Virus record (IMG/VR): IMGVR_UViG_3300034062_008235
Location: 1 to 64,000 of that record
From: a virus
DNA length: 64,000 nucleotides
Reading direction: 5' to 3' (one strand)
In this document: positions 1-64,000 of the stretch, in pieces
How positions within the stretch are numbered: position 1 is the first letter of the stretch
Layout of the letters: every line of letters begins with the position of its first letter
Program-made: the position numbers and the translations under genes
The notes under the pieces: generated by a model
Told to the model about the DNA's origin: nothing
What the model saw: the letters and a program-made list of their open reading frames with translations, nothing else
The model's database searches: none

Positions 1-658
1 CTACTAAAAATTGGTCATAACCTCTCTGATACTCAAAATCAAGCAACATCATTTCAAGATAAAAGTTATCACCAAACATATCCTTGTATTTCAGAACCAT
101 TTCTTCTGCTTTTTCTTTTCCATATAGCTTCAAAGCTCTTGCTGCTTCTGAAGCGCAACAACAACTAGTAAAGATTATACCTTCTCTGTGTTTCTTTAAT
201 AATTCATGATTAACTCTAGGTTTCCTATAAAAACCTTGTGACCAACCAAGGCTACAAAGTTTAGTTAAGTTTTCGTAACCTTTGTTTGAAACGGCAATGG
301 CTAATATATGACTTGATGTTTTGAATGCTTCGTATTGATCAGGAGAAAGACTCTTTATGAAGTTATTTCTTTCTTCTTCGTTCTCAGTTGCTTCTGTGTG
401 AATAGGATTAACGTAAAGCTCGCAGCCAAAAACGGGCTTAAACTTCTTTTTATCAAATTGTTCTGTTTGTGAGATTAGACTTGGAATTGATGCCATAAGT
501 CCATGATCAGTAACACAAAGATAGTCGCCATGCGTACTCCATCTGTCGCAATATTCTAAAATTTTCCCAAAACCGTCAAGGATACTGTATTCGCTATGTA
601 AATGAAGGTGTTCAAATCCAACAATATTCATGTGATTAACTATCCTTGCTAATAACAA
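1..658 (-). CDS. dnaE: DNA polymerase III alpha subunit, N-terminal PHP domain (runs off the left edge; absent from the ORF track)
   Basis: Manual minus-strand translation: MNIVGFEHLHLHSEYSILDGFG..VTDHG..FGCELY..GYENL..GFYRKPRV..FYLE, matching DnaE PHP motifs. Start is TTG at 658 after a GGAGG SD, or ATG at 631. Confidence 0.93.
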   Translation of the reverse strand, partial: MLLARIVNHMNIVGFEHLHLHSEYSILDGFGKILEYCDRWSTHGDYLCVTDHGLMASIPSLISQTEQFDKKKFKPVFGCELYVNPIHTEATENEEERNNFIKSLSPDQYEAFKTSSHILAIAVSNKGYENLTKLCSLGWSQGFYRKPRVNHELLKKHREGIIFTSCCCASEAARALKLYGKEKAEEMVLKYKDMFGDNFYLEMMLLDFEYQRGYDQFLV

Positions 659-669
659 ATTACCTCCAC

Positions 670-698
670 ATTTTAACATATGGAGTTGTTTTTGTCAA
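670..698 (-). promoter_or_regulatory. sigma70-type promoter for dnaE
   Basis: Minus strand TTGACA-N17-TAAAAT with an extended -10 TG, followed by GGAGG. Confidence 0.75.
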
Positions 699-715
699 TA
701 TTCAAACCATTAATT

Positions 716-1411
716 TTAACTTAAAATGAATGTGTTCCAATGATCTAATGTTCCCACATTAACATAATTTGTTACTTCACATGCCTGAAAAACTTCTTGA
801 TTTGCTATCATGCTTGAGACAACATGAGACATGAATATTTCTTTATGTTTATCTATAATCATTTTAAAATGGTTGATAAAGCTTGTCTTTTTGCTAAACT
901 GATATCCTCCAACACAAAAATCATCTGATACAATTTTCTTTTCAACAACCGAATAAATAATATTGTCTTCATTCTTTACAACATATCCTAATTGTTCTGG
1001 ATTTTTAATTAATTTATTGTTAGAGAGTTTTGAAATGAAAACAAAATTTCCATCATTGCAGTTAAAATCAAAAAAACTGTCACAATCTCTTACTAAAAAA
1101 GATCCATCATTTTTTGTTTTCTCAAGTGTCAAAAACACTGTTTCTGCTGGACCTTTTGTTAAATGATCAATTACAACAATTTGTACAAATTCTCCAAACT
1201 TCTTTTTAACAATTTCGTAAGCATTATATTTGTCAATATGTTCTTTAAGTAATGATATGTACACATTGTTATTTTTGTGCATGTTTCCAATAACATTTTC
1301 AATCATTAATTTACCTTTATTATCTTCTAATAAATATTTTGGTTTTAAATTTGGGAATCTTGAAGATAAACCAGCACAAGGTATAATTATATCCATAATT
1401 TGTTTATCCAT
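716..1411 (-). CDS. sugar nucleotidyltransferase (NTP_transferase / GT-A fold)
   Basis: IIIPCAGLSSRF..PKYLL, GPAETV, DCD, VEKK and VGT motifs. Confidence 0.8.
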   Translation of the reverse strand: MDKQIMDIIIPCAGLSSRFPNLKPKYLLEDNKGKLMIENVIGNMHKNNNVYISLLKEHIDKYNAYEIVKKKFGEFVQIVVIDHLTKGPAETVFLTLEKTKNDGSFLVRDCDSFFDFNCNDGNFVFISKLSNNKLIKNPEQLGYVVKNEDNIIYSVVEKKIVSDDFCVGGYQFSKKTSFINHFKMIIDKHKEIFMSHVVSSMIANQEVFQACEVTNYVNVGTLDHWNTFILS

Positions 1412-2133
1412 TTCAACAAAAAACTCTTATCTTGATCGTTATCGCAATAAGGAAGAACCCTAAGTAACATCAAAATTAAAATATAATTATTATTTAATTC
1501 TGGATATATTTCAGATAATTTTTTGAATAAATAATTTATTTTATTTTCATGTTTATTAGCATGCTTTCTTGAATGCCAACCGCAAATCAAATCTTGGTTC
1601 AATTTGGCGAGATCAAACACATAAGAATCATAAACAGATGTAATGGGATCTATCAAAAAGAATTTTTGTTTTTCTGTGTTATAAAGTATGTTGTCTAAAG
1701 TCAAATCACCATGATAGATTGTTTGAGGTATAGTATCAGGCAATTTTTCTATTAGCTCGTATTTTTTAAATACTAAAAAACTAAAATCGCAATAATTTAA
1801 TTTTTCCTCATAAGTATTAATGTAATTTTTAAGAACAGTGACATGTTTAAGTGTATTAAATATGTTTTTTAAAAATTCTAATAATAAATCAATGTCATAA
1901 AAAGAAACAAATTTAATCATATCAATTGATTCTATAAATTCCATATCATAATAATTTTTTTCAATCTTTAATATTTTAGGCATTGAAATGTCAAATTCTT
2001 TCAACACTTCATATCTTTCAATATTTCTTTGAATGTTTTCAAATTTTCTAACAAAAAAATTATTATCTTTTTTTATCTTTAATATTTTGCTTTTAGAAAA
2101 GCCGTAAAATTCTTGAATTATTTGTTCCATCAA
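1387..2133 (-). CDS. APH/choline-kinase-like phosphotransferase
   Basis: YHGDLTLDNIL, FLIDP and FDLAKL motifs; overlaps the nucleotidyltransferase gene. Confidence 0.75.
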   Translation of the reverse strand: MMEQIIQEFYGFSKSKILKIKKDNNFFVRKFENIQRNIERYEVLKEFDISMPKILKIEKNYYDMEFIESIDMIKFVSFYDIDLLLEFLKNIFNTLKHVTVLKNYINTYEEKLNYCDFSFLVFKKYELIEKLPDTIPQTIYHGDLTLDNILYNTEKQKFFLIDPITSVYDSYVFDLAKLNQDLICGWHSRKHANKHENKINYLFKKLSEIYPELNNNYILILMLLRVLPYCDNDQDKSFLLKWINKLWI

Positions 2134-2184
2134 TTTCCTCGATTTTTAGTATATATGTATATATTTAAGGAACGTAATTGATAT

Positions 2185-2919
2185 ATGCTAATGATTGCGC
2201 CTGCTAAAATGAAAGTTGCAATAATTTTAAGTGGCATGCAGAATGTCTATGAAAGATCTATTGCAAGCATAAAAGAAATTGAAAAAAATTACAAAACACA
2301 TATATTTTGTCATTGTTGGGAAAATGAATCAGAAATGAGAAATTATGGATTTGAATCAATAAAATATCCATTTCCTTCTTGTCCTGCAAAAAGCGTTTTG
2401 GAAAAATATAAAAATATCAATTATAAGATATCGAAAAACAGTCTTTATAAAGATTATTTTGATAGTTTGTATGATCAAATCATTAACAAAAATGGACAAT
2501 CAAATTCAAGTCTTTTTAGTCAATTCTTTAGCATGAACAAAGCAGATAAATTAAGAAGAAATTACGAACGAGACAATTGCATGAAATTCGACATTGTGAT
2601 AAGAATGCGTTTTGATTCTTTAATAAAATCTAAGTTGGTATTTGAAAAATTTGATTTAAAAAAAATAAATGTAGAACGCAGTATGTATCATTTTGCAGAA
2701 CAGGTGCAGCCGGGCAAGCCCAAAGGAATTAATGATCAATTTGCTTTTGGACCCTCGGATTTAATGACTTATTACTTTGATGTGTTTGACGAAATGGTAA
2801 AAATAGCTAATAAAAAAAATTCACGTTTTTGTCCACATTTTATGTTAGGACAACATCTTTTAAATGGAAATATACCTGTAGACTTATTAGGAATTACAGT
2901 TAGAGTTCATCAAGACTAA
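2185..2919 (+). CDS. putative glycosyltransferase-like / surface polysaccharide protein
   Basis: KVAIILSG, FCHCW, DIVIRMRFD and INDQFAFG pattern, as in phage and capsule-locus proteins. Confidence 0.55.
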   Translation: MLMIAPAKMKVAIILSGMQNVYERSIASIKEIEKNYKTHIFCHCWENESEMRNYGFESIKYPFPSCPAKSVLEKYKNINYKISKNSLYKDYFDSLYDQIINKNGQSNSSLFSQFFSMNKADKLRRNYERDNCMKFDIVIRMRFDSLIKSKLVFEKFDLKKINVERSMYHFAEQVQPGKPKGINDQFAFGPSDLMTYYFDVFDEMVKIANKKNSRFCPHFMLGQHLLNGNIPVDLLGITVRVHQD

Positions 2920-3144
2920 TTAAACTGTATTGTTATGTACAAGACTTCTTTTGTATTGATTCTCTAACAAACATAAAGATTCACGAAGCCGATAAATTTC
3001 TTTGTTTAATCTTTCAATTGTCATTTGCTGCAAAGAGTCAATAGATTGAAGTTCTTCGTTAAGTTTTTTAAGTTGATTTATTTGATTAAACATTTCAAGA
3101 GGACTTTGTTCAATCAAAATAGAAATATCTTGAATGTCATTCAT
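2920..3144 (-). CDS. small coiled-coil hypothetical protein
   Basis: Likely start MNDIQ; heptad-like Leu/Gln/Glu pattern. Confidence 0.5.
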   Translation of the reverse strand: MNDIQDISILIEQSPLEMFNQINQLKKLNEELQSIDSLQQMTIERLNKEIYRLRESLCLLENQYKRSLVHNNTV

Positions 3145-3248
3145 AATAATCGTCCTTTTTTTGTTGGTTTGAAAAATATGCAATTGTTGTAATAACAATT
3201 GTTGTCATTGCTAAGAATAACAAATAATCTATTATTTGCATTGCCATT

Positions 3249-3995
3249 TTATGTCTTCACCAAGCCAATCGTTCTTCCACGCAAGTCTCTCCATCCTACC
3301 ATGTTTGGTCCTTCAATATCAAGATTTTTCAATAATAAAAGCCCATTTTTTTCTATTTTGTCCATATAAAAAGAAACATCAACGGGCTTGCTCATTGTGT
3401 CTAGATATAAAATTTTATATTTTTTGTCTTTTTCTAATTGGTAATTTATATTCATATGTTTTCCAAATATATGAGAATTTTTAACAACAAAATCATCCAT
3501 GACTAATGCTTCTGCATTACTCTCTGTGAAAAATAAAGACCATATATAACTAAATGGCATAAAAGAATAGTAATCGCTTAATTTGTAAAATAACTTTGGT
3601 TTATTTTGTGAATAAAATTGCCAAGATTCATTAAACATTTTAAACAAATCGATCCTATTGTAATCTCTAAGAACAAAATTTTTATGTGTATCTGAATCAA
3701 ATTCCAATTTACATTCAGAAAACATACCTTTTAAAAGGATATGCTCGCAGTGTTTTTTAATATGAGTTTCAATTAATTGTAATTCTTGCAATACATTATC
3801 TGAAAAAAATATATTAACAAAGGTTTTATGGCTAAGAATGCTTCTAACAAAAAACGAATTAGCTATCGAATGATCGCAAAACAAATAATTTTTATAATTT
3901 TTATTTTTTAGGCTTTCATCAAATTTTTGATACCACTTAGTAAAAGGCAATCCCGGAGCATTTTGAAAAATAAATCTAAAATCTGGATAATTCAT
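3249..3995 (-). CDS. hypothetical protein, coupled downstream of spoVR
   Basis: 248 aa ORF with a 4-bp ATGA overlap with spoVR. Confidence 0.65.
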   Translation of the reverse strand: MNYPDFRFIFQNAPGLPFTKWYQKFDESLKNKNYKNYLFCDHSIANSFFVRSILSHKTFVNIFFSDNVLQELQLIETHIKKHCEHILLKGMFSECKLEFDSDTHKNFVLRDYNRIDLFKMFNESWQFYSQNKPKLFYKLSDYYSFMPFSYIWSLFFTESNAEALVMDDFVVKNSHIFGKHMNINYQLEKDKKYKILYLDTMSKPVDVSFYMDKIEKNGLLLLKNLDIEGPNMVGWRDLRGRTIGLVKT

Positions 3996-5587
3996 AGTTT
4001 ATTCAATTGCTCCCTAGTAATTGATTTTGGATCAGCTGAATCATAATCACCATTCATATCCTGACAATAATAAAAAACTTCGTCGCCATTATGGTTTTTA
4101 GTTTCTAAAACAACTGGCTGTCTCATTAAGGAACAAATAGACTTCATTACTTCGTATGCATAAGGTTTATAAAGTTCGATACCTTCCCACTTATGTTCCA
4201 TAAAAAACATATTACCTTTAAATCTTGGCTCAATCAATTTAATTGATGGTAATCCTCGATTAATATATTTCCTAAGCAACTCTTTCTTGATCTTCTTGTA
4301 ATCTCTACTTTCAATCTTAACTTCACCATTTGGATATCTTTTGTATTCAAAAAATTCGTTCTTTTCGCAAAAATCTTTAGTAAAAAATTCATTAATAAAT
4401 TGATAATCATCATAGTTTTTGCAAACTTCAAAAACTTTTTGCTTACCAAGACCAAGCTTTAGATCCCAATTTTCTTTCTCAAGAGGATCAGCACAGTTTT
4501 CATAATCTGTACCAAATCTACCCTTGTCCCATCTTTCCTCAATATCCATCAAAAGAGTGAATCCAAGTTTATATGGATTCATACTATACTTACCACCAAG
4601 AACACCAGCCTTATGAATTGAATATTCCACAATCCCAGCATCTTCTGTTTCTTGACCAAGGCTACAATAACCTTGTTTTGCAATAATGTGATAATCGCAA
4701 TAACTCGCAAGTCCTTCATTCAATGCTTTGGTTTTACCTTGTGGGCTAAAATAAATTGCTTCATTATAAAGAATTTCTGCAATATCTCGTTGCCAAGGTT
4801 TGAATGGCGCATTTTCTTTAATATAACCAAATATATCAGTCTCTGGTGTAATAAGAAGATTAAGATCTTGCATAATCTCACGTTCTTCAATTTTCTTGTT
4901 TTGAGTTTTTATAAAAGATTTAGTGTTAATCCAATCTTCCATGTAATCATTTTTTGTTTTAATCCTTCGTGGAAATACATAATCTTTATTATCTGTGATG
5001 ACAACGTCTTTTGCTTTTCTTTCTTTCCATATATTCATTGGATCGACAAGCGTTTCTATCCTAAATAAATGATCCATAAATTCAGTAACAGTCTCTCTTC
5101 CATATCGAGACATATACTTTCTTACATTTGATCCATTGTTGGCAAGCTCATTGTGAGCATTCGTATTAGTTCTAGAAAAATGAATGTTGTTTTTGAAAAA
5201 ATGACAATGCCCAAGAGCATGAGCAATAACTGTAATATTATCAAGTAAAGTGTTTGAATTTAGGCAATACAAGTAACATGGTGAAGAATTAATCACCATT
5301 TCATATATTCTATGATTGCCATATAGATATCCTCTTTGCATTTCCTCGTATTCTGCACCAAATTTCCAATGAGGAAACCTTACTGCAAAGCCGCCGTAGC
5401 TTGCAACTTCAGACATTTCATCATGAGAAAGCATTTGAACAATAGTAGGGTAAAAATCCAAACCAAAATCTTTACAAGCTTGAAAAATAGTGGGAATATG
5501 TTTTTGTAATTCTTCTGGAATGGGCACACCGGGAGTGGTTGCTGATCCAAACAAAACTGGTGAGCCGAATAAGAATTTATCTGACAT
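3992..5587 (-). CDS. spoVR: SpoVR/YcgB family protein
   Basis: FGLDFYP, RFPHWKFG, IYEMVINSSPCY, IAHALGHCHFFKNN, WQRDI, TKALNEGLASY and NPYKLG motifs. Confidence 0.95.
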   Translation of the reverse strand: MSDKFLFGSPVLFGSATTPGVPIPEELQKHIPTIFQACKDFGLDFYPTIVQMLSHDEMSEVASYGGFAVRFPHWKFGAEYEEMQRGYLYGNHRIYEMVINSSPCYLYCLNSNTLLDNITVIAHALGHCHFFKNNIHFSRTNTNAHNELANNGSNVRKYMSRYGRETVTEFMDHLFRIETLVDPMNIWKERKAKDVVITDNKDYVFPRRIKTKNDYMEDWINTKSFIKTQNKKIEEREIMQDLNLLITPETDIFGYIKENAPFKPWQRDIAEILYNEAIYFSPQGKTKALNEGLASYCDYHIIAKQGYCSLGQETEDAGIVEYSIHKAGVLGGKYSMNPYKLGFTLLMDIEERWDKGRFGTDYENCADPLEKENWDLKLGLGKQKVFEVCKNYDDYQFINEFFTKDFCEKNEFFEYKRYPNGEVKIESRDYKKIKKELLRKYINRGLPSIKLIEPRFKGNMFFMEHKWEGIELYKPYAYEVMKSICSLMRQPVVLETKNHNGDEVFYYCQDMNGDYDSADPKSITREQLNKL

Positions 5588-5589
5588 GA

Positions 5590-6777
5590 TTAAAACACCC
5601 GATTGGCACTTTGGAAAGGAGACCCTAAAATATCTTTAATAGCTTTCAGAATAGCTTCATTTCTTCTTTCTTCGCTATTGATAACATCAAATGGAATTTC
5701 TGCAACAACCACATTGTCTTCTAAATCGCCTTCTACAATAGCTTTCTCAACAGATTCTGCAACGCTGTGGTTGTAAGCATAAGCTCCTATTTGAGTTACA
5801 GCAACGAGATTTACAATATTTTGACCAAACTCTTTCTTTAACAGTGAAACAAAAACTTCATTATCATTGTCATAGTTTTCACCATCAGTAAAATAAAAGA
5901 AATAGATGTTCCAATTGTTTGGAGGAAATCTGTTTTCAAATTGTTTTGCGACTAGATCTAAAGCTGTAGAGCATGTGGTGCCACCGCCATTTCTTATCCT
6001 GTAGAAATCTTTGGCATCGACTTCATGAGCGGCAACATCGTGCCATACATAAAGTCTTTCTACTCGTTCATAAAAATTTCGAATATAAGTATCAATCCAA
6101 TATGCCATGTCAGAAACAACGGACACTTTCCTGTCGTCCATAGATCCACTAGCATCTCTGGCAAAGATAACCACAGCATTGCTGGACGGAAATTTAATTT
6201 CTTTGTATTGTCGATATCTTTTGTCAGAGTTAATTGGATTAATCATCTTGACTTTATCTTTAACACCGGGAATTTCATATAAATTGTTAATTTCTCCAGT
6301 TCCGCATAGACGCTTCATTGCTGTAAGCATTGTTCTGCGTGTATGACGAAGAGATTCTGGACCAACAAGAGAAATATTGTTGTATTTTATTTTTATGTCT
6401 TCAAGATTAGCTTGTTGTTTAGGTTTAAGGTCAGGGAGTTGCAATTCATCTTTCATAAAATGAAGGATGTCTTCCATGTCAATCTGAACGATAATGCCTT
6501 CACTTTCATCCTGCCCTGCACCGTTACCTTGTCCTTGACCTTTGTCTTTCCCTAAGACATCACCTTCTTGACCATCTCCACGTCCAACACCATTGGGATT
6601 TTTCCCGTGAAGAAAATGAGGAATGTCAATTGCAGGAATCTTTATAGAAACTTTGCCATTTTTACCACGGTGACGAAAAATTTCACCACTTTTGATGAAC
6701 TTCTTTAAGTTCTTTCTAATCCTACCGCTGACCACATCCCTAAAGTCTTTGTGGTCAGAATCAATCCTTCTGGGCAA
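5590..6777 (-). CDS. yeaH: YeaH/YhbH (DUF444) vWA-domain protein
   Basis: LQLPDLKPK, DKRYR, MIDAS-like DASGSM, GGTTCS, WNIYFFYFTDGEN; TTG start after AAGGAG. Confidence 0.93.
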   Translation of the reverse strand: MPRRIDSDHKDFRDVVSGRIRKNLKKFIKSGEIFRHRGKNGKVSIKIPAIDIPHFLHGKNPNGVGRGDGQEGDVLGKDKGQGQGNGAGQDESEGIIVQIDMEDILHFMKDELQLPDLKPKQQANLEDIKIKYNNISLVGPESLRHTRRTMLTAMKRLCGTGEINNLYEIPGVKDKVKMINPINSDKRYRQYKEIKFPSSNAVVIFARDASGSMDDRKVSVVSDMAYWIDTYIRNFYERVERLYVWHDVAAHEVDAKDFYRIRNGGGTTCSTALDLVAKQFENRFPPNNWNIYFFYFTDGENYDNDNEVFVSLLKKEFGQNIVNLVAVTQIGAYAYNHSVAESVEKAIVEGDLEDNVVVAEIPFDVINSEERRNEAILKAIKDILGSPFQSANRVF

Positions 6778-6793
6778 TTTTATTCTCCTTAAA

Positions 6794-8869
6794 TTAGAAC
6801 AGATCTTCTGCTAGATCGCCTCTTGCAAAAATACTGCTTACATAATCAAGCACATCTGTTGCGCTCTGCTCATTATAACCATATTTTTCAACAAGTCTTT
6901 GCTTAACCGCATCAATCTTCTTTTGAACATCTGGGTCAACTGTTGTCGCTCCAGATGAAAATGCACTTAGCTTAATGTGATCTTTTGTGTCTTCAAACAA
7001 TTTTGCTTCCAAAGCTTTCTTAAGGAGGGAATTACTATCCCACCTAAAAACCTTTTGTTTAATAGCAAGATCACCAATAAATGCCGCAATCATTCTTCGG
7101 AAGTCATCACAAGTAGATTCTGGAACATCAATCTTACTCTCAATAGATCGCATTAATTTTTCATCTGGACTTTCTTCTCGTCCAGTAATCTTATTGGTAA
7201 TTTTTGCTTTATTAATGTAAGCCATCAAATTGTCGATATAATTTGCACAAAGCCTGACAATTGCTTCTTCATCTCCAACAAGAGCCTTTTGAACTTCATT
7301 CTTAAGAATGTCATCAAGCTTCTTAGTTGCAAGAGTAACACAGTTTTGATACTTGCGCACCAAATCTTTATTAGAAATAAGAGAATGATTATCAAGTCCA
7401 CTCTTTAAGGCATTTAACACCATGAATGGATTGATGTAATCATGTCTGCTTGACAGCGTAGAAGAAATCTTGTCCTGCACATACCTTGCAGACATACCAG
7501 TCATGCCTTCATTCGGATTCTTATCTCTGAGTTCACGAACTCTATCAATTGTCCATCCGGGCAACATCTTTCCATCGTAAAGATCTGCCTTTTCAGTCAA
7601 AGTAATCTTATTGTCCTTATCATCTTCCAAACGTGTCAACACTGAAAACAATGCAGCAATCTGCAAAGTATGAGGAGCAATATGTTGCTTAATCTTATTC
7701 AAATTATAATCTTGTTCCAACACCTTAAGCTCCTTGCTCCATTCCAAGAGATAAGGAACTTCAATTCTTACAGTTCTGTCCTTTAAAGCTTCCATGTATT
7801 GGTTATTCTTTAACTTTTCGTACTCAGGAATGTTAGTGTGTCCAATGATAGCTTCGTCAATACTAATCTGAGAAAACTTCTTAGGCTTGATTGACTTCTC
7901 TTGTGATGCTCCGAGAAGATCATACAAGAAAGCTGTTTCAAGCTTTAACATTTCAATGAATTCAATAACACCACGATTAGCAACGCAGAATTCCCCATCA
8001 AAATTGAATGTTCTTGGATCAGAATCACTTCCAAATGTTGGCAATAAAGCGAAATTAATATCACCAGTAAGCTCTGTACTATCTTGGTTCTTTTCGTCTT
8101 TAGGTTGGAAAGAAGCAATGCCAACTCTATCTGCTTCAGAATATTGCTTTCGGACAACAACAATGTGGTTGTTTACAACTTTAACCCAATCTCCATTATA
8201 CATCTTGAGTAATTTGTCAAAGAAAAACTTACATTTTGGATTGATTTCACCTTCTACAGCAAGACTATAGAGAGTTGTTCTTTGTGATGGGTCAGCATTG
8301 CCGCTATGAATCTTATTTAGTTCATCAAGTACTTGCTTCCTTACTGTAAGGGGAAGAAGCTTCAAAGGATCTTCATTCATTGGGCAATCACAAACATCGC
8401 TTGTATAAAATCCATTCTGTCCTGTTGGGAGATTAACCCATTTATATGAATACCAAGCACCATTTTCAGTCTTGGAATAATCTTCCATGTTACGTTTAAT
8501 TAATCGACAAATAGTAGATTTAGCAGAACCTACAGGTCCGCATAGAAGAAGTATGCGTTTTTCTGGACCATAATGTCCGGCTGCGCCCTTGAAATGAGCA
8601 ACCAAAGACTCAAGCTGTTCTTCAATACCAAAAACTTTAATTTCTTCATGGTTCTCAAAAAACTTATAAGTTACGATCTTCTTGCGATACTTATCAATTT
8701 CTTCTGTTCCAAATGAAGTAATCATGTCGTAAATTCTTTGATGAGAATTACGAGCCAATTTTGGATTGTTATAACATCTGTTAATATATTCTTCAAAGCC
8801 AAGCTCTTCATGGAGCTTTTTGTAATCATCAAGATTATTGTTATTAGCGAACTGTGTTAAACTAACCAT
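6794..8869 (-). CDS. prkA: PrkA/YeaG AAA+ serine protein kinase
   Basis: Walker A GPVGSAKST, DEKNQDSTELTG, ANRGVIEFIEMLK, HTN, EALKDR, HIAPHTL and GMSARY motifs. Confidence 0.96.
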   Translation of the reverse strand: MVSLTQFANNNNLDDYKKLHEELGFEEYINRCYNNPKLARNSHQRIYDMITSFGTEEIDKYRKKIVTYKFFENHEEIKVFGIEEQLESLVAHFKGAAGHYGPEKRILLLCGPVGSAKSTICRLIKRNMEDYSKTENGAWYSYKWVNLPTGQNGFYTSDVCDCPMNEDPLKLLPLTVRKQVLDELNKIHSGNADPSQRTTLYSLAVEGEINPKCKFFFDKLLKMYNGDWVKVVNNHIVVVRKQYSEADRVGIASFQPKDEKNQDSTELTGDINFALLPTFGSDSDPRTFNFDGEFCVANRGVIEFIEMLKLETAFLYDLLGASQEKSIKPKKFSQISIDEAIIGHTNIPEYEKLKNNQYMEALKDRTVRIEVPYLLEWSKELKVLEQDYNLNKIKQHIAPHTLQIAALFSVLTRLEDDKDNKITLTEKADLYDGKMLPGWTIDRVRELRDKNPNEGMTGMSARYVQDKISSTLSSRHDYINPFMVLNALKSGLDNHSLISNKDLVRKYQNCVTLATKKLDDILKNEVQKALVGDEEAIVRLCANYIDNLMAYINKAKITNKITGREESPDEKLMRSIESKIDVPESTCDDFRRMIAAFIGDLAIKQKVFRWDSNSLLKKALEAKLFEDTKDHIKLSAFSSGATTVDPDVQKKIDAVKQRLVEKYGYNEQSATDVLDYVSSIFARGDLAEDLF

Positions 8870-8870
8870 A

Positions 8871-9197
8871 TTATTCTACCTCTCCAAAGTGGTTACCACT
8901 GGAAATATCATCAATACGCCTATATGGATTTTCTCCAGCGTTTGATGCTTTTTCTGCGTCTCTACGAAGATTCTGAGCTTGTTCTAGATTGTAACCTGCA
9001 CGATAATTAAAATTGTCAAATTTGCTCGTATCTTTCGGTTGAGCAAATTTGACATTGGCATCATTTAACAGTTTTTTCTTTTTCTTTGAATTACAATGTG
9101 GACATGAGACACTAGCATATCGACCTTTAGGATCGAACAATACTAGTGACTCATAATTTTTATTACAATTATTACACAAAAAATTATATGTAGGCAA
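8871..9197 (-). CDS. FmdB-like zinc-ribbon protein
   Basis: (M)PTYNFLCNNC...CPHCNS; likely TTG start at 9197. Confidence 0.75.
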   Translation of the reverse strand: MPTYNFLCNNCNKNYESLVLFDPKGRYASVSCPHCNSKKKKKLLNDANVKFAQPKDTSKFDNFNYRAGYNLEQAQNLRRDAEKASNAGENPYRRIDDISSGNHFGEVE

Positions 9198-9243
9198 GAT
9201 ACTAACCCCTGAACCAACCTTAAAATAGTATGGTTCAGGAAAA

Positions 9244-9525
9244 TCATTCACTGATAATTTTTTTTATTTCTTCATATACAATTTTAACTTTTTTCATTCT
9301 AGAAGGAATAGACATGAATGACCACATCCATGAACCTTTACAAATTTTATATGCTTCTTCAATAAGCTTAGCTTGTATTTCTTGTTCTATGAGTATGTTT
9401 TGCTCCATCTGCATAGCAACCATCTGTGAGTCGATGAAGGCATTTTCCTTATCATTTTCATCTTCATCTTCATCCTCATCCTCGAACCCATCATCGCCAT
9501 AAGCAAAATCAAACCTGTTCTTCAT
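9244..9525 (-). CDS. acidic hypothetical protein
   Basis: Poly-ED tract; GGAGG SD upstream. Confidence 0.6.
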   Translation of the reverse strand: MKNRFDFAYGDDGFEDEDEDEDENDKENAFIDSQMVAMQMEQNILIEQEIQAKLIEEAYKICKGSWMWSFMSIPSRMKKVKIVYEEIKKIISE

Positions 9526-10102
9526 GGCGAACCTCCTGATTTAAAAGAGTTCTTATGCTTTTGGCATCTTCCCATATAGATTCTAATTTAATCTGATTTA
9601 AACTTTTATCTCTAGAGAATAAACCGATATTATTTACTAGCTTGTGCCTAACTTCTTCAAAATTATTTTTAATATCCCAAAATGTCGCATGACAGTACTT
9701 ATTTACTGCTATATCTTCAATTAAAAATTCTTCATTATCTGGTGTCTCAGAACGCATAATCATAAAATCACTATCAAAATTTTTATTAAATTTAAATTTT
9801 CGCATACAAAAAACATTAGAAGTTACAATTGCGTAAGACTTATCCCAGATGTCAATATCTATAAGCTGATTCGGATGGAAGCAATCATGAATATAAATTA
9901 CAGGAAAATTTAGTTTTCTAGCCCACCCAGCAAAATCAAAAGAAGGATTTCCAACAACAATAATAATTGGATTTATTTTTGGCAAATATTTAAAAAATGA
10001 GAACCAACATAAAAACGAAAAAATATCATGAGGTTTGTGCGGAGGGACAATAATTCCTAAATTAAATTTTGAATAATCGGTTTTTGGAAATAAAAGCATC
10101 AA
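9509..10102 (-). CDS. hypothetical protein
   Basis: 197 aa ORF co-oriented with and overlapping the next gene. Confidence 0.55.
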   Translation of the reverse strand: MMLLFPKTDYSKFNLGIIVPPHKPHDIFSFLCWFSFFKYLPKINPIIIVVGNPSFDFAGWARKLNFPVIYIHDCFHPNQLIDIDIWDKSYAIVTSNVFCMRKFKFNKNFDSDFMIMRSETPDNEEFLIEDIAVNKYCHATFWDIKNNFEEVRHKLVNNIGLFSRDKSLNQIKLESIWEDAKSIRTLLNQEVRHEEQV

Positions 10103-10241
10103 ATCTTAAAGAGTTTTTTCATTTCTTTTTTTGCAGAAGCTGGTTGTGGATTTTGATAATTCATCCTCAATACAGTAAAAGAATTATGGCGTTTACCACC
10201 ATGACCGTTAGCCTCATCCATTTTAATGAATTCTTTAAAAG

Positions 10242-10622
10242 TCATGGGTTGCCACCTAAAGCAACATTTACTAACTGAGAAGCATTAGCTGGAGGATTTG
10301 TCTTAGTCAAATCTTGCATCGCTAATTGAAAATTTGGATCTTTGCGCAAAGTATCAATTGCATCTTTTGTCTTACCAGTTTGATATAACCTTAAAGCAGC
10401 TGAATTCTTTTGAGCAGCTGCATCAAGCTTCTTTCTAACAACAGGATTAATTTGCATTTGTTTACCTGCCTGATTAGGTGCTGATGACTGATTAGGTGCT
10501 GATGACTGATTACCAGCAGTAGGTGCCGCAGGAGCTGTAGGAGCTGTAGGAGCTGTACCAGTAGTTGGAGTGGTTCCTGTTTGTTCTTCTAGATTATTTA
10601 GAAATTTTTTAAATGATAACAT
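10242..10622 (-). CDS. putative capsid-targeted internal protein with T/A/P/Q low-complexity tract
   Basis: Start MLSFKKFLNNLEE preceded by TAAATA-N5; PTA repeats and an 18-bp NQSSAP duplication. Confidence 0.6.
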   Translation of the reverse strand: MLSFKKFLNNLEEQTGTTPTTGTAPTAPTAPAAPTAGNQSSAPNQSSAPNQAGKQMQINPVVRKKLDAAAQKNSAALRLYQTGKTKDAIDTLRKDPNFQLAMQDLTKTNPPANASQLVNVALGGNP

Positions 10623-10759
10623 GTCTATATTTATTGAGGAGGACTCAAAAATGAAAACATTTATCACATTGGTAGTAGCTTTTGTTTTAGGTTTTTTAGT
10701 TGGCGTAACTTCAACAATCATTGGACAATTTCATTACTGCCCATTTGTTAAAGCAAAAC

Positions 10760-12130
10760 TCATCCATAAGCATGAATAATTTTATTAATAATATTAGTTG
10801 TTGATAGACCTTCAACTAAAGGAATGAATTCAATTCTATCAACAACATTGGCTCCAGCAATGTTTTTGCCTCGCCAATCCTCACCTTTGACCAAAACATT
10901 CGGCTTAATTGCCTCAATTACACTTTGAGGAAACTCTTCTTCCAAAACAACAATAAAATCAACACATTCTATTGCTTTCAACATTTCAATCCTTTGACCC
11001 AAAGGAATTATTGGTCTTTTTTCACCCTTCAATTTAGCTATACTTTCATCTGAATTAATGCCAACGCATAGCTTGTCACCAAAAGATTTTGCCTGTTTTA
11101 AAGATGATATATGACCGAAATGTGTAAGATCCATGCAACCATTAGTCCAAACTAAATTAAAATCCCTATTCCTCAACACGGCTGGATTAGTAATCAATTT
11201 GTCTTTAACAAAAAAATCTGATGGATTCAAAGGTTTATTATAACGATTAGCAACATATTTTGTTCCAGCTTCAAATGCAATAGCTATTGCTTCTTGCAAA
11301 TCAATTCCTGCGCTTAAAGCCATAGCCAAAAATGCTATATAAGCATCTCCAGCACCAGTCAGGTTTTCCGGTTTTATAGATTTTTTATCAGGAATTACAT
11401 AATATATTTTTTCATTATGATCAATTGCGCTTACACCCTCTCCTGCATTTGTAATCACAACATTATCACATCCCAGCAAAGCTTGAAGCCATTTTAACTG
11501 ATCTTCAACTTTTTCTTTATTAACAAATCTTTTTGCCTCAACAGAATTTGGCTTAAATAAATAACATCCTTCCCAAATATTAAGATTTTTCTTAGGATCA
11601 ACAAGTGATTTACTTTGCTTTAAATAATTCTTATGCCAATTTGTAGAAAATAAACCTTTATCATAATCAGAAAATATGTTAATGTCTGAATCAGGAATTT
11701 TTATGTCACTTAGATATCTTGATATATCAAATAAACCAAAATTAGGCTGTTCAATGTCCCACCTAGTTAATGGATGAAAGTCCTTATAAAATCTTTTTTT
11801 TATTGGATTTTTAACATCTTTTGAAACAATAGAATACTTTGTATCAATGCCATTTAGTTCACATATGTCTTGCGTTTCTGGACTAATAAGCGAAATCAAG
11901 TTTGTCTTAATGTTAAAATTACGGAATTGCATAACAACATTTGCGGCACCACCACACAATACTTTATGCGGTTTGTCTGTAACAGAACAATGAATGGGAA
12001 TGGGAAACTCTGGACTAATACGATCAACTTCTACTTGGTAATACTCATCAATTAAAACATCTCCAATAATATTTATTGTAATGTTTGATTTGTTTAATTT
12101 GTCAAAAAAACTTGAAAAAAAATTGCCCAT
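10760..12130 (-). CDS. hldE: bifunctional heptose-7-P kinase / heptose-1-P adenylyltransferase
   Basis: IGDVLIDEY..RISPEFPIP, GGAANV, SDYDKG, TGAGD; C-terminal TNGCMDLTHFGH, GINSD, KGEKRP, LVKGED and STTNII. Confidence 0.93.
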   Translation of the reverse strand: MGNFFSSFFDKLNKSNITINIIGDVLIDEYYQVEVDRISPEFPIPIHCSVTDKPHKVLCGGAANVVMQFRNFNIKTNLISLISPETQDICELNGIDTKYSIVSKDVKNPIKKRFYKDFHPLTRWDIEQPNFGLFDISRYLSDIKIPDSDINIFSDYDKGLFSTNWHKNYLKQSKSLVDPKKNLNIWEGCYLFKPNSVEAKRFVNKEKVEDQLKWLQALLGCDNVVITNAGEGVSAIDHNEKIYYVIPDKKSIKPENLTGAGDAYIAFLAMALSAGIDLQEAIAIAFEAGTKYVANRYNKPLNPSDFFVKDKLITNPAVLRNRDFNLVWTNGCMDLTHFGHISSLKQAKSFGDKLCVGINSDESIAKLKGEKRPIIPLGQRIEMLKAIECVDFIVVLEEEFPQSVIEAIKPNVLVKGEDWRGKNIAGANVVDRIEFIPLVEGLSTTNIINKIIHAYG

Positions 12131-12163
12131 GAAATAAATAGAGTTATAACAGAAGGTAGAAAA

Positions 12164-13489
12164 ATGCTTAATTCATTAGACAAAAAAATATTTGACAAAA
12201 AATTTGTTGAATTTTTAGTTGAGAAAAATATCCATCCTTCACATTTGCTAAAACTAGCACATCAGATTAATTCTGAAACATTACTAAACGAAGAAGGAAT
12301 GACAGGTTTTTTGGGTGGTATTGGAGGAGGACTGACAGGTCTTTACCAAGGATTCAAAGCTGGTTGGGGTACAAAAGATATAAATGCAGCAGAAGACAGA
12401 TTAAAAGATCAATTAGATTTTGCATACAGAACATTTTCGAATAGTATTGAAAAAGCTACAGGAAACCCAGCAACAGCACGATTGGTTTTAGACAGACTGA
12501 GAACTGGCAGTGATGTTTTTACAGACGCTGCTATTGACAAACCAAGTCTTATATCAGGCAGATCACCAACATCACCATCTGGTGGCAGCGGCACCGATTG
12601 GCTAAATAATCTTTTAGGAGGAGGGGGAGGAGGTAGCAGTCCCAGAAGAAGAAGAACAAGAACAACTGCCCCAATAGATCCTCTTGACAGCGATACTCCA
12701 GTGGCAATAGCCGAACCACCATCAGCATCACCAGTTGCGCCATCACCATCACCAACTACACCATCACCATCACCATCACCATCACCATCACCATCACCAT
12801 CACCATCACCATCACCATCAATTGGTGGATTGACTCCAACGCCAACATCAACACCAACTACCACACCGACTCCTACGCCAACTGCTCCCCCAAAAATGGG
12901 ACCAGAGAAAGAAAAAACTTTAGAAAACCTTATCGAAAAAGATTTTTTAGAAAATTTCAACAATTTTGTTGAAAATATTTTTTATAAAATTGAAAATGAT
13001 GGAGATTTTGTTAAAAGAAAATTCCCATTTAAGACTTTAAGTGTCATAAAAAGACTTTATCAATATAAGTCACTTCCACTCAAAATGTCATATTTTGATC
13101 TTCACAGAAAAAACATGAGAATCATAGGTGCAAAAAACTGGAAAGAAATGATGAAGGAGATTATAAAAACATTTGAATCTAATAAATGTGATTTTGGCAA
13201 TGAAGAGTTTGTTAAAGATATTGGAACCATTTTTAATGACACTTACAATGCAGGTGGATATTATGAGAGGTTAATAACTGATTTAACTAGATATAATGAT
13301 AATTGGAAAAATTTAATAAAGGCTTTGAAAGAAATAGGAAAATATATTGATGATTTTTGCGAAAAAAATCCAAACAAATGTTCTGACAAAGGCGGAAAAT
13401 ATGGTGAAAAACTTTTAAATAATCTAGAAGAAAATAAAAACATCACTTTTGCAAATTGGTTATTAATTCAAGAAAATATACTATTTTAA
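12164..13489 (+). CDS. hypothetical protein with Gly-rich segment and Pro/Ser/Thr repeat linker
   Basis: GFLGGIGGGLTG segment, PS and PT repeats, KFVEFLVE near the N-terminus; TAAATA upstream. Confidence 0.65.
   Translation: MLNSLDKKIFDKKFVEFLVEKNIHPSHLLKLAHQINSETLLNEEGMTGFLGGIGGGLTGLYQGFKAGWGTKDINAAEDRLKDQLDFAYRTFSNSIEKATGNPATARLVLDRLRTGSDVFTDAAIDKPSLISGRSPTSPSGGSGTDWLNNLLGGGGGGSSPRRRRTRTTAPIDPLDSDTPVAIAEPPSASPVAPSPSPTTPSPSPSPSPSPSPSPSPSPSIGGLTPTPTSTPTTTPTPTPTAPPKMGPEKEKTLENLIEKDFLENFNNFVENIFYKIENDGDFVKRKFPFKTLSVIKRLYQYKSLPLKMSYFDLHRKNMRIIGAKNWKEMMKEIIKTFESNKCDFGNEEFVKDIGTIFNDTYNAGGYYERLITDLTRYNDNWKNLIKALKEIGKYIDDFCEKNPNKCSDKGGKYGEKLLNNLEENKNITFANWLLIQENILF
12761..12820 (+). repeat. (CCATCA)10 coding microsatellite (Pro-Ser)
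   Basis: Perfect 6-bp tandem repeat. Confidence 0.95.
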
Positions 13490-13516
13490 TAGTAAGTACA
13501 GTCACTTGGAGAAAAA

Positions 13517-14266
13517 ATGAAATTTTTGTTGCATATTTTTATTATTGCCATGTTTTCACTGTCATGTTTTGGTGCTGATTCATTAGTAGCAGTTGAGCCA
13601 CCACCAATTCCCCAATCACCTGTATACAGTATTACCAATAAAGTCGAAGGTTTAGAACTTCCTGAACCAATCACAGTCGATAGCAGTGAAGGATTTCTTG
13701 TTGTCCAAGCTAAATCTAAGGGACAAGTTAAATGGTTTGTTGTCGGCAACAACAAAGTTAAATATGTTGCTAATGACGCTGCAAACAGTCTTATAGTTTC
13801 TGTCCCTCAATCTGGAAGTGTTAATGTTTTTGCAATTGCTCTTGTAGATGGAAAATTAACAGATTTTGCAAGAACAGACATTACTGTAAAAGGCGTAAAG
13901 CCAGATCCTGTCAAACCAGATCCAACCGATCCTATTGATCCAGATGTAGTAATAGAAAAAGTTCCAGAAGGTTTGCATGTTACGTTTTTGACAGATTACA
14001 ATGAGTCAACACCAGATATTGCAGCTGTTTTAAACAGCAAAGAAATTAGAGACATTGTCCTAAAAACAAAAAGTTTTTACAAAGTTTATGATGTTAATAG
14101 CTTAGTAGTTAAACAAAAGAAGATGGACACACTGCTTAAAAAATTAAGCAGTAACAACCTTTTTGTTGTTCAAAAGACTGATGGAACTGTTCTTTACTAC
14201 AGTTCTATTCCAAAAACAGAAGTAGAAGTCGTTAAAATCCTAAATAAAATTACAAAAGGAGAATAA
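13517..14266 (+). CDS. secreted protein with signal peptide and Pro/Asp linker
   Basis: MKFLLHIFIIAMFSLSCFGA signal; a beta-rich domain, a KPDPVKPDPTDPIDPD linker and a second domain. Confidence 0.7.
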   Translation: MKFLLHIFIIAMFSLSCFGADSLVAVEPPPIPQSPVYSITNKVEGLELPEPITVDSSEGFLVVQAKSKGQVKWFVVGNNKVKYVANDAANSLIVSVPQSGSVNVFAIALVDGKLTDFARTDITVKGVKPDPVKPDPTDPIDPDVVIEKVPEGLHVTFLTDYNESTPDIAAVLNSKEIRDIVLKTKSFYKVYDVNSLVVKQKKMDTLLKKLSSNNLFVVQKTDGTVLYYSSIPKTEVEVVKILNKITKGE

Positions 14267-14267
14267 C

Positions 14268-15074
14268 ATGAGTTTTCCATCAATATATTTCGACGGCTAT
14301 TACCGTATCCTTTCCCATACCCCAAGCCCAGAAAACGATACTCCAAAATTTGGAGATTCATTCAGGAGCTTTGATGCTGCTGTTCTAAAAGAAATTGATA
14401 TGTCTTGGCAAGGGCATAAAATCTTAAACCAAAAATCAACTAACAGTTGTGTTGGTCATGCATCTACTGCTGGAATGGAGATTTTGCAAAAGCAACGTCA
14501 AAATGTTCAAAAAAGCTTTAATCCATTCTTTCACTATGCGTTAATTAATGGTGGACAAGATGGTGGGGCTTATATTTCAGATAGCCTTAACATGCTTAGA
14601 AAGTATGGAATCTGTGAAACAAGTGCGTTTCCACATGACCGTGTTTATTACAAGAGCAGTTTAACCAAAGCTGCTTATGATAATGCTGCTAGATTTAAGC
14701 TAGGATATGCTTATCAATGTAACACATTCGAAGAAGTTTGCCAAGCAATCAGCCTTGGTTTTGTTGTAAACATCGGCATCCTTGTTGGATCTAACTTTGC
14801 CAAAGTCGATTCAGAAGGCATTGCTCCACTTCCAAATGGTGGTGGTGGCGGACACTCAATGCTTGCCTGCGGAATAAAGCAACACAGCAAATATGGCTGG
14901 TTGGTAAAGCTCCAAAATAGTTGGGGTTCAAACTTTGGATTAGGTGGCTATTGCTATGTTAGAAAAGAACATTTTACAAGCCGAAGCAAGCTTGATTGTT
15001 TTGCGTTCCAAGGTGTTGTAGAAGATCATCTAGATCAAGATAAGACAGACGATGTACCTGTTGTTAAAGTATAA
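14268..15074 (+). CDS. papain-like C1 cysteine peptidase
   Basis: NQ..SCVGH (catalytic Cys), GHSM (His), QNSWG..FGLGGY. Confidence 0.9.
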   Translation: MSFPSIYFDGYYRILSHTPSPENDTPKFGDSFRSFDAAVLKEIDMSWQGHKILNQKSTNSCVGHASTAGMEILQKQRQNVQKSFNPFFHYALINGGQDGGAYISDSLNMLRKYGICETSAFPHDRVYYKSSLTKAAYDNAARFKLGYAYQCNTFEEVCQAISLGFVVNIGILVGSNFAKVDSEGIAPLPNGGGGGHSMLACGIKQHSKYGWLVKLQNSWGSNFGLGGYCYVRKEHFTSRSKLDCFAFQGVVEDHLDQDKTDDVPVVKV

Positions 15075-15084
15075 GGAGCTTGAA

Positions 15085-15561
15085 ATGAGCGAACCAGAAA
15101 CAAGATATTCGTTGGCTGATGTTGAGGTAATGAAAGAAAATGCCCTTAATATGGGGGCATCCACTGAATTTATTGCCGATTGTTTAAACAAGTATGGTCC
15201 TGAAGTCCTTAGCACTGTCACAGAAGGATTAAGGAATGGATTTTCGTTTGCATTCATTCTTGAAAGTTTCAGATTGTTTGGTCCATTTGTTTTAGACTTC
15301 TTTATTTCCTTGATGTCTAAGAATAAAATGCAAGCAAATCTAATGGAAATCGCAAATCAAGAAACGCTAGGAGCAGCTGCTTTTAGCAGAGAAGATATCA
15401 ATAATTTTGTTAAAGATGAAAATATTGACCTAATGAGTTCTAATCTCATTAAAGTTTTTATTGAAAAAATTCTTCCATATATTGGTAAGAAATATGGTCC
15501 TATTATCATCGAAGCAATTATTGATGCAATTACAAAAGCTGTCGATGAGGACAAATTGTGA
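15085..15561 (+). CDS. helical hypothetical protein
   Basis: Start MSEPE after AAGGAG; repeated KYGP/LFGP amphipathic helices. Confidence 0.65.
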   Translation: MSEPETRYSLADVEVMKENALNMGASTEFIADCLNKYGPEVLSTVTEGLRNGFSFAFILESFRLFGPFVLDFFISLMSKNKMQANLMEIANQETLGAAAFSREDINNFVKDENIDLMSSNLIKVFIEKILPYIGKKYGPIIIEAIIDAITKAVDEDKL

Positions 15562-15908
15562 GATATCTAACTCTTGCTTTACTGTTTGCATTTAGCAAAA
15601 TTTGCTTTGGTGAAGAATTACCAGTTATAAAATTTCCAAACAAAAAAGAAATCGAAAAAGCAAAAATTAAAGAATTAATTAAAGAACTTGATGTAAACAG
15701 TAAAGAAGAGCTATCAAAGGCAGACCAACAAAAAAAAGAACTAAAAGAAAATCTAAAAGAAGAAATAAAACCTCTTCCGTCAACCGCTTCCAATCCATCT
15801 TCCCTCAAATTGTATAACATGCCAACAACCAACAAGCCTATTTATACAACAAAGCCAATTTATTATAAAAAATCATCAATTAGATCGAAAGCATACTGTC
15901 CTACTTGA
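15558..15908 (+). CDS. small secreted protein
   Basis: MRYLTLALLFAFSKICFG signal-like N-terminus; ends YCPT. Confidence 0.6.
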   Translation: MRYLTLALLFAFSKICFGEELPVIKFPNKKEIEKAKIKELIKELDVNSKEELSKADQQKKELKENLKEEIKPLPSTASNPSSLKLYNMPTTNKPIYTTKPIYYKKSSIRSKAYCPT

Positions 15909-15939
15909 CCAAAGTAGGACAGAAGCCTTCGGTCGAAGG
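15896..15939. terminator. tandem hairpins between convergent genes
   Basis: CTGTCCTACTT/AAGTAGGACAG 11-bp stem plus CCTTCG/CGAAGG. Confidence 0.55.
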
Positions 15940-15942
15940 TAA

Positions 15943-16383
15943 TTATTCTGAAATTACTGAATCAATAACAGAAGTTTTGGTCACAATCATTCTTCCTCGA
16001 ATTCTTTCTGCATAAGACTTGCAGAAAGCTTTCATTTTAACAATCACATTATCATTTTTATCATTTTCTTTAGAAGAAAACTTTGGTTCTTTTAACCTAA
16101 TACTTTTGTTATCACTAATTTCAAAAAAAACAATATTAATATTATCCAAAAATTGATTATCAATTATTTGTACACTTGGATTAGAGGAAACAATCCAATT
16201 AATACTTTCAAGATATAATGTTTTGTTGGCAAGTTGTTTTGCAAGCTCTACTTCATCAATCTTTGGACCAGATGTTGGCGGCGTTTTAGCTGTTACTAAA
16301 ATCATAATACCTAAAAGCGTCAACGAATGAAAACTCAAAAATAAATATCTCCAAAATCCGTGACAATTCATAAGCACCTCCAC
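15943..16383 (-). CDS. membrane-anchored hypothetical protein
   Basis: N-terminal hydrophobic helix. Confidence 0.6.
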   Translation of the reverse strand: MEVLMNCHGFWRYLFLSFHSLTLLGIMILVTAKTPPTSGPKIDEVELAKQLANKTLYLESINWIVSSNPSVQIIDNQFLDNINIVFFEISDNKSIRLKEPKFSSKENDKNDNVIVKMKAFCKSYAERIRGRMIVTKTSVIDSVISE

Positions 16384-16399
16384 TTTAAATTAGTGGAAG

Positions 16400-17269
16400 T
16401 TATGCATAAAAGTCATTAATCTTCTGTTGCCACTCAGTTTGTTCCCGTTTATTATCAGAGCAAATATCCGATAATTTAGATTGTTCAACATTGTCTTTTA
16501 AAGATTGAGACAGAGATTCTACTTCCAATCGTGTTAACTTCATAGCTCCACGCATTGGATGATAATCATTCCAAGCTTCAATCGTATATGGGATCAAAGG
16601 CGTAATAAGCTTGAGAATAGCATCAGCATACACCCTAATTTCCTTCTGAGCGTGTGCATCTGCCCGAAGAGACAAAAGATGCAACAAATTATGTAAGTTT
16701 TGTTTCCAGTACCATTCTGTATAAAGATTAAGCGGCAAAACCATTCTGGCTTGTTCTCTTGAAACACCAGCATCTAACATTTGCAAATAAACAGAATATG
16801 CATCTTTGCAGCTTAAATCAATTTTATCAACAAATTCTTGAGATGTTTCCTTGTCCAAAATCTCTTCACCACCTTGCTTATTAGTTTTTGATTGTTTGCG
16901 TAAATCTTCAACATCAGGAATATAAAATTCATCCTTCATGACAGAATATCTTCCTGAAATTTCATTGAGCGACACAGTTCTGTGCCTTATCATTTGTCTA
17001 GCAATGAAGATAGGCATTTTCATGTGTAGCTTAAAATCAATTCCCTCGAATGGAGAAGTGTGATTGTGTCTTAGAAGATAACGTATTAATCCTTTATCTT
17101 CATTTACAGATTTTGTTCCATCTCCATAACTAACCCTTGCCATCTGAGCAATTGCATAATCACATGTTTGTCCATCAGGAACAATTCTTGGCATGACATC
17201 AATTAATTTTACAAAACCTTTATCAAGGCATTGAACTTCTTTAATAGGAACTAAATCAAGTGCGTCCAT
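16400..17269 (-). CDS. thyX: flavin-dependent thymidylate synthase
   Basis: ARVSY, HTSPFE, RHRTVSLNEISGRY, REQAR and HAQKEIR motifs. Confidence 0.97.
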   Translation of the reverse strand: MDALDLVPIKEVQCLDKGFVKLIDVMPRIVPDGQTCDYAIAQMARVSYGDGTKSVNEDKGLIRYLLRHNHTSPFEGIDFKLHMKMPIFIARQMIRHRTVSLNEISGRYSVMKDEFYIPDVEDLRKQSKTNKQGGEEILDKETSQEFVDKIDLSCKDAYSVYLQMLDAGVSREQARMVLPLNLYTEWYWKQNLHNLLHLLSLRADAHAQKEIRVYADAILKLITPLIPYTIEAWNDYHPMRGAMKLTRLEVESLSQSLKDNVEQSKLSDICSDNKREQTEWQQKINDFYA

Positions 17270-17323
17270 TGTATCACCCTCTAAGATTTTATTATTATAA
17301 TGTAGAAGATAATAAATGCAAAT

Positions 17324-17354
17324 AAAAAAGCGGAGGTTTTTAGGAAACCCCCGC
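17324..17354 (-). terminator. intrinsic terminator
   Basis: Minus strand GCGGGGGTTT/AAACCTCCGC stem followed by T6. Confidence 0.75.
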
Positions 17355-17464
17355 CAGAAAAACCTGACATATGTCTATTAAAATTTTTTTACTTATTTAT
17401 ATTAGGATTTTAACATTAAGGAGATCGAAACCTCCACAAGTATGTATGCAGCAACACATTATTT

Positions 17465-18031
17465 TTAATCTGGTCTAATAACTCCTCTTTGTGGAATTGG
17501 TATATTTGGATTAAGTGGTCGAATTCTTTTTTCAGATTGTTGATACATATTATGAGTTGCTGCTATGCTATCTTCAATTTCTTGTAATGCTTTTTGAATA
17601 CTGTCAGAAATTTCTTGACCTTGTTTAGTTTGTTTCAAAGAAGGACTATTTTTAATAGCATTAGAATAATCAACAAGAGCAGTCTGTAGCTCTAAGTACT
17701 TTCTTTTAATGTCTTTCTGATCATCAGCATTCTGACCAAATATCGCTTTCCCAAGTCCTGTAGTAGTATCCATAGCTCCTTTGCTAATAGCATCCATAGC
17801 TCCTATGGCAGCACCTTTGAATCCTTCTCCATCCTTAACTCTTTTTTCAATAGCATCCTTAACTCCTACGATAGTGTTTCTAGTTCCTTGTCCTACAGCT
17901 TTACCAGCATCACGCATTTTATTGTTAACACCTGATCCGTCAAGAAATCCATCAATGAATGGATTTATTACGCCTTGTTCCTGAACAAGAGATATTTTTT
18001 TATTTTTTAAAAAATTATAAAATGTTTTCAC
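17465..18031 (-). CDS. putative capsid-targeted internal protein (paralog of the 18063 gene)
   Basis: GTG start MKTFYNFLK after GGAG; Gly/Ala-rich amphipathic middle. Confidence 0.65.
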   Translation of the reverse strand: MKTFYNFLKNKKISLVQEQGVINPFIDGFLDGSGVNNKMRDAGKAVGQGTRNTIVGVKDAIEKRVKDGEGFKGAAIGAMDAISKGAMDTTTGLGKAIFGQNADDQKDIKRKYLELQTALVDYSNAIKNSPSLKQTKQGQEISDSIQKALQEIEDSIAATHNMYQQSEKRIRPLNPNIPIPQRGVIRPD

Positions 18032-18062
18032 TATTAACTCCAATTATTTTATTGTAGATAAA

Positions 18063-18833
18063 TCATCTCGTGTTTTGCCGAATAGCGTTTCCAAGCTCTT
18101 TCAAATCGTCATTAATGCCGTTAACAAGATCATTAACCTGCTGATTCCTCGCATAAACAGGATTACTTCTTAAGATATTAGCATAATTATTAAGAGTGGC
18201 TTGAATCTGTCGATGATTTCTAGTAATAGCTTGTCCATATCGAGCTTGTTGTTGTCCTTGTTGTTGTCCTTGTTGTTGTCCTTGTTGTTGTCCTTGTTGT
18301 TGTCCTTGTTGTTGTCCTTGTTGTTGTCCTTGTTGTTGTCCTTGTTGTTGTCCTTGTTGTTGTCCTTGTTGTCGTCCTTGTTGTCGTCCTTGTCGTCGTT
18401 GTCGTCCTTGTTGTTGTCCTTGTTGTTGTCCTTGTTGTTGTCCTTGTTGTTGTCCTTGTTGTTGTCCTTGTTGTTGTCCTTGTTGTTGTCCTTGTTGTTG
18501 TCCTTGTTGTTGTCCTTGTTGTTGTCCTTGTTGTTGTGGTTGGCTAGAGCCGAATGCAGCGTTATAAAGACCTTTTCCCATATTATAGACACCTTTTCCT
18601 AAATAATTGGCACCTTGTCCTACTTTATTACCAACGTATCTAGCAGCATCAGTTGCGCCTGTTGCATCAAGAGCACTGCCAATAGCCTGACCACCAAGAT
18701 ATGAACCCGCTGCTCCTAAAGCAGCACCTGCATAAGGTGCCGCTGCCATGGCAGCGGGTGCAAGTAATGGAAAAACTTCATTAAGGGCGTTCTCTTCATC
18801 TCTTTTTTCAACATATTCTGCAAAAGTTCTCAT
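18063..18833 (-). CDS. putative capsid-targeted internal protein with QQQG repeats
   Basis: Start MRTFAEYVE after GGAG; Ala/Gly hydrophobic segment; about 24 QQQG units. Confidence 0.7.
   Translation of the reverse strand: MRTFAEYVEKRDEENALNEVFPLLAPAAMAAAPYAGAALGAAGSYLGGQAIGSALDATGATDAARYVGNKVGQGANYLGKGVYNMGKGLYNAAFGSSQPQQQGQQQGQQQGQQQGQQQGQQQGQQQGQQQGQQQGQQQGQQQGRQRRQGRQQGRQQGQQQGQQQGQQQGQQQGQQQGQQQGQQQGQQQGQQQGQQQARYGQAITRNHRQIQATLNNYANILRSNPVYARNQQVNDLVNGINDDLKELGNAIRQNTR
18246..18537 (-). repeat. 12-bp coding tandem repeat (CAACAACAAGGA), about 24 units
   Basis: Near-perfect array with a central patch of CAA-to-CGA variants. Confidence 0.95.
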
Positions 18834-18895
18834 GACTAATCTCCTGTACAAATACAATATTTATTTACTGAAAATGCTGTAAAATTGGTTTTAAT

Positions 18896-19105
18896 TCATG
18901 ATTTTCTATGTTTCCTTTTTGGATTGACGTAATCTGTGCTAGTTAATTGTTGAATTGGTCCGCCTAATCCATATTGTCCCACATTAAAAAATTGTGGAAA
19001 TTTTCTACCTATCATCCCAGCACCAATTGGCAAAGCAAAATTAGCTACATCCCCTGTGCTAGTGGAAACTTCATCTATTTTCAACCAATATTTGAAGCCT
19101 TTCAT
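18896..19105 (-). CDS. small protein with CTS-like N-terminus
   Basis: MKGFKYWLKIDE; ATGA overlap with the upstream gene. Confidence 0.6.
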   Translation of the reverse strand: MKGFKYWLKIDEVSTSTGDVANFALPIGAGMIGRKFPQFFNVGQYGLGGPIQQLTSTDYVNPKRKHRKS

Positions 19106-19467
19106 TTTGCTTTACCCTTCAAAAAATCATTATATTTTTCTGCACCAACAAGACCTTGAGTCTTTAAATAATCTACAAAAGTTGGTGTTACGACAGTTTT
19201 TATGTTTAATTTACTTGGTACATGATCTGTATAAGTTAAATCACCAAAAACGCTTCGATTTTTCATTGCATAATTTTTACCGATTTTCTTAACATCAAAA
19301 GCAGAAGCACCGATTTGCTTATCTCCATAAAGTGCTTGAGCAAAAACAGAAGGTGTTTTTTCTATAGCATTGTCTAAATTTTTTGGATCAATATTGAAAA
19401 GTTTCAAACTTGTCATAAAGTCTGAATTTTTTCTTTCTTCATTGATATATTGGATAAATGTTTTCAC
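19102..19467 (-). CDS. small protein with CTS-like N-terminus
   Basis: MKTFIQYINE; TATATA-N5-GTG start. Confidence 0.65.
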   Translation of the reverse strand: MKTFIQYINEERKNSDFMTSLKLFNIDPKNLDNAIEKTPSVFAQALYGDKQIGASAFDVKKIGKNYAMKNRSVFGDLTYTDHVPSKLNIKTVVTPTFVDYLKTQGLVGAEKYNDFLKGKAK

Positions 19468-19485
19468 ACAAATATATACTAATAC

Positions 19486-20106
19486 ATGAACAAAAAAAAT
19501 ACAGGTAGAAATTATTGTTGCTTTGCTTGTGATAAAAGTTTTGATGAACTTGATTTACTCAGGTCTCACATTACAACAGATCACAAAGAAGGAGACGATT
19601 ATGTTATTTGTCCTATTTGTACTAGTCCCACAAGGGATTTGATCACACATTACCGATCAAGACATATCGGAGAGACAATACCGCAAGGATCACAAACAAG
19701 GGCATTAATCATCCGTGATATAAAAAAAAAAGGTATATCCAATAAACTAACAACTAAATTTAAACAAGGTAATTTTTATTCTGAGAAAAATAAATGTAAT
19801 ATTTTTTTTAGAAGTGGCTTAGAATTAAAGTTTATTAAACATTTAGAAAAAAATCCAAAAGTAAAAAAATATAAAGCAGAAAGCTTACAAATAGAATATT
19901 TTTTCAATGGTGGTAACCACAATTATATTCCAGATATACTGATTGAATATACTGATGGCAAAATAGAATTATGGGAAATAAAGCCAAAGTCACAAGTAAA
20001 ATGGGACAAAAACATTGCTAAATGGAAAGCAGCAAATATTTACTGCAAAAAAAGAAACTGGGAATTCATTGTAATGACCGAAAATGCTTTGAAAACTTTA
20101 AAATGA
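19486..20106 (+). CDS. C2H2 zinc fingers fused to TnsA-like / T4 gp4-like head-completion nuclease
   Basis: CFAC..F..L..H....H and CPIC..H....H fingers; FRSGLE, YIPD, EIKP, KWKAA and EFIVMTE. Confidence 0.8.
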   Translation: MNKKNTGRNYCCFACDKSFDELDLLRSHITTDHKEGDDYVICPICTSPTRDLITHYRSRHIGETIPQGSQTRALIIRDIKKKGISNKLTTKFKQGNFYSEKNKCNIFFRSGLELKFIKHLEKNPKVKKYKAESLQIEYFFNGGNHNYIPDILIEYTDGKIELWEIKPKSQVKWDKNIAKWKAANIYCKKRNWEFIVMTENALKTLK

Positions 20107-20131
20107 ATCATAAATACAATAGGTGATAAAA
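20098..20131 (+). repeat. 34-bp direct repeat, copy 1 (promoter-like box plus RBS)
   Basis: TTAAAATGAATCATAAATACAATAGGTGATAAAA, identical to 21088-21121. Confidence 0.9.
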
Positions 20132-21091
20132 ATGGAAAATTTTGTTGAATGGTTAAAAATAAAGCATCCACGATATTTTACAGAACAACAAAATGAACAA
20201 GATAATCTGGGATATAGACCTGATGAAATAATAATTCAAAAAAATGTAATACCAAAACAACTGATAAGAAATGCGCAATTTGATACCAATAAATGGGATA
20301 AAGATTTTAATAGATTACAAGACCCTAGTGAAAACCAAAATTCAGGATTTGCAACAATAAAATATTATTTTGACGAACCAGTAAGAATGCTTGTTGTGAA
20401 AAAAGAAGCATTAAAAAGAGTACGACCCAGTGCTGAAGCATATTATATGTCGCTCCAGCACACTGTCGTTTTACCAAATACCATGTTTACTGAACTTCCT
20501 ACTGCTTCATCAGATGGAAAGTTAACACCAGAAGGAGCAGAAGTATTAGCTCACGAATTACGACACTCAACACAACAAGGATTTGTACCAAAGGTAAGAC
20601 AACAAGACTCTAGTTTATCGGGAAAAAAACGTGAAAAAAAATACCATAAAGATCCCAGAGAAATGGGAGTAAGATTAGCTGCAATAAAAAATTACATGAG
20701 CAAAGACGCATTATATGAAATAGCCAATTTATCTACCAAAAACAAATATTATGCAAATAAAATTGTTGAAACTTTACCAGAAGATGAAAAACTAATATTT
20801 TATTTTATTTTGCATCCACAGGAATGGGAACGTCGATCTTTAAAGATAATCAATTCAGAAACAAACAATCCAGATAATCACAAGCTAATTAATTTGATTT
20901 TAAGATCTGTTTTATATGAGATTATAACTAATTTAAGCAAAAGCAATGGTGATGTTAGTGAAATATTAAGTTTTTACAACACTTTGAATGGAGCAGAGAA
21001 GGAAGACTATTATAAAGAACTGATTGGTGCTTATGATCAAGTTGTAAAAAACAACCCACAAAACAATCAATCTGCATTTCAAAAAACTTAA
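20132..21091 (+). CDS. putative zincin metallopeptidase-like protein with CTS-like N-terminus
   Basis: MENFVEWLK; VLAHELRH (HExxH) with downstream YHKDPRE. Confidence 0.65.
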   Translation: MENFVEWLKIKHPRYFTEQQNEQDNLGYRPDEIIIQKNVIPKQLIRNAQFDTNKWDKDFNRLQDPSENQNSGFATIKYYFDEPVRMLVVKKEALKRVRPSAEAYYMSLQHTVVLPNTMFTELPTASSDGKLTPEGAEVLAHELRHSTQQGFVPKVRQQDSSLSGKKREKKYHKDPREMGVRLAAIKNYMSKDALYEIANLSTKNKYYANKIVETLPEDEKLIFYFILHPQEWERRSLKIINSETNNPDNHKLINLILRSVLYEIITNLSKSNGDVSEILSFYNTLNGAEKEDYYKELIGAYDQVVKNNPQNNQSAFQKT

Positions 21092-21121
21092 AATGAATCA
21101 TAAATACAATAGGTGATAAAA
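21088..21121 (+). repeat. 34-bp direct repeat, copy 2
   Basis: Identical to 20098-20131, 990 bp downstream. Confidence 0.9.
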
Positions 21122-21558
21122 TGAAAACATTCCGCAATTGGTTATCTAAAAGGTTTTCTGAGCAAACATATGGTGTTCAACCTCCTAATCCGCAGAGAGG
21201 TTATAATCAATCAGGCAACAATGCTAATGTTGATATTCAAGATCGAGATATACAAAGATTTTCAATAGAAGAATTAGCAAACAAATTCTCTGCGGATAAA
21301 AATAAATTAGATTTAGTTTTAAAGAAAAAAATAGAATTGTCGGGCGGATTGGACAATTTGTTCAGAAAAAATGTATACAACATTTATAAAATAGCAAGCC
21401 TACAAGCTGATGGGCACATATCAAGCTACATAACGCCACAAAAAGCAACAGAATTACTAAAAAGAGAAGATTTAGATAGACACACAAAAAAATACTTAAC
21501 AGTAATCGAACAAAAAGATGCTGTTAAAAATGCGTTGAACAACAGATATAGATTGTAA
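21121..21558 (+). CDS. protein with CTS-like N-terminus
   Basis: MKTFRNWLSKRFSE followed by a Q/N/P-rich tract. Confidence 0.65.
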   Translation: MKTFRNWLSKRFSEQTYGVQPPNPQRGYNQSGNNANVDIQDRDIQRFSIEELANKFSADKNKLDLVLKKKIELSGGLDNLFRKNVYNIYKIASLQADGHISSYITPQKATELLKREDLDRHTKKYLTVIEQKDAVKNALNNRYRL

Positions 21559-21561
21559 ATA

Positions 21562-22194
21562 TTAGTTTTTATAATCTTTTAATTTAAATTTTTCAATTAC
21601 AAATGGAATCAATTGATGTACTATCTTGTCCTCTAAAGACAAAAGACTGCTATCATTTTTTATGTAATAATCAAACATAGGATAATTGCTATCAGCGATA
21701 ATTCCATTTGCGTCTTTATTTCCAAAATAATCTGACACTTCTCCCATAATCTTTTCGCTATCATTTTGATCAGTATTGCGATGGCTGGGACGATCAATAA
21801 GAACAACAATACCATCTTTTTCTTTAATTGCTTTAGCTTCGTTAAGATAACGACCATCTGTGATAATCACGTTTTGCATTTTATTCAAAACTTTGTCGAT
21901 CCATACAGAGTTTTTAACTTTTCTAAATCCATCACCAATCATTTGTAAAGCTTGTCTGACATTCATTGTAAAACCGGGTGGTGGTTCGGGATTTCTTTTC
22001 CATTCTTCAATAAAATCAAAATCAACATCAAAATAATCACAAAATATTTTTTTCACATTATATGCAAAAGCAATTTTTGTAACAAGAGGCTTGTCGTAAT
22101 TAACATATTCCCACAAGCGAGGAGCAAGCATTGCTGCAACTGTGTCTTTGCCAGATGCTGCCTGTCCAAATAAACCAACAATGATGTTTTTCAT
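21562..22194 (-). CDS. deoxynucleoside monophosphate kinase
   Basis: GQAASGKDT, AFA..K, RQALQMIG, ITDGRYLNE and IKND motifs. Confidence 0.88.
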   Translation of the reverse strand: MKNIIVGLFGQAASGKDTVAAMLAPRLWEYVNYDKPLVTKIAFAYNVKKIFCDYFDVDFDFIEEWKRNPEPPPGFTMNVRQALQMIGDGFRKVKNSVWIDKVLNKMQNVIITDGRYLNEAKAIKEKDGIVVLIDRPSHRNTDQNDSEKIMGEVSDYFGNKDANGIIADSNYPMFDYYIKNDSSLLSLEDKIVHQLIPFVIEKFKLKDYKN

Positions 22195-22208
22195 GACTCT
22201 ATTATAGT

Positions 22209-22454
22209 ATGAGCAAGAAAAAATGCAAGAACTGTTTTTGCTTCGATAAAAAAGAAAGTGTTTGCAAGGTGAACATAATTCACGAAGGTAAAAATGTTAA
22301 CATGCCTGTCAATCCCAATGATAAATGTCATTATATAGAATTAGGAGTATCTGTGGATCAAGTCCGCTTTTGGGAAGAAGAGATAAAAGGAGAAAAAATA
22401 ATAAAAATGGAATATCCAGCAAACTTTTTTGGAGACAATTCTGTTAAAGCTTAA
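22209..22454 (+). CDS. small Cys-rich hypothetical protein
   Basis: CKNC..C..C pattern. Confidence 0.6.
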   Translation: MSKKKCKNCFCFDKKESVCKVNIIHEGKNVNMPVNPNDKCHYIELGVSVDQVRFWEEEIKGEKIIKMEYPANFFGDNSVKA

Positions 22455-23073
22455 TATCACGCATTTCTGTCAAGTCATTAAAATGAATCTGATAATTCAT
22501 ATGTGATCCTTTTATTGCTTTCTTCAATTCTCTGTTTATCAAAGTTTCTTTATCGCAACCACCAACAAAAATGACAGATGCCATTCTATTCTTAATGTCG
22601 TCTAATGTTAGAAATCCAAAAATAAAATAATCATGTTTGATTTCAAGTGGAATAAATTCGGTTTGACCATCTTTAGTTCTGTAATAACCAGCTTTAACCA
22701 ATCCTGACTGATACCAAGGTTCTTTATGACTAGTCTTAATATTAATTTTTTTATCATTACGAATAAAATCGTAATCATCACCACCTTCTCGATACATCAT
22801 ATCAACAGGAATATTTTCTAATTTAGCATATCCCATTTCTCCAATTATTCCTGTGCGTTCCGTTTTATAAGGATCTGCATCAGTATTCATCATCCCTCTG
22901 CCCCATTCCCCTTTTTTCTTATTAGCCCACATGTTCTTTGAAAAGTCTACACACATATCGTATTCTTCGCCAACGATATCAACTTTAAAAGCAATCCTTT
23001 CCAAATCTTTGAAAGTATATTTCACCAATTTTGGTTTTGTGCATTTAGGAGTAATCATTGTTCCAGTAGTCAT
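22444..23073 (-). CDS. putative PD-(D/E)xK nuclease-fold protein
   Basis: GIIGE...DDYDF...INIKT spacing resembles restriction-like nucleases. Confidence 0.5.
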   Translation of the reverse strand: MTTGTMITPKCTKPKLVKYTFKDLERIAFKVDIVGEEYDMCVDFSKNMWANKKKGEWGRGMMNTDADPYKTERTGIIGEMGYAKLENIPVDMMYREGGDDYDFIRNDKKINIKTSHKEPWYQSGLVKAGYYRTKDGQTEFIPLEIKHDYFIFGFLTLDDIKNRMASVIFVGGCDKETLINRELKKAIKGSHMNYQIHFNDLTEMRDIKL

Positions 23074-23109
23074 ATACTTCCCTTTAAAGGTTTATCTAAA
23101 GGAGAAAGT

Positions 23110-24894
23110 TTAAACTTTTTTAGAATGAAACCTTTGTTTTAAACCAACAAAGAAGTTAGGTTCGCATTTCCATTGACAAATTTTTGATACCATATTCAAA
23201 CAGGCACAAATTCTTCCAAAATCTTTTGCAATAGCTGGAATTAATGGAGATAACAATCCAGTTGATCTTTTGTTAAGCATGCAGTAATAAAGGTAACCAA
23301 TCTTAATTGCGCTTGACTCAATAAAACTATTGCCAATTAATTCCTGAATTCTATCTGTGTATTGCCTACAAAACATTTTTTCATCTTCAGTAATAAATGA
23401 TTTGGCATTTGATGGTATAAGCGAAAGATAATAAGTCACAAGAGAATCTTTTCTCAAAGAGCTTCCAAAATAACGAGAAAAATTCTTTACCCAAACATTA
23501 AGATCATAAGGATCAATAAAAAACAAAACGCTTGGAATGCCTAGCTTTCTTATCTTGTAAATTCCTTCAACAACCTCGACAAATTTCATTTTCACAAGGC
23601 AATCTAAAGTGTTTTTCAAATAATTTGATTTCATTTTATCTGAACAAGCACCATAAGTGTTATCTAAAATGTTCCATATTTTATCAAAAGTTAATTTTTT
23701 CTCTAAATAAATCAAAGCAAGAAGATGACTAGCAAGTTTGTGATATTCTAAATCATTATTTAACACAAATAATTTTGAAACAACATTATCAACTTTCTTG
23801 TATTGGTCAATCAAAGTAATTTTGTTGTTAGGAAAAAATATATAAGCATCACCTTGTTGATCAATTCCTTTTCTGCCACTGCGACCAACCATCTGAAATA
23901 TTTCAGATTTATCAACAAGTTGATTGCCTCTTACTACACCAGCAATGATTACCCTTCTAGCAGGCAGGTTTACACCCGCAGCAAGAGTACTTGTTGCAAC
24001 AAGCACTCTTAATGAACCTTCTTTGAATTCTTGCTCTAGCGCCTTTCTTTTGCCTGCTGCGAGGTCTGCTGAATGGAACTTAGCTTCTAAACCTTTCTCT
24101 CCAATATATTTGATAAATCGTTTGCCTAGATTCTTTGAATGCACAAACACGAGTATTTTGTCAGACATGTATTTTTCACAAATTTTAAAAATAGAATCAA
24201 ACATATCAAGAGGATTTCCTCCTTGATTCATAGAAGTGTCATATCTTCTATAATGGATGTTAAGAGGAACTGCTCTGTATTTTGAATCAAGGATAATTGT
24301 TTGTTTTTTATTTAAAATTGTTATCCAATCTGCAATTTGATCAACATTAGGCAATGTCCCGCTCAAAAATACAATTTTTGCATTATTTTTCCTTGCGAAT
24401 GCTGATAAAGAAAATTCAAGTGTAGCCCCTCTATCATCCATTCCAAGCATATGAGCTTCATCAACAATAATTAATTCGACATCAGGGAAACAATCTGATT
24501 CAGTTCTAACCTTATGGCAAAAACTTTCAATTGTTGCGATTATAAGATTACCAATCGTTGTTTTCTCTTCGTCTCCAGACATAAGACGTATTTTACTTTT
24601 GTTAAAGGGATGTAATTCGTTAGACCATTCGCTGTATTTTTCTGATGCGAGGGATTTAAGAGGACAAAGATAAATTGCTTTTTTGTTTTTTCCAACAAGA
24701 ACGTCAAAAAGGAAAAATTCTGCCATAATAGTTTTTCCGCTATTAGTGGCAGAAGCTATTATAAAATTCTTATCATCTTGATAATGTTCTAATATTGAAC
24801 TTTGAACAACATTGAATTTGTCAAAAGGATATTGATAATAGTGAAATGAAGATGAATCTTTTTCAGGCGTTTCTTTAATATGAATAGGTAGCAT
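23110..24894 (-). CDS. Ski2/Hel308-like SF2 helicase
   Basis: ATNSGKT, PLKSLASE, DEAH, SGT, FHSADL, ATSTLAAGVNLPA and QMVGRSGR motifs. Confidence 0.9.
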   Translation of the reverse strand: MLPIHIKETPEKDSSSFHYYQYPFDKFNVVQSSILEHYQDDKNFIIASATNSGKTIMAEFFLFDVLVGKNKKAIYLCPLKSLASEKYSEWSNELHPFNKSKIRLMSGDEEKTTIGNLIIATIESFCHKVRTESDCFPDVELIIVDEAHMLGMDDRGATLEFSLSAFARKNNAKIVFLSGTLPNVDQIADWITILNKKQTIILDSKYRAVPLNIHYRRYDTSMNQGGNPLDMFDSIFKICEKYMSDKILVFVHSKNLGKRFIKYIGEKGLEAKFHSADLAAGKRKALEQEFKEGSLRVLVATSTLAAGVNLPARRVIIAGVVRGNQLVDKSEIFQMVGRSGRKGIDQQGDAYIFFPNNKITLIDQYKKVDNVVSKLFVLNNDLEYHKLASHLLALIYLEKKLTFDKIWNILDNTYGACSDKMKSNYLKNTLDCLVKMKFVEVVEGIYKIRKLGIPSVLFFIDPYDLNVWVKNFSRYFGSSLRKDSLVTYYLSLIPSNAKSFITEDEKMFCRQYTDRIQELIGNSFIESSAIKIGYLYYCMLNKRSTGLLSPLIPAIAKDFGRICACLNMVSKICQWKCEPNFFVGLKQRFHSKKV

Positions 24895-24901
24895 GTTTAT
24901 T

Positions 24902-24929
24902 ATTATATGTGTTCAATAATTTATGTCAA
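24902..24929 (-). promoter_or_regulatory. sigma70-type promoter, likely giving a leaderless transcript
   Basis: TTGACA-N16-TATAAT-N7-ATG with no SD. Confidence 0.7.
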
Positions 24930-24932
24930 ATT

Positions 24933-24964
24933 AAAAAAGTAGCCCTCCAATTAAGGAGGGCTAC
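24933..24964 (-). terminator. intrinsic terminator
   Basis: GTAGCCCTCC/GGAGGGCTAC 10-bp stem followed by T6 on the minus strand. Confidence 0.85.
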
Positions 24965-24989
24965 GGTTCCAAACCCTGAAATCACCCCC

Positions 24990-25298
24990 TTAGAGCGGGT
25001 TTAGAACTGGGTCTGTAATTTTCCTGCGTTTGACCTCATTAAATACTAAACCAGTAAAATCTTCTAAGTTTGAATGAAAAGTTGACGAACATTCTGTGTT
25101 GATAAAATACTCATTAATTTCTGTAAACTTTTTAGAGATCAAATCAAAAACCTGTGACAAATCATCTTGATAACGATGTAGCAGTCTCGTATAGATGTAT
25201 GTCAAATCGTGATCATTCATTTTAACAAAAAACGTAAAAACTTTTTTCACGGTCAAATCCTCAGATAATTTAGAAACCCAATTTAAATTAGTTATCAA
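24990..25298 (-). CDS. hypothetical protein
   Basis: ORF in a co-oriented cluster. Confidence 0.55.
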   Translation of the reverse strand: MITNLNWVSKLSEDLTVKKVFTFFVKMNDHDLTYIYTRLLHRYQDDLSQVFDLISKKFTEINEYFINTECSSTFHSNLEDFTGLVFNEVKRRKITDPVLNPL

Positions 25299-25609
25299 AC
25301 AACATTTATTGAACGAACTTTGTTACCTTCGTTGTCAATAAATTTATCATCTAAAACAACTGCTTTATCATCATCTTCACAACGAATACCAATGTTGTAT
25401 TTGTCCATGATTGTTGTTCTTGAATCATTATTAACAATAACATAACAATAATTTTTTGATTTAGTACTATTACCGGAATCGTCTTCATTAGTGATTCCTA
25501 TCTCAATTAAAAAATCATCAGGTAAATTCAACTGTATTGTTCCATACTTCTCTAAATGTTTTATAATTGATGATTGAATCCTGCTGGTGGATGGCTTCTG
25601 ATTTATCAT
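25295..25609 (-). CDS. hypothetical protein
   Basis: ORF in a co-oriented cluster. Confidence 0.6.
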   Translation of the reverse strand: MINQKPSTSRIQSSIIKHLEKYGTIQLNLPDDFLIEIGITNEDDSGNSTKSKNYCYVIVNNDSRTTIMDKYNIGIRCEDDDKAVVLDDKFIDNEGNKVRSINVV

Positions 25610-25670
25610 AATTTTTCAGCATATTATTGCTGCTCCAGAGGAACTTTAATATTTATCGCAACAGACTGTA

Positions 25671-26162
25671 TTATTCTATAAATGCTGGTATGTCTTTTAT
25701 TAAATAATAATCATGTCCCAAAAAACTTTTGTCTATACAACTGCCTTTTTTAGGCGAAAGACTAACACCTTCTTCATCGTACATTTTATTCCAACAATAA
25801 ATAAACTTGCTTGGTGTAAGAATTTGTGTCAAAATTATATTTTCATTGCCAAAAAATGCTATCGCTATTTTAAAAGAAACAACAAATGGCAAAAAATATA
25901 AATCTTGTGACCATATTTGCAAAGTTTCAATTACATTTTTTTGATCTTCAAAGTAGTCTGTTTCAACAGAATTAAAATAAAATTGCACATCATAACCATC
26001 ACAATTAAACAACCAAGTTTTGAAATCCTTGGTTGATAATTCTATATCTGGATTACCTTTCAAAGAAGAGTATTCTTGTAAAACGTAACCCATTAATCTG
26101 CCATACTTTACTGCTTCTTTCAATCCATTAACACGATTTACAGTTATATTCTCATCCATCAT
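25671..26162 (-). CDS. hypothetical protein
   Basis: ORF overlapping the upstream gene. Confidence 0.6.
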   Translation of the reverse strand: MMDENITVNRVNGLKEAVKYGRLMGYVLQEYSSLKGNPDIELSTKDFKTWLFNCDGYDVQFYFNSVETDYFEDQKNVIETLQIWSQDLYFLPFVVSFKIAIAFFGNENIILTQILTPSKFIYCWNKMYDEEGVSLSPKKGSCIDKSFLGHDYYLIKDIPAFIE

Positions 26163-26628
26163 TTCGCCCCTCTAAGCGATACATCCCTCTCTTCAAACGA
26201 ACGCAGTTATATCCATCTGATTCAAGCTCTTGACGAGCAAGCTTAAAATTATTGTTTAAACCCGGAACAGAATAATTGAAATTTGAAAACATTTTACATA
26301 TCTGCGAAAAAGAAATTTCTTTCTTGTCAAGTATAGTTTCTTTAATTTTATTGCGGATATAACGAGAAGATTTATCTTTTGTCATGTTGTTTTCAGGTAG
26401 TTCTGAAGCATCGTTAGGTATTGCAATATTATTTTTAATGTAATTAGAATCACAAAATATATTTGCAATTTCTTCTAGATTGACAACATCTTGAGCATCA
26501 TCGATTTTACATGCTTCAACTTTAATGTTGAAGCAATCAACAAACTCTGACAAGGACAACAAATTGTTGTAGCTTGTTACAATATTCTTGCCATCAGGAC
26601 ATTTAAGTACAACATAAGAAGGAGTCAT
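26152..26628 (-). CDS. hypothetical protein, possible C-terminal winged helix
   Basis: Helical region ending RLKRGMYRL; lies directly downstream of recA. Confidence 0.55.
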   Translation of the reverse strand: MTPSYVVLKCPDGKNIVTSYNNLLSLSEFVDCFNIKVEACKIDDAQDVVNLEEIANIFCDSNYIKNNIAIPNDASELPENNMTKDKSSRYIRNKIKETILDKKEISFSQICKMFSNFNYSVPGLNNNFKLARQELESDGYNCVRLKRGMYRLEGRNDG

Positions 26629-26642
26629 AATGTTCCCTTAAA

Positions 26643-27848
26643 TCAGCCTAAAAGATCATCAACTTCCATATCAGCTTCATCGCCAACATCAACGACTTCG
26701 CCAGCGACTTTATAATTTATCACATCTGCATATAACTGCAAATAAGATTTCATTTGCTCTTCTGTAGCATCCAATATTTGTGAATACTGTTCTGCAATCT
26801 CAACAGGAATATCATTTCTTTCCATTGAAGATTTGAATTTAACTTCTGATCCATTGGTAAAATCAGGGTTTATAGTAAAATTTCCTGCGCCGCCTGATAT
26901 TACCCTTCCTGCATCAAGCAGTGCTCCTAAAGCACCACCCAATGGATTCATTCCTCTGTCAAAATAAAGAGGAATGTTGTCAACCTCAACGAAAGGTCTA
27001 TAAGACCTATTTTTCTTATTTTGGATTTTGATGTTAATGCCAAGAATCTTTTTCTTAGCCATGCCGGGGACATTTTGTTCAATCTTCTTTTGAGTTTGAC
27101 TACGCATTCTTAACGAAGCGTAAAATGGCAATCCTTGTCCCCCTCCAGCAGTAGTTTCGGGATTACCGTAAAGAACACCAATTTTATCACGGATCTGATT
27201 GAGGACCACAACTGTAACATCATTCTGCTCCATTTCAGTGTTAAGTTTTCTCAGTTCTTTAGAACAAATCTTTGCTCGTTCACCGGGCTGTTCATTACCA
27301 CCAACAATACGCTTGAAATCAGCCTTGCTATATCCTTCAGGAAGCTTTGTTTCTCTAAATTCTCTAGCACTAGGCGATACTGAAATTGAATCATAAACAA
27401 TACAAATCGGCACTTCAATTTTCTTTGTTTTGCGGATATAATTAATAACACGATACATTGTGCTAAAACAGTCTTCTAATGTTTCAGGAGTGTATCTTAC
27501 AAGCTTAGTAATATCGCATTTAGTAGCATTTTGTATAAATTCGCCATTAATAGCATTCTCTGTATCGAGAATAACTCCAATGCCGCCCATGCGCTGAACA
27601 CCAGCAAGAATGTTTGCGCCAATAAGACTTTTACTTGATGCCGATGGACCATAAATTTCGCTTAAACGTCCACCGGGAATGCCTCCACCATAAAACTTGC
27701 CAGAGCAACAATAATTAATGGCAAAATTGCCTGTATCTATAAAATATCTTGCTTGATCAAGTTCTGATACTAACTCTGCGCCAGTTGCGCTTGCAATATC
27801 GGTGAATAAATTATCAAGGGAAGCTGAATCTTTCTTTTGACGAGCCAT
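26643..27848 (-). CDS. recA: RecA/UvsX recombinase
   Basis: GGIPGGRLSEIYGPSASSKS, DTE, VYDS, LNQIRDKIG and GGQGLPFYASLR; start MARQ after GGAG. Confidence 0.93.
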   Translation of the reverse strand: MARQKKDSASLDNLFTDIASATGAELVSELDQARYFIDTGNFAINYCCSGKFYGGGIPGGRLSEIYGPSASSKSLIGANILAGVQRMGGIGVILDTENAINGEFIQNATKCDITKLVRYTPETLEDCFSTMYRVINYIRKTKKIEVPICIVYDSISVSPSAREFRETKLPEGYSKADFKRIVGGNEQPGERAKICSKELRKLNTEMEQNDVTVVVLNQIRDKIGVLYGNPETTAGGGQGLPFYASLRMRSQTQKKIEQNVPGMAKKKILGINIKIQNKKNRSYRPFVEVDNIPLYFDRGMNPLGGALGALLDAGRVISGGAGNFTINPDFTNGSEVKFKSSMERNDIPVEIAEQYSQILDATEEQMKSYLQLYADVINYKVAGEVVDVGDEADMEVDDLLG

Positions 27849-27894
27849 GCCAAACTCCATGCAGAACAATGTGACTCAAACTAATAGAGTATTA

Positions 27895-27931
27895 AAACAA
27901 AAAAACAGGAAGCTTTTTTAAGCTTCCTGTT
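27895..27931 (-). terminator. intrinsic terminator after SSB
   Basis: AACAGGAAGCTT/AAGCTTCCTGTT 12-bp stem with a minus-strand T tract. Confidence 0.8.
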
Positions 27932-27955
27932 AGATATTTCAAGTCTACTTAAGTA

Positions 27956-28900
27956 TTATCGTTTACCAAAACCAATGTTGCCTAACTGAGCTTCTATGTC
28001 CTCGTCAATCATATCATCAACACCATCCAAAGAACTTTCTTCAATCTTTGATGTTGAAGGCTTTGATGATGTCATCTTTGATGATGTCACTTGAGGTTTT
28101 GGTTGTAATTCACCTTCACCAATAAAACTTTTCAAAGCTTCTTCTATCTGATCGATAGTAAGATAATTAGGAATTGCTTCCAAATCGTGGTACTTAGTCA
28201 ACCAAGATTTAATCTGATCACCACTACCAAGAACAGAAGGATCTTCAAAGAAAGATTGATCGTAATTCGGATAACCATTAGGTCCACGAACAACTTTCAC
28301 AATCTTGAAGTCTCGACCATTCTGATAATGCGAAACATCTCCTAAACCTTTCTTGCCAGTAGTTTCATTACCTGACATAGAAACCCAAATAAGATTATGA
28401 ACGGTCTTCCCAATACTAAGAATCTTGGGACCAACATTAGTTTCAATCTGGTTGGTCTTAGGATTTAACTGAGAACGAACAATGCAGTTGTAGTAATACC
28501 TTTCAATTGGCTTAATAGAACGAGCATCATCTTGAAGCTTCTTAGCACGATCAGCAGGCATCTTCTTGGACTTCTCCCACATTGCATTATATTCTTTGCA
28601 AATAGGGCACTCAGTTTCAGGACTAACTGTCCGCCACTGTTCTCCTCTAGGAGTCTGCACTAATTTTTTAGTACAAAAAATTGTTTTGGAATTAGGGTAT
28701 TCGCCAAGCCGATGTATGCGAACCGCATGAAAGAATGGCTTGTTTTTAAGCTTAGGAAGAAGCCTGAGTAAAACAAATCCATCCTTCTCTGGCATGCGAA
28801 CATAATCATCATTCGCACTACCACCAGCTTCTTTATTAAGCCTGCTAGCCTCTTTGCGAATATCGTTCATATCTAACGTATCAAATTCATAGTCTGCCAT
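27956..28900 (-). CDS. gp32-like single-stranded DNA binding protein
   Basis: LRLLP, H..C..CPIC Zn site, RYYYN, GRDFKIVK, YPNYDQS and an acidic tail. Confidence 0.88.
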   Translation of the reverse strand: MADYEFDTLDMNDIRKEASRLNKEAGGSANDDYVRMPEKDGFVLLRLLPKLKNKPFFHAVRIHRLGEYPNSKTIFCTKKLVQTPRGEQWRTVSPETECPICKEYNAMWEKSKKMPADRAKKLQDDARSIKPIERYYYNCIVRSQLNPKTNQIETNVGPKILSIGKTVHNLIWVSMSGNETTGKKGLGDVSHYQNGRDFKIVKVVRGPNGYPNYDQSFFEDPSVLGSGDQIKSWLTKYHDLEAIPNYLTIDQIEEALKSFIGEGELQPKPQVTSSKMTSSKPSTSKIEESSLDGVDDMIDEDIEAQLGNIGFGKR

Positions 28901-28965
28901 TGCAACTGCCTTTCTGGGTGTATCTCACACCACACTGCTATAAAGCTCTACCTGCTTTACTAAGG

Positions 28966-29256
28966 TTACACCATTGGTGTTCCGCTATTATCGCCTAAAG
29001 GAGTGTTGTTGTCAACATTTTTGTCCTGTTCAGCCAATAATTTTTCCATCTGCTCGATTATTTTAAGATTATGCTCCAATCGTTGCGTAATCTCTTCTCT
29101 GCTTAAATATTTAGATTCTCTACTCTCAAATTCTTTCTCTAACATTTTTTCTTCTTTTTTAGCTTTCCTGAATTCTTCCCTGCGAACGAGGACTCTTTTT
29201 CGAGCTTCGACTTTCTTTGCTTTCTTCTTTTGATCACTTTTTCTTTGACTGCTCAT
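28966..29256 (-). CDS. basic coiled-coil hypothetical protein
   Basis: K/R/E-rich ORF coupled to its neighbours. Confidence 0.6.
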   Translation of the reverse strand: MSSQRKSDQKKKAKKVEARKRVLVRREEFRKAKKEEKMLEKEFESRESKYLSREEITQRLEHNLKIIEQMEKLLAEQDKNVDNNTPLGDNSGTPMV

Positions 29257-29981
29257 TACTTTCCTCTCAGGTTTATCATAGCCTCATTGCCCCCCATGCC
29301 CTTCCAGTTCAAAAGATCATTATTACCAATTTTGCTAGCATTCATCTCATTGTCGAAAACAAGCGTAGGGGCAGGGACGAAATATTCATCTGTAACTTCT
29401 AAAACATTATTATTATCATCATTTGTTACAATCAACATTCCAATTCCATTTGTGTTGTATTTTTCTGAATAAACTGGATATATTTTTGCTTTTGTAAACT
29501 TATAAGGAAATTGAGTCTTATCCATCCTTAACGGTGGATCAAAAATTACTTTTCTTTTAATCTTGTTCTTATCAACACTGGCAAATTGATTATCGATTCT
29601 ATTCGCCAACTTTTGAAAAGTTGTTGGCTTAGACAATACTTTTTCTTCATCTATCCTCGGAATATCCTGTGGATCATCAGGAATATTGTTTTCCAAATCA
29701 CAATTTTCTGCCAAACTAGAATTGTTAAACTTGCTTCCAGCTACAGAAAAACCATTTTTACCAAGCTTGAAACTAACCTTTTTCTTTGTATACTCGTAAA
29801 TATCAACATCGTATATAAATATATCTCTACGAGCAAGTTGTGTGAGGATATATTTAGCCAAATTTTCTACTGGATAATTTTCATCCACTTTGCCAAACTT
29901 ATTTTTAAAAATAAGCGGCTCATCCTTGTTATAATCAAGGTCTTCTTTTTGTTTATAATACTTAAATTCTATTTCAAACAT
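29256..29981 (-). CDS. hypothetical protein
   Basis: 241 aa ORF with a TAATG overlap. Confidence 0.65.
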   Translation of the reverse strand: MFEIEFKYYKQKEDLDYNKDEPLIFKNKFGKVDENYPVENLAKYILTQLARRDIFIYDVDIYEYTKKKVSFKLGKNGFSVAGSKFNNSSLAENCDLENNIPDDPQDIPRIDEEKVLSKPTTFQKLANRIDNQFASVDKNKIKRKVIFDPPLRMDKTQFPYKFTKAKIYPVYSEKYNTNGIGMLIVTNDDNNNVLEVTDEYFVPAPTLVFDNEMNASKIGNNDLLNWKGMGGNEAMINLRGK

Positions 29982-29989
29982 ATTTTAAC

Positions 29990-30574
29990 CTAGTGTTCCA
30001 TTATTAATTTTTCATCAAGTTCCACTATATCGACACCACATTTGTCAAAAAGAAATCTGCTGCCGACAGAATAGTCCTTATCTTTATTTGATAAACAAAA
30101 CAATTTTTTAATTCCAGAATTTATAATTAATTTTGTACATTCAACGCATGGTAAAGTACACCATGCGAACATATGCGCTCCATTTAAATCAGCAGATGCA
30201 TTAACTATGGCATTTGCTTCAGCATGAGCACAAGAACATAACTCAAGTCTCTCCCCAGATTTACATCCAAGAATTTTTCTTGGGCATTGTTTTGCATAAG
30301 CATGATTCTTAATAAATTCTTTTTCATCAAAATTAGGATCTATTTTGTATTTATCTTCTTCTGTAAGCTGAGGAAGAAAAATTGTTTTAAGATGTTCTGG
30401 GCTGTCACAATGAGGGGCATTTCTTGGTGGACCATTATATCCCATGCTAACAACTTTAGTTAACAAATTGTTAACAATCACAACACCAATTTTTCTTGAA
30501 TAACATGGATTTTTAAGCTCACCAAAAAGCTTAGCAGTAAGCATATACTTCTGAACAAACTCAATGTTAAACAT
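29990..30574 (-). CDS. dCMP deaminase
   Basis: GYNG, HAEANA and PCVEC motifs. Confidence 0.92.
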   Translation of the reverse strand: MFNIEFVQKYMLTAKLFGELKNPCYSRKIGVVIVNNLLTKVVSMGYNGPPRNAPHCDSPEHLKTIFLPQLTEEDKYKIDPNFDEKEFIKNHAYAKQCPRKILGCKSGERLELCSCAHAEANAIVNASADLNGAHMFAWCTLPCVECTKLIINSGIKKLFCLSNKDKDYSVGSRFLFDKCGVDIVELDEKLIMEH

Positions 30575-30613
30575 CGTATTCTCTCATGTTATAACAATAC
30601 GACAAACCTAAAT

Positions 30614-31036
30614 TTATTCATTTATTTGGAAGTTTAACTTGTCCATTTCTTTACGCAACATATGACCTCGATTGTGAGCATCTTCTCTTGAAGCGTTCAA
30701 AGCTTGCAAATGTGCGTAAATTCTATCTTTGCAATATCTGTTTTGAATGCATTCTCTTTTCAAAGCAACACATTCGTCATCACCTTCAGCTGCTAATTCT
30801 GCTGTTTTATCTGATTTGCCAAGATCTTTTTGTTCTTTGAATTTTTGAATAAATTTTCTTTTGTATTCAAGTTCTGCTACAGAAAAACATTTCATAGCCA
30901 ATGCATGACCAGCTCCAACATAATCAATAATTCCGCCTACTTTTTCAAAAAATATATTAAGAGTTGCATCCGTGAAATTTAAATCACGAGAATCAATTGT
31001 CCATTCCTGATCATCTAACGCAATCTTTTCAATCAT
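30614..31036 (-). CDS. UvsY-like recombination mediator
   Basis: 140 aa helical protein ending LRKEM, in the helicase/SSB/UvsX cluster. Confidence 0.55.
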   Translation of the reverse strand: MIEKIALDDQEWTIDSRDLNFTDATLNIFFEKVGGIIDYVGAGHALAMKCFSVAELEYKRKFIQKFKEQKDLGKSDKTAELAAEGDDECVALKRECIQNRYCKDRIYAHLQALNASREDAHNRGHMLRKEMDKLNFQINE

Positions 31037-31105
31037 GGCTCATACTACTTTCTGAGAAAAAGGGAAAACCGTGCTATCAATTCAAATTAGTAAGGTTTGC
31101 AGTCA

Positions 31106-31174
31106 TTAATTGTTGCCACCCCACTGTTGCGCCATTGCATCGGCAATTCCTTTATAAGTCCTACTCCTGATAAT
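31106..31174 (-). pseudogene. orphan C-terminal fragment of a phage cytosine-methyltransferase-like gene
   Basis: Reads IIRSRTYKGIADAMAQQWGGNN* with an in-frame stop immediately upstream and no start. Confidence 0.65.
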
Positions 31175-31196
31175 TTATTTTTTGATAAAAATAGAA

Positions 31197-32750
31197 TCAA
31201 TCAATTGGGTTAGATGGATCTTGTTGTTTTTTCTTACCTACCTTTTTAGGAGGATGGTTATTTGATGATATATTTGATGAATCAGATGTAACGCTATAAG
31301 TGTTAGCATCTTGCTGGGCTTTATTGTGCATTTTTGTCTTATATTTATCAAAATCTATTTCTGATATGGTTAACATTTCGTGATTATATTCTATTGGGAA
31401 ATGGTATCTTGATTTACCATTTCTACTTTTGATAATGAATATTCTGCCAACTTGAGCATTAGCTTCATCGGTAGTTCTATTGATAGACCATAAACCATCA
31501 AGAGGCTTAAACATGTCAAAAGACGCACCGATGTTGCCTTCTTCAATAAATTCCGATGAAGACAATTCAGATGCTGACTTATTCGGTTGCATTGCAGTAA
31601 ATACAAGCATTTTCTTTTCACAAGCAAGTCCTCTTAGGTCACGAATGATTCTATACTTAGATTCCCAAACAGCAACTCCCGGTGTATCTTTCATTTCTCC
31701 GGGATAATCAACAACCAAAAGGTCTGGAACAAATCCATATAACTCCAATTGGTTTAAATAAGCTCGAATATCATTAACATCAATACTACCAGCAGGAAAT
31801 TGCTTAACTACCAATCTGTTCTTGTCTTCGTATTCAAGTGTTTTATATTCAAGGATGTTTTTTACTTCATCTTTTTGACTAGCAAGCTTATTATATGGCA
31901 TTCCGACATAAGCTGATGTGAATCTTTTAGAAATAGAAACCCAATCCATTTCTACAGAAATAAACGCTACTTTAAACCCTTTGTTTACATTTTCAACAGC
32001 TGCTTTAACCAAAGCCAAAGATTTACCAACACCGGGTAGTGCTATAAAAGCATAAATTTCACCACGTCTTGGTCCACCACCAGATATCTCAAAATCAATT
32101 GACAAAAATCCTGATGTAAACTTATCAACTCTTTCTTCATCTTTAGATAATTCTGTGAAGAATTGTTCTATTTGATTAAAATATTGGAAACCTGCATCAA
32201 ATGTCTTTGACACTAACATGCAATTACGAAATCTCTCATAAACCTTAGCCCAGATTTCTTCTGAATCTGGATTCTTCTTAAGATCTCTTTGGCTTTCTTC
32301 CATTGCTATTCTAAGACTTTGTATCTTGGAAAAATTAAGCAATTTATTAAACAAAATATCTCTTGATGCTTGGTTAGGTATAAAGAAATCATAAAGCGAT
32401 TGAAGTTCTGATCTATAATAAACTTTAATTGCATCTGATTTTTCTCTTACTTTCTCAAGCAAATCGTTTTCCATAATCATCCTGTCAGGTATTCCTGTAG
32501 GATGATCATCAAATAATTTAAATAAAATGCGACATGTTTCTACATGAACTTCATTAGAAAAATATTCAGGAGAAATAAGAGCTTTTCCCTGAAGAAGAAA
32601 ATTCCTATCTGTTAAAAGAATACCTAAAATTCTTCTTTGGAAATTTTCATCCCAACGAAATTTAGTCTGAGTATTCTGTTGTTGAAGCATAGTCTCCAAC
32701 AACTTTTGTTGATCTTCGGTAAGTTTAGCTTCCATACTAAAAATCCTCAA
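31197..32750 (-). CDS. gp41/DnaB-like replicative helicase
   Basis: ALPGVGKS, SVEM, VKQFPAG, VVDY, TAMQPN and IIKSRNG motifs. Confidence 0.92.
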   Translation of the reverse strand: MRIFSMEAKLTEDQQKLLETMLQQQNTQTKFRWDENFQRRILGILLTDRNFLLQGKALISPEYFSNEVHVETCRILFKLFDDHPTGIPDRMIMENDLLEKVREKSDAIKVYYRSELQSLYDFFIPNQASRDILFNKLLNFSKIQSLRIAMEESQRDLKKNPDSEEIWAKVYERFRNCMLVSKTFDAGFQYFNQIEQFFTELSKDEERVDKFTSGFLSIDFEISGGGPRRGEIYAFIALPGVGKSLALVKAAVENVNKGFKVAFISVEMDWVSISKRFTSAYVGMPYNKLASQKDEVKNILEYKTLEYEDKNRLVVKQFPAGSIDVNDIRAYLNQLELYGFVPDLLVVDYPGEMKDTPGVAVWESKYRIIRDLRGLACEKKMLVFTAMQPNKSASELSSSEFIEEGNIGASFDMFKPLDGLWSINRTTDEANAQVGRIFIIKSRNGKSRYHFPIEYNHEMLTISEIDFDKYKTKMHNKAQQDANTYSVTSDSSNISSNNHPPKKVGKKKQQDPSNPID

Positions 32751-33301
32751 ATATACAAGTGTTCGTGTTCACTAAGTGAAACTTGACCTACTCGAATATG
32801 TTTTTCTTTAGTAATTCTCTTGCCGACATGCCTAGTAGCATTCCATATGATCTGCTTTGTGTAAATAACAAACTTGGCATTAATCATAAGTTTTAAACCA
32901 ATGTCAGGTCTTTCTTGTGATGGAACAAATTTTTTAACTAATTTCTCCAGAATTTCCTCTTGAGGATCACCAAATTTGCGACGATATGCTCCATGATGTG
33001 TCTTATTTTTCCATAGATCTTTTAAAGAATCAAAAATTTTTCTAAATATCCCATCTTGCGGAACATGTTTTTCAACTGTATCAAATGATGATTCAATATA
33101 AGTTTGTCTTTTATAATAACTACCTGCCCTTATAACAGACATAAGAAGCTCTTGTTTGATATCTTCTACATCTAACTGATGATTATTACGAGAATTATTA
33201 GACATTAATTGCCAACTGGCATAAAGACACAACTGACCAAACTTTTCCTCAAGTTCTTTAAATTCCTCTGAGTTAATCTTAAACATCTGAAATATCTTCA
33301 T
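32747..33301 (-). CDS. hypothetical protein, possible divergent sigma region-2 protein
   Basis: DVEDIKQELLMSVIRA ... FVIYTKQIIWN ... VSLSE. Confidence 0.45.
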   Translation of the reverse strand: MKIFQMFKINSEEFKELEEKFGQLCLYASWQLMSNNSRNNHQLDVEDIKQELLMSVIRAGSYYKRQTYIESSFDTVEKHVPQDGIFRKIFDSLKDLWKNKTHHGAYRRKFGDPQEEILEKLVKKFVPSQERPDIGLKLMINAKFVIYTKQIIWNATRHVGKRITKEKHIRVGQVSLSEHEHLYI

Positions 33302-33355
33302 TTCAATTACCTCCTTGAAACGTAAGGTGTAGTATCAACCTTTAATGTAATTGAG

Positions 33356-34666
33356 TCAAACTTCAGAATAATTTTTCAAAAATGCTAAATTTTCGCCAAA
33401 CTTAGTATCAACAATAAATCTTAAGGGCTTATAGTCAGAAAATTCTTTCTGCAAAGTATCTTTAATTTGCAATACAGATAATTTTAATTTTTCCTTTTTA
33501 ACAGCAAAAACAAAACAATCGTGAATTGAAAACAATAATCTAAAATCTTTAGTTTCAATTGATTTTATTTCATTCATCTTCATAAAACAAAATACTGCTG
33601 CTGGTGAATGTACAGAAAAATTCATGGCTTTATATCCCTCATCTGCAATAAAATTTTTCTTTCTTTTGAAGTAATCAAGACAATAGCCAAAATTTATTGC
33701 TTGAGCAGACTGCTGTGAAACATAATCAAACGCTTTGCTAAATAAAGTCTTTATTTTATTCAAATAAGTCTTGGCTTCCAAAATAGAACAACCTAAAGAT
33801 TCTGATAACTTAGCTGGAGAAATACCATAAATACTTGGTAAAAATATCTTCTTACCTAAATCTTTATAGTTTTTATTTTCAAAATTATTTAAATCAAGAA
33901 CATATTGAGCAATTTGTTCATACGGATGACATGTGTTATACAATAATGTATTTAAGTTAGCATCATTACTCAAAAATGCCAAAACATATAACTCCAATGC
34001 CTTAAAGTCAAACGATACAAATATTTCATCTTCTGATAAAACAAAATTTTTCTTAATTTCATAAGTCAAAGTATGTGGATTAAAATTTCTATTAGAAAAA
34101 ACTTTAGAATTCAATCTTCCATTTTCTTGCAATCTTGATGAATAATAAGGATAAACAAATGTAGCTTCACTATCCAATATGATAGCTTGATTTTCCATGT
34201 GTGGAATTGTTTCACATATTAATTTTTGAAAAACATTTTTATATATTTCAAAACTATCATGCTTAATAAATTTCAAAAATATAGAAACTATGTCAGTCAT
34301 TTTTTCAAAAGAACAACTTATATCATTGTAATCACAATACCAATTTAAATCAAAAAATACTTTAAAATCAATTTGTTTAGTACAATTTTGTTTCAAACAA
34401 AAAGAATGAAATAACTTAGAATCTAAACAAATTATCGGTCGATTATATTCTCTTAAACAATTATTCACATGGTGTACAAACGAACATGTATTGTTTTGAT
34501 GTAATTTTATTTCAAATTTAGATCCTCTTGGTCCTTCAAGTTTTATATGAAGTAAAAGATTTTGTTTATCAGTTAAATCGGGTTGATTTAAAATTTGCAA
34601 ATAAATAAATGGCTCGACACAAAATGTGTCGAAAATGTTTTCAAAAGTGGTTTTGTCAATACTCAC
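33356..34666 (-). CDS. divergent family A DNA polymerase domain protein
   Basis: NGRLNS, motif A SFDFKALELY, motif B GKKIFLPSIYG, motif C SIHDC. Confidence 0.8.
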   Translation of the reverse strand: MSIDKTTFENIFDTFCVEPFIYLQILNQPDLTDKQNLLLHIKLEGPRGSKFEIKLHQNNTCSFVHHVNNCLREYNRPIICLDSKLFHSFCLKQNCTKQIDFKVFFDLNWYCDYNDISCSFEKMTDIVSIFLKFIKHDSFEIYKNVFQKLICETIPHMENQAIILDSEATFVYPYYSSRLQENGRLNSKVFSNRNFNPHTLTYEIKKNFVLSEDEIFVSFDFKALELYVLAFLSNDANLNTLLYNTCHPYEQIAQYVLDLNNFENKNYKDLGKKIFLPSIYGISPAKLSESLGCSILEAKTYLNKIKTLFSKAFDYVSQQSAQAINFGYCLDYFKRKKNFIADEGYKAMNFSVHSPAAVFCFMKMNEIKSIETKDFRLLFSIHDCFVFAVKKEKLKLSVLQIKDTLQKEFSDYKPLRFIVDTKFGENLAFLKNYSEV

Positions 34667-34672
34667 ACCAAA

Positions 34673-34701
34673 AATCTACGATTACTAAAAACTTAAGTCA
34701 A
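34673..34701 (-). promoter_or_regulatory. sigma70-type promoter, leaderless
   Basis: TTGACT-N17-TAGATT-N6-GTG. Confidence 0.65.
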
Positions 34702-34720
34702 ACATAATTTTTATTTTTTT

Positions 34721-34735
34721 TGGCACACTTTTTGC
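34721..34735 (+). promoter_or_regulatory. sigma54 -24/-12 motif
   Basis: TGGCACACTTTTTGC = GG-N10-GC consensus. Confidence 0.65.
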
Positions 34736-34937
34736 TTCGCGCGTTTATACTAAGTATTTATATTCATCTTCAATTACTTCGTAATTGAAGATGCTTTAGT
34801 TTAAGTGGTACTAATTTACTCTTCGCTTCGCTCAGAGTAAATTAGCACCACTTAATAAAATATGATTTATTAAATAATCAAAATTAGAACTAATACTTAT
34901 TAAGTTAATTATATTAATACTTAGTATTAATTAATAC

Positions 34938-34952
34938 GCAAAAATCGTGCCA
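34938..34952 (-). promoter_or_regulatory. sigma54 -24/-12 motif (convergent copy)
   Basis: Minus strand TGGCACGATTTTTGC = GG-N10-GC consensus. Confidence 0.65.
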
Positions 34953-35126
34953 AATGACAAACAAAACAAGAAATATTTTTAGCTCGTAAAATCGCTTTAA
35001 ACGCATTTAGTGTTAAAAATCGACCTGAGTCTCACTTGGATGTAGAAACGAATTCCTAGCCATGTTTATTAACGAATAAACGGCATATGTGACTGGAATG
35101 ATCCCCATATAATTTCAAACTCAAGT

Positions 35127-35155
35127 TTGACTTTTAAGATTGAATGGATTAGAGT
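35127..35155 (+). promoter_or_regulatory. sigma70-type promoter, leaderless
   Basis: TTGACT-N17-TAGAGT-N6-ATG, mirroring the promoter at 34673-34701. Confidence 0.65.
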
Positions 35156-35161
35156 AAAAAC

Positions 35162-35866
35162 ATGCGACAGATTTTTAAAACATCTACAGAACAACTGCTT
35201 AGTCTATCTGATGATTCAGATATGGTTTTTGCTTATCATTTGTTGATATATTATCTTAATTCTGAGTATCATTATTTTCCTGACTATAACCACACAAAAT
35301 TTAATGATTTAAAACCTATAAGAAAACAATCAGCGTTTAAGTATCTTTTGAAATTTGTGAAAGATAAAAAAGAAATTTTCAAAGCGCCAGCTGAGTATTT
35401 TATTTTTATAAAAGCTCAAATGGAGATTATTAAAATCTTAGAAAACAAAAATCCAATTATAAATCCAAGCCTATTGATTGGCGAAAAAGCTGAAAAAAGA
35501 TATTTTGTTTGGATTAAGAAAATGCGAGAAAATAAGATGATGACAAAAACTGTCACGAGAAAACTTGAAGATAGATTTATATCATCTGCTTTTGAAAATA
35601 CTATTGTATCTTTGAAAGATACATTAGGAGATAATTTTACATATGAAAATTTTTACAAAAATATTAGAAGAATATTATTGCAGATAAGAGCTAAACAAAT
35701 TGATCCTATTTGGTGTTTTGTTAGCGAATGGGTTAATAAGTTACCAGACGACATAAAAAATGAAATTATTAGTTTAACAGAATGTGAAAAATATAAAGAC
35801 TATAATGTTGATGATATAAAAAAAATTTACAATGAAAAGTTTAACAATTTATCTCAAGAGACATAA
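35162..35866 (+). CDS. hypothetical protein adjacent to the candidate origin
   Basis: 234 aa basic/aromatic helical ORF. Confidence 0.7.
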   Translation: MRQIFKTSTEQLLSLSDDSDMVFAYHLLIYYLNSEYHYFPDYNHTKFNDLKPIRKQSAFKYLLKFVKDKKEIFKAPAEYFIFIKAQMEIIKILENKNPIINPSLLIGEKAEKRYFVWIKKMRENKMMTKTVTRKLEDRFISSAFENTIVSLKDTLGDNFTYENFYKNIRRILLQIRAKQIDPIWCFVSEWVNKLPDDIKNEIISLTECEKYKDYNVDDIKKIYNEKFNNLSQET

Positions 35867-35874
35867 ATAATTTT

Positions 35875-36204
35875 ATGAAACAACAATCTGATGATCCTTT
35901 GGAATTTTTAAAGAATAGGCGTAAAGGGGCGCAAAATAATGCTGCTGATGCTAAAGCAAAAGGCGGTGATGCTATTCTTTCCTATTATCATTTTGAAGCA
36001 AAGGATAAACCTTATGCAGAAGTGATGAAAGCCCTTAAAAACGATGGATTGAAAACAGCTATCAAATTTAGTAAAGACCAAACTAAATCAATTATGAAAG
36101 AATTAGATTTTATTAATGATACTCAAAAAGATTTTCAAGCTTTAATGGGGAAAATTGAAGTTTATGGAGAATGTTATATTAAACTTTCATCTATTGATCA
36201 ATAA
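35875..36204 (+). CDS. hypothetical protein
   Basis: TAAATA-N5-ATG start. Confidence 0.65.
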   Translation: MKQQSDDPLEFLKNRRKGAQNNAADAKAKGGDAILSYYHFEAKDKPYAEVMKALKNDGLKTAIKFSKDQTKSIMKELDFINDTQKDFQALMGKIEVYGECYIKLSSIDQ

Positions 36205-37007
36205 GTTTTAAATATATTTTCAATAATTGTTGTAATCTCATTTTTATTCTGATCTACGCTAAAATATTCGTCCCATTCAGGGGTCTGAGGTTCATAATTA
36301 TAGAGCAAGTGAGGAGCAGAATATTCGGCACCCCAACATCGAATTAACCCTTTGTGTTTGATAAATTCTACATAAATATTAAATTGATTCACTTTTCTTT
36401 GACCGGGAGCTTCAAGACCTAAACCATGATACGAAAAATATATGATATATGTATTAATGTTTTCTTTTATCACACCTTGGTAACTCATTACTTTTGGATG
36501 CTTTAATTTCATATTCATAGCAAGCATAATTACTAATTCTTCAAGCGAATCATATTTTTGTTTGGGCGTTTCCAAAGCCGTTTTATCAATATATTCAGCC
36601 AATTCAAAAATCCTAGTAGCTAACATTTTTTCAACAGCAATGTCTTCTACAGTCATATGTTCGTAATCATTAACAACAGGAATAGAATAACGAGTAACCC
36701 AAGTTAATTCACCTTCCAAATCACTAATTCTTCTCATTATCGTTACACGACAAGAACCAAGAGGACTAAATTTAAGACGAATTGACCCGACTTGATTACT
36801 GTCTCCATAATTAATCATAGATCCAAAATCTTTAACAGGTTCTTTTATTCCTATTTTACCTAAATTGATTATTTCATCTAAAACAGTTTCGATTTTTAAA
36901 GGTTCTACTGGTTCTTCGTTATAACGAAGCTGACCTTTAGTAGAAACAACTTTGTCAAAACCGAAAACAACATCAGGTGATTTACCAACCCATTCAGTAA
37001 ACTTCAT
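36198..37007 (-). CDS. hypothetical protein with CTS-like N-terminus
   Basis: MKFTEWV; GGAG SD. Confidence 0.65.
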   Translation of the reverse strand: MKFTEWVGKSPDVVFGFDKVVSTKGQLRYNEEPVEPLKIETVLDEIINLGKIGIKEPVKDFGSMINYGDSNQVGSIRLKFSPLGSCRVTIMRRISDLEGELTWVTRYSIPVVNDYEHMTVEDIAVEKMLATRIFELAEYIDKTALETPKQKYDSLEELVIMLAMNMKLKHPKVMSYQGVIKENINTYIIYFSYHGLGLEAPGQRKVNQFNIYVEFIKHKGLIRCWGAEYSAPHLLYNYEPQTPEWDEYFSVDQNKNEITTIIENIFKTY

Positions 37008-37036
37008 AAAAATTCTCCATAAATCTATATAGTCAT

Positions 37037-37354
37037 ATGATTACTTTCATACAATTTTTAGAAGCTACAGAAAATGAAAAAGAAGTTAAAAAAAATGCTT
37101 TTAAAAATCAATTACAATTAAATATTGATAATGATCAAGGATTTACTATCAACCTATCCAAGCTTGATATTGAAAAGATAAAGACTCGATTGAAAAGTTG
37201 GAGTAAATATGATCAAATGAGCAAGGAAGACAAGGCAATGATAAAAAGTATTATTGGTAAACCATCATCTACGTTAAATGATTTATTTAATGCTTTTTAC
37301 AATGTTGTCAATCGAAAAACTGAAGAGAGTGACCTTCCTTCTCCAAAATTCTAA
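37037..37354 (+). CDS. small protein with CTS-like N-terminus
   Basis: MITFIQFLEATE; TATATA-N5-ATG. Confidence 0.65.
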   Translation: MITFIQFLEATENEKEVKKNAFKNQLQLNIDNDQGFTINLSKLDIEKIKTRLKSWSKYDQMSKEDKAMIKSIIGKPSSTLNDLFNAFYNVVNRKTEESDLPSPKF

Positions 37355-38726
37355 CTCTTTTTGCAGAATGCTTTTTCAAGTAAGGATTGTTTTCAAACAT
37401 AAAATCAATGTAAGTAACTTCTTTTTTGTCATCAGCTGTTCTTAATCCACGACCCATTCTTTGAATAATTAAATGATCAGCTTGCCCACCAGCAGCATTA
37501 ATTAAATTGTGAATTTTAACATTGATACCAGTGTTGAATATTTGTTGAGTAGCAATTGCTATACAACTAGTTTTAGAACTTTGTAACATATTAATTACTT
37601 CTTTTCTAGAATCATTATCGTCTTTTCCTGTGATCCAATAAGCGGTTGGGATCATTTTTTTCAATTGATCACCATGCGCAATTCTGTCTACTAAAATTAA
37701 TGTTCTGCCAGAAAACGCATTTGTCAATTCAACAACTTTATTATGTAAAGTTAAATTGTTGACAATACCAAGATCTATAGCTTCACTATAGATTGATAAG
37801 GAAAGATCAGGTTCACATATTTTGTAAAACAAGCATTTTGACTGAGATAATCTGCCTTTTTGTTGTAAGTCTGCTGTCGTTACTCTTCCTGTGGAAGTTG
37901 TAGTCGTCTTGATTATTGGACCGAAGAATCCTTTGACAAGATATTTGTGTACCTTGTCTGTTTCACCATGCTTAAACGGTGTTGCCGACAAACCTATCCT
38001 TATGACTGTATTTTTCATCTTTTTGTATATTTCTTTAGCTGTATCAGATACCATATCATGAACTTCATCTACAATAAGAACTCTTATGCTATCAAGCTTG
38101 TCTTCCAAATGATGAATTGATTGCGCAGTAGCAACAGTTATTTTATTTGGATTATTGTTTCCACCCCAACAAGAACCAATATTTTTAAATCCCCATCTAG
38201 AAATTTCATCAAAATTCTGAGAAGCTAAAGACTTTCTGTTTTGCAAAACTAAAGTCGGTTCATGTTCTCCTAAAGCCTTTAAGAGAGCAGACATAAGGAA
38301 TGTTTTCCCAGAAGCGGTAGGAGCAACAATAATTCCACGTTTGTGTTTGATCGCTTGGTTTACTAGGTCAACTTGATAATCTGTTAATTCGATTTTAGTG
38401 TTCATATCTTCGTTGTAATATTGTAAAAAATGTTCATCAATTTTATCGAATTTAAATTTAATTGGTATTCTTAAATCACTAAGATCATATGATTCATTGA
38501 ACTTTTTTACAATCATACAAATTTCTGGTAATATTCCGGTAAGAAATTTTCCTGTTTTTGCTGAAAAAAAGTTAACAAATCCATCCCACTTCTTAGATTT
38601 ATAAAGAGGTGTGAATTGATAACCTTTTTGTCTAAATTTTAAATTAAGAATAATGTATTTTAACATTTCTTGATTATCAGTTTGCAATTGACAGAAATCA
38701 TTGTTAATTGTAATTGTAGTCGCCAT
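37308..38726 (-). CDS. uvsW: UvsW-like SF2 DNA helicase
   Basis: WDG, YQ, APTASGKT, DEVH, GLSATP, TGIN and QRMGRGLR motifs. Confidence 0.88.
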   Translation of the reverse strand: MATTITINNDFCQLQTDNQEMLKYIILNLKFRQKGYQFTPLYKSKKWDGFVNFFSAKTGKFLTGILPEICMIVKKFNESYDLSDLRIPIKFKFDKIDEHFLQYYNEDMNTKIELTDYQVDLVNQAIKHKRGIIVAPTASGKTFLMSALLKALGEHEPTLVLQNRKSLASQNFDEISRWGFKNIGSCWGGNNNPNKITVATAQSIHHLEDKLDSIRVLIVDEVHDMVSDTAKEIYKKMKNTVIRIGLSATPFKHGETDKVHKYLVKGFFGPIIKTTTTSTGRVTTADLQQKGRLSQSKCLFYKICEPDLSLSIYSEAIDLGIVNNLTLHNKVVELTNAFSGRTLILVDRIAHGDQLKKMIPTAYWITGKDDNDSRKEVINMLQSSKTSCIAIATQQIFNTGINVKIHNLINAAGGQADHLIIQRMGRGLRTADDKKEVTYIDFMFENNPYLKKHSAKRVRILEKEGHSLQFFD

Positions 38727-38841
38727 TTTTACCTCTTAAAAACTATTATCAAGTCATAACCTTCATGCTAAATTATATTATTTTTTGAATATTTCGTCAA
38801 GATCTTTTATACATAGAAATGTTCTTTTTGGAGATTTTATT

Positions 38842-39006
38842 ATGATTGATAGCATGATTGATGAAACATTATTCGTTGTTAAAAATCTTGATAAAAATCT
38901 TAAAGAAGTTGCTGAAAAACAAAAAAAATTAGATGAAAAAATGGATTTTTTAGAATTTAATAAAACTAAAATAAGAAAAAAATTATTTCCTCTTGCGGAC
39001 ATTTAA
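38842..39006 (+). CDS. small coiled-coil hypothetical protein
   Basis: MIDSMIDE start after GGAG. Confidence 0.45.
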   Translation: MIDSMIDETLFVVKNLDKNLKEVAEKQKKLDEKMDFLEFNKTKIRKKLFPLADI

Positions 39007-39462
39007 GTAAAATAAATAACTATTTTTTTCTCCCGGTTTTAGGCTTTTAGCATTTTGTCTATAATCTAAAACTAATTTTGTTTCTGGATTTTCATAAATC
39101 ACAAAATCTTTCAATCTAGACAGTACAGTTGTAATAAATTCTTTGCTTCCTGTGAGCCTAAATGTATCTTGTTGTAAAGTACTACCTTTATGAATTTGCT
39201 CAATAGGCTGCAATTGTAAAGGTATATTAGGAGCTAAAGCTTTCCAAAAAGTCATAATTTGACTTTTCTTCGCTTTCCAAGGTTTTACTTTTGATCTGAA
39301 TCCGGTTTCTGCTGGCTGCGGAACAGCTACAGTGTGATTTACAGGGTCTGCATTCGCATTAATTGCAACTGGCGCAACTGCTTGCGGTTGTGGAACAGGA
39401 CGCTCAGTTATTCGTAGAGCATCCGGTTGATCATTATTTAAATATTCCCAAAATGTTTTCAT
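38983..39462 (-). CDS. protein with CTS-like N-terminus and P/A/V-rich tract
   Basis: MKTFWEYLN...ITE. Confidence 0.65.
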   Translation of the reverse strand: MKTFWEYLNNDQPDALRITERPVPQPQAVAPVAINANADPVNHTVAVPQPAETGFRSKVKPWKAKKSQIMTFWKALAPNIPLQLQPIEQIHKGSTLQQDTFRLTGSKEFITTVLSRLKDFVIYENPETKLVLDYRQNAKSLKPGEKNSYLFYLNVRKRK

Positions 39463-39480
39463 CGTACATATATATTTTGT

Positions 39481-39855
39481 ATGATCACAATTCATCAATT
39501 TAGAAGAAAAAAATTTTTAACTGAAGCAGATGCTCCAGCTGGTGGAGCATCCTCTAGTGGAGGTGCGGCACCACCGGGAGGAGCTTTAGGAGGAGCAACA
39601 CCACCACCCGGAGGAGCACCACCATCTGACTTAGGTGGTCTAGGTGGTAGCCTTGGCGGGTCATTAGGTGGAGCAACTCCTCCCCCACCTTCAAGTTTGG
39701 GTGCAGATCTTGGTGGTGGAATTGGTGTTGGAGCAACAGGTGGTGCTCCAACAGCCGTCATTACAGACATTAACAAACTAAATGCTTGGGATCTTCTCGA
39801 AAAATATTTTGAAGGCAAAATTAAGCGAAAAGATAAGCTTGAACCTTACACATAA
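39481..39855 (+). CDS. Gly/Pro/Ala low-complexity protein with CTS-like N-terminus
   Basis: MITIHQFRRKKFLTE then GGA/PPP repeats. Confidence 0.6.
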   Translation: MITIHQFRRKKFLTEADAPAGGASSSGGAAPPGGALGGATPPPGGAPPSDLGGLGGSLGGSLGGATPPPPSSLGADLGGGIGVGATGGAPTAVITDINKLNAWDLLEKYFEGKIKRKDKLEPYT

Positions 39856-39893
39856 ACTTGATATTATCATTTTGCGCCAAATCGAGGTAAAAA

Positions 39894-40973
39894 ATGATCA
39901 AGTTTTTGCTTTTTAGTGACATTCATATTCATCCGCACAAAAAAAGCGAAGATAGGCTTAATGATTGTTTACTTTGTTTGGTATGGGTTTTTGAAACAGC
40001 TAAGAAGCATAATATAAAAAATATAATTTTTGGTGGTGATTTTTTTCATGATCGCACAAAAATTGAATCAATTGTATTACACGAAACATTTTCTATTCTT
40101 AAAAAATATCTTGATGGCAGCATAAATTTCTATGTTCTTTTGGGAAATCACGATCTTTGGTATTTTGAAAAGACATCTATCAGCTCTGTTACTGCTGTAT
40201 CAGCATTGCCTAATGTTTATATTATAGATAAACCAAAACAAATCATCATAGAAGGTATTAGCTGGCATTTTGTTCCTTTTACACATAATCCAATAGAAGA
40301 CATTGATTTATTATCAGTTTTGAATCCACAAGATTCGTTTTTCTTAGGACATTTAGCAGTTGATGGCGCAAAATTAAATTCCAAAGGGTCAACTGCCGAT
40401 GTAGAGATTGAACATGATGGAGAAATGACTAAAGTTAGTCCAAATATTTTCTCAAAATACAAACATGCATTTCTTGGACATTATCATAACGCTCAAACAA
40501 TATCAGAAAATACTGAATATATTGGCAGTCCATTGCAATTATCTTTCGGAGAATTAGAAGATAAAAAGAATATAATTATTTTAGAATTTATAGAAAATGA
40601 TTATATTGTCAACTACGTTGCAAATGATTTTAGTCCACAACATTTTGAAGGAGATCTTGAAACTATAATGAAAATTGATCCGCAATTGTTGAAAAAATCT
40701 TTTGTATCAGTAATTGTCGAGGATGAAGATAAAGAAGAAATCAATAAAAAAATAAAGTTGTTAGAGAGTCAAGGTGTAAGTTCAGTCAAAATAAAGAAAA
40801 ACATTATTGATAAAAATCAAAACAACGAATTAAAACAAATAGAAATTGCAAAAGAAATTTTAAGTCAATCAGACAAAATGGTTAAAAAGTTTGTTGAGAT
40901 AACGATGACTGAGTTAAACAAGGATTTGCTTATCAGTTGTGGGTTGGATATCATCAACCAGTCTCAGGAGTAG
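39894..40973 (+). CDS. gp47/Mre11/SbcD-like nuclease
   Basis: DIH, GDFFH, GNHD, GHYH and YIGSP motifs. Confidence 0.92.
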   Translation: MIKFLLFSDIHIHPHKKSEDRLNDCLLCLVWVFETAKKHNIKNIIFGGDFFHDRTKIESIVLHETFSILKKYLDGSINFYVLLGNHDLWYFEKTSISSVTAVSALPNVYIIDKPKQIIIEGISWHFVPFTHNPIEDIDLLSVLNPQDSFFLGHLAVDGAKLNSKGSTADVEIEHDGEMTKVSPNIFSKYKHAFLGHYHNAQTISENTEYIGSPLQLSFGELEDKKNIIILEFIENDYIVNYVANDFSPQHFEGDLETIMKIDPQLLKKSFVSVIVEDEDKEEINKKIKLLESQGVSSVKIKKNIIDKNQNNELKQIEIAKEILSQSDKMVKKFVEITMTELNKDLLISCGLDIINQSQE

Positions 40974-40977
40974 TTCA

Positions 40978-42981
40978 ATGCGGAATATCAACTTTAAGAA
41001 AATAAAAGCTCAAAACTTTTTGTGCTTTGGCGATCAAGGCATAGAAATTGATTTTCAAAACTATGATTCAATTGTTATCATTACAGGGAAAAATCTTGAT
41101 ATCAAAGATAGTGAATTTAATTCCAGCAATGGTAGCGGTAAAAGTAGCATCTTAGATGTGCTCCTTTATGGGCTTTTTGGAAAAACATTGAAAAATCCCA
41201 AGAAAATTGGAGTTAAAGATGTGATTAACAACAAAACTAATAAAAAAATGTCAATTGAAATATATTTTGATGACGTTAAGATTTTACGTTCAAGAAAACC
41301 TGATGGATTAAAACTTTGGAGATCAAAAGACGAAAAATTTGATGAAGCTACAGAATTGACTAGAGGAGAAATTAAACAAACACAAGATATGATTGAATCT
41401 ATTCTTGGCTTTAATTATGAAACATTTAAATCTATTTGTGCCTTTACAGATTCAAACACAGATAGTTATTTAGAATCAAGTTCTACAGAAAGAAGAATAA
41501 TTGTAGAAAACCTTTTAGGTTTAGAGAAATACAGAATTTATAACGAAAAAACAAAAGAAATAGTAAAAGAAACAAAAATTGAAATAACTTTGGCAGAAAA
41601 AGATAACATCGCTAATCAATCTATGATCGACAATATGACTTTGCAATTAAATCAAATTATCGATAAAGAAAATTTATGGAAAGATAACATCAAACAAGAA
41701 ATCATAAACTTAAAAAATGAACAAGAAATTTTAAACAAACAAATCAAAGATTTAAAATCTTTTGACCCTCAAATTGAAAAATACGATAACGCACAAGAAA
41801 AAATTAAAACCAATAATATTGAAATTGAAAATTTAAACAAAAAAATATCAAAATTAGATAGCTCAAAAGATCAAATTGAAACCAAAATAGAAGAAGGGAA
41901 AAACTTGCTCATTGATAATAATAACAAATTAGGAAAAATAAACAATAACATACATTCGTCAGAAATCAAAATTAAAGAAAATAAGATTAAAATTGATAAA
42001 ATAACTAAACTTGAAGATGGTGTTACATGCGATCATTGTTTGTCAATTATCGATAAAAATGGCTATTTTCACATTGAACAAGATTGTAAAAACAATTTAG
42101 ATATCCTTTTAACTAACAAAAATGAATTAGAAAATAATCATAAAGAATTAATTGATAAGATATTGTCTATTAAGACGGATATACAAAAAGTAATTGATTT
42201 AAAAAATAAGATAAGTGCGTCTTTAACAGAAACCAAAAACAACATTCAAAAGATTCAAGATGAAATTAGAGAATTGAACAAAGTACAAAAGCCAGAAACG
42301 ATTAATATGATTGATAAGATTGAAAATAAAATTTCCATTAATAGTGTTACTATTATGGAAAAAGAGAATGCAATTAAAAACAAATCTCCTTTGGCTGATA
42401 TAAAAGATAATGTTGAAAAAAACATACAAGATATTAAAAGCAATAAAGAGAAGAGCCAAACAAAACTTGACAACCTTGTTGCTAAAATTCCATATTTGAA
42501 TTTCTGGCTTGATGCTTTTGGAGATAAAGGTGTACGAAAATTTGTTGTTGATCAGATACTACCATTGTTAAATAATTCAGTGGAAAATATGCTTTCCATT
42601 TTGATTGATGGAAATTTGTCGCTAAAATTTGATAACGAATTTAATGAAGAGATAAAAAAATCCACAGATGATGTTCCAATAATATATGATTTGCTTTCAA
42701 ATGGGCAAAAAAGAAGAATTAATTTAGCTGTTTCTCAAGCTTTTGCACATGTTCGAGAACTTAATAGCGGATCAACACCTAATATTATATTCTTGGACGA
42801 AATATCTATTAACATGGATTCTCAAGGAAACAATGCCATATACAGACTTATTAGGAATATAGCAAAAAACAAAAAAGTTTTTATAACGACACATGATCAA
42901 GAATTATTGCAATTGTTGTCTGGTGCAAGTGAGTTGAAATTACGAATGGAAAACGGTATTTCATGTATACATAATGAGTGA
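40978..42981 (+). CDS. gp46/Rad50/SbcC-like ATPase
   Basis: NGSGKSS, coiled coil with CDHC hook, LSNGQ, LDE and TTH motifs. Confidence 0.93.
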   Translation: MRNINFKKIKAQNFLCFGDQGIEIDFQNYDSIVIITGKNLDIKDSEFNSSNGSGKSSILDVLLYGLFGKTLKNPKKIGVKDVINNKTNKKMSIEIYFDDVKILRSRKPDGLKLWRSKDEKFDEATELTRGEIKQTQDMIESILGFNYETFKSICAFTDSNTDSYLESSSTERRIIVENLLGLEKYRIYNEKTKEIVKETKIEITLAEKDNIANQSMIDNMTLQLNQIIDKENLWKDNIKQEIINLKNEQEILNKQIKDLKSFDPQIEKYDNAQEKIKTNNIEIENLNKKISKLDSSKDQIETKIEEGKNLLIDNNNKLGKINNNIHSSEIKIKENKIKIDKITKLEDGVTCDHCLSIIDKNGYFHIEQDCKNNLDILLTNKNELENNHKELIDKILSIKTDIQKVIDLKNKISASLTETKNNIQKIQDEIRELNKVQKPETINMIDKIENKISINSVTIMEKENAIKNKSPLADIKDNVEKNIQDIKSNKEKSQTKLDNLVAKIPYLNFWLDAFGDKGVRKFVVDQILPLLNNSVENMLSILIDGNLSLKFDNEFNEEIKKSTDDVPIIYDLLSNGQKRRINLAVSQAFAHVRELNSGSTPNIIFLDEISINMDSQGNNAIYRLIRNIAKNKKVFITTHDQELLQLLSGASELKLRMENGISCIHNE

Positions 42982-43099
42982 ATTTTAAAAATACGGAAAA
43001 TTTGCTATTGCATGTTGAAAATTAATGAAATTTTTATTGCTTAGTAATTCACAATCAGTATTATTAATCTTATTGGTGTTTCTAAATTGAGGGGTTATA

Positions 43100-45547
43100 A
43101 TGTATCAGTACACTACAGCTTTTGACAAATGCGTATCTTACTTCGAGGGAGATGAACTAGCCGCTAAAGTATTTTTGGACAAATACGCTCTTAAAGACAA
43201 CAATTCTAATTTACTCGAAGAAACACCAGTTGATATGCATCACCGTCTTGCCAAAGAATTTGCAAGAATTGAAGCAGAAAAGTATACAGAACCTCTTTCA
43301 GAAGAACAAATTTTTTCTTTATTCGATAAATTCAAATACATTGTACCTCAAGGAAGTCCCATGTTTGGTATCGGAAATGATCATCAAATCATTTCTCTAT
43401 CGAATTGTTATGTAGTCGAAAGTCCAAAAGACAGTTATGGTGGCATCCTTAAGGTTGATGAACATTTAGCTCAAATCTCTAAAAGAAGAGGCGGCGTTGG
43501 CGTAGACATATCAACTCTACGTCCTGCTGGCGAACCTGTTAAGAACGCTGCTAGGACCAGCACGGGCATTGGTTCATGGATGGAGAGATATAGCAATACG
43601 ATCAGAGAAGTCGGGCAGGCGGGGCGCAGAGGCGCTCTAATGCTTAGTATCCATGTCGCACACAAAGACATTGAATCATTTATTACGATTAAGAACGACA
43701 GTTCAAAAGTTACAGGAGCAAATATTTCTGTTTTGCTTAGCAATGAATTCTTGGAAGCTGTAGAAAAGGGTGAAAAGTTCCGTTTACGATTCCCCGTAGA
43801 TGCTCCTCCTAGTGATAGTGACATCTATGTTGATGCTAAGGAATTGTGGAAAAAGATCATCCACAATGCATGGCTAAGAGCGGAACCCGGTCTTTTGTTC
43901 TGGGATCAAATCACTAAGTACAATGCTGTTGATTGTTATGCAGAAGATGGATATAAAACTATATCAACAAACCCTTGTGCAGAATTGCCAATTTGCGCTT
44001 TTGACAGTTGCCGCTTAATGGTTCTCAATTTGTTCTCTTATGTTGTCAATCCTTTTACCAAAAATGCATATTTTGATTTTGCTTTGTTTGAAGAGCATGC
44101 AATAATTTGTCAGAGATTGATGGATGACATGATTGATCTTGAACTTGAAAAAGTAAGTGAAATTATTAAGAAAATTAAGAAAGACCCAGAATCCAGTACT
44201 ATTAAAGCTAATGAGCTTGAACTATGGGGAGAGATTTATAAAAAGTGTGAGAATGGCAGAAGAACTGGAACTGGGTTAACTGCTTTAGGCGATGCGATGG
44301 CTGCTTTAAGTATTGCTTATGGCAGCAGACAAAGCATTGACGTAACTGGTAAAATTTGTAAAGCTTTATGTTTATCGTCATTTAGATCTAGTGTTGATAT
44401 GGCTAAGAAAACAGGCGCATTCCCTGTGTGGGATTGGAATAAGGAAAAAGATTCTGAATTCCTTTTGATGTTAAGAGATCTGGATGCAACTCTTTATGAA
44501 AACATGCAAAAGCATGGTAGAAGGAACATTGCCAATCTGACAATCGCTCCAACGGGATCAGTGTCTATTATGACACAGACAACATCTGGAATTGAACCTC
44601 TGTTCATGCTTTTCCCATATACTAGAAGAAAGAAAATTAATCCAAACGATAAGAATGCAAGAGTAGACTTCGTCGATCCTAATGGTGATCATTGGCAAGA
44701 ATTTGAGGTATATCATCCTAAAGTCAAAATGTGGATGGATGTTACAGGTGAAAAGGATCTCAAAAAGTCTCCTTGGTTTGGTTGCTGCGCTGAAGATATT
44801 GACTGGGTTTCAGCTGTAGAATTGCAAGCAGAAGCACAGAAATATGTTGATCATGCAATTTCCAAGACTGTTAACTTGCCAGAAGATGTGACGGAAGAAC
44901 AAGTTGCCAAGATTTATGAAGCTGCATGGAAATATAAATGCAAGGGTATGACAGTCTATCGTAAAAATTGCCGTACAGGAGTTTTGATAGAAAAGCCTGC
45001 TAAGAAAGAAGTAGAAGAAAAAATTATAAAGAATGATGCTCCAAAACGTCCTTCCGACATTGAAGCAGAATTATATTTGCCAATCGTAAAAAGTGAACCT
45101 TATTACGTTGTTGTTGGTCTTCTTGGTGGTGAACCATATGAAGTATTTGCTGGTCTGAATACAGAAGATGGTAAACCAGTGATCAAATGTAAAGAATCTA
45201 AAGGATTGCTTAAGAAGTTAAATAGGGGCAAGTATGTTTTCCAAGCTGGCAATGAATCATTTAACTTAATTAATATCAGCAATCACGAAAATGGAGATGC
45301 TTTGTGTCGAATGGTAAGCACTTCACTGCGTCATGGTGCGGATATTAGTTTTGTTGTACATCAACTTGAAAAGACTAAGGGCGATCTTGTCAGTCTAAGT
45401 AAGGTTCTTGCCAGAACGCTCAAGAAGTATATTAAAGATGGAACTAAGGTGCATGGTGAAGAATGTCCTTCTTGTCAGGGAAGTCAAGTTGAAAGAAATG
45501 ATGGTTGTGTTCTGTGTAAATCATGTGGTTGGTCTAAATGTGGTTAA
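43100..45547 (+). CDS. nrdJ: class II (B12-dependent) ribonucleotide reductase
   Basis: LSNC, RRGA, TNPCAE, SCRL, IAPTGS..TTSGIEP, ISKTVN and KGMTVYR; C-terminal extension with Zn ribbon; no nrdB nearby. Confidence 0.92.
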   Translation: MYQYTTAFDKCVSYFEGDELAAKVFLDKYALKDNNSNLLEETPVDMHHRLAKEFARIEAEKYTEPLSEEQIFSLFDKFKYIVPQGSPMFGIGNDHQIISLSNCYVVESPKDSYGGILKVDEHLAQISKRRGGVGVDISTLRPAGEPVKNAARTSTGIGSWMERYSNTIREVGQAGRRGALMLSIHVAHKDIESFITIKNDSSKVTGANISVLLSNEFLEAVEKGEKFRLRFPVDAPPSDSDIYVDAKELWKKIIHNAWLRAEPGLLFWDQITKYNAVDCYAEDGYKTISTNPCAELPICAFDSCRLMVLNLFSYVVNPFTKNAYFDFALFEEHAIICQRLMDDMIDLELEKVSEIIKKIKKDPESSTIKANELELWGEIYKKCENGRRTGTGLTALGDAMAALSIAYGSRQSIDVTGKICKALCLSSFRSSVDMAKKTGAFPVWDWNKEKDSEFLLMLRDLDATLYENMQKHGRRNIANLTIAPTGSVSIMTQTTSGIEPLFMLFPYTRRKKINPNDKNARVDFVDPNGDHWQEFEVYHPKVKMWMDVTGEKDLKKSPWFGCCAEDIDWVSAVELQAEAQKYVDHAISKTVNLPEDVTEEQVAKIYEAAWKYKCKGMTVYRKNCRTGVLIEKPAKKEVEEKIIKNDAPKRPSDIEAELYLPIVKSEPYYVVVGLLGGEPYEVFAGLNTEDGKPVIKCKESKGLLKKLNRGKYVFQAGNESFNLINISNHENGDALCRMVSTSLRHGADISFVVHQLEKTKGDLVSLSKVLARTLKKYIKDGTKVHGEECPSCQGSQVERNDGCVLCKSCGWSKCG

Positions 45548-45568
45548 ATAAAAATGTCAATTGCTAAA

Positions 45569-45618
45569 TATTAAAACCTTTTTATTACATGAATTTCTGT
45601 AATAAAAAGGTTTTAATA
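45569..45618. terminator. long AT-rich hairpin after nrdJ
   Basis: 21-bp perfect stem TATTAAAACCTTTTTATTACA with an 8-nt loop. Confidence 0.6.
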
Positions 45619-45652
45619 AAAAACATTTGATACTTTATTAATAAATAGAAAT

Positions 45653-46135
45653 ATGACAGACTTTAATTTTAGAGAATTCGTTTTAAACGAAAACAAAGTT
45701 TACTTAGCCAAAGAAATTGGTGATGTCCTTAATTCTTCACAAGAACTTTCGGACGAAGTAAATAAAATTGGTACAAGAAACTTAGTTCGTTATGCACAAA
45801 TTATTGTAAACAAATCTAGAGGCATTCTTCAAGGTCACTGGGGCAATGAAAATAGAAAATTTCTTAAAGGATTACAAAAATGTGCTGTTTCTCTCGCAAA
45901 GTCTATAGATGAAAATGATAATATAGAAGAAGTCTTAAAAAGTACAATTGACACTTTGCAGAAAGTCGTTAATAAAATGGGAGTTCCTATTAACGCTTTC
46001 CAAATTACAGAAAAACCAAAAGAAATGGAAACTCCTAAAGATGTATCAGGTCAGGATATAGCACCAGATAATCCTCCAGCAAGTGGTTTTGATACCTCTG
46101 CTGCTGCTCCTACAGCACAATATCCACAAAAATAA
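45653..46135 (+). CDS. protein with CTS-like N-terminus
   Basis: MTDFNFREFVLNE; TAAATA-N5-ATG. Confidence 0.65.
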   Translation: MTDFNFREFVLNENKVYLAKEIGDVLNSSQELSDEVNKIGTRNLVRYAQIIVNKSRGILQGHWGNENRKFLKGLQKCAVSLAKSIDENDNIEEVLKSTIDTLQKVVNKMGVPINAFQITEKPKEMETPKDVSGQDIAPDNPPASGFDTSAAAPTAQYPQK

Positions 46136-46154
46136 TATAAAAGGAAGGTGTATT

Positions 46155-46946
46155 ATTTGTGGAATTGCTGGTTTCATAGGTAAGTCTGTTAATCCAAAAT
46201 TTACTTATAATCTCTCTAAAAGAATATTTAAACTTCTTGAATATCGTGGAGTACACGCTGCTGGAATCTACGCTATTGATGAAGACAATAATACTTATTT
46301 TAAAAAAGAACCAATTCCATCTTCTGAATTTGTTAAAACGGATTACTTTAACAGCATTAAAAATATCAATATGAAATTATGTCTGCTTCATACAAGAAAC
46401 GCAACAGCAGGTTGTGGTGATCCACATGACAATACTAACAATCACCCATTTATAAGTAAAGATAATAGCAAAATTCTTATACACAACGGAGTCGTTGAAA
46501 AAACAGAATACAATATATTAAAAGAATTTTTTCCAACAGAATCAAATTGTGACTCAGAAATACTTCTTCGCTTTCTTGAAAATAGCCAAGAATCAACTGT
46601 TAAATCTTTTTCAAAACTAACAGGTCTTATTCCAAAAAGTCAATTTGCTATATCATTGTGCGAAGTAGAAAAAAATAAAATAAAATTATATCTTTATAGA
46701 AACCACGCAAGACCATTATATTTCTTTGATTTAACTCAAACTATAGGACAAATATTTTTTTGTTCCACAGTTGAAATATTTCTTCATGCTCTTTCGTATT
46801 ATAGCAAATCAGATCAAATTATGGAAGAATGCAGTTTTTATAAAGTAAGCCCTTACAAATTATGCGAATTTTCACTCAGTGATAATATCATAAACAAAAA
46901 GTTTTACTCAATAAAACTGCATAAAGAGGTGTCACTTGAATACTGA
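46155..46946 (+). CDS. class II (Ntn) glutamine amidotransferase
   Basis: xCGIAG, RG.HAAG, HTRNAT, NNHPF, HNG and DSE motifs; inferred ATT start. Confidence 0.85.
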   Translation: MCGIAGFIGKSVNPKFTYNLSKRIFKLLEYRGVHAAGIYAIDEDNNTYFKKEPIPSSEFVKTDYFNSIKNINMKLCLLHTRNATAGCGDPHDNTNNHPFISKDNSKILIHNGVVEKTEYNILKEFFPTESNCDSEILLRFLENSQESTVKSFSKLTGLIPKSQFAISLCEVEKNKIKLYLYRNHARPLYFFDLTQTIGQIFFCSTVEIFLHALSYYSKSDQIMEECSFYKVSPYKLCEFSLSDNIINKKFYSIKLHKEVSLEY

Positions 46947-47472
46947 TAATTTCTCTGGTCTTGATGTAGATGAGATACAACCAAAAAAATCGAAAAAAGT
47001 AAATGGTAAGAAAAAAGGAAATCGTACAGAATTAGAATTAACTAAAATATTATCTAATCGTTTTAATATGCCCTTCACCCGTTCTGTTGGAAGCGGCAAT
47101 AGATGGGGACAAGTTGAAAAAATGACTGAAGAAGCCACACAAGTCTTTAGCGGTGACCTTGTTGTTCCTAAAGGTTTTAAGTTTGTTATTGAAAGCAAAG
47201 GCGGCTACGATAGCATTGATATGAGTGCCGTTTTTATCAAGGGTAATAGTGAACTAGATAGTTTTATGCAACAAGTAACTGATGATAGCAGACGTTGCGG
47301 TAGAAATCCTATGGTTTGCTGGAAGAAGACACGCAAACCTTGGCTTGTTTTTGTGCTTACAAGAGATCTTGTTGGTTATGAGTTCGAATATGCAATGAAA
47401 TACAAAGAATGGACAGGAGTGGCTTTAGATCACATTCTAAAGCTCAACGACGACTTCTTCTATCAATCCTAG
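46936..47472 (+). CDS. Holliday junction resolvase (Hjc-like PD-(D/E)xK)
   Basis: KGNRTELE, RSVGSG, GDL and FVIESK motifs. Confidence 0.8.
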   Translation: MNTDNFSGLDVDEIQPKKSKKVNGKKKGNRTELELTKILSNRFNMPFTRSVGSGNRWGQVEKMTEEATQVFSGDLVVPKGFKFVIESKGGYDSIDMSAVFIKGNSELDSFMQQVTDDSRRCGRNPMVCWKKTRKPWLVFVLTRDLVGYEFEYAMKYKEWTGVALDHILKLNDDFFYQS

Positions 47473-47480
47473 CCTATCAA

Positions 47481-48728
47481 TTATTCAAAATCATCAAGAT
47501 TATAAATAAATGATTGTTTAGGAATATGTCTTTTATTATCTTTGGATAAAAACCAATGCCATCTTGTTGGATGTTCTGGAGTTACTTTGGTGCCCATTCC
47601 ATCAGTAATAATAAATACTGCTGATGGATATTTTTTGTGTTTTAATTTTTCTTTTTGAATACAATCCTCTATAATGCTAAAACAAGTACCTCCACCACCA
47701 TAAATTTTACCAGAAGACAAATCAGTTTCTTCAACTTTTGTATCGAAGCAAAATAATCTGATATTAAACTTTTCTTTTGGCAAACTATTAGCAGCTGTGA
47801 AAAATCGTTCTGCCAAATTTATACAACTTCCTGACGTATCTAAAAAGAAATAAACATCTGTTTTATTTTTACTAAGATGGAAACATTCTATTTCAGCGTT
47901 TGAAGGCAAGATAAGACCGTTGTAAAACCCACTCATTCTTCTAGATTTTCTAATCCATTGTTCTTTTTCAATGCTGGAAAAGCGTAATGTCTCAAATTGC
48001 CACTTCTTTATGATTGATTCCCATTTTTTCTTTCTCGATTTTTTAACTTTATTAATTGTCATCCAAGAGCCTTTATCAACTCCTGCATTCTTAATATTAT
48101 TGATAGCATCGCTTAATTGCTGTTTTTCAGAAGCATCCAATTGATCAATAGTTTGTTTGACAGCTTCTTCAAGCTGTTCATCTGTTAACCCTGAATGGTC
48201 ATCAACAAGTTTGCCATTACTGTCTCCATTGCCATTGCCACCTCCATTGTTTTCTTTTTGTTTTTCAATTTCATTGTAGTAAAATTCAGTGGATTCATCA
48301 TCTGGATAAGGAAACCCTAAATACTTTTTATCTTTAAAAACAGTATCAACCCAACAATACTCATTGTTTGAGTCAACATCTTCTTTGATAAAACCAAAAT
48401 CTCTCACAAGAGAATGATTTACGACAACATCCATGGCTATATTGGATATCTTATTGTCAACTCCTTCAAGAAATCTTGACCCATGTTGAAGCACAATATG
48501 CAGTGCTTCGTGGCATATAACAAACATTTTTTTATAATCATCACATTTTTCCCAAAACTTTTCATTGAAAAGAAAGTTAATAAACTTTCCTTCTTTATCA
48601 AATTGAACTGCTGCTGTAGGAATCTTATCAGTGAAAAAGGGCTTGCCCATTTCTACAATTTTGTAGAAAAGACTATGATGGCAAGCAAGCTTGTTTTTAA
48701 GCCTTTCCCAATCAGAATTAATATCCAT
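47481..48728 (-). CDS. metallopeptidase + vWA domain protein (DUF2201-like)
   Basis: IPTAAV, CHEALH, NIAMD..VN, LDTSGS, FDT, GGGT and ITDG motifs. Confidence 0.88.
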   Translation of the reverse strand: MDINSDWERLKNKLACHHSLFYKIVEMGKPFFTDKIPTAAVQFDKEGKFINFLFNEKFWEKCDDYKKMFVICHEALHIVLQHGSRFLEGVDNKISNIAMDVVVNHSLVRDFGFIKEDVDSNNEYCWVDTVFKDKKYLGFPYPDDESTEFYYNEIEKQKENNGGGNGNGDSNGKLVDDHSGLTDEQLEEAVKQTIDQLDASEKQQLSDAINNIKNAGVDKGSWMTINKVKKSRKKKWESIIKKWQFETLRFSSIEKEQWIRKSRRMSGFYNGLILPSNAEIECFHLSKNKTDVYFFLDTSGSCINLAERFFTAANSLPKEKFNIRLFCFDTKVEETDLSSGKIYGGGGTCFSIIEDCIQKEKLKHKKYPSAVFIITDGMGTKVTPEHPTRWHWFLSKDNKRHIPKQSFIYNLDDFE

Positions 48729-50118
48729 TTTGAATTCCTTTCATTACGTTGATGATCCCCAAATTTTCACATTTATTTTTGAAAACTAAGTTCTGAGTAA
48801 CCTTGACAGCAAACATTTCATCCAGTTTTACATAACATTTATTCCATACTTTTACCAATGAATCCAAATTATGCTGCTTTATAGTTGCTTCCCATTTTTC
48901 AATCACAAAGTCCACAATAAATGCTATCGTCTTTTTACAAACAACAATATCTGGATCATCTGGTAAATTTTGCAAAATAATTTTAATTCTATCGTTTTTG
49001 TTACAATTTTCTATTTGATTTATGTAATCAGCGTTTGACAAAGATTCAGCAATATCATTAGTAGCAGTTTTGCTTATACTTAAATCTTCTACACTATTAT
49101 TAGCGTAGTACGATCTTATTTTCATCAATGCCTTGGGATTAGAACCAGCAGTTAATATTTGTGTGATTACATTCTTAAACTCTTGATTACTATCTTTATT
49201 TTTTAAGATATAATCAGATATATTCAATTTTTCATCTGCAATTAATAAAGATAATTTTTCTCTTTTCAAAAGAGGAATAAAAAATTCCATGTAATTTTCA
49301 TTAAGATTAATTATTTTTATTGCTGAAGCATAATTGTTCTCAATATTTAAAAACAATTTTGCTTCTTTTATATTTTTCGTTTCGTATAATTTAGATAATT
49401 TCTTATCAATTGGTCCATTACTAATATCTTGTCTAAGTTTACCAATGTTACTATCTTTTGGTAGAATATCTTCTAGAGGAATACCTTTACTCATAAATTG
49501 CAAAGCATAATCAAGTCTTCTAGGAGATATCTGTTTTTTAATATTTTCTGGTAAATCATTCCACCAATTAATACTAGCAGCAGCTATATCGTTTCCATAC
49601 TTATTGCTAAAGTATTCTGTATCACAAGTATATGGAACAACAATTTGATTGGCATGAAAACGATCCTTATGTGCTGGATCTAACCTTTCAACATCATAAG
49701 TTCCTTGTTCATCTTCTGGATTGATAGCTGCCCAAACTACTTTCAGGTTAGGAAACTTTCTGCCATTGATTGATTTGAATTGACATAATTCAAGCAAAGC
49801 ATTTCTAATCTTACTGGGAGATCTGTTGAATTCATCAACAAAAATAGCTTGTATTTTACCTTCATCAACAAATGCTTTTGGAGGTATAATTTCAATACAT
49901 TTTTTGCCGTTATATTCAACTTCTTTGGGAATTCCGATAAAATCAACCCATGGATCAAGCGTACTTCCAGAAAAGTAAAGCCATGATTCATTTAAAACTA
50001 AGCCTTTTTCTTCAAAAGCTTGTTTTACAATAGATGTTTTACCAACACCATGTTCTCCAGTAAGAAGAACATTCATTTCACAGTCGTAGTACTTCTTTAA
50101 CCTTTCAACCAAATTCAT
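48718..50118 (-). CDS. MoxR-like AAA+ ATPase
   Basis: GEHGVGKT, FVDEFNR, AAINP and LDPAHKDRF motifs. Confidence 0.88.
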   Translation of the reverse strand: MNLVERLKKYYDCEMNVLLTGEHGVGKTSIVKQAFEEKGLVLNESWLYFSGSTLDPWVDFIGIPKEVEYNGKKCIEIIPPKAFVDEGKIQAIFVDEFNRSPSKIRNALLELCQFKSINGRKFPNLKVVWAAINPEDEQGTYDVERLDPAHKDRFHANQIVVPYTCDTEYFSNKYGNDIAAASINWWNDLPENIKKQISPRRLDYALQFMSKGIPLEDILPKDSNIGKLRQDISNGPIDKKLSKLYETKNIKEAKLFLNIENNYASAIKIINLNENYMEFFIPLLKREKLSLLIADEKLNISDYILKNKDSNQEFKNVITQILTAGSNPKALMKIRSYYANNSVEDLSISKTATNDIAESLSNADYINQIENCNKNDRIKIILQNLPDDPDIVVCKKTIAFIVDFVIEKWEATIKQHNLDSLVKVWNKCYVKLDEMFAVKVTQNLVFKNKCENLGIINVMKGIQNGY

Positions 50119-50144
50119 AGCATCCTCCTTGTTTGGATGATGCT

Positions 50145-50173
50145 ATAATAAAAAAAATTTACACGGCTGTCAA
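50145..50173 (-). promoter_or_regulatory. sigma70-type promoter overlapping an SD-sequestering hairpin
   Basis: TTGACA-N17-TATTAT; ATAGCATC/GATGCTAT stem at 50117-50146. Confidence 0.7.
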
Positions 50174-50907
50174 GTGAAGATTTGCAAATTCATACGATCA
50201 GAAATAAACACATTTTCGCCCATTTCCATGGTAAACCAAACATTGTAAATCCCAACATCTAAATCAGTTGTATCAAGCATATAGTAAGCGTAATTTTTTT
50301 CTCTATAATCAGTTGGAACATTATCAAGCACTAATCTTAAGTCTTGTTCGACAGGCACACAGTCTCCACAACTTAGTTCCATACTAATTTTTACATTTGA
50401 ATTAATAATCAAATTTTCATAATATCGACCAAGGTCGGTTCCTCTTGGAACATTAGGAGTGATCTGGCAAATAACATACTGTTTTGAACCTTTTCTGAAA
50501 CGATTAGGTCTGAAAGCAAAACTGAAATCATACACAACCGGAATTGGAGTTGTGTACCAAAGTTCTGGATAAAGATTGAATGTATTGATAATTTGGCTAA
50601 CACCTTCATTTGTTTTGAAAGTGATGTTCCATACATCTACATATTTGCCAACAGTAAACAAAGGATATTCTGCAATTAGTTCTATGTAATATTTGCCTGT
50701 TTCATCTTGATTTATATCAACAGAATTTACAGTTCTAACAAGCGTACCATTAGATATATTTTCAATTGAATCATTATCTGGAATTTTATAAATTTGAACA
50801 TTTTCAATTGACTGAACATTTGAAAATGAATTTTGATTATAAACAAATAATCTTAGAATTACTGTGTCGTCTGGAACTGGGTTCTGATATCTTTCTTTAA
50901 TAGCCAT
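50170..50907 (-). CDS. putative virion structural protein (beta-rich)
   Basis: Two GxYxxxW Ig-like segments; lies downstream of the tail chaperone. Confidence 0.55.
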   Translation of the reverse strand: MAIKERYQNPVPDDTVILRLFVYNQNSFSNVQSIENVQIYKIPDNDSIENISNGTLVRTVNSVDINQDETGKYYIELIAEYPLFTVGKYVDVWNITFKTNEGVSQIINTFNLYPELWYTTPIPVVYDFSFAFRPNRFRKGSKQYVICQITPNVPRGTDLGRYYENLIINSNVKISMELSCGDCVPVEQDLRLVLDNVPTDYREKNYAYYMLDTTDLDVGIYNVWFTMEMGENVFISDRMNLQIFT

Positions 50908-50917
50908 TTTCTATCTC

Positions 50918-51145
50918 CTACTTAGACCTTGCTGATCTAAACGCCTTTTCTTGTTCTTCTCTTTCTTTTGTCTTTTGATCAATAAACTTGTCAATAAAAT
51001 ATTTTCTTTCTGCAATTGTTAATTGCATAAAGTCTTGTTTTTTGACATGCAAGTGATAAAGAAAGAAGAACATTTCATCCATCAATGCTTGCCACAACTT
51101 CAGGCTTGGACTTAGTTCGCCTTCTTGTTCCGGGGGAAGAAAAAA
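50918..51145 (-). CDS. -1 frame extension of the tail/baseplate assembly chaperone (or separate 54 aa ORF from ATG 51082)
   Basis: Open frame FFLPPEQEGELSPSLKLWQALMDEMFFFLYHLH...ERKYFIDKFIDQK...RSK*; not in the ORF track. Confidence 0.7.
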   Translation of the reverse strand, partial: FFLPPEQEGELSPSLKLWQALMDEMFFFLYHLHVKKQDFMQLTIAERKYFIDKFIDQKTKEREEQEKAFRSARSK

Positions 51146-52155
51146 CCTGAATCCAATGGTAAATCGATTTCAAATTCTTCATTAGAATATGGAGATAAAA
51201 TTGACACGTTTGTCTCCATCCCAAAAGGAGGATTGTTAATTACATTCCTAATATAATTAACATCTTGAATAGGAAGACTCCTGATTAAAACTTTAAGTTC
51301 TTCTTTGTCTGAAATATTTTCAATATGATTAACAAGTTGAGCAATTCTAAAAGTCAAAGTGTCATCTGAAGCCATTTCTCCAAGTGACTTTAATTTTGAA
51401 TCTTTGTATTGCTGCATTTCAGTTTCATCTCTACCTCTGCCAAACCTATAACTAAATTTCAAGTTACTTTTTGGTAAAACACCTGTAAGATTGGAAATGC
51501 CAAAATTATCTGGGCACCTAGTAATCTCCAAGGTGTCTAAATCAACAGTAGTTGAAAATTGTCTATCTGTCTCTGGACAGCGCATCTGTACTTCATAATC
51601 AGTACCATAGCTAATACCACGAAGATATATAAGAATAAATGTTCTGTCTTGAGAAAGAAAATTTTCTGTTTTAAAGTTTTCTCTAATACATTTGGAAAAT
51701 ATCATATTTATAGCAATACCCTTTTTCACAAATCTCGGCGTAGCAAGAATTTGCTCCTCTTCACCAGTCATAGGACGGATATTAATAACACCATTAGCAG
51801 GTCCATCTGTGCCATCATAGAATTTACCTTTGCTTGGCAACACAATCTCTTCATAGTGAGTGCTATGCTGCTTCAGTGTATTTAAGATTGCATTTAGCTC
51901 TGGGTTATTATTCATCATAACCATGGCTGTTGCAAGATCTACTTTGTTAGGTTGATTAACATGTCCGGTGTCGCCAGACATTTGCGCTCTAAATTGTGGA
52001 GGAATATTGCCAGCAATAACACCGGGAGGCAAATTATTAAATTCTGATGCTTGTTGTCTCAAAGGATGGTTTTCAGGCAAATCAATTGACTGTTCTCTTT
52101 GTGGATTATTGTTAGGCATTGATGGTCTTTGTGGTCTAAAAATTTCATCAGACAT
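51112..52155 (-). CDS. T4 gp26-like baseplate hub / tail assembly chaperone
   Basis: LPSKGKFY, IRPMTGEEEQIL, DRTFILIYLRGISYG, CP and a C-terminal FFFP. Confidence 0.75.
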   Translation of the reverse strand: MSDEIFRPQRPSMPNNNPQREQSIDLPENHPLRQQASEFNNLPPGVIAGNIPPQFRAQMSGDTGHVNQPNKVDLATAMVMMNNNPELNAILNTLKQHSTHYEEIVLPSKGKFYDGTDGPANGVINIRPMTGEEEQILATPRFVKKGIAINMIFSKCIRENFKTENFLSQDRTFILIYLRGISYGTDYEVQMRCPETDRQFSTTVDLDTLEITRCPDNFGISNLTGVLPKSNLKFSYRFGRGRDETEMQQYKDSKLKSLGEMASDDTLTFRIAQLVNHIENISDKEELKVLIRSLPIQDVNYIRNVINNPPFGMETNVSILSPYSNEEFEIDLPLDSGFFFPRNKKAN

Positions 52156-52237
52156 TATTTCCCCTTTTTTTATTACATGGACTTGAATTTAATTTAGTGT
52201 TATTTGTTTAAAACTATATTGTATTAGGAGATTTTTT

Positions 52238-52606
52238 ATGATACAAATCGGTTTCCATAATGTTGCTGAATTAATTTTTCAAAATAATTTAGTAAAAAGT
52301 TCATTGCCAAAATATAAACATCTTTTTGATTCATGGGAATTAGCACAAAAAATTCCTCAAATGCGCAGTTTAGGAATACGATCTATTTTGGATTTCATTA
52401 ATACGATTACAGACAAGGATATAGAAGCAATATCAGAGATATTTAAATTTCCAATTGAAATTATGAAAATGGAACTTGGATCTTACAAAAATGTTATTGG
52501 AAATATTGAAGATTTTGAATTACAACTACCTCTTAATATTAATGTGAATGATATGTGCCTTTATAGAAAAGGCGACAAGATATCTGTTCTAATAACAACG
52601 GGGTGA
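52238..52606 (+). CDS. hypothetical protein
   Basis: AGGAG SD; first gene of a four-gene operon. Confidence 0.65.
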   Translation: MIQIGFHNVAELIFQNNLVKSSLPKYKHLFDSWELAQKIPQMRSLGIRSILDFINTITDKDIEAISEIFKFPIEIMKMELGSYKNVIGNIEDFELQLPLNINVNDMCLYRKGDKISVLITTG

Positions 52607-52923
52607 TTATGTTTGACATCGTTCTTTGGGTCTTTGGTTCTATTGGCATGACCAACATTATTGTTGAGTCAGATATTGGCAGAGCTTTTAAAGACTTGAT
52701 TAAGCCCTACATCTGGACGTTCCTGATGAAAGGTCTTAATTGCTATCAATGTACAGGTTTCTGGGCAGGAATGTTCACAACAACACTTATGTACGTTTTC
52801 AATGAATGGGATTGGCATAAGCTTCCTTTGATATTCCTTGGTGGATGTGCAACTAGTTTCTTCGCAACTTTCTGCGCATTTTATCAAACTTACTTAGAAG
52901 CTAACAGTATGATTTCGGATTAA
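52603..52923 (+). CDS. small membrane protein (DUF1360-like)
   Basis: Three hydrophobic helices with CYQCTGFW. Confidence 0.65.
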   Translation: MIMFDIVLWVFGSIGMTNIIVESDIGRAFKDLIKPYIWTFLMKGLNCYQCTGFWAGMFTTTLMYVFNEWDWHKLPLIFLGGCATSFFATFCAFYQTYLEANSMISD

Positions 52924-52925
52924 CA

Positions 52926-53141
52926 ATGCATACAATTTGTGATAACTGTGGTAAAAAATATCTTGAAAAAGATCTTGAGAAATTAGTAAAAATTTCAAGA
53001 TCAGAAATTCAAAATATTGTTATGGAAAAAGAAACAGATAAAGAGAAATTTGTTAAACAAAACACTCTTTATAGATGTGTAAGCTGTGGTCATGCTTTAA
53101 GGGGAAAGAAAAATGAGCGATCAAGATCAGAAACAATCTAA
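52926..53141 (+). CDS. zinc-ribbon protein
   Basis: CDNCG ... CVSCG. Confidence 0.7.
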   Translation: MHTICDNCGKKYLEKDLEKLVKISRSEIQNIVMEKETDKEKFVKQNTLYRCVSCGHALRGKKNERSRSETI

Positions 53142-53517
53142 AGCATATGTTAGCTTGATGGATATCAAAGCTGCTATGAAAGATGAAAACTTTCGTAGCA
53201 AGTTACCAGAATCATTGAATCCAGAAATTGAAAAATTTATCAACAATCCTAGTTGTTCTTGTAATGTGCCATTATACAAGAAGATTATAAAAGAAGCAAA
53301 AGATCAAGTTCTTGCTTACTTTCCGGGCAAAGAAGTCATGTCCCAAGAAGAAGAAATTGAACGCCTTTCTAAAAACAATTGGCGTGTTATCAATTGCTCA
53401 ATTGGTGACCTTGAAAAAGAAATGAAAAAACTTCCTCACGGTCGTAAACAAATAGCTATTACAAGATACGAAGATCAAGTAACAATTGTTATCAATGAAC
53501 TTGATAATTTGTATTGA
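53113..53517 (+). CDS. hypothetical protein
   Basis: 134 aa ORF with NPSCSCN. Confidence 0.65.
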   Translation: MSDQDQKQSKAYVSLMDIKAAMKDENFRSKLPESLNPEIEKFINNPSCSCNVPLYKKIIKEAKDQVLAYFPGKEVMSQEEEIERLSKNNWRVINCSIGDLEKEMKKLPHGRKQIAITRYEDQVTIVINELDNLY

Positions 53518-54285
53518 TTATATCATCGTATCATACTTTAATATTAATGTTTTTATGTTAGATAGCATTTTATTAGGATGATTTTTATGCATGCTTGGAA
53601 TCATTGGCATAAAGTCATAAATATCTCTATGAAATGCCATTTCTAAAGCTTTTTCATAATATATTTTTGCATCCATAAAAAGATTCATTTCATATAAGTA
53701 ATCTCCCCACAAGTTGATCAATTCTATAAAAGAAGGATATTTTTCAATTATAGAATTGATCAAGTCTATAAGCTCTTGATTATGATGGCTTGCTTTTAAT
53801 TTTTCAAATACATATTGATAGATTATAAATAATTCGTTTAATTCAATGTCATTAGAGAAAATATATTCTTGTAATTTTACTAACAAGTTTCCTTTGGGCA
53901 AATATAAATTACACCATTCTTCATCAAACCTTTTCACATTGGTAAAAGAACTCTTTATAAATATTTTAGAAACTTCTGGAATTTTAGCGTTGCTTCTTTT
54001 CGTCTTAACTATCCATTTATCCACAATTAGATTGTGATGAGATTTAAATATCTCTTCTTCATCCCAAAAAAGAATTTCTTCATCTGGATACAATAAGAAA
54101 AAGAATTCACCTTCATAGAACAATTCTAATTCAGGAAAAATATTTCTTTTGCTTTTTAATAAGTTCAAAGATTTAATTGTTTTGTCAAAAGTAAAAAAAG
54201 ATTTATTTGCTATATGTGAGAATTTATTCACACATATTTCTTTTTCTTCTAAAGAATCAACTATGATTGCACAATTTATTTTCAT
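53518..54285 (-). CDS. hypothetical protein with TPR-like C-terminus
   Basis: WGDYLY..DAKIYYEKALE; the N-terminus resembles a decayed GT2 (LYPDE). Confidence 0.55.
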   Translation of the reverse strand: MKINCAIIVDSLEEKEICVNKFSHIANKSFFTFDKTIKSLNLLKSKRNIFPELELFYEGEFFFLLYPDEEILFWDEEEIFKSHHNLIVDKWIVKTKRSNAKIPEVSKIFIKSSFTNVKRFDEEWCNLYLPKGNLLVKLQEYIFSNDIELNELFIIYQYVFEKLKASHHNQELIDLINSIIEKYPSFIELINLWGDYLYEMNLFMDAKIYYEKALEMAFHRDIYDFMPMIPSMHKNHPNKMLSNIKTLILKYDTMI

Positions 54286-54307
54286 AGATTCACACTATAT
54301 TTCTAAT

Positions 54308-54796
54308 ATGAGTAACCATTATCTTGATAACAAATACCTTGAAAAAAACATTATAGATTTCCAACAAGCTAAAAAGAATAAAAGAAAATATGAATTGTTT
54401 CGTCAAGATTACGAAATCCATAAAAAGAATACTGATAAAATTACCCTACAACTAGATGAGGATAAAATTATTCAAAATGAAAAAATATTAAAACAAAGTC
54501 AAGATAATTTGGCAAAAGAATTTTTCACTTTAGCAGAAAATATCGTTCGATTTAGAAATTTTCAAAAAATTGATTACGATGACGCTGTGCAAGAAGGCGT
54601 ATTTATATGTTTTTCTAAAATCGAACGGTTTGATCCACATCGTGGAAGTAAAGCATTTAATTTTTTAACCACATGCCTAATACATCACTTAAGACAAATT
54701 TACAGATCAAACAAAAATTTCGAAGAACTTAAGAAAAGATATCAAGAATTTTACTTTGCAAAGATAAGTAGAGAAATTCCTATTAAAAGAATTTGA
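54308..54796 (+). CDS. gp55-like late-transcription sigma factor
   Basis: HYLDNK, DDAVQEG and RFDP..SKAFNFLTT, matching the gp55 pattern. Confidence 0.8.
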   Translation: MSNHYLDNKYLEKNIIDFQQAKKNKRKYELFRQDYEIHKKNTDKITLQLDEDKIIQNEKILKQSQDNLAKEFFTLAENIVRFRNFQKIDYDDAVQEGVFICFSKIERFDPHRGSKAFNFLTTCLIHHLRQIYRSNKNFEELKKRYQEFYFAKISREIPIKRI

Positions 54797-54864
54797 TTTT
54801 AATTCAATTTGATGTATATTTAAATTTAGCTTACTAAGCTAACTTTGATTTTTAGGAGATTTAT

Positions 54865-55140
54865 ATGAAGAATAGGTTTTTAGAAAGTATCGAAAACGGA
54901 GAACTTCTTACCATTCTTGAAAAAAGTTATCTTAAAGAAAAAATTGGTTTGTTGCTTTCAAACGAGAACCTAGTTTATACTAAAAAAGGCAGACTTAATA
55001 AGTCTGGCGCTTGTCGAATTCTTAGTATGAAAAATAAAGAATTAGAAACATTTCTTGAAGAATGTCGTAAGGTTCTTGAAGTAGATCAATTTCTCGAACC
55101 AGATGAATATAAAAAATTACAAGAAGATAATGGCGAATAA
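54865..55140 (+). CDS. small hypothetical protein, possible HTH
   Basis: GRLNKSGACRIL; AGGAG SD. Confidence 0.6.
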   Translation: MKNRFLESIENGELLTILEKSYLKEKIGLLLSNENLVYTKKGRLNKSGACRILSMKNKELETFLEECRKVLEVDQFLEPDEYKKLQEDNGE

Positions 55141-55722
55141 CTAAGGCATCATATATGATGATGCTAAATTTATTAATCTCCTGCTGCATGGTTCCCAATA
55201 TGCTCTATCATATCTGATATCCATTACCACTCTCATAGGCTGATCAGATGTCATATCAGTGCCACCAAAGTCAACAGAAGATGGATATGCATTTACATAA
55301 TTCCATGCCTCTAAAGCAAAACCGCAACCATCTAACATAAATATTTGTATGTCTCTTTTAAAATTGTTAGCGATGGCACCAAAATAACTCGCACCCGTTT
55401 GACCTCTAAAAGCATTTCTTTGTACCGAGTAAATCGAATTAATCCAATTCAAAGCAGGATTAGTTGCAGCTACATCATACAATGTTACTTGAATAGGCTT
55501 CCACTCAGGCTTAGCAGCATAAAACACAGTTTCCATTAAATGTGGGACATCAAATTCTTTAAAAGACACACTAGGTCTAGCAGCTTTTTCTTCTATTAAA
55601 ACTTTATTGTAAACACGGGTTGAACTATTTCCAACATGCGTGACATTAGGAATATGTAACACAAAACGGTTTTGCTTCTTAAATGTAGTATAAGAAGCAA
55701 AACCTACACCCATCTTAGGCAT
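55141..55722 (-). CDS. tail tube protein paralog (gp19-like)
   Basis: KQNRF, RPSVSF, WKPIQVTLYD, W...AYPSSVDFG and IRYD motifs. Confidence 0.8.
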   Translation of the reverse strand: MPKMGVGFASYTTFKKQNRFVLHIPNVTHVGNSSTRVYNKVLIEEKAARPSVSFKEFDVPHLMETVFYAAKPEWKPIQVTLYDVAATNPALNWINSIYSVQRNAFRGQTGASYFGAIANNFKRDIQIFMLDGCGFALEAWNYVNAYPSSVDFGGTDMTSDQPMRVVMDIRYDRAYWEPCSRRLINLASSYMMP

Positions 55723-55737
55723 AATCGATTTTATCCT

Positions 55738-56397
55738 TTATAAATTAGCACCCAAACCAGTACCGCAAACAGGAGTGTTGCACAATTCAGGAGCAGCTGT
55801 TGCACAATTGTTTTCATACTTAGCATATGAATATCTAAGAGTCATAACAATATTACATTCAGCAGATTCACTATAATCAAGGTCACCAAAGTCGATACTC
55901 TTGGGCCAACAGTTTACTAAAGTCCACGTTTCTAAAACATAGCCACAACCATCAAGAAGAATAAGCTTGCCTGTTCCACCATAGCCAAAACCAGCACCAG
56001 TTGGATCTGTAGCGTAGCTTCTTTGAGTTGCAGATATTTCTGTCGAATTAGCAACGCCGTTCGCTGGAGCAGCAAAGTTATAAACTCTATTGACCCATCT
56101 TAAAAGATTTGAAATAGTTGGATCACCGGGAACAGCAACATCATAGTAAGTGAATTCTAGTTCACTAAATGTTGCTTTTCCGGGAAGCCAAGTCTTACCA
56201 TTTAGAAAATTGATTTCAGCACTATCATCGATTTCTATTGATGGTCTTTTTGCTGATTTTACATATTTACCAGAAACACCAAAACTGTTAGGACCACCAC
56301 CACCGATATTTTCAACAGAAAACACCCAACGGTATTTTCGTTTAAAAGCTACGTTGTTTAGCGCCCCAATGCCCATATTATTGATTGTATTAGCCAT
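55738..56397 (-). CDS. tail tube protein (gp19-like)
   Basis: KRKYRW, RPSI, LPGK, WTLVNCWPKSIDFGDLDY and LRY; follows the sheath gene. Confidence 0.88.
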   Translation of the reverse strand: MANTINNMGIGALNNVAFKRKYRWVFSVENIGGGGPNSFGVSGKYVKSAKRPSIEIDDSAEINFLNGKTWLPGKATFSELEFTYYDVAVPGDPTISNLLRWVNRVYNFAAPANGVANSTEISATQRSYATDPTGAGFGYGGTGKLILLDGCGYVLETWTLVNCWPKSIDFGDLDYSESAECNIVMTLRYSYAKYENNCATAAPELCNTPVCGTGLGANL

Positions 56398-56421
56398 TAA
56401 TCCTCCCTTGTTTTTCTTTAA

Positions 56422-58809
56422 TTATGCTAATGTTCTTACTAAATTAAATTCGATAAATATGAATTCGATAGCATAGACTGGCACAATACCTATTCTTGCT
56501 CTTAATTCATTTCTTGCGATTACATCTGATGTATTTAATTCATCATCACATTTAACTACGAAATCTTGTGCCCCAGAATTTGCTACAAGCCTAGTAAGTA
56601 TTTGAGAACAAGCGTTTATAAATGCAGACCTAGTTGCAGCATTATTTGGTTCAAACAAATAATTCTTTGAAATGCTCTTGATGCTTTTTTCAACATAGAA
56701 CAACATTCTGCGGACATTGATTCTATCAAGAGCGGTTGGCGTTCTTTGAAGAGTCTTTTGTCCCCAAATTACAAATCCACCAACATCAGGATAACTAATA
56801 ATTGGATTGATAGCGTTGTTATTGCCATACATTAAGTCACGTTCAGCTAATGAAGGTCTGCTGAACACATTATTGATATTTGGAACAACACCTCTAGTTA
56901 ATCCAGCAGGAGCATACCAAGGACCAGAGATTGAATCGCTTTGACAAATTGCTGCTAGAACAGAGCCAGATGGTGGCACCCAAACACTGATATTATTGAA
57001 AGTATCAGTTATGTCCACCCAAGGGTAATACAAAGCAGCGAAATCAGTATCAAGTCTGGTATTGTTCAAAGGATGAACACCATTTTGCCAATTAACGATT
57101 TCATTAACTGTAAGACCAAATGGAGGGTCAATAATTGCAAGAGCGTCTTGACGATAAGATTCACAAATATCAATTAGTACTCTTACAACTGCTGTTGAGC
57201 TTCTTCCCGGTGTTGCTATCAAGTCGATATCAACTTGTTCTGGTTCAGAGAAAGAATAAAGACCAGTGCCTGCGGTTGGATTACCGATGATTAAATCATC
57301 TTGTGTGTCAGGATCAACTGGAATGCCATCAGTACCACCAGTTAATAATAAACCAGTTGTAGACGTATTAGCAGGAGGTGCAGTAACAGCAGTGTTATCT
57401 GAAACTCTGATAAAGTTACTAACTGTATTAAGATAAGACTCAACGTAGAAAGAAGAAAGTTGGTTCTTGGTTAGATTTCCCCAAGATTCAACTTGTTGTC
57501 CATTATTGTAGACCTGCATCTGGAATGTGCCATCATAAGGATTAGTTGTAATAATTACTCTTGTCTGATTGCCTTCAATACCGGGACTATCAGCGAAAAT
57601 AGTAAAACTCTTTGATCCACTGCTGTTTGCACCACCAGTTACTTTGCCAGCTTGTGCAGTTAAACCACTTCCAGTAGCTTTTACAGGAGAATCACCAGTA
57701 GCAGTAATATTGCTTATGCCAAAAATGCTATCCATTGAGCTTTCTGATTTAACAAGTATTTTACTACCTGAACCATAAGCTAAAGTTGTAAGAACAATAT
57801 GATCAGAACCATCATCGGAAGCTACAAAGCCACCAGTAAGAGAATCAATCTGGGTGTTGATTTCATCAACAACTTCGGCTGTTGTATAAGGACCATTGTT
57901 TAGAACTGATAGATCGATAATTTGAACAACATCATCGATATTAACATTTCCTGTTCCTGTTACAACTACTTGCAAAGCGTTAGCCAAATCAGTTGGATCT
58001 AATGTATCAAAATCCCAGCTGCCAGCAGAACCTGAAGATGGATAACGATTTGTAGAGCCAGTTAATTCTGCTTGGGTCATGCTAGTGCCAAGACCAACAA
58101 TACTGTTTATTCCACCGTATATCGAATTCTGGTGGGAGACTAATTCAATAGAAGCTCCTACGCCGTAAGCCCAAGTAGACTTAACTCCTAAAGTTTCGCT
58201 TGTTGTTGCTACAAATTGAATTCCATCAATCGATGGATTAAGCTGAGAGTTTAGATAATCCACAAGTTCTTCAAGTGTATAATCTGTTGGATAATCTGGA
58301 TTTGTTGTTGGATCATTCTTAGGAACAATAAGAATTTTGCTTGCAAGAATATTATTTAGTTTCCAACTAAAATAACCATCTTCGACAAACTCAAAAGTTC
58401 CTCCAGCAACTGGTGTGATACTAGGAGTTCCAGTGCTTGAACCGATAATATCAACAAGTCCACCAGTAGATGGAACTAAAACTGAAGCAGAATTTGCTTG
58501 AGTATTACTAGTTGGATCTGTGTCCGCTACTCTGGTAATTACAACCTCACTCGAAACCCTAAGAACTTGCTGTGCAGCATAGATCAAATAAGGATCACTT
58601 GTGTCAGGATGTGGATTACCAAATTTGGTAACAAGATCAGTCAAAGTTCTTACACTTGTTGGTGTGTTGATCGGACCCTTGCTAGCAAACCCAATTAAAC
58701 CGACCTTATGAAAGCTTGTGGTTGGGCTAACAAAAGTGAAGTCGTTTTCTGTGATTCTCACAGAAGGGCTAATTGTGTTGCTTGCAGGAAAGCCTCGTAA
58801 AGTTGCCAT
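56422..58809 (-). CDS. contractile tail sheath protein (gp18-like)
   Basis: SPSVRITE, ASKGP, YYPW, PPSG, WYAPAG..RG, WGQKT, RINVRR and FEPN motifs. Confidence 0.95.
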   Translation of the reverse strand: MATLRGFPASNTISPSVRITENDFTFVSPTTSFHKVGLIGFASKGPINTPTSVRTLTDLVTKFGNPHPDTSDPYLIYAAQQVLRVSSEVVITRVADTDPTSNTQANSASVLVPSTGGLVDIIGSSTGTPSITPVAGGTFEFVEDGYFSWKLNNILASKILIVPKNDPTTNPDYPTDYTLEELVDYLNSQLNPSIDGIQFVATTSETLGVKSTWAYGVGASIELVSHQNSIYGGINSIVGLGTSMTQAELTGSTNRYPSSGSAGSWDFDTLDPTDLANALQVVVTGTGNVNIDDVVQIIDLSVLNNGPYTTAEVVDEINTQIDSLTGGFVASDDGSDHIVLTTLAYGSGSKILVKSESSMDSIFGISNITATGDSPVKATGSGLTAQAGKVTGGANSSGSKSFTIFADSPGIEGNQTRVIITTNPYDGTFQMQVYNNGQQVESWGNLTKNQLSSFYVESYLNTVSNFIRVSDNTAVTAPPANTSTTGLLLTGGTDGIPVDPDTQDDLIIGNPTAGTGLYSFSEPEQVDIDLIATPGRSSTAVVRVLIDICESYRQDALAIIDPPFGLTVNEIVNWQNGVHPLNNTRLDTDFAALYYPWVDITDTFNNISVWVPPSGSVLAAICQSDSISGPWYAPAGLTRGVVPNINNVFSRPSLAERDLMYGNNNAINPIISYPDVGGFVIWGQKTLQRTPTALDRINVRRMLFYVEKSIKSISKNYLFEPNNAATRSAFINACSQILTRLVANSGAQDFVVKCDDELNTSDVIARNELRARIGIVPVYAIEFIFIEFNLVRTLA

Positions 58810-58810
58810 T

Positions 58811-59038
58811 TTACTTTTCTCCCTCAGTCAAAATATTATTTGGTACATATCTAGTCTTGATAAGACCCATTTTTTCTACTCTTTCTATATATGCAGTAGA
58901 CCTTTCATCTTCTAAATTATAAATATTTTTTTTACATCCGATACCCGGAATATTTAAAGTTGTAAAAGAATTTATTTTTTTCTTGCTCTTTATAACAAGT
59001 TGAACTGGATGCTTGCAAATGTTTGTTATTTCTATCAT
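58811..59038 (-). CDS. small hypothetical protein
   Basis: Coupled between the gp15-like and sheath genes. Confidence 0.6.
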   Translation of the reverse strand: MIEITNICKHPVQLVIKSKKKINSFTTLNIPGIGCKKNIYNLEDERSTAYIERVEKMGLIKTRYVPNNILTEGEK

Positions 59039-60033
59039 AATCGTGGTGCCATTTCCTCAATTTTAGCTATTACTTTGGTAATTTTATCTTCATCTACAGA
59101 ATTTACCAAATCTGTTTTTACAACTTTGATCAAAGAATCATATATTTTTGCTGGCATAGGAACGAATGTTTCTGCTGTTAAGCCAAATTGGAACTTTATT
59201 ACTCTTTGAGCCGCATCGCCCGGTTCAGTATTAAGGTTACTAGCAATAGAATCCAATTTAACAATCACTTCCTGCAAAACTCCTCTTACTTTTATGTACG
59301 CTACTAAACTGAATTTTGTAACTATTTGTTCAAATATTTGATTCATATCTTCTAATTGCATTGTCCAAACATACATTGTATAAGAAATATTAATAGGTAT
59401 CCCTCTGCCAATCCCAAACAATGTAGACCTGTTCGAAAATTTTTCTGATTTATCAGGCTCTCTGCCTGTATAAGCATCCACATAACTCATTGCTTGATGA
59501 TAAGTATATCTCTTAGTATCAAATTCATAACCAGTTGAGCTAATTGCCATCATGGGCAATATAATTCTGTCAACAACAAGTGTTTCATCTTTGCGAACAT
59601 TTTTTTGCAGAATTGCAGCAACAGCTCTTTCTTGTGTTGCCCAAATTATTGGAACTTGAACTGCTTTTCCATCTTCATCAATTACAACAATATTTCTAAA
59701 AAGATCCATGACACCTTCGTCGGTGCCTCTTAATGCCTTTGAATATCGATAAATTGTATTTTCGTTTAACTGACTAGCTGGCTCATTAACTATTTTTCCG
59801 GCTTGCATTGGATCACAGTTATTGGCTGATCCATTGCCAAGATTGTTGATAAAATTATCTTGTAACCAGTCAGAAGCACCATTATTATTAACATTATTTT
59901 GATTATCAGGTTCCATGTGGCAATTCATGCCCGGAGGTGGATCAATATTATTGGAAATATTTAATAAACTTGAATCTGGACAAGGATTAATTTGTTTTTC
60001 TTGGTGATTCATATTTTGCGCTGTGTTTGGCAT
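59035..60033 (-). CDS. gp15-like tail terminator / sheath stabilizer
   Basis: VPIIW, LPMMAI, PINISY and DMNQIFEQI; lies upstream of the sheath gene. Confidence 0.75.
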   Translation of the reverse strand: MPNTAQNMNHQEKQINPCPDSSLLNISNNIDPPPGMNCHMEPDNQNNVNNNGASDWLQDNFINNLGNGSANNCDPMQAGKIVNEPASQLNENTIYRYSKALRGTDEGVMDLFRNIVVIDEDGKAVQVPIIWATQERAVAAILQKNVRKDETLVVDRIILPMMAISSTGYEFDTKRYTYHQAMSYVDAYTGREPDKSEKFSNRSTLFGIGRGIPINISYTMYVWTMQLEDMNQIFEQIVTKFSLVAYIKVRGVLQEVIVKLDSIASNLNTEPGDAAQRVIKFQFGLTAETFVPMPAKIYDSLIKVVKTDLVNSVDEDKITKVIAKIEEMAPRL

Positions 60034-60078
60034 AGAATTATTTAGTCTTATTTGTTTTAATTTTCACTGTAATAAGTT

Positions 60079-60915
60079 ATGGAAAATAAAACCAAAGTTA
60101 TGTATCGCACTTACGGGACTAGTATTGCTCCTCGTAAAATCAAGATTGAAATCCCCGGTTTTGCTGGGGAAACAAACGATCATACCAATGGAAGTAAAGC
60201 TCAACCATTTCATTGCTTGCCATTTATAGATGGAAGTACCTATGGTCTAGAATTAGTATATCACTTCAACACAACAACAATTGTTAAAAATGTAAAAGGA
60301 AAATTAATATTTGAAGGTGATTGGTCTAAAGAAAAATTAAATGTAAAATATTCAACCATTCCACCTTTTGGTACATTTGCTGAAGGACATTACGGCTTTA
60401 CGTCAAGTCTTGACATCATGCCTCCACCGGGACATATCGTCAGAATAGAACCACATCCAAGTTTTTATACAGACCCAACTTGGCAAACACCATGCGCTGT
60501 TCCCGGTCATATCCAAGGGGAATTTTGGAGTAGTATTTTCTTTGTAGTATTTAAAGCACCTCTTGAAGGTCAACAGCAAATTTTTCAAAAAGGAAAACCT
60601 TATGCACAAATTTTCATTTTACCCAAAAAAGTAAATTATGAAATTGACGAAATGCCTGCTGAAATTAAAAAATCAAGAGAAAAAAGGAATGATATTATAT
60701 TCAACAATAGAAGAAAAGTTGCTAAACATGTGTGGAAAGATAGTTTGAATCAAGAGTTTGATGACAAATATAAGCAATTAAAAACTATTTTTGAGAAAAA
60801 AGGAATTGCAGGTGTTGATGAATTTCTAGAAAAACTTGTAGCTTGCCCCGTGGTTAAAGGCAAGCTACGATATAAATTGGTAAATTATAATAAATTAAAT
60901 AAACGCAAACCTTAG
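60079..60915 (+). CDS. hypothetical protein (DUF6065-like, beta-rich)
   Basis: HCLPF..G..YG and KGKPYAQIF pattern. Confidence 0.5.
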   Translation: MENKTKVMYRTYGTSIAPRKIKIEIPGFAGETNDHTNGSKAQPFHCLPFIDGSTYGLELVYHFNTTTIVKNVKGKLIFEGDWSKEKLNVKYSTIPPFGTFAEGHYGFTSSLDIMPPPGHIVRIEPHPSFYTDPTWQTPCAVPGHIQGEFWSSIFFVVFKAPLEGQQQIFQKGKPYAQIFILPKKVNYEIDEMPAEIKKSREKRNDIIFNNRRKVAKHVWKDSLNQEFDDKYKQLKTIFEKKGIAGVDEFLEKLVACPVVKGKLRYKLVNYNKLNKRKP

Positions 60916-61706
60916 TAGCCGCCTCCCATGCCACTACCTCCCATGCCACCACCCTGACCGCTGCCGCCCATGCCGCCGCCCATGCCACCGCCACCCATGC
61001 CGCCGCCAAAGCCACCACCCATGTCTCCACCGCTCTGATTACCGCCGCCTTGGTCCCCACTCATGTTTTCCATGCCTCCCATAGGTGGACCACCCATTTC
61101 TCCTGCATTTGACGATTTTTCTTTACCTTTATTTCCTTCTCCCTTTTCATCTTCCTCTTCTTTATCCTCATCCTCGTCTTCATTCTCATCTTCATCATTA
61201 CCCATAACGCTGTTTATCAAGTCTTCAAGTTGCTTTATCAAGTCCTCAATTTGCTGACCTTTGTCTTCATCTGCGGATTTAAAATTTTCAACTTGATCTT
61301 TAAGAGTTTGCAAACATTTTTTAATTGTTTCTTCATCTGCTCCACCTTCGCTTGGAGCAACATTTGATTCATCTGTATCGGCAGGATTAGAACCATCGCC
61401 CATTTGAGCATCAAAATTCCCCATCTGATCTTGAGGAATTTGAGAATTAGCATTAAAATTGCCACCACCCATGTTGCCGCCACCCATATTGCCGCCACCC
61501 ATGTTGCCGCCACCCATGTTGCCGCCACCCATGTTGCCGCCCATGTTACCACCGCCCATGCCTCCACCCATGTTGCCGCCCATGCCGCCGCCCATGCCGC
61601 CACCCATGTTGCCGCCCATGCCACCGCCACCCATGTTGCCTTGTTCTTGCATAATCTTATTTCTCTTCATCTTCATAATGTCGTACATTTCGAAAAAAGT
61701 CTTCAT
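60912..61706 (-). CDS. Gly/Met/Asn low-complexity protein with CTS-like N-terminus
   Basis: MKTFFEMY...IMQE; GGM/GGNM repeats flank an acidic helical hairpin. Confidence 0.7.
   Translation of the reverse strand: MKTFFEMYDIMKMKRNKIMQEQGNMGGGGMGGNMGGGMGGGMGGNMGGGMGGGNMGGNMGGGNMGGGNMGGGNMGGGNMGGGNFNANSQIPQDQMGNFDAQMGDGSNPADTDESNVAPSEGGADEETIKKCLQTLKDQVENFKSADEDKGQQIEDLIKQLEDLINSVMGNDEDENEDEDEDKEEEDEKGEGNKGKEKSSNAGEMGGPPMGGMENMSGDQGGGNQSGGDMGGGFGGGMGGGGMGGGMGGSGQGGGMGGSGMGGGY
61461..61640 (-). repeat. 12/15-bp coding repeats (GGNMG/GGM)
   Basis: CCACCCATGTTGCCG-type units; a related tract lies at 60916-61030. Confidence 0.85.
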
Positions 61707-61732
61707 TTTTGCTCCTATATCAATATGAAATC

Positions 61733-62290
61733 TTAAACAATTTTAAAATCAGCATCTTCAGTTTTGCCAACAGAACTTCCACTAACAGTATCTTCTTGGA
61801 ATCTTTGGCAAACTAATTGTATTCTCAATGCATTATATAGTTTAAACTCGCCTAATTTTCGTTCAATAATGATCCAATCTTCATTAAGAAATGGAGTTTT
61901 AACTCTACTTCCAATCTTAGGTGGATGTCCAATTTCTTTCAAAACTGCACGATAATTTAATTCAAATGTCATTTCATCTGGAGAATCAATACCAAATGCA
62001 GTTTGCATATTTTGTGATGGAACTGGTTCGTAAACGCACCATAATTGTATTGGATTTTGACTGTAAATCTTTGCTCTTGACTCAAGATACAAAGGATCTA
62101 CGTTGTTTATGTCAATAAATAATTCAAAGTAAAATAAAGGAGAGCCACCAAGTCTAATCGTTTCTTCATCGTAAATATTAAATAAATCTCTTGCAGGATT
62201 CTGGTCATCAAATTGCTGCAAGCTTCCTGTCGGACAAAACGGTTTACCATCAGGTTTGTATATTGTCATAATATAATCCTTTAAGCACAA
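61733..62290 (-). CDS. gp14-like neck / head-closure protein
   Basis: ETIRLGG, DPLYLE, FGIDSPDE and PKIG motifs. Confidence 0.7.
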   Translation of the reverse strand: MCLKDYIMTIYKPDGKPFCPTGSLQQFDDQNPARDLFNIYDEETIRLGGSPLFYFELFIDINNVDPLYLESRAKIYSQNPIQLWCVYEPVPSQNMQTAFGIDSPDEMTFELNYRAVLKEIGHPPKIGSRVKTPFLNEDWIIIERKLGEFKLYNALRIQLVCQRFQEDTVSGSSVGKTEDADFKIV

Positions 62291-62688
62291 CTGTTAAGAG
62301 AAATTTGAGATGTGATAAGAACTTGACCGCCACTACTGGGTAGTTGGAAAGGAGCAGCAGTAAATCTTTCTAACCAAAGCAATCCACCAGCTATGTTTGT
62401 TACATAATATCCATAAATTGTAGCACTTGTTGACATATTGAATGTTTGTTCAGGATAACTAGCTGTAGTAATTCCGCCAACTGATGTTGAAACGCTCCAA
62501 CTTGAAGAAGTAAGAGTTATGGCAGAATAGCCTGTTGATGTCACTTCAGTAATATCTCCAACTGTAGTATTGGAACTTGGTGTTAAATTATTTGAATAAA
62601 GATGTAAAATTGTATTTGTGGGAGTAGCTATATTAAGCATGTTATTCAAAATGGTAACTTCGCTAACATTTGGTATTACGAGAGCCAT
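62281..62688 (-). CDS. putative virion structural protein
   Basis: S/T-rich beta protein (LHLYSN, GY, IYGYYV, ERF); TAAATA plus SD. Confidence 0.6.
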   Translation of the reverse strand: MALVIPNVSEVTILNNMLNIATPTNTILHLYSNNLTPSSNTTVGDITEVTSTGYSAITLTSSSWSVSTSVGGITTASYPEQTFNMSTSATIYGYYVTNIAGGLLWLERFTAAPFQLPSSGGQVLITSQISLNSCA

Positions 62689-62723
62689 AAAATTCTCCTT
62701 CTATTTACTAATAATATATAGTC

Positions 62724-63323
62724 ATGGCAGTGTACAAAAAAGATGGAAGTGTTTATAAATTGACTGGACCAAACATTTTAATGTTTACCCAAGACAATTG
62801 GGGCGCATTTACGACTCATAATTTGAAAAATTTATCCAACTTTAAAATAGAATCTAATATTCCGCATGTTGTATTAGGATCTAGGAAAGAATCAAAACCT
62901 CCTGAACAGCCAAAAATCATTGAAGAAAAGCCAGAAATTAAACTTTCAGAAAAAAACAATCAAAAAAAACTTGTTATTCCTGAAAATTCAAAATTTATTC
63001 AAAAAACAAAAAATGAATATGAAGATTTTGAAAAAACAATTATACATTGTGCTTTAGCAAAAATGGAAGAAAAAAAAGATAGTCTTTATGGTGACGTAGC
63101 TGTTAAAACGAAATTTGTTGAAAAATTTACATTTGAATCAATTGTTTTGTCTTTAAATGATTTTACGTTTATTTTTTGGACAATGCTAGACAAACTAACA
63201 GTTGGTTCTGTTCTTTATCCACAAGATGACTCAAAAAGATGGTGGGAAATAAAAGAAATTGAAAGTGTTCCCGGTGGTTACAAAGTTGTTTGTGTAATCG
63301 CTAGAAACACTCCTTCTTTTTAA
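62724..63323 (+). CDS. hypothetical protein, possible divergent neck-protein paralog
   Basis: Shares an N-terminal (I/V)YKxDG and a DxLY with the 61733 gene. Confidence 0.5.
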   Translation: MAVYKKDGSVYKLTGPNILMFTQDNWGAFTTHNLKNLSNFKIESNIPHVVLGSRKESKPPEQPKIIEEKPEIKLSEKNNQKKLVIPENSKFIQKTKNEYEDFEKTIIHCALAKMEEKKDSLYGDVAVKTKFVEKFTFESIVLSLNDFTFIFWTMLDKLTVGSVLYPQDDSKRWWEIKEIESVPGGYKVVCVIARNTPSF

Positions 63324-63985
63324 CCTCTCATTGTATCGTTTATTGCTTCTTGCATTCTTTGCATGACAGCATTTACATTTGATGCCTGACCAATTCTTGT
63401 TTTTTTTGTACCTGATGAACCCAAATTTTTCTCTGAAAGCCTATCACATATATCCATAATCAAAAATCTTAAAGTTCTTTCTATTATGTTATAAGTTTCT
63501 GCTTCATTTGCTTCTTCTATATCAAATTTTCCTATATTTCTTAATGCTTTGTCTCTAATAAGTTTTTTGAATAATTCATATGCTTGAGGATGTGTTACTA
63601 CTTGATTATTATTGACAAATGTTTTAAATATTATGTTATATGGTCCTCTATAATTACCTTTTATATAACTTTTTACAAATGCATCAAAATGATTTTGTCG
63701 ATTATTTAAATAACTCATTAATTGGTTTAAACTGTTATTCAAGTTAGTTAACCTTGCACCAACATCTAATTGAAAGTTACTATTAGGATGAACACCGCCA
63801 GCAATGGTTAAACCTCTTTTGTCTAATTCTTCTGGAATAGATTCTCTATTTGAAAATTGATAAAATATTTTTTTCCTTTTTTTGCCTTTTTTACCTTTTT
63901 CTGCAATTTCTCTAACATTATAATGATGTCCAACTGCGTTTTCTCTGTCTAGCCTTGCAATAAGGTCTCTTAAAGTTCTAACCAT
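63320..63985 (-). CDS. basic hypothetical protein (may extend past the window edge)
   Basis: 221 aa ORF. Confidence 0.55.
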   Translation of the reverse strand: MVRTLRDLIARLDRENAVGHHYNVREIAEKGKKGKKRKKIFYQFSNRESIPEELDKRGLTIAGGVHPNSNFQLDVGARLTNLNNSLNQLMSYLNNRQNHFDAFVKSYIKGNYRGPYNIIFKTFVNNNQVVTHPQAYELFKKLIRDKALRNIGKFDIEEANEAETYNIIERTLRFLIMDICDRLSEKNLGSSGTKKTRIGQASNVNAVMQRMQEAINDTMRG

Positions 63986-64000
63986 TTGTGGGTTATTTTC

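Follow-up and report, generated by a model that had tools for sequence, protein, structure and literature searches.

Among the bacterial modules that still lack a well-understood mechanism, the one formed by the PrkA, YeaH and SpoVR proteins is one of the most widespread. In E. coli, the three Pfam families are represented by YeaG (SpdA), YeaH and YcgB, encoded in two operons under RpoS/NtrC control, and in six bacteria the genes yeaG, yeaH and ycgB have been shown to be cofit with one another (10.1101/072470). In October 2026, the AAA+ member of the trio was connected, in E. coli, with proteolysis on a global scale during starvation: deletion of yeaG abolishes the bulk cytoplasmic proteolysis induced by starvation, the phenotype being a broad and largely non-specific loss of protein degradation, and YeaH and YcgB were outside the scope of the study (PMC13684143). 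In the case of the Bacillus proteins PrkA, YhbH and SpoVR, which belong to a sporulation regulon, the protease activity is disputed. On the one hand, B. subtilis PrkA has been reported to be an ATP-dependent protease whose Walker A motif (K108) is needed for function (PMC9512850). On the other hand, pure B. anthracis PrkA was described as an AAA+ protein of clade III that has a pore loop and is without protease activity of its own (PMC13001217). The two reports contradict each other on this point, and the latter leaves room for a partner hydrolase.

The same trio has been annotated on phage genomes since 2006. The genes encoding PrkA, DUF444 and SpoVR adjoin in the Thermus phages phiYS40, TMA and phiLo, and in the Ralstonia jumbo phage RsoM2USA (PMC8504454), and PHROGs families exist for all three proteins; Al-Shayeb et al. 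2020 mention neither PrkA nor SpoVR in their main text. Because of the annotated trios of phiYS40 (2006), TMA and RsoM2USA and these PHROGs families, the novelty implied by the original prediction for the locus described here was overstated, and the cassette is one more phage-borne trio of a kind that is unstudied in other phages. The trios of the cultured phages share just 25-31% identity with the proteins analysed here, and the order in phiYS40 (DUF444-SpoVR-hypothetical-PrkA) is unlike the one we found; these phages seem to have acquired trios of other subtypes independently.

The locus lies on a stretch of 64,000 nucleotides (the window) of the 91,057-bp IMG/VR record IMGVR_UViG_3300034062_008235. 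CheckV gives this record a completeness of 16%, and the genome would therefore have a size of roughly 0.5-0.6 Mb. As had been predicted from the sequence, the cassette consists of five intact, co-oriented ORFs (Table 1). The gaps between them are 1 nt (zinc ribbon-PrkA), 16 nt (PrkA-YeaH) and 2 nt (YeaH-SpoVR), and a 4-nt ATGA overlap joins the SpoVR gene to the last one. The phage context was borne out as well: the window encodes a tail sheath, a UvsX-like recombinase, SSB, DnaB, SbcC and RNR, in addition to a T4 gp15-like tail sheath stabiliser. The surroundings of the cassette are formed by metabolic and replication genes (HldE-like, ThyX, RNR, polymerase). A search for tRNA genes in the window yielded none. 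Further protease-type genes in the window encode a MoxR-like AAA_3 protein with DUF2201_N and a papain-like protein.

Table 1. Genes of the cassette, listed in the direction of transcription (positions refer to the window)
Gene	Position	Strand	Product and remarks
FmdB zinc-ribbon gene	8871-9197	minus	108 aa, TTG start
prkA, AAA+ ATPase of PrkA/YeaG family, 'long' subtype	6794-8869	minus	691 aa
yeaH/yhbH (DUF444)	5590-6777	minus	395 aa, TTG start
spoVR/ycgB family	3992-5587	minus	531 aa, no intein
lineage-restricted gene coupled to spoVR	3249-3995	minus	248 aa, ATGA overlap

The PrkA protein contains the AAA_PrkA domain (3.1e-77, 260.5 bits) followed by the PrkA C-terminal domain (7.4e-73, 245.8 bits), in the expected N-to-C order and both past the Pfam gathering cut-off of 25, and Pfam reported no Lon protease domain in it. 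The Walker A motif is intact (G111-P-V-G-S-A-K117-S118-T119), and its positions are kept in at least 97% of 144 PrkA homologues, except for A116, which falls under this threshold; altogether, 160 residues of the protein are conserved to that degree. Residues 10-683 match PDB entry 9XIP ('Serine protein kinase') with an E-value of 7.8e-205. This solved homologue (9XIP/9XIQ/9XIR) is among the closest known relatives, and our literature search found no paper for these entries. YeaH matches the Pfam family DUF444 (8.5e-63, 213.3 bits, cut-off 27) and possesses a vWA-type MIDAS formed by D208-x-S210-x-S212, T267 and D298, each of which is kept in at least 97% of 106 homologues. SpoVR matches its Pfam family with 337.4 bits (1.4e-100, cut-off 27), and residues H73, E96, H123, H127, E291 and N337-P-Y339 are invariant, also in the copies of phiYS40 and RsoM2USA. 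Searches of the PDB with the YeaH and SpoVR sequences, either as single sequences or as a profile, yielded nothing meaningful.

Although the trio belongs to the same families as the E. coli proteins, these are distant: PrkA scores 201.3 bits against the YeaG equivalog NF011999 of NCBIfam, the cut-off of which is 576, and SpoVR scores 158 against a cut-off of 679. The PrkA studied here is of the 'long' subtype, which is different from E. coli YeaG. The B. subtilis and B. anthracis proteins, in which PrkA has the AAA+ N-terminal domain, also belong to the same families, and YeaH reaches 201.7 against the spore_yhbH equivalog (cut-off 467.95). Cellular 'long-type' operons, present in Myxococcota, Bdellovibrionota, Chloroflexota, Planctomycetota, Calditrichota and others, share the gene order of the phage cassette, have a PrkA of about 690 aa, and agree with the phage proteins in the invariant residues of Walker A, the MIDAS and H-x3-H/NEG.

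Whereas the E. coli genes are divided over two operons, the phage genes form one cassette with no sigma-54 motif nearby. The original prediction had tentatively connected the cassette with sigma-54 motifs at 34.7 kb. A scan for GG-N10-GC with zero or one mismatch returned only positions 34721-34736 (plus strand) and 34937-34952 (minus strand). These motifs are real, but they lie in a different intergenic region, at a distance of about 25 kb from the cassette, and face other genes. No motif with fewer than two mismatches is present inside or upstream of the cassette, and those between 3 and 12.2 kb all have two mismatches and are intragenic. The proposed link was thus abandoned.

An AlphaFold2 model of SpoVR (pLDDT 80.0, pTM 0.76) gave some indication of what this protein may do. 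Nearly all of the top 50 rows obtained with VIA-align are zincins (M1, M4, M30, M32, M3, M9, DUF885 and YbeY), with Z values of 5.8-10.7, rmsd values that are mostly 3-6 A, and between 111 and 224 residues aligned. With a Z of 8-10.7 at an rmsd of 4-5 A, the match is a moderate one. Foldseek found no match for the model in the PDB at E <= 0.001, and a single one in BFVD, a 617-aa viral protein without a name. The core of SpoVR is tentatively predicted to be that of a zincin-like metal hydrolase, with H123, H127 and E291 as candidate metal ligands. The candidate site comprises H123-A-x-x-H127, H/D129, E96 and N290-E291-G292-x-A294, the last of these being an invariant motif that we take to resemble the 'NEGFA' ligand motif of M1 enzymes. 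The second position of H123-A-L-G-H127 is an alanine in all 49 phage copies and a valine in all 39 cellular ones, and never the glutamate that is catalytic in HExxH. Since no glutamate follows the first histidine, canonical zincin catalysis is doubtful; SpoVR could be a pseudo-enzyme, or its target could be a non-peptide bond.

The gene preceding prkA encodes a small protein of the FmdB type. When read from its TTG start it scores 35.4 bits against NCBIfam TIGR02605 (cut-off 31.3), whereas reading from a longer GTG start places it under the cut-off of the Pfam family Zn_ribbon_8 (30.1 vs 34.4). The shorter start is kept in relatives as TTG or ATG and has a GGAG/AGGG ribosome-binding site. An 8-bp hairpin directly 5' of this start was also considered and was dropped, as the closest relative has no conserved copy of it. 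The protein is composed of an N-terminal MPxYxaxC-type start, a CxxC...CxxC zinc ribbon, a Lys-rich linker and a C-terminal tail, IDDISSGxxFGEV(K/E). In an alignment of 33 relatives, C8, C11, C32 and C35 are invariant and the tail is conserved. An FmdB-type start is present 5' of PrkA in 66 of 79 phage loci and, in contrast, in none of 75 cellular loci. The linkage was also examined in the reverse direction by searching IMG/VR with the back-translated tail motif, and in all 20 assessable matches the motif was followed by PrkA. No such gene was found within 6 kb of PrkA in phiYS40 and RsoM2USA. The zinc-ribbon gene is thus a fourth gene of the cassette, specific to one phage lineage.

The 248-aa gene at the other end had been described as a coupled orphan. 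The coupling through the ATGA overlap stands, but the protein is not a strict singleton: it belongs to a narrow family, with nine representatives among 1.84 billion proteins, and its homologues are confined to the closest relatives of the phage (L005-L012; 30-68% identity). It gave no match in Pfam, PHROG or NCBIfam, and no usable one in the ESM Atlas. Its model has a pLDDT of 57.7, and a Rossmann-like fold is predicted for the C-terminal half. We considered a SAM methyltransferase and rejected it, as the matches to Rossmann folds were tied (Z 6.4-7.4), the pLDDT was that low, and GxGxG is lacking; a diverged ClpP was rejected as well (hhalign probability 0.2%). Among 73 loci, the position 3' of spoVR is occupied by at least 21 unrelated families, of which a ClpP-like gene is the commonest (20 of the 73). 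No ClpP was found across the 91-kb record. The 248-aa gene would thus be a lineage-specific accessory that occupies a variable slot.

Close relatives of the cassette are present on at least 137 IMG/VR contigs of up to 572 kb, and the gene order is maintained in nearly all of the 80 viral loci examined; the order prkA-yeaH-spoVR is also found in most cellular loci that have all three genes. The PrkA, YeaH and SpoVR trees are congruent in that each divides the phage from the cellular copies on one branch, with the phage clade on a long stem. A site-heterogeneous model with very distant outgroups gave weak support for this branch. The closest cellular copies share 51-55% identity in the case of PrkA, and 32-41% in the case of YeaH and SpoVR. 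The phylogeny that had been proposed as a check of the original prediction yielded a phage clade but neither a donor phylum nor a resolved root. The dN/dS values are 0.026 for PrkA (against the relative L005) and 0.031 for both YeaH and SpoVR, so that the trio, at about 0.03, is among the most constrained genes of the region and has no sign of diversifying selection; the values are 0.08-0.17 for the zinc-ribbon gene and 0.10-0.20 for the 248-aa gene.

These results bear on the question whether the cassette could be an assembly artefact, or a host operon that was captured recently and is decaying and non-functional. Only the general risk of metagenomic contigs speaks for such a scenario, together with the G+C content, which is 0.37 at 6-8 kb and 0.27-0.33 in the flanks. 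The cassette and the same flanking phage genes, however, recur in dozens of viral contigs that are independent of one another and come from different samples, even the nearest cellular PrkA is just 51-55% identical, the phage copies form a clade of their own, and dN/dS is about 0.03. For these reasons we reject both a chimera with host DNA and relaxed selection, and consider the scenario exceedingly improbable. The intact cassette is inherited across a whole phage lineage under strong purifying selection. It is plausible that very large phages of one lineage acquired the trio a single time, passed it on vertically as a unit, and added a dedicated FmdB-type zinc-ribbon protein as the first gene.

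What might the cassette do? It seems plausible to us, though with slightly less than an even chance, that it is a vertically inherited module of huge phages encoding an AAA+/vWA/zincin-like machine for the turnover of host proteins. In such a machine, an AAA+ ring made of PrkA would take hold of proteins and unfold them, YeaH would serve PrkA as a vWA/MIDAS adaptor, and SpoVR would be a zincin-like metal hydrolase that provides or controls the cleavage step. Driven by ATP, the trio would turn over or remodel proteins of the cytoplasm, as YeaG (SpdA) does in starved E. coli. During a long infection cycle this could allow the phage to recover amino acids and energy from host protein, or to eliminate particular proteins of the host. 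The zinc-ribbon protein, in turn, might be an activator or adaptor, specific to the phage, through which the machine is uncoupled from the starvation signals of the host. Two known systems offer an analogy, though no homology is claimed: FtsH combines an AAA+ ATPase with a zincin-fold hydrolase, and in MoxR systems the partner of the AAA+ ATPase is a vWA/MIDAS protein. Unlike in these systems, the parts encoded by the cassette are three separate proteins, and SpoVR is without the Glu of HExxH. Of the functions that the original prediction had offered, 'protein remodelling' fits best because of the literature linking YeaG to bulk proteolysis in starvation (PMC13684143), the zincin-like SpoVR model and the ClpP-like neighbours, while the control of dormancy or sporulation is without direct support. 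A more far-reaching version, which we regard as possible but doubtful, is that phages of 0.3-0.6 Mb possess a bulk protein-recycling machine of their own, and impose on the host an autophagy-like degradation of its proteome that is of the starvation type and timed by the phage. PrkA would then be the AAA+ unfoldase, YeaH the adaptor, SpoVR a non-canonical zincin-like hydrolase, and the zinc-ribbon protein the phage-only activator.

Other readings have to be weighed against protein turnover. PrkA/YeaG was originally viewed as a Ser kinase in nitrogen starvation and sporulation, and the cassette could accordingly be a switch of the kinase or pseudokinase type with which the phage takes over the starvation, stationary-phase or dormancy programme of the host without bulk proteolysis. 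The fitness phenotypes of the trio vary by species, which has been taken to reflect a signalling pathway (10.1101/072470), and B. anthracis PrkA changes the transcription of sporulation genes while having no detectable protease activity (PMC13001217). However, B. subtilis PrkA was not found to have kinase activity, degradation is lost broadly and largely non-specifically in the E. coli mutant (PMC13684143), and the predicted zincin-like fold of SpoVR, together with the ClpP-like neighbours, points to hydrolysis. We therefore consider such a switch unlikely, and likewise see little chance that its effect would be to keep a nutrient-limited host productive or to block its entry into dormancy.

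It is also conceivable that the machine acts on the proteins of the phage itself, as an unfoldase for quality control or maturation of the proteome and virion, both very large, of a 0.5-Mb phage. The other protease-type genes of the window would fit in such a picture, but the cassette is located among metabolic and replication genes, not structural ones, and its cellular homologues target the general cytoplasmic proteome, so that we find this quite unlikely. Counter-defence, finally, would consist of the selective removal of immunity or stress proteins of the host, with the downstream gene and the zinc ribbon giving specificity. The high variability of the slot 3' of spoVR is a pattern typical of arms-race accessories, and the zinc-ribbon partner is phage-specific. 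Yet the core trio, with its dN/dS of 0.03, bears no sign of diversifying selection, and no defence or anti-defence family was identified, which makes this reading very unlikely.

If the more far-reaching version is correct, the recycling of host protein would be the counterpart of the recycling of host DNA by phage nucleases, and would feed a long and costly infection. The cassette suggests a testable idea, namely that active recycling of host protein may be something that big phages do. The strongly constrained trio and its small zinc-ribbon partner also constitute a compact, self-contained version of the module for reconstitution. Concrete residues to mutate are provided by the family-wide H-[A/V]-x-x-H ... 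NEGxA signature and by the insertion points of inteins in the SpoVR proteins of relatives, which are located exactly at 100|101 and 294|295, beside invariant motifs.

The original prediction described a five-gene cassette, and all five genes are present on the minus strand in the open reading frame calls, with spacings of 1 nt between the zinc-ribbon gene and prkA, 16 nt between prkA and yeaH, and 2 nt between yeaH and spoVR, and with an ATGA overlap joining spoVR to the 248-aa gene. The predicted start of the zinc-ribbon gene at 9197 is also the right one, because translation from this TTG gives the N-terminus MPTYNF, a canonical FmdB start, the resulting protein passes NCBIfam TIGR02605 (35.4 bits vs 31.3), and relatives share the start codon (TTG or ATG) with a GGAG/AGGG ribosome-binding site ahead of it.

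Table. Positions of the cassette genes and of other features of the window, with dN/dS against the closest relative, locus L005
Feature	Position	Strand	Remarks	dN/dS
Zinc-ribbon gene	8871-9197	-	longest frame from GTG at 9251	0.14
prkA	6794-8869	-	691 aa; Pfam AAA_PrkA 3.1e-77, PrkA C-terminal domain 7.4e-73	0.026
yeaH	5590-6777	-	395 aa, TTG start; Pfam DUF444 8.5e-63	0.031
spoVR	3992-5587	-	531 aa; Pfam SpoVR 1.4e-100	0.031
248-aa gene	3249-3995	-	without Pfam match	0.10
HldE-like gene	10760-12130	-	NCBIfam NF008454 6.4e-71, under the equivalog cut-off	
Papain-family (Peptidase_C1) cysteine protease-like gene	14268-15074	+	E 3.2e-06	
Family A polymerase gene	33356-34666	-		
Sigma-54-type motif	34721-34736	+	exact TGGCAC-N5-TTGCT	
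Sigma-54-type -24/-12 motif	34937-34952	-	one mismatch	
DUF2201_N 'putative metallopeptidase' protein	47481-48728	-		
MoxR-like AAA_3 ATPase	48718-50118	-		

A cassette of this kind could have arisen by chimeric assembly with host DNA, or its genes could be decaying under relaxed selection. Both explanations fail, and the cassette survives them, because its order is shared by relatives and its dN/dS values are low. At least 137 IMG/VR viral stretches, whose contigs reach 572 kb, encode close relatives of PrkA (59-97% identity). When gene order was examined in 80 of them by tblastn with the window proteins as queries, the order PrkA, YeaH, SpoVR was found to be kept in nearly all loci of sufficient length, and in most of these the zinc-ribbon gene lies just upstream of PrkA, which rules out a chimera. 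Relaxed selection is ruled out by the pairwise Nei-Gojobori comparison with L005 (dS 0.6-0.8), which gave dN/dS values of 0.026-0.031 for the trio. The view that the cassette is real and important to the phage is well supported.

Phage-borne trios as such are already on record. That of phiYS40 consists of YS40_056 (DUF444), 057 (SpoVR) and 059 ('serine kinase'), PrkA is annotated as 'serine kinase' in TMA and phiLo too, and the trio of RsoM2USA corresponds to ORF28-30 (PMC8504454); in PHROGs, all three proteins fall in families of 'unknown function'. However, these recorded copies share only 25-31% identity with the window proteins and, unlike in the window, the 6 kb around PrkA in phiYS40 and RsoM2USA contain no zinc-ribbon gene. 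The cassette is thus a version of the PrkA/YeaH/SpoVR module that has four genes and is specific to huge phages, the fourth, phage-specific component being the zinc-ribbon gene. In 66 of 79 phage loci vs none of 75 cellular loci, the same strand encodes, no more than 1.5 kb upstream of PrkA, an FmdB-type start with two CxxC pairs after it. The protein is conserved from end to end, including its C-terminal tail IDDISSGxxFGEV(K/E). The back-translated tail pattern has only 22 matches in 2.9 million viral contigs, and PrkA follows directly in all 20 with enough flanking DNA. A profile search returned 318 clusters of the protein, which among those listed measure 108-137 aa, with one of 173 aa. In loci L039 and L040 the tblastn match spans two in-frame TGA codons, which could mean that the frame was extended wrongly or that the phage uses TGA as a sense codon.

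With respect to transcription, the zinc-ribbon start is preceded at ~20-60 nt by a terminator-like G+C-rich hairpin with a T run in three related loci (L013, L015 and L019), which suggests that the four-gene cassette is a transcription unit of its own there; no conserved hairpin of that kind lies upstream of this start in the window. The suggested connection with sigma-54 motifs at 34.7 kb was not supported. These two motifs are on opposite strands, facing each other, in a 496-bp gap that separates the family A polymerase gene from the next plus-strand gene at 35162, and the total motif count was not reached in any shuffle of the window. The cassette and the DNA upstream of it contain nothing better than two-mismatch matches, and these lie within coding sequence.

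The closest cellular PrkA proteins, 51-55% identical to that of the window, belong to Myxococcota, Bdellovibrionota, Chloroflexota, Planctomycetota, Calditrichota and further phyla; the three-gene order is the same at most of these loci. The phylogeny shows a phage clade: in a FastTree of 144 PrkA sequences, the 63 rows from phages group together (support 99, stem 0.39) to the exclusion of all 79 cellular rows, and in the YeaH and SpoVR trees phage and cellular copies are likewise divided by one branch (support 100). IQ-TREE with a site-heterogeneous model (50 rows) also retained the split. However, support for the branch separating the phages was weak (39) once the very distant outgroups phiYS40 and RsoM2USA were included, and therefore neither a root nor a donor phylum can be assigned. 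We read these trees as a single transfer, after which the trio was inherited vertically as a unit. One 546-kb contig from a 'Bacteriovoracaceae' MAG (L085, CALFYV010000090.1) carries a phage-type cassette with zinc-ribbon and HldE-like genes, and its PrkA (65% identity) falls inside the phage clade. The contig probably represents a huge phage that was binned into the MAG; alternatively, it gives a weak hint at the host.

The window also encodes a tail sheath, a T4 gp15-like sheath stabiliser, a UvsX-like recombinase, a gp32-like SSB, DnaB, SbcC, RNR, ThyX and a family A polymerase. Because the source record (91,057 bp, of which the window is the first 64 kb) was rated 16% complete by CheckV, the genome would measure about 0.5-0.6 Mb. 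LR756511, the nearest record in GenBank, is a 595-kb uncultured phage with the same zinc-ribbon/PrkA/YeaH/SpoVR order (PrkA identity 62.6%). In related phage contigs, tblastn often places the HldE-like gene, for a bifunctional heptose kinase/adenylyltransferase, at 2-4 kb upstream of the cassette. The adjoining MoxR-like and DUF2201_N genes (47481-50118) form a second AAA+/metallopeptidase-type pair in the window, which also contains a papain-like gene.

PrkA has an intact Walker A motif (G111...K117-S-T), and 160 of its residues are conserved in at least 97% of 144 homologues. Over residues 10-683 it matches PDB entries 9XIP/9XIQ/9XIR ('Serine protein kinase', 692 aa; E 7.8e-205), for which our literature search found no paper. 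Some PrkA relatives (P0007, P0118) contain intein/LAGLIDADG domains. YeaH retains the full vWA MIDAS motif (D208, S210, S212, T267, D298). The SpoVR model, built from a 57-sequence alignment (pLDDT 80.0, pTM 0.76), gave no significant Foldseek match in PDB; the best 50 rows of an exhaustive VIA-align search were almost all zincin-fold metallohydrolases (Z 5.8-10.7), namely M1 aminopeptidases, LTA4H, thermolysin/LasB, M30 lugdulysin, M32, M3, M9 collagenases, DUF885 and YbeY. The invariant residues H123-x3-H127, D/H129, E96 and N290-E291-G292-x-A294 would fit a metal site. Directly behind the first His, 49 of 49 phage copies have Ala and 39 of 39 cellular ones have Val, and since Glu never occurs there, peptidase activity should not be assumed; by its predicted fold, SpoVR is zincin-like without the canonical catalytic base. 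In many relatives, SpoVR is interrupted exactly at 100|101 and 294|295 (window numbering) by inserts of 0.7-3 kb that are in frame and free of stop codons and that we read as inteins; they occur in phage loci (L027-L029, L032-L033, L035, L045-L046, L050, L052-L053, L058-L059, L068, L073) and Chloroflexota loci (L104, L121), and none is present in the window's own SpoVR. Both sites adjoin invariant motifs and, because inteins usually occupy functional cores, they provide independent support for the importance of these motifs.

B. subtilis PrkA has been reported to lack kinase activity and to degrade casein slowly in an ATP-dependent manner that requires the Walker A Lys (PMC9512850). However, B. 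anthracis PrkA, which belongs to AAA+ clade III and has a pore loop, showed no protease activity when highly purified, and the authors of that study proposed that a contaminant may explain the earlier activity (PMC13001217). In E. coli, the largely non-specific degradation of cytoplasmic proteins induced by starvation needs yeaG, for which the name spdA has been proposed (PMC13684143), and in six bacteria the best cofitness partners of each of yeaG, yeaH and ycgB are the other two (10.1101/072470). Taking this literature together with the SpoVR fold result, the most economical model, which is plausible and which we infer for the phage proteins, is that the trio may be a three-part ATP-dependent protein-turnover machine, in which PrkA would be the unfoldase, YeaH a MIDAS adaptor, and SpoVR a hydrolytic or regulatory metal-binding partner.

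The slot after spoVR holds at least 21 unrelated families across 73 relatives. The largest, a ClpP-like protease in which Ser, His and Asp are conserved, is encoded directly after spoVR in 20 of the 73 phage loci (L021-L023, L039-L040, L042, L045-L046, L053-L055, L057, L060-L063, L070-L071, L080, L084). No ClpP-like gene was found in the window's 91-kb record, and kinship of the 248-aa gene with this family was rejected (hhalign probability 0.2%). Homologues of the 248-aa protein occur only in the nearest relatives (30-68% identity), and a set of 1.84 billion proteins contains 9 representatives of it. The protein gave a poor model (pLDDT 57.7); the C-terminal half, which is better modelled, yielded nothing beyond tied Rossmann/methyltransferase-fold matches (Z 6.4-7.4), and a GxGxG motif is missing from the sequence. 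The gene is real, because its dN/dS ranges from 0.10 to 0.20, and it is best seen as an accessory that is specific to its lineage and occupies a variable slot.

Follow-up and report, generated by a model that had tools for sequence, protein, structure and literature searches.

The 64-kb window, i.e., the whole stretch of DNA analysed here, belongs to a 91-kb source contig (G000, about 115 called genes) that is a fragment of a huge, uncultured, T4-related phage. We place the contig in the T4 superfamily because of a T4-like tail operon (55141..60033), and no near-identity DNA match to 20 kb of the window was found among cultured phages. It was compared with a collinear relative (G001), with a complete relative of 572 kb (G006), which has 65/120 proteins in common with G000 in collinear blocks, and with a control, a 428-kb huge phage (G007) that equals G006 in GC content and in which neither a T4-type protease nor a T4-type capsid gene was found. 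Coverage of more distant T4-like contigs was confined to loci of about 6 kb each around an 815-aa protein. The initial annotation had listed 12 starts in the window whose products share an N-terminal tag resembling the T4 capsid-targeting sequence (CTS), together with two looser copies. All 12 are present as described, with GTG instead of ATG at 18031 and 19467, both looser copies (12164 and 39481) are kept in G001, and a further tagged start, 10245, was absent from that list. The genes, named hereafter by their start positions, and the features around them are as follows (slashes set off the tag from what follows; scores are from the weight matrix described below):

10099..10245, minus strand: 48-aa tagged gene, MTFKEFIKMDE/ANGH, 20.5 bits (G001 orthologue MTFKDFLQLDE)
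10242..10622, minus strand: 126-aa tagged gene, MLSFKKFLNNLEE/QTG, then a T/P/A-rich low-complexity stretch, 12.2 bits
12164..13489, plus strand: 441-aa variant, FVEFLVE at residues 14-20, (SP)n and Gly-rich low-complexity stretches
17465..18031, minus strand: 188-aa tagged gene, GTG start, MKTFYNFLKNKKISLVQE/QG, 14.2 bits
18063..18833, minus strand: 256-aa tagged gene, MRTFAEYVE/KRDEE, long (QQQG)n array, 18.7 bits
18896..19105, minus strand: 69-aa tagged gene, MKGFKYWLKIDE/VST, 13.2 bits (G001 orthologue MKGFKNWLNE)
19102..19467, minus strand: 121-aa tagged gene, GTG start, MKTFIQYINE/ERK, 11.3 bits (G001 orthologue MKTFIEFLKEE)
20098..20130, plus strand: 33-bp exact repeat, copy 1, CATAAATA then AGGTGA, just upstream of 20132
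20132..21091, plus strand: 319-aa tagged gene, MENFVEWLKIKHPRYFTE/QQ, HELRH motif in the body
21088..21120, plus strand: 33-bp promoter/RBS repeat, copy 2, just upstream of 21121
21121..21558, plus strand: 145-aa tagged gene, MKTFRNWLSKRFSE/QT, 20.6 bits
36198..37007, minus strand: 269-aa tagged gene, MKFTEWVGKSPD, acidic, 14.6 bits (orthologues MKFNEWAGK in G001, MIKTWNEW in G006)
37037..37354, plus strand: 105-aa tagged gene, MITFIQFLE/ATE, 11.2 bits, divergent from 37007 with 29 nt between
38983..39462, minus strand: 159-aa tagged gene, MKTFWEYLNNDQPDALRITE/RP, P/A/Q-rich linker, then a conserved domain, 9.2 bits
39481..39855, plus strand: 124-aa variant, MITIHQFRRKKFLTE/ADAP, then G/A/P-rich low complexity, divergent from 39462 with 18 nt between
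45653..46135, plus strand: 160-aa shifted variant, MTDFNFREFVLNE/NK, core two residues later
55141..60033, minus strand: T4-like tail operon (gp15-like sheath stabiliser, 75-aa gene, sheath, two tube proteins)
60912..61706, minus strand: 264-aa variant, MKTFFEMY...IMQE/QG, (GGM)n arrays around an acidic core

The 10622 start is an internal ATG of a longer open reading frame and is preceded by a 137-nt gap, which contains AATAAATA 5 nt upstream of this ATG; the G001 orthologue begins with MLSFKKYMNQIEE. In 19467, the Ile8-x-Glu10 register is identical to that of T4 IPII/IPIII. No homologue of 18031 or 18833 was found in G001 or G006, and the G006 homologue of 39462 is alignable only from residue 66 on. 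The weakest of the anchored set is 37007, which belongs with 61706 to the few members without an obvious early Glu site. Among the variants, 12164 carries a second tag-like motif (TFANWLLIQE) 5 residues from the C-terminus, and both motifs are kept in its G001 orthologue at an overall identity of 34%. An Ile at position 4 is followed by FLTE in 39481, the G001 counterpart of which reads MITIHEFKHKIFLTE/ADAP, while the syntenic G006 orthologue of 45653 begins with MLFKEFVLNE/DK, and 61706, where the aliphatic residue is missing from the tag, has the G001 counterpart MKTFYEMY...VFRE/QD. All four variants are kept in G001. Outside the window, tagged starts lie at 67639, 67860, and 70836 of the contig, and perhaps at 65314. 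Two candidates were dropped, namely 33301 (MKIFQMFK), whose score is under the matrix threshold and whose orthologues are without the tag layout, and 66211, the true start of which is probably 66247.

The search pattern, M.{1,2}F..[FWY][LIVM] at the N-terminus (Met, one or two residues, Phe core), heads 13/115 called genes of G000, about one gene in eight, the core of these 13 anchored tags lying at residue 3 or 4 after Met; five or six further genes carry shifted variants that are 2-13 residues off. It might be argued that AT-rich N-termini produce the motif by chance or through their composition, as AT-rich genomes abound in MK- starts and in Phe and matches also occur in non-coding frames. 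However, only 0.7 matches are expected from the internal rate of this core (P = 6.5e-13, i.e., about 1e-12), and shuffling the N-termini yields 0.4 matches on average and never more than 3, so that the motif exceeds the shuffled background with which the initial annotation had proposed to compare it. The same excess is seen in G001 (13/119 genes) and is also present in G006 (47/977 genes), whereas none is found in G007 (3/637 genes vs 3.4 expected) despite its matching GC content. Besides, a weight matrix trained on relatives only, with G000 and G001 left out, recovers the same 13 N-termini with scores between 7.8 and 20.6 bits. Internal windows reach 2.9 bits at their 99.9th percentile, a threshold at which about 0.7 chance matches are predicted. 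The internal rate, the shuffling, the G007 control, and the weight matrix refute a chance or compositional origin, to which we assign a negligible probability. Tag copies at C-termini are not enriched (4 vs 2.2 and 32 vs 20.3 expected), although a few of them are conserved.

In the T4 record, ipI begins with MKTFKEF, while ipII and ipIII begin with MKTYQEFIAE. Targeting by the T4 tag depends on residues 4 and 7 and its processing on residues 8 and 10 (PMC9026906); the clade consensus, MKTF[KR][ED][WFY][LIV], coincides with T4 at these experimentally important residues, i.e., 4 and 7 for targeting and 8 followed by Glu for processing. Because both aromatic positions are set in the search pattern, their aromaticity (F 92% and Y 8% at position 4; W, F, and Y in about equal thirds at position 7) is given by construction, and the pattern likewise prescribes an aliphatic residue at 8. 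Independent support for the T4 match comes from the unconstrained positions, since the logo of 158 clade N-termini favours K2, T3, and E/D6 there, the same as in T4. The Glu frequency in the logo peaks at +5 and +8 from the first aromatic residue. Counting against the T4 reading, the Glu position past the tag ranges from +1 to +12, a tag-to-Glu distance more variable than that of T4, and the commonest form in G006 is W-L-E, which places an aromatic residue at P3 and not Leu or Ile. Like the T4 CTS, the tags take up about 10-20 residues at the extreme N-terminus, with MKT[FY], aromatics at 4 and 7, an aliphatic residue at 8, and then, at a variable distance, Glu. Amphipathic and bearing charges (K/R at 5, E/D at 6, Glu after 8), they lead into polar linkers and lack what marks a Sec/Tat-type signal peptide, namely a basic N-region and then a hydrophobic core some 10 residues long or longer.

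The 20132 family shows how tag, site, and body are arranged: a tag, a hydrophobic-x-Glu site, an indel-rich linker of about 0 to 190 residues, and a conserved body, in which the tag and an [FL]-x-E-Q boundary are kept down to 35% identity. In the AlphaFold2 model of 20132 (pLDDT 84), the tag forms a helix (residues 4-11), and the disordered stretch (residues 18-22) takes in the putative cleavage site. The HELRH motif gave a weak, sub-threshold match to eCIS_core/DUF4157. A Foldseek search of the model against the PDB returned no significant fold, with weak zinc-peptidase rows at E about 0.1, and VIA-align returned generic helical matches only (Z 5.6 or less).

Upstream of the start, ATAAATA is found in 4/13 tagged vs 3/107 untagged genes (P = 0.003), an only moderate association. 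It lies 5 nt upstream of the 45653 ATG; CTAAATA stands 5 nt before the ATG at the head of the tail operon, and CTAAATA or TATATA, 3-6 nt before the ATG, heads both this gp15-sheath-tube operon and a neck gene. On the proposed reading, the tagged genes would be expressed late, from short T4-type late promoters. It is also conceivable that the conservation acts at the RNA level, with the first codons serving as an initiation signal for leaderless or short-leader late transcripts, given that several tagged genes have TATATA/ATAAATA only 4-6 nt before the start and no Shine-Dalgarno sequence, and that three divergent gene pairs are only 18-29 nt apart. We regard this as very unlikely: the codons vary while the chemistry is kept (W/F/Y, encoded by TGG/TTY/TAY, at 7 and L/I/V at 8), the tag is equally found behind clear Shine-Dalgarno sites (18833, 20132, 21121), its register moves by one to thirteen residues without a change in spacing, and structural genes with the same promoter type are untagged.

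The absence of the tag from recognisable enzymes, noted earlier, was borne out, as Pfam and PHROG scans gave no match above cut-off for the ten tagged proteins scanned, and the annotated helicase, the tail genes, and other named genes fail the motif. The view that the tagged proteins are mostly unrelated beyond the tag likewise holds at the BLAST level: all-against-all comparisons of the sequences past residue 20 single out 67639 and 67860 as the only paralogues (18031 vs 18833 not significant by BLASTP, E = 0.19). The proteins are small, often of low complexity, and have a median pI of 9.5 vs 6.5 for untagged ones (P = 5e-4); in being small, basic, and otherwise unrelated they resemble the T4 internal proteins. 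No part of the genome varies more than their genes: 7/15 tagged genes of G001 lack a G000 homologue, while 82% of all G001 genes have one, and the tag islands are syntenic between G000 and G006 yet hold unrelated genes. In G006, one tagged protein matches ART-PolyVal, which recalls T4 Alt, a packaged protein; another, a CCA/poly(A)-type nucleotidyltransferase, would be an unexpected head protein and counts against packaging. A tag without function, left as a recombination scar where the promoter, ribosome-binding site, and first codons form a shared cassette end for gene swapping, would suit this variability, the syntenic islands with different contents, and the 33-bp exact repeat ahead of two adjacent tagged genes. 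Nevertheless, the tags are not conserved as DNA except in the 20132/21121 repeat pair, and the peptide of the 20132 family persists down to the low identity given above, which makes a scar highly improbable in our view; cassette exchange, moreover, is compatible with a targeting function and no alternative to it.

Neither a head gene nor a protease (PF03420, PF07068) was found on G000 or in five sheath-linked relatives, because all of these are fragments without head genes, and the link to a T4-type head therefore runs through other relatives. In G006, PF03420 (gp21-family protease, E = 7.6e-27) adjoins PF07068 (gp23-type capsid, E = 8.6e-85), and PHROGs confirmed the protease, capsid protein, portal, and terminase. 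A gp21-family protease was found beside the gp23-type capsid in 5/5 other head-module contigs of the clade; the prohead protease, which the initial annotation had proposed to locate, was found only in relatives. The clade head module also includes a scaffold-like protein at the gp22 position. Within the head module, a small tagged protein is encoded about 100 nt from the gene preceding the protease in G006, and several other clade contigs have one at a distance of about 3.7 kb from the capsid gene. The clade capsid protein is only about 30% identical to gp23 of cultured T4-like phages and matches >400 IMG/VR contigs, the best 80 of which are 74-80% identical. The scaffold-like protein of G006 has no tag-like core; 22 hydrophobic-x-Glu sites occur in its 311 residues.

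Together, the T4 match at functional residues, the head module of the clade, the control without excess, the layout of the 20132 family, and the small, basic, fast-turnover cargo support the proposal of packaged cargo. We consider it likely that the common N-terminal tag is homologous to the CTS of T4 and acts by the packaging and cleavage mechanism outlined below. The tag could otherwise be a docking peptide for another machine, such as a modifying enzyme, a chaperone, or a tail/baseplate assembly site, with a convergent likeness to T4; in favour of this, a COOH-NH2 ligase-type enzyme is encoded on G000, tail and neck genes surround some of the tagged genes (61706, 65314), and tag-like copies are also internal and C-terminal. 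We find this unlikely, as the T4 match reaches the unconstrained K2, T3, and E6, the excess is missing from G007, the one huge phage examined without a detected T4-type protease or capsid, the conserved hydrophobic-x-Glu boundary suits gp21-type processing, and no candidate partner enzyme is consistently found beside tagged genes.

On the T4-like reading, the amphipathic tag with its aromatics at 4 and 7 would dock the protein onto the prohead scaffolding core, and the gp21-family protease of the clade would cut 9 to 20 residues from the start, after a Glu preceded by a hydrophobic residue. The mature, mostly small, basic or low-complexity proteins would remain in the head with the DNA and would probably be ejected into the host. 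Judged by sequence, this appears to be a homologous version of the T4 system whose cargo set is greatly enlarged, and, with about one gene in eight of the fragment bearing a T4-like tag, the phage probably packages an unusually large and fast-changing set of proteins. More tentatively, and with slightly less than an even chance of being right, we speculate that huge T4-related phages of this freshwater clade use an ancestral tag to pre-load dozens of proteins (5-11% of called genes) and so deliver a whole, rapidly exchangeable early proteome. Besides an HExxH-domain protein and, in a relative, a protein resembling ADP-ribosyltransferases, the set would span long Gln/Gly-, Gly/Met-, Ser/Pro-, and Asp/Glu-rich low-complexity proteins, which could assemble into an internal body or condensate.

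In T4, the CTS of IPI, IPII, and IPIII is removed by the prohead protease gp21 (PMC9026906, PMC3012670, reviewing Mullaney & Black 1996), and diverse proteins sharing only a CTS are an established principle in T-even phages (PMC3012670, PMC9026906). What is new here is therefore the lineage and the breadth and scale, not the mechanism. The clade resembles T4 in its gp21/gp22/gp23-type head module; in contrast to the three tagged proteins of T4, 13-19 are found on 91 kb here and about 40 in the 572-kb relative, and the predicted cargo takes in an HExxH domain and long low-complexity proteins. Should the tag act as it does in T4, the proteins that a widespread uncultured huge-phage clade packages and injects could be predicted by a simple sequence rule, which would point to candidate host-takeover and anti-defence proteins among its orphans, and capsid targeting would predate the split of T-even phages from very distant lineages of the T4 superfamily. 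The clade also offers natural variants of a tag already in use for filling T4 heads with foreign proteins.

Repoila et al. (1994) reportedly described variable internal-protein loci in T-even phages. Such loci encode CTS-like basic proteins (PMC9026906, section 3.1), and the syntenic tagged island with unrelated bodies across relatives and a repeated promoter/RBS segment flanking one gene is similar to them; unlike them, the present genes make up several islands, with further single genes scattered elsewhere, and belong to a very distant lineage. In phiKZ-like giant phages such as SPN3US, which likewise have a gp21-related protease and process many of their internal head proteins after Glu, the propeptides of ejection proteins are mostly >100 residues long and share no short consensus (PMC5694885), whereas the tags here are 9-20 residues long and have one. 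An N-terminal peptide of DarB is sufficient for sending a protein into the capsid of phage P1 (PMC9024508); unlike in the clade described here, DarB is the single known cargo, and P1 is without a separate scaffold.

The initial annotation had listed 12 tagged starts on G000, the contig that contains the window, and for all of them our translations agree with those given there; two (18031 and 19467) use a GTG start codon. Examples of the tag are MKTFRNWLSKRFSE and MKTFIQYINE (19467). With a simple gene call, 13 of 115 G000 genes were headed by M-x(1,2)-F-x-x-[FWY]-[LIVM], compared with 0.7 expected from the frequency of the core inside proteins (P = 6.5e-13), and the proposed recurrence of the motif also held against shuffled N-termini, which averaged 0.4 hits and never exceeded 3. 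Moreover, a weight matrix trained on relatives only, with G000 and its nearest relative G001 excluded, recovered these 13 genes with scores of 7.8-20.6 bits, compared with 2.9 bits for the 99.9th percentile of internal windows. A chance origin of the motif is excluded. Tagged genes absent from the earlier list were found at 10245 and, past the window, at 67639, 67860 and 70836. Four listed cases (45653, 61706, 39481 and 12164) are variants with shifted or altered register, and we regard them as real features rather than noise, because all four are kept in the G001 orthologues. The protein encoded at 12164-13489 ends with a further tag-like stretch, ITFANWLLIQE, placed five residues from its C-terminus and conserved as LTFKNWLLIKE in the G001 orthologue; C-terminal tag copies showed no general enrichment. 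T4 Alt has propeptides at both ends.

The relatives were examined in the same way. G001 (91,466 bp) is collinear with G000 at a median protein identity of 68% and has 13 tagged genes among 119. The relative G006, a complete genome of 572,167 bp with terminal repeats, has 65 of 120 G000 proteins in common with it in collinear blocks, and 47 of its 977 genes are tagged against 6.6 expected (P = 1.6e-24). As a control we used G007, a huge phage with a complete genome of 428 kb, in which a search for the T4 protease and capsid families gave no match; in the 400 kb examined, which equal G006 in GC content, 3 of 637 genes were tagged versus 3.4 expected. The tag excess is present in the clade with T4-type heads and absent where T4-type head genes were not found, G007 being the sole comparison.

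From 158 distinct tagged N-termini of the clade we obtained the logo M-K-T-F-[KR]-[ED]-[WFY]-[LIV], with Glu peaks at +1 and +4 from the aliphatic position. In the T4 record, ipII and ipIII begin with MKTYQEFIAE and ipI with MKTFKEFTSTTTPVSTITE, and K2, T3 and E/D6 of the logo agree with T4 though they lie outside the search pattern. In the T4 capsid-targeting sequence, according to a review (PMC9026906), targeting relies chiefly on residues 4 and 7, and processing on residues 8 and 10; the motif of this clade is defined by aromatics at 4 and 7 plus an aliphatic residue at 8, positions that coincide with those of T4. We rate this as the same tag as in T4, in a very distant lineage, and the mechanism is probably the same as well, so that the tagged proteins would be packaged, cleaved and injected. 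A docking signal for another machine is a rather improbable reading, as it leaves unexplained both the T4 match at unconstrained positions and the lack of excess in G007. For T-even phages it is an established principle that diverse internal proteins have only a capsid-targeting sequence in common (PMC3012670, PMC9026906), while in the literature searched tag sharing in huge uncultured phages was not described and these sequences were not quoted. Compared with T4, the repertoire is several-fold larger on the 91-kb fragment and more than ten-fold larger in the 572-kb relative.

The protein encoded at 20132-21091 has 48 homologue clusters, all of unnamed metagenomic proteins. Down to 35% identity, this family keeps the tag (MENFVEWLK, MSEFSRWLA, MTIFFEWLR, SFNEWLK) and, about 18 residues in, a boundary [FL]-x-E-Q, which is followed by an indel-rich linker, roughly 0 to 190 residues long, and then a conserved body. 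T4 IPI shows the same 19-residue form as this tag segment. The AlphaFold2 model (pLDDT 84) shows the tag as a helix (residues 4-11) and the post-site segment 18-22 as disordered. Judged from alignment and model, the layout is that expected of a removable targeting propeptide with a putative cleavage site. No significant fold match was obtained for the body. In 6 of 26 aligned sequences (homologues P0023, P0024, P0026, P0030 and P0032 were noted), R[IVA]LRY stands in place of the HELRH of the body, with the neighbouring L, R and Q invariant, and such members may have lost metal binding.

Pfam and PHROGs scans of ten tagged proteins left all of them as orphans. Tagged proteins have a median length of 136 aa and pI of 9.5, compared with 203 aa and 6.5 for the rest (P = 5e-4), and several are of strikingly low complexity, including 12164 with (SP)n and the G/A/P-rich 39481. 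The 18833 protein (18063-18833) contains about 35 QQQG units in a (QQQG)n tract, the 61706 protein (60912-61706) has (GGM)n arrays on both sides of an acidic core, and the 70836 protein (L021:10836-11705, outside the window) is D/E-rich with a Lys-rich tail. Two tagged G006 proteins have enzyme domains: one (L126:5306-6025) gives an ART-PolyVal match at the Pfam threshold (E = 4.5e-7), and the other (L131:8841-10340) has a poly(A) polymerase/CCA-adding head domain (E = 1.7e-27) behind a 130-residue N-terminal extension.

A G000 homologue is present for 82% of G001 genes, but 7 of 15 tagged G001 genes are without one; conversely, four tagged G000 genes have no G001 homologue. The main tag island at 17.5-21.6 kb holds six tagged genes, and the syntenic island of G006 holds five whose sequences are unrelated to those of G000. 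A 33-bp exact repeat with promoter-like CATAAATA and AGGTGA lies before both 20132 and 21121. Cassette recombination at tagged genes is probably real, and it is a complement to a targeting function.

The 40 nt preceding the gene contain ATAAATA in 4 of 13 tagged genes versus 3 of 107 others (P = 0.003), and in G006 TAAATA and TATATA are each about 4-fold enriched upstream of tagged genes. In several tagged genes the element ends only 4-6 nt from the start codon without a Shine-Dalgarno sequence; it also stands 3-6 nt before the ATG at the head of the gp15-sheath-tube operon and before that of the neck gene and of gene 62724. The association is moderate, and these elements are compatible with late, structural-class expression. 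That the tag itself is a signal at the RNA level is unlikely, since different codons are used for residues of like chemistry, the register is variable, and some of the tagged genes have clear ribosome-binding sites. In three divergent gene pairs the start codons lie 18-29 nt apart (19468-19485, 37008-37036 and 39463-39480). Each gap has a TATATA or ATAAAT core and no Shine-Dalgarno sequence, which suggests bidirectional minimal late promoters giving leaderless or near-leaderless mRNAs.

The initial annotation had envisaged a prohead protease like gp21 of T4. Its gene is not on G000, and the expectation was borne out in relatives, as it was found in G006 and in all five other contigs tested. 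These five match the G006 capsid protein; low-GC contigs are among them, as is one from the sample of G001.

Head genes of G006
Prohead protease, 238 aa, L128:11564-12280 (PF03420, E = 7.6e-27; phrog_207, E = 8.4e-48)
Protein at the gp22 scaffold position, 311 aa, acidic, after the protease on the same strand, with 22 hydrophobic-x-Glu sites
Capsid protein, 480 aa (PF07068/phrog_138, E = 8.6e-85), after the 311-aa protein on the same strand
Portal and large terminase, near the protease and capsid genes

The N-terminal part of the G006 capsid protein contains several hydrophobic-x-Glu sites (FLNE, LLE, LMNE) before the conserved fold. Matches to this protein occur on more than 400 IMG/VR contigs, the best 80 examined being 74-80% identical; it is 70% identical to that of LR756511.1 (GenBank, a 595-kb uncultured phage) and about 30% identical to those of cultured T4-like phages. 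In addition, one small protein of the head module is tagged (MKTFVDYQKLRE, MKTFYEFMES or MKTFQDYLQLKE). In G006 about 100 nt separate its gene from the one preceding the protease; in several further contigs of the clade its distance from the capsid gene is about 3.7 kb. The G006 portal protein (L128:16937-19477, 846 aa) has an insertion that starts with CFAANT, ends with HNC and looks like an intein.

The window covers the initial 64 kb of G000, a linear IMG/VR virus contig of 91,057 bp with a CheckV completeness of 16%, 33% GC and 96% coding density with the standard code. Capsid, portal, protease and terminase genes were not found on this contig, and its T4-like genes are those of the tail and neck.

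T4-like genes on G000
56422-58809, sheath gene, in the window
Two tube genes, a gp15-like sheath stabiliser and a baseplate hub gene, on G000
Neck adaptor gene, just past the window end

No close cultured phage was found, the sheath protein being less than 40% identical to that of any isolate. A COOH-NH2 ligase-type gene (L021:11769-12701; phrog_3815, E = 1.2e-50) possibly encodes an enzyme that modifies proteins; a connection with the tag was not found. G000 and G001 are broken at the same two places (G000 ends: window 1-700 and L022:12700-13057), one of them inside the gene of a 1419-aa protein, which continues into an 18-bp tandem repeat. Their common length of about 91 kb is thus due to breaks of the assembly at repeats and does not mark a genome end. 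Three adjoining genes at 3992-8869 keep 51-62% identity in the 572-kb relative G006.

Follow-up and report, generated by a model that had tools for sequence, protein, structure and literature searches.

A non-coding gap of 495 nt (positions 34667–35161) in the 64,000-nt stretch of DNA analysed here (the window) carries two sigma-54-type promoter boxes that face each other across two covarying hairpins and an A+T-rich spacer. The window was taken from a 91,057-base record of an uncultured freshwater phage, in which this single-copy element lies amid replication genes. The element appears to be a cis-acting module, conserved among related phages, that controls the replication cluster. The two boxes are very probably true sigma-54 sites, and it is possible that the element acts as a transcription-triggered, R-loop-type replication start site, a reading that we favour tentatively over the alternatives discussed below.

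The phage identity of the record is indicated by genes for a tail sheath, a ribonucleotide reductase, and an SbcC-like protein. The completeness values assigned by CheckV were 16% for this record and 16–23% for its two longest relatives (78–111 kb), suggesting a genome size near half a megabase. The gap separates a minus-strand gene for a family-A DNA polymerase (polA; 33356–34666, 436 aa, GTG start; Pfam DNA_pol_A, E 5.5e-26), which is the first gene of the minus-strand replication cluster, from a plus-strand gene for a 234-aa protein (35162–35866). Genes for a DnaB-type helicase, a gp32-like single-stranded DNA-binding protein (SSB), and a RecA/UvsX-like protein are located to the left of the gap, and a dCMP deaminase is encoded nearby, as are two ResIII/DEAD superfamily-2 helicases, one of which carries a Helicase_C domain as well. 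The gene map and the Pfam domains agree with the initial annotation, which placed the element at a strand divergence beside a polymerase/helicase/SSB cluster. Its description as the largest non-coding gap is roughly correct; two gaps are nominally larger in a greedy ORF map, but they contain listed ORFs. No ORF of at least 40 aa was found between the boxes, as had also been claimed. The gap region gave no match by blastn against 50,697 phage records, a tRNA scan detected no tRNA, and the Rfam search gave no match in the window at the gathering score and noise-level hairpin matches only at a relaxed threshold.

From left to right, the element consists of the polA promoter, the left box (P_L), hairpin 1, a 7-nt linker (CTTTAGT), hairpin 2, a 60-nt spacer, a 13-bp palindrome, the right box (P_R), a partly conserved stretch of about 170 nt, and the promoter of the 234-aa gene. 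Both outer promoters are sigma-70-like. The predicted polA promoter (TTGACT-N17-TAGATT; 34673–34701, minus strand) ends about 6 nt before the GTG codon, and its TTGACT and TAGATT-like hexamers are kept in the alignment of the relatives. The predicted promoter of the 234-aa gene (TTGACT-N17-TAGAGT; 35127–35155, plus strand) is the mirror image of the polA promoter and is present in four of seven lineages, being deleted in the remaining ones. Because each flanking gene has a sigma-70-like promoter of its own, the inner pair would not be needed merely for the expression of these genes. Conserved RNA structure was also sought in the right flank, where only a weak 8-pair hairpin was detected.

P_L (TGGCAC-N5-TTGC, letters TGGCACACTTTTTGC; 34721–34735) lies on the plus strand with a predicted +1 near 34747, and P_R (letters TGGCACGATTTTTGC; 34938–34952) lies on the minus strand and points to the left, with a predicted +1 near 34926. 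Both 15-mers were found where the initial annotation had reported two exact and convergent GG-N10-GC boxes. They match the sigma-54 core at 10 of 10 positions, with GG at −24 and GC at −12 separated by 10 nt; the core of the left box is preceded by T and followed by W. These are the only two exact occurrences of TGGCAC-N5-TTGC in the window and in the whole record of 91,057 bases, in which 0.044 would be expected from base composition.

The same arrangement was identified in seven viral contigs, the viral-contig relatives being found by an alignment-based PolA scan, and in six metagenome contigs, yielding 11 distinct elements in eight lineages. PolA homologues numbered 16, including 12 at 63–100% identity, and the PolA proteins of the related lineages are 63–92% identical. 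Conservation in related phages, which the initial annotation had proposed as a check, was confirmed: the pair, its GG and GC dinucleotides, its orientation, and the 10-nt spacing are kept in the eight lineages with the one exception given below, while neighbouring bases vary. The left box, TTGGCAY-NN-TTTTTGC, is invariant in all 11 elements. In the right box, TTGGCAY and the spacing are kept, and the GC at −12 is replaced by GT only in the most distant lineage (L008/L147). The variable bases of the boxes are those left free by the sigma-54 consensus. The pair is essentially the sole such site in the records of the relatives (19–111 kb each), and no record contains more than one copy of the element. 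An apparent further sigma-54 pair in one relative (G002) was rejected; it is a perfect 21-bp hairpin with a T-run and is probably a terminator. Because a conserved chance match at all ten core positions is not credible, we regard both boxes as very probable sigma-54 sites. The other possibility raised in the initial annotation, namely that they are inverted binding sites for a phage initiator, is unlikely, since the sigma-54 core is matched at every position.

The predicted +1 of P_L is occupied by a 12-mer, ATACTAAGTATT (34747–34758, plus strand), which starts 11 nt past the plus-strand box and recurs 10 nt past the minus-strand box, each copy being a short palindrome. The location of this shared 12-mer downstream of each box was correctly described, but the argument from its conservation does not hold for the left copy, which the relatives lack, whereas the right copy is kept in five lineages. 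A palindrome, AATACT-T-AGTATT (34916–34928), lies over the predicted +1 of P_R and is kept in five of the eight lineages.

The nested inverted repeats noted earlier between the boxes were confirmed and comprise two hairpins. Hairpin 1 (34765–34793) has a 13-bp stem and a triloop that reads UUC on the plus strand and GAA on the minus strand. Hairpin 2 (34801–34855) has a 22-bp stem with one A.C pair and an 11-nt apical loop that would fold further; its lower stem covaries, and its apex is invariant across the lineages. According to RNAalifold, 15 pairs keep pairing through two-sided changes; hairpin 1 contributes eight of these and the lower stem of hairpin 2 contributes six. The 180-nt RNAs predicted from both strands fold far better than their shuffled counterparts (z −11.4 and −9.9).

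The two strands differ in their folding. In no lineage does the plus strand fold better than the minus strand, the two being equal only for hairpin 1 of L008/L147. The three positions with wobble pairs all show G.U on the minus strand, where the plus strand would have A.C (sign test about 0.13, a small sample); the plus-strand A.C pair of hairpin 2 in the window becomes G.U in this way. On the minus strand, hairpin 2 contains GCGAAGC and hairpin 1 contains ACGAAGT, so that hairpin 1 is capped by C-GAA-G, and the minus-strand apex of hairpin 2, GAGCGAAGCGA, would form a GAA triloop with two G-C pairs and two sheared G.A pairs. In single-stranded DNA, mini-hairpins of the GCGNAGC type show exceptional stability, and they have been noted at the G4 origin, RSF1010 ssiA, and the N4 hairpin promoters (PMC13037366). 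The wobble pairs and the loop chemistry thus favour the minus strand as the putative folded strand, which would be the RNA made from P_R or, at the DNA level, the non-template strand that transcription from P_R displaces.

The A+T-rich spacer (34856–34915; 60 nt, 90% A+T) is located directly downstream of P_R. It varies among the lineages in both sequence and length (about 35–75 nt) and resembles, by analogy, an unwinding element. Palindromes were also identified upstream of both boxes, at distances like those of activator (bEBP) binding sites, which lie about 80–150 nt upstream of sigma-54 promoters. One, TCGACAC-N5-GTGTCGA (34614–34632), lies within polA at about codons 12–18 and is centred 124 nt upstream of the P_L +1. 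It is kept in eight lineages by compensatory changes, some of which are non-synonymous, and is flagged as terminator-like on both strands; it is a candidate activator site or attenuator hairpin. The other, GTTTATT-N4-AATAAAC (35064–35081), is small and weakly conserved, lies about 147 nt upstream of the P_R +1, and is also a candidate activator site. The two palindromes differ from one another, and a single shared activator is thus not indicated. They match no activator site known to us.

Transcription from sigma-54 promoters begins only once they are fired by an ATP-driven activator, and the pair would therefore tie a replication step to the state of the host. No RpoN DNA-binding domain was found in the 91-kb fragment, which represents about 16% of the genome. 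A phage-encoded activator was considered and rejected, because the lone Sigma54_activat (PF00158) match corresponds to the Walker-A region of a MoxR-type AAA_3 ATPase; the control for the PF00158 search was positive in all 14 genomes. RNase_H and 5′-3′ exonuclease (FEN) domains were likewise absent from the 91-kb fragment, most of the genome lying outside it. With regard to the host, an assignment to Bacteroidota from TAnnTTTG boxes was rejected, as such boxes precede 9 of 99 genes, where 6.7 would be expected, and thus show no enrichment. Shine–Dalgarno-like sites precede 40 of the 99 genes.

The apical 21-mer of hairpin 2, ACTCTTCGCTTCGCTCAGAGT (34818–34838; on the minus strand, ACTCT-GAGCGAAGCGA-AGAGT), is present in a single copy in the phage record. 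It belongs to an interspersed hairpin motif that spans bacterial phyla and is characterized by a C-GNA-G triloop and tandem G.A pairs. The exact 21-mer was found in 13 viral contigs (seven of the phages described here and six prophage contigs), in all cases in replication regions. The prophage contigs are high in G+C and carry the 21-mer inside the variable linker of a DnaT-domain replication protein of about 300 aa. Direct-repeat arrays adjoin it in two of the three contigs checked (L013 and L011), and the prophage motif region gave no blastn match among the phage records. In prokaryotes, which were searched with one genome per species, at least 120 bacterial or archaeal stretches contain the motif; the taxa among the matches listed include Chloroflexota, Acidobacteriota, Clostridia, Desulfobacterales, Zixibacteria, and Bacteroidota. 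One Caldilinea genome (Chloroflexota) contains dozens of copies and MITE-like inverted pairs. The general form is TGTC-AYNCT-GAGCGNAGCGA-AGNRT-CYC, in which the stems covary, as does the inner pair (GC or AT); the phage apex fits the 5-bp stem AYNCT/AGNRT around GAGCGNAGCGA letter for letter.

Among the matches listed, 185 copies were counted in 120 bacterial loci, of which 167 are intergenic, and both orientations are represented. The bacterial copies often occur in inverted pairs or arrays, adjoin unrelated housekeeping genes, and have a free middle loop base (A in 98, T in 55, G in 21, and C in 11 of the copies in the matches listed). A Pfam tally of 100 neighbours of the repeat revealed no enriched family, nor was any transposase found in association with it. 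The bacterial repeat was also considered, in view of a possible connection, together with small GIY-YIG nucleases, but this idea was discarded, a regular expression that may have been too strict having found none in 1.5 Mb. A version with an ATTCT stem was found in 104 viral contigs, mostly beside genes for capsid, adaptor, terminase, and HTH proteins. The motif was therefore rejected as a general marker of viral replication modules; only the exact ACTCT version is restricted to replication regions in viruses. The bacterial spread and the viral neighbours of the ATTCT-stem version suggest that the cap is a general module and is not specific to origins. Rfam gave no match at the motif in 21 other loci, and the motif is absent from Rfam. 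A literature search by motif sequence returned primers only and no paper on the motif. The motif has no name, and its single-copy, defined context in these phages offers a tractable system for learning its role.

The 234-aa protein is conserved and predicted to be all-helical, and its gene is syntenic with the element in all close relatives. The family comprises 121 clusters in the representative library. An earlier model (pLDDT 65) gave no fold matches, and an alignment of 72 sequences yielded a confident all-helical model (pLDDT 94.7). No match to the protein was found in Pfam, PHROG, PDB, or the protein atlas. Foldseek against PDB gave a best E of 0.85, a PDB profile search gave nothing convincing, and the best VIA-align hits (Z 5.2), to helical bundles resembling AAA+ lids, were not convincing either. 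Weak matches in BFVD were to annotated helicase loaders (E 0.04–1.3, TM 0.24–0.33), and hhalign against T4 gp59 gave a probability of 0.3%, i.e. no profile similarity. A homologue with 28% identity is encoded by a 595-kb phage, in which no such element lies beside the gene.

These features can be combined in a model in which the two sigma-54-class promoters would remain silent until a host AAA+ activator, or an unseen one of the phage, becomes active and would then transcribe inward. Transcription from P_R, with minus-strand sequence as its product, would enter the 60-nt A+T-rich spacer and subsequently both hairpins, and the RNA would remain hybridized to its template. The displaced non-template (minus) strand would fold into the two hairpins with their C-GAA-G and GCGAAGC caps, which would hold the bubble open and provide a structured site for the loading of a helicase or primase. 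P_L may supply a primer for the opposite direction or, alternatively, a short antisense RNA that controls the P_R transcript. Sigma-54 binding, activation, R-loop formation, and priming are all inferred steps of this model. The origin reading is favoured because P_R and the variable A+T-rich spacer reproduce the minimal design of T4 oriF and oriG, and because the displaced strand carries caps that are stable in single-stranded DNA and the element is a single-copy one within the replication cluster.

Several observations count against the origin reading or are neutral towards it. Cumulative GC skew, suggested in the initial annotation as an indicator of an origin, was uninformative here: only a local plateau was seen, which coincides with the gene-strand switch, and the global minimum of the fragment lies elsewhere. 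The region 34667–35161 contains no relaxed DnaA boxes and no iterons, the only direct repeats found being two 2-copy repeats of 14 nt. According to the twin-domain model, converging polymerases build up positive supercoils between them, which would oppose unwinding. The general, non-origin-specific nature of the hairpin cap and the lack of the element beside the distant homologue of the 234-aa gene in the 595-kb phage also argue against it. We know of no sigma-54-driven origin, and the titles and abstracts of papers on sigma-54 in phage genomes revealed no precedent. On balance, the replication-start reading is possible, although it falls somewhat short of being probable. A more elaborate version, in which a jumbo phage gates its replication through host sigma-54 and its activator, with the converging promoters opening and priming a bidirectional origin and the hairpin module locking the displaced strand, is unlikely. 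If it were true, the widespread motif might be a general single-stranded DNA signal for the replication or priming machinery. A sigma-54 pair in the replication cluster would tie either origin firing or replication-gene control to the signalling state of the host; to our knowledge, no such coupling has been described for any phage origin.

The main rival to the origin reading is an antisense (countertranscript) or overlapping-leader RNA switch, in which complementary RNAs over about 180 nt would make first contact through their loops and no replication would start at the element. The replication operon could have the P_R RNA as a long structured leader, with the P_L RNA acting as antisense regulator, or the roles could be reversed for the 234-aa gene. 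ColE1 RNA I and RNA II and other plasmid copy-control RNAs are transcribed from convergent promoters with stem-loops between them, and the two boxes, about 180 nt apart with stem-loops in between, have a ColE1-like geometry. Each promoter is directed at the far gene on its own strand and could drive it, both 180-nt RNAs are, as noted, far more stable than shuffled sequences, and the terminator-like hairpin in polA codons 12–18 could serve as a regulated attenuator. Both plus-strand loops read UUCG and fit the YUNR U-turn motif, which is found in the recognition loops of antisense systems (PMC4485353). On the plus strand, hairpin 1 followed by CTTTAGTTT is terminator-like and would give a P_L RNA of about 55 nt; however, this U-run is missing in the L008 lineage, and the minus strand has no U-run after either hairpin. 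Kissing alone would also leave unexplained both the invariant apex of hairpin 2 and its identity with a bacteria-wide motif, the flanking genes already have promoters, and the wobble asymmetry favours only one strand. Such a switch is considered somewhat less likely than the origin reading.

Another explanation is that the element functions at the DNA level without productive transcription. Since the sigma-54 holoenzyme forms stable closed complexes in the absence of an activator, holoenzyme parked at the boxes might insulate, form a roadblock, serve as a decoy, or repress the adjacent polA promoter; alternatively, the boxes might be sites for a phage protein, and the hairpins might form a cruciform. 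The left box is situated 20 nt upstream of the sigma-70-like polA promoter's −35 hexamer, the palindromes upstream of the two boxes differ and reveal no shared activator site, and no activator gene was found in the fragment, all of which speak for this explanation. However, the right box and the other promoter are about 170 nt apart, which would make occlusion asymmetric. It is very unlikely that a phage-protein site would match all ten sigma-54 core positions by chance, and the strand-asymmetric wobble pairs point to a single-stranded state and not to a symmetric cruciform. An exclusively DNA-level role is considered improbable.

It is slightly less probable still that each promoter independently yields a sigma-54-dependent small RNA acting on host or phage messages in trans. 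Sigma-54-dependent small RNAs, such as Qrr and GlmY/GlmZ, exist in bacteria, and the order of a promoter, a short unpaired 5′ stretch, and a hairpin is a common small-RNA layout. However, the unpaired stretches that would serve as seeds are the least conserved parts of the element, Rfam matches did not exceed noise, and the P_R RNA has no clear terminator. Lastly, a functionless fossil insertion of a REP- or MITE-like hairpin whose ends resemble promoters by chance, which would fit the imperfect terminal inverted repeats of the phage element and the membership of the hairpin-2 apex in an interspersed bacterial repeat family with MITE-like inverted pairs, is very improbable and already disfavoured, because the element is kept in the same place in lineages with PolA identities down to 63%, compensatory changes are seen in its stems, its boxes are invariant, and each record contains one copy only.

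Among known systems, bacterial RpoN promoters share with the present boxes the exact TGGCAC-N5-TTGC core, and the palindromes 124 and 147 nt upstream may add to the likeness; the boxes of the phage differ in forming a convergent pair with no ORF between them and no matched activator site. REP/BIME and REPIN sequences are similar to the family of the hairpin-2 apex in being multi-copy intergenic hairpins, often in inverted pairs and with covarying stems. However, the apex family extends over many phyla, its 15-nt core is almost fixed, no associated transposase was found, and the phage copy is single and embedded in a longer, lineage-specific stem.

The predicted convergent and overlapping transcripts, with stem-loops able to kiss, are reminiscent of the ColE1 RNA II primer and RNA I, and a family-A polymerase could extend an RNA primer in this phage as well. 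The ColE1 system differs in having sigma-70 promoters and three hairpins, whereas sigma-54 boxes and two hairpins are present here; there is no sequence relation, and the present element belongs to a phage and not to a plasmid.

T4 oriF (uvsY) and oriG (gene 34) consist of an activator-dependent promoter and a sequence-independent A+T-rich unwinding element, at which a persistent R-loop is formed (PMC3016281). The element described here shares with them an activator-class promoter directly before a variable A+T-rich element and, as proposed from sequence alone, a non-template strand that would be left single-stranded; the phage also carries genes for gp32-like, UvsX-like, and superfamily-2 helicase proteins. 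The T4 origins depend on MotA and sigma-70, whereas the putative promoters here are of the sigma-54/bEBP type, and the present element additionally has two facing promoters, conserved hairpins, and a family A polymerase. Finally, the complementary-strand origins of G4, St-1, and alpha3 and the ssiA and ssiB sites of RSF1010 resemble the element in their GCGNAGC-type caps, which in G4-type origins and in ssiA/ssiB resist SSB and mark priming sites (PMC13037366). In those systems, the templates are naturally single-stranded or are provided by an iteron origin, whereas here the DNA would be opened by transcription.

The 21-nt apex of hairpin 2 (34818-34838) belongs to an interspersed hairpin repeat of the general form TGTC-AYNCT-GAGCGNAGCGA-AGNRT-CYC (loci L023-L142 and L150-L253), which is distributed across bacterial phyla and, among the matches listed, occurs in multiple copies in Chloroflexota and many other phyla. 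The bacterial copies are frequently arranged as inverted pairs, and their translation within spurious ORFs yields EILRFAQND-like peptides. This unnamed repeat has no entry in Rfam, and no gene is enriched in the neighbourhood of its copies. In a Terriglobia genome, an Acido-Lenti-1 RNA (Rfam RF01687, 54.7 bits; L032:3187-3233) lies ~115 nt from one copy.

A further palindrome (34614-34632) lies near the start of polA, within its initial 20 codons. Either strand of it reads as terminator-like, and the palindrome is maintained by compensatory changes, some of which are non-synonymous; it may serve as an attenuator or a protein-binding site. A second pair of sigma-54-type boxes, located in the related phage record G002 (L254, C1:46713-46768), was rejected as a mimic: it is a perfect 21-bp inverted repeat, both arms of which contain TGGCACATAAATTGT, followed by a T-run, and is probably a terminator. 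The marginal Sigma54_activat match in the window originates from a MoxR-type AAA_3 ATPase; in this region (47481-50118), the neighbouring protein carries DUF2201_N, a putative metallopeptidase domain.

The 234-aa protein encoded next to the element (35162-35866), whose family comprises 121 clusters, is confidently predicted to be all-helical with two domains (pLDDT 94.7). Searches against PDB, Pfam, and PHROG gave no match, and those against BFVD gave weak matches to annotated helicase loaders. A homologue is encoded by the 595-kb phage LR756511.1. CheckV completeness was 4-23% across the fragments of 19-111 kb (the whole phage record and its five relatives), including 16-23% for the three longest (78-111 kb), suggesting that the genome of this phage lineage is roughly 0.4-0.6 Mb.

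In high-G+C prophage contigs, the 21-mer of hairpin 2 is read in frame within a replication protein that has a DnaT domain, as part of its linker (L010:2561-2581, L013:4104-4124, and L011:1238-1258, with further contigs L014, L017, and L019), and direct-repeat arrays adjoin it in L013 (e.g. five copies of CAGTTCCGAACC) and L011. This layout is reminiscent of that of lambda, whose origin lies within gene O. Elsewhere in the window, genes for a SpoVR homologue (3992-5587) and a PrkA homologue (6794-8869) flank a 395-aa ORF (5590-6777), and the layout of this region (3992-8869) is similar to that of the bacterial starvation operon yeaG-yeaH-ycgB.
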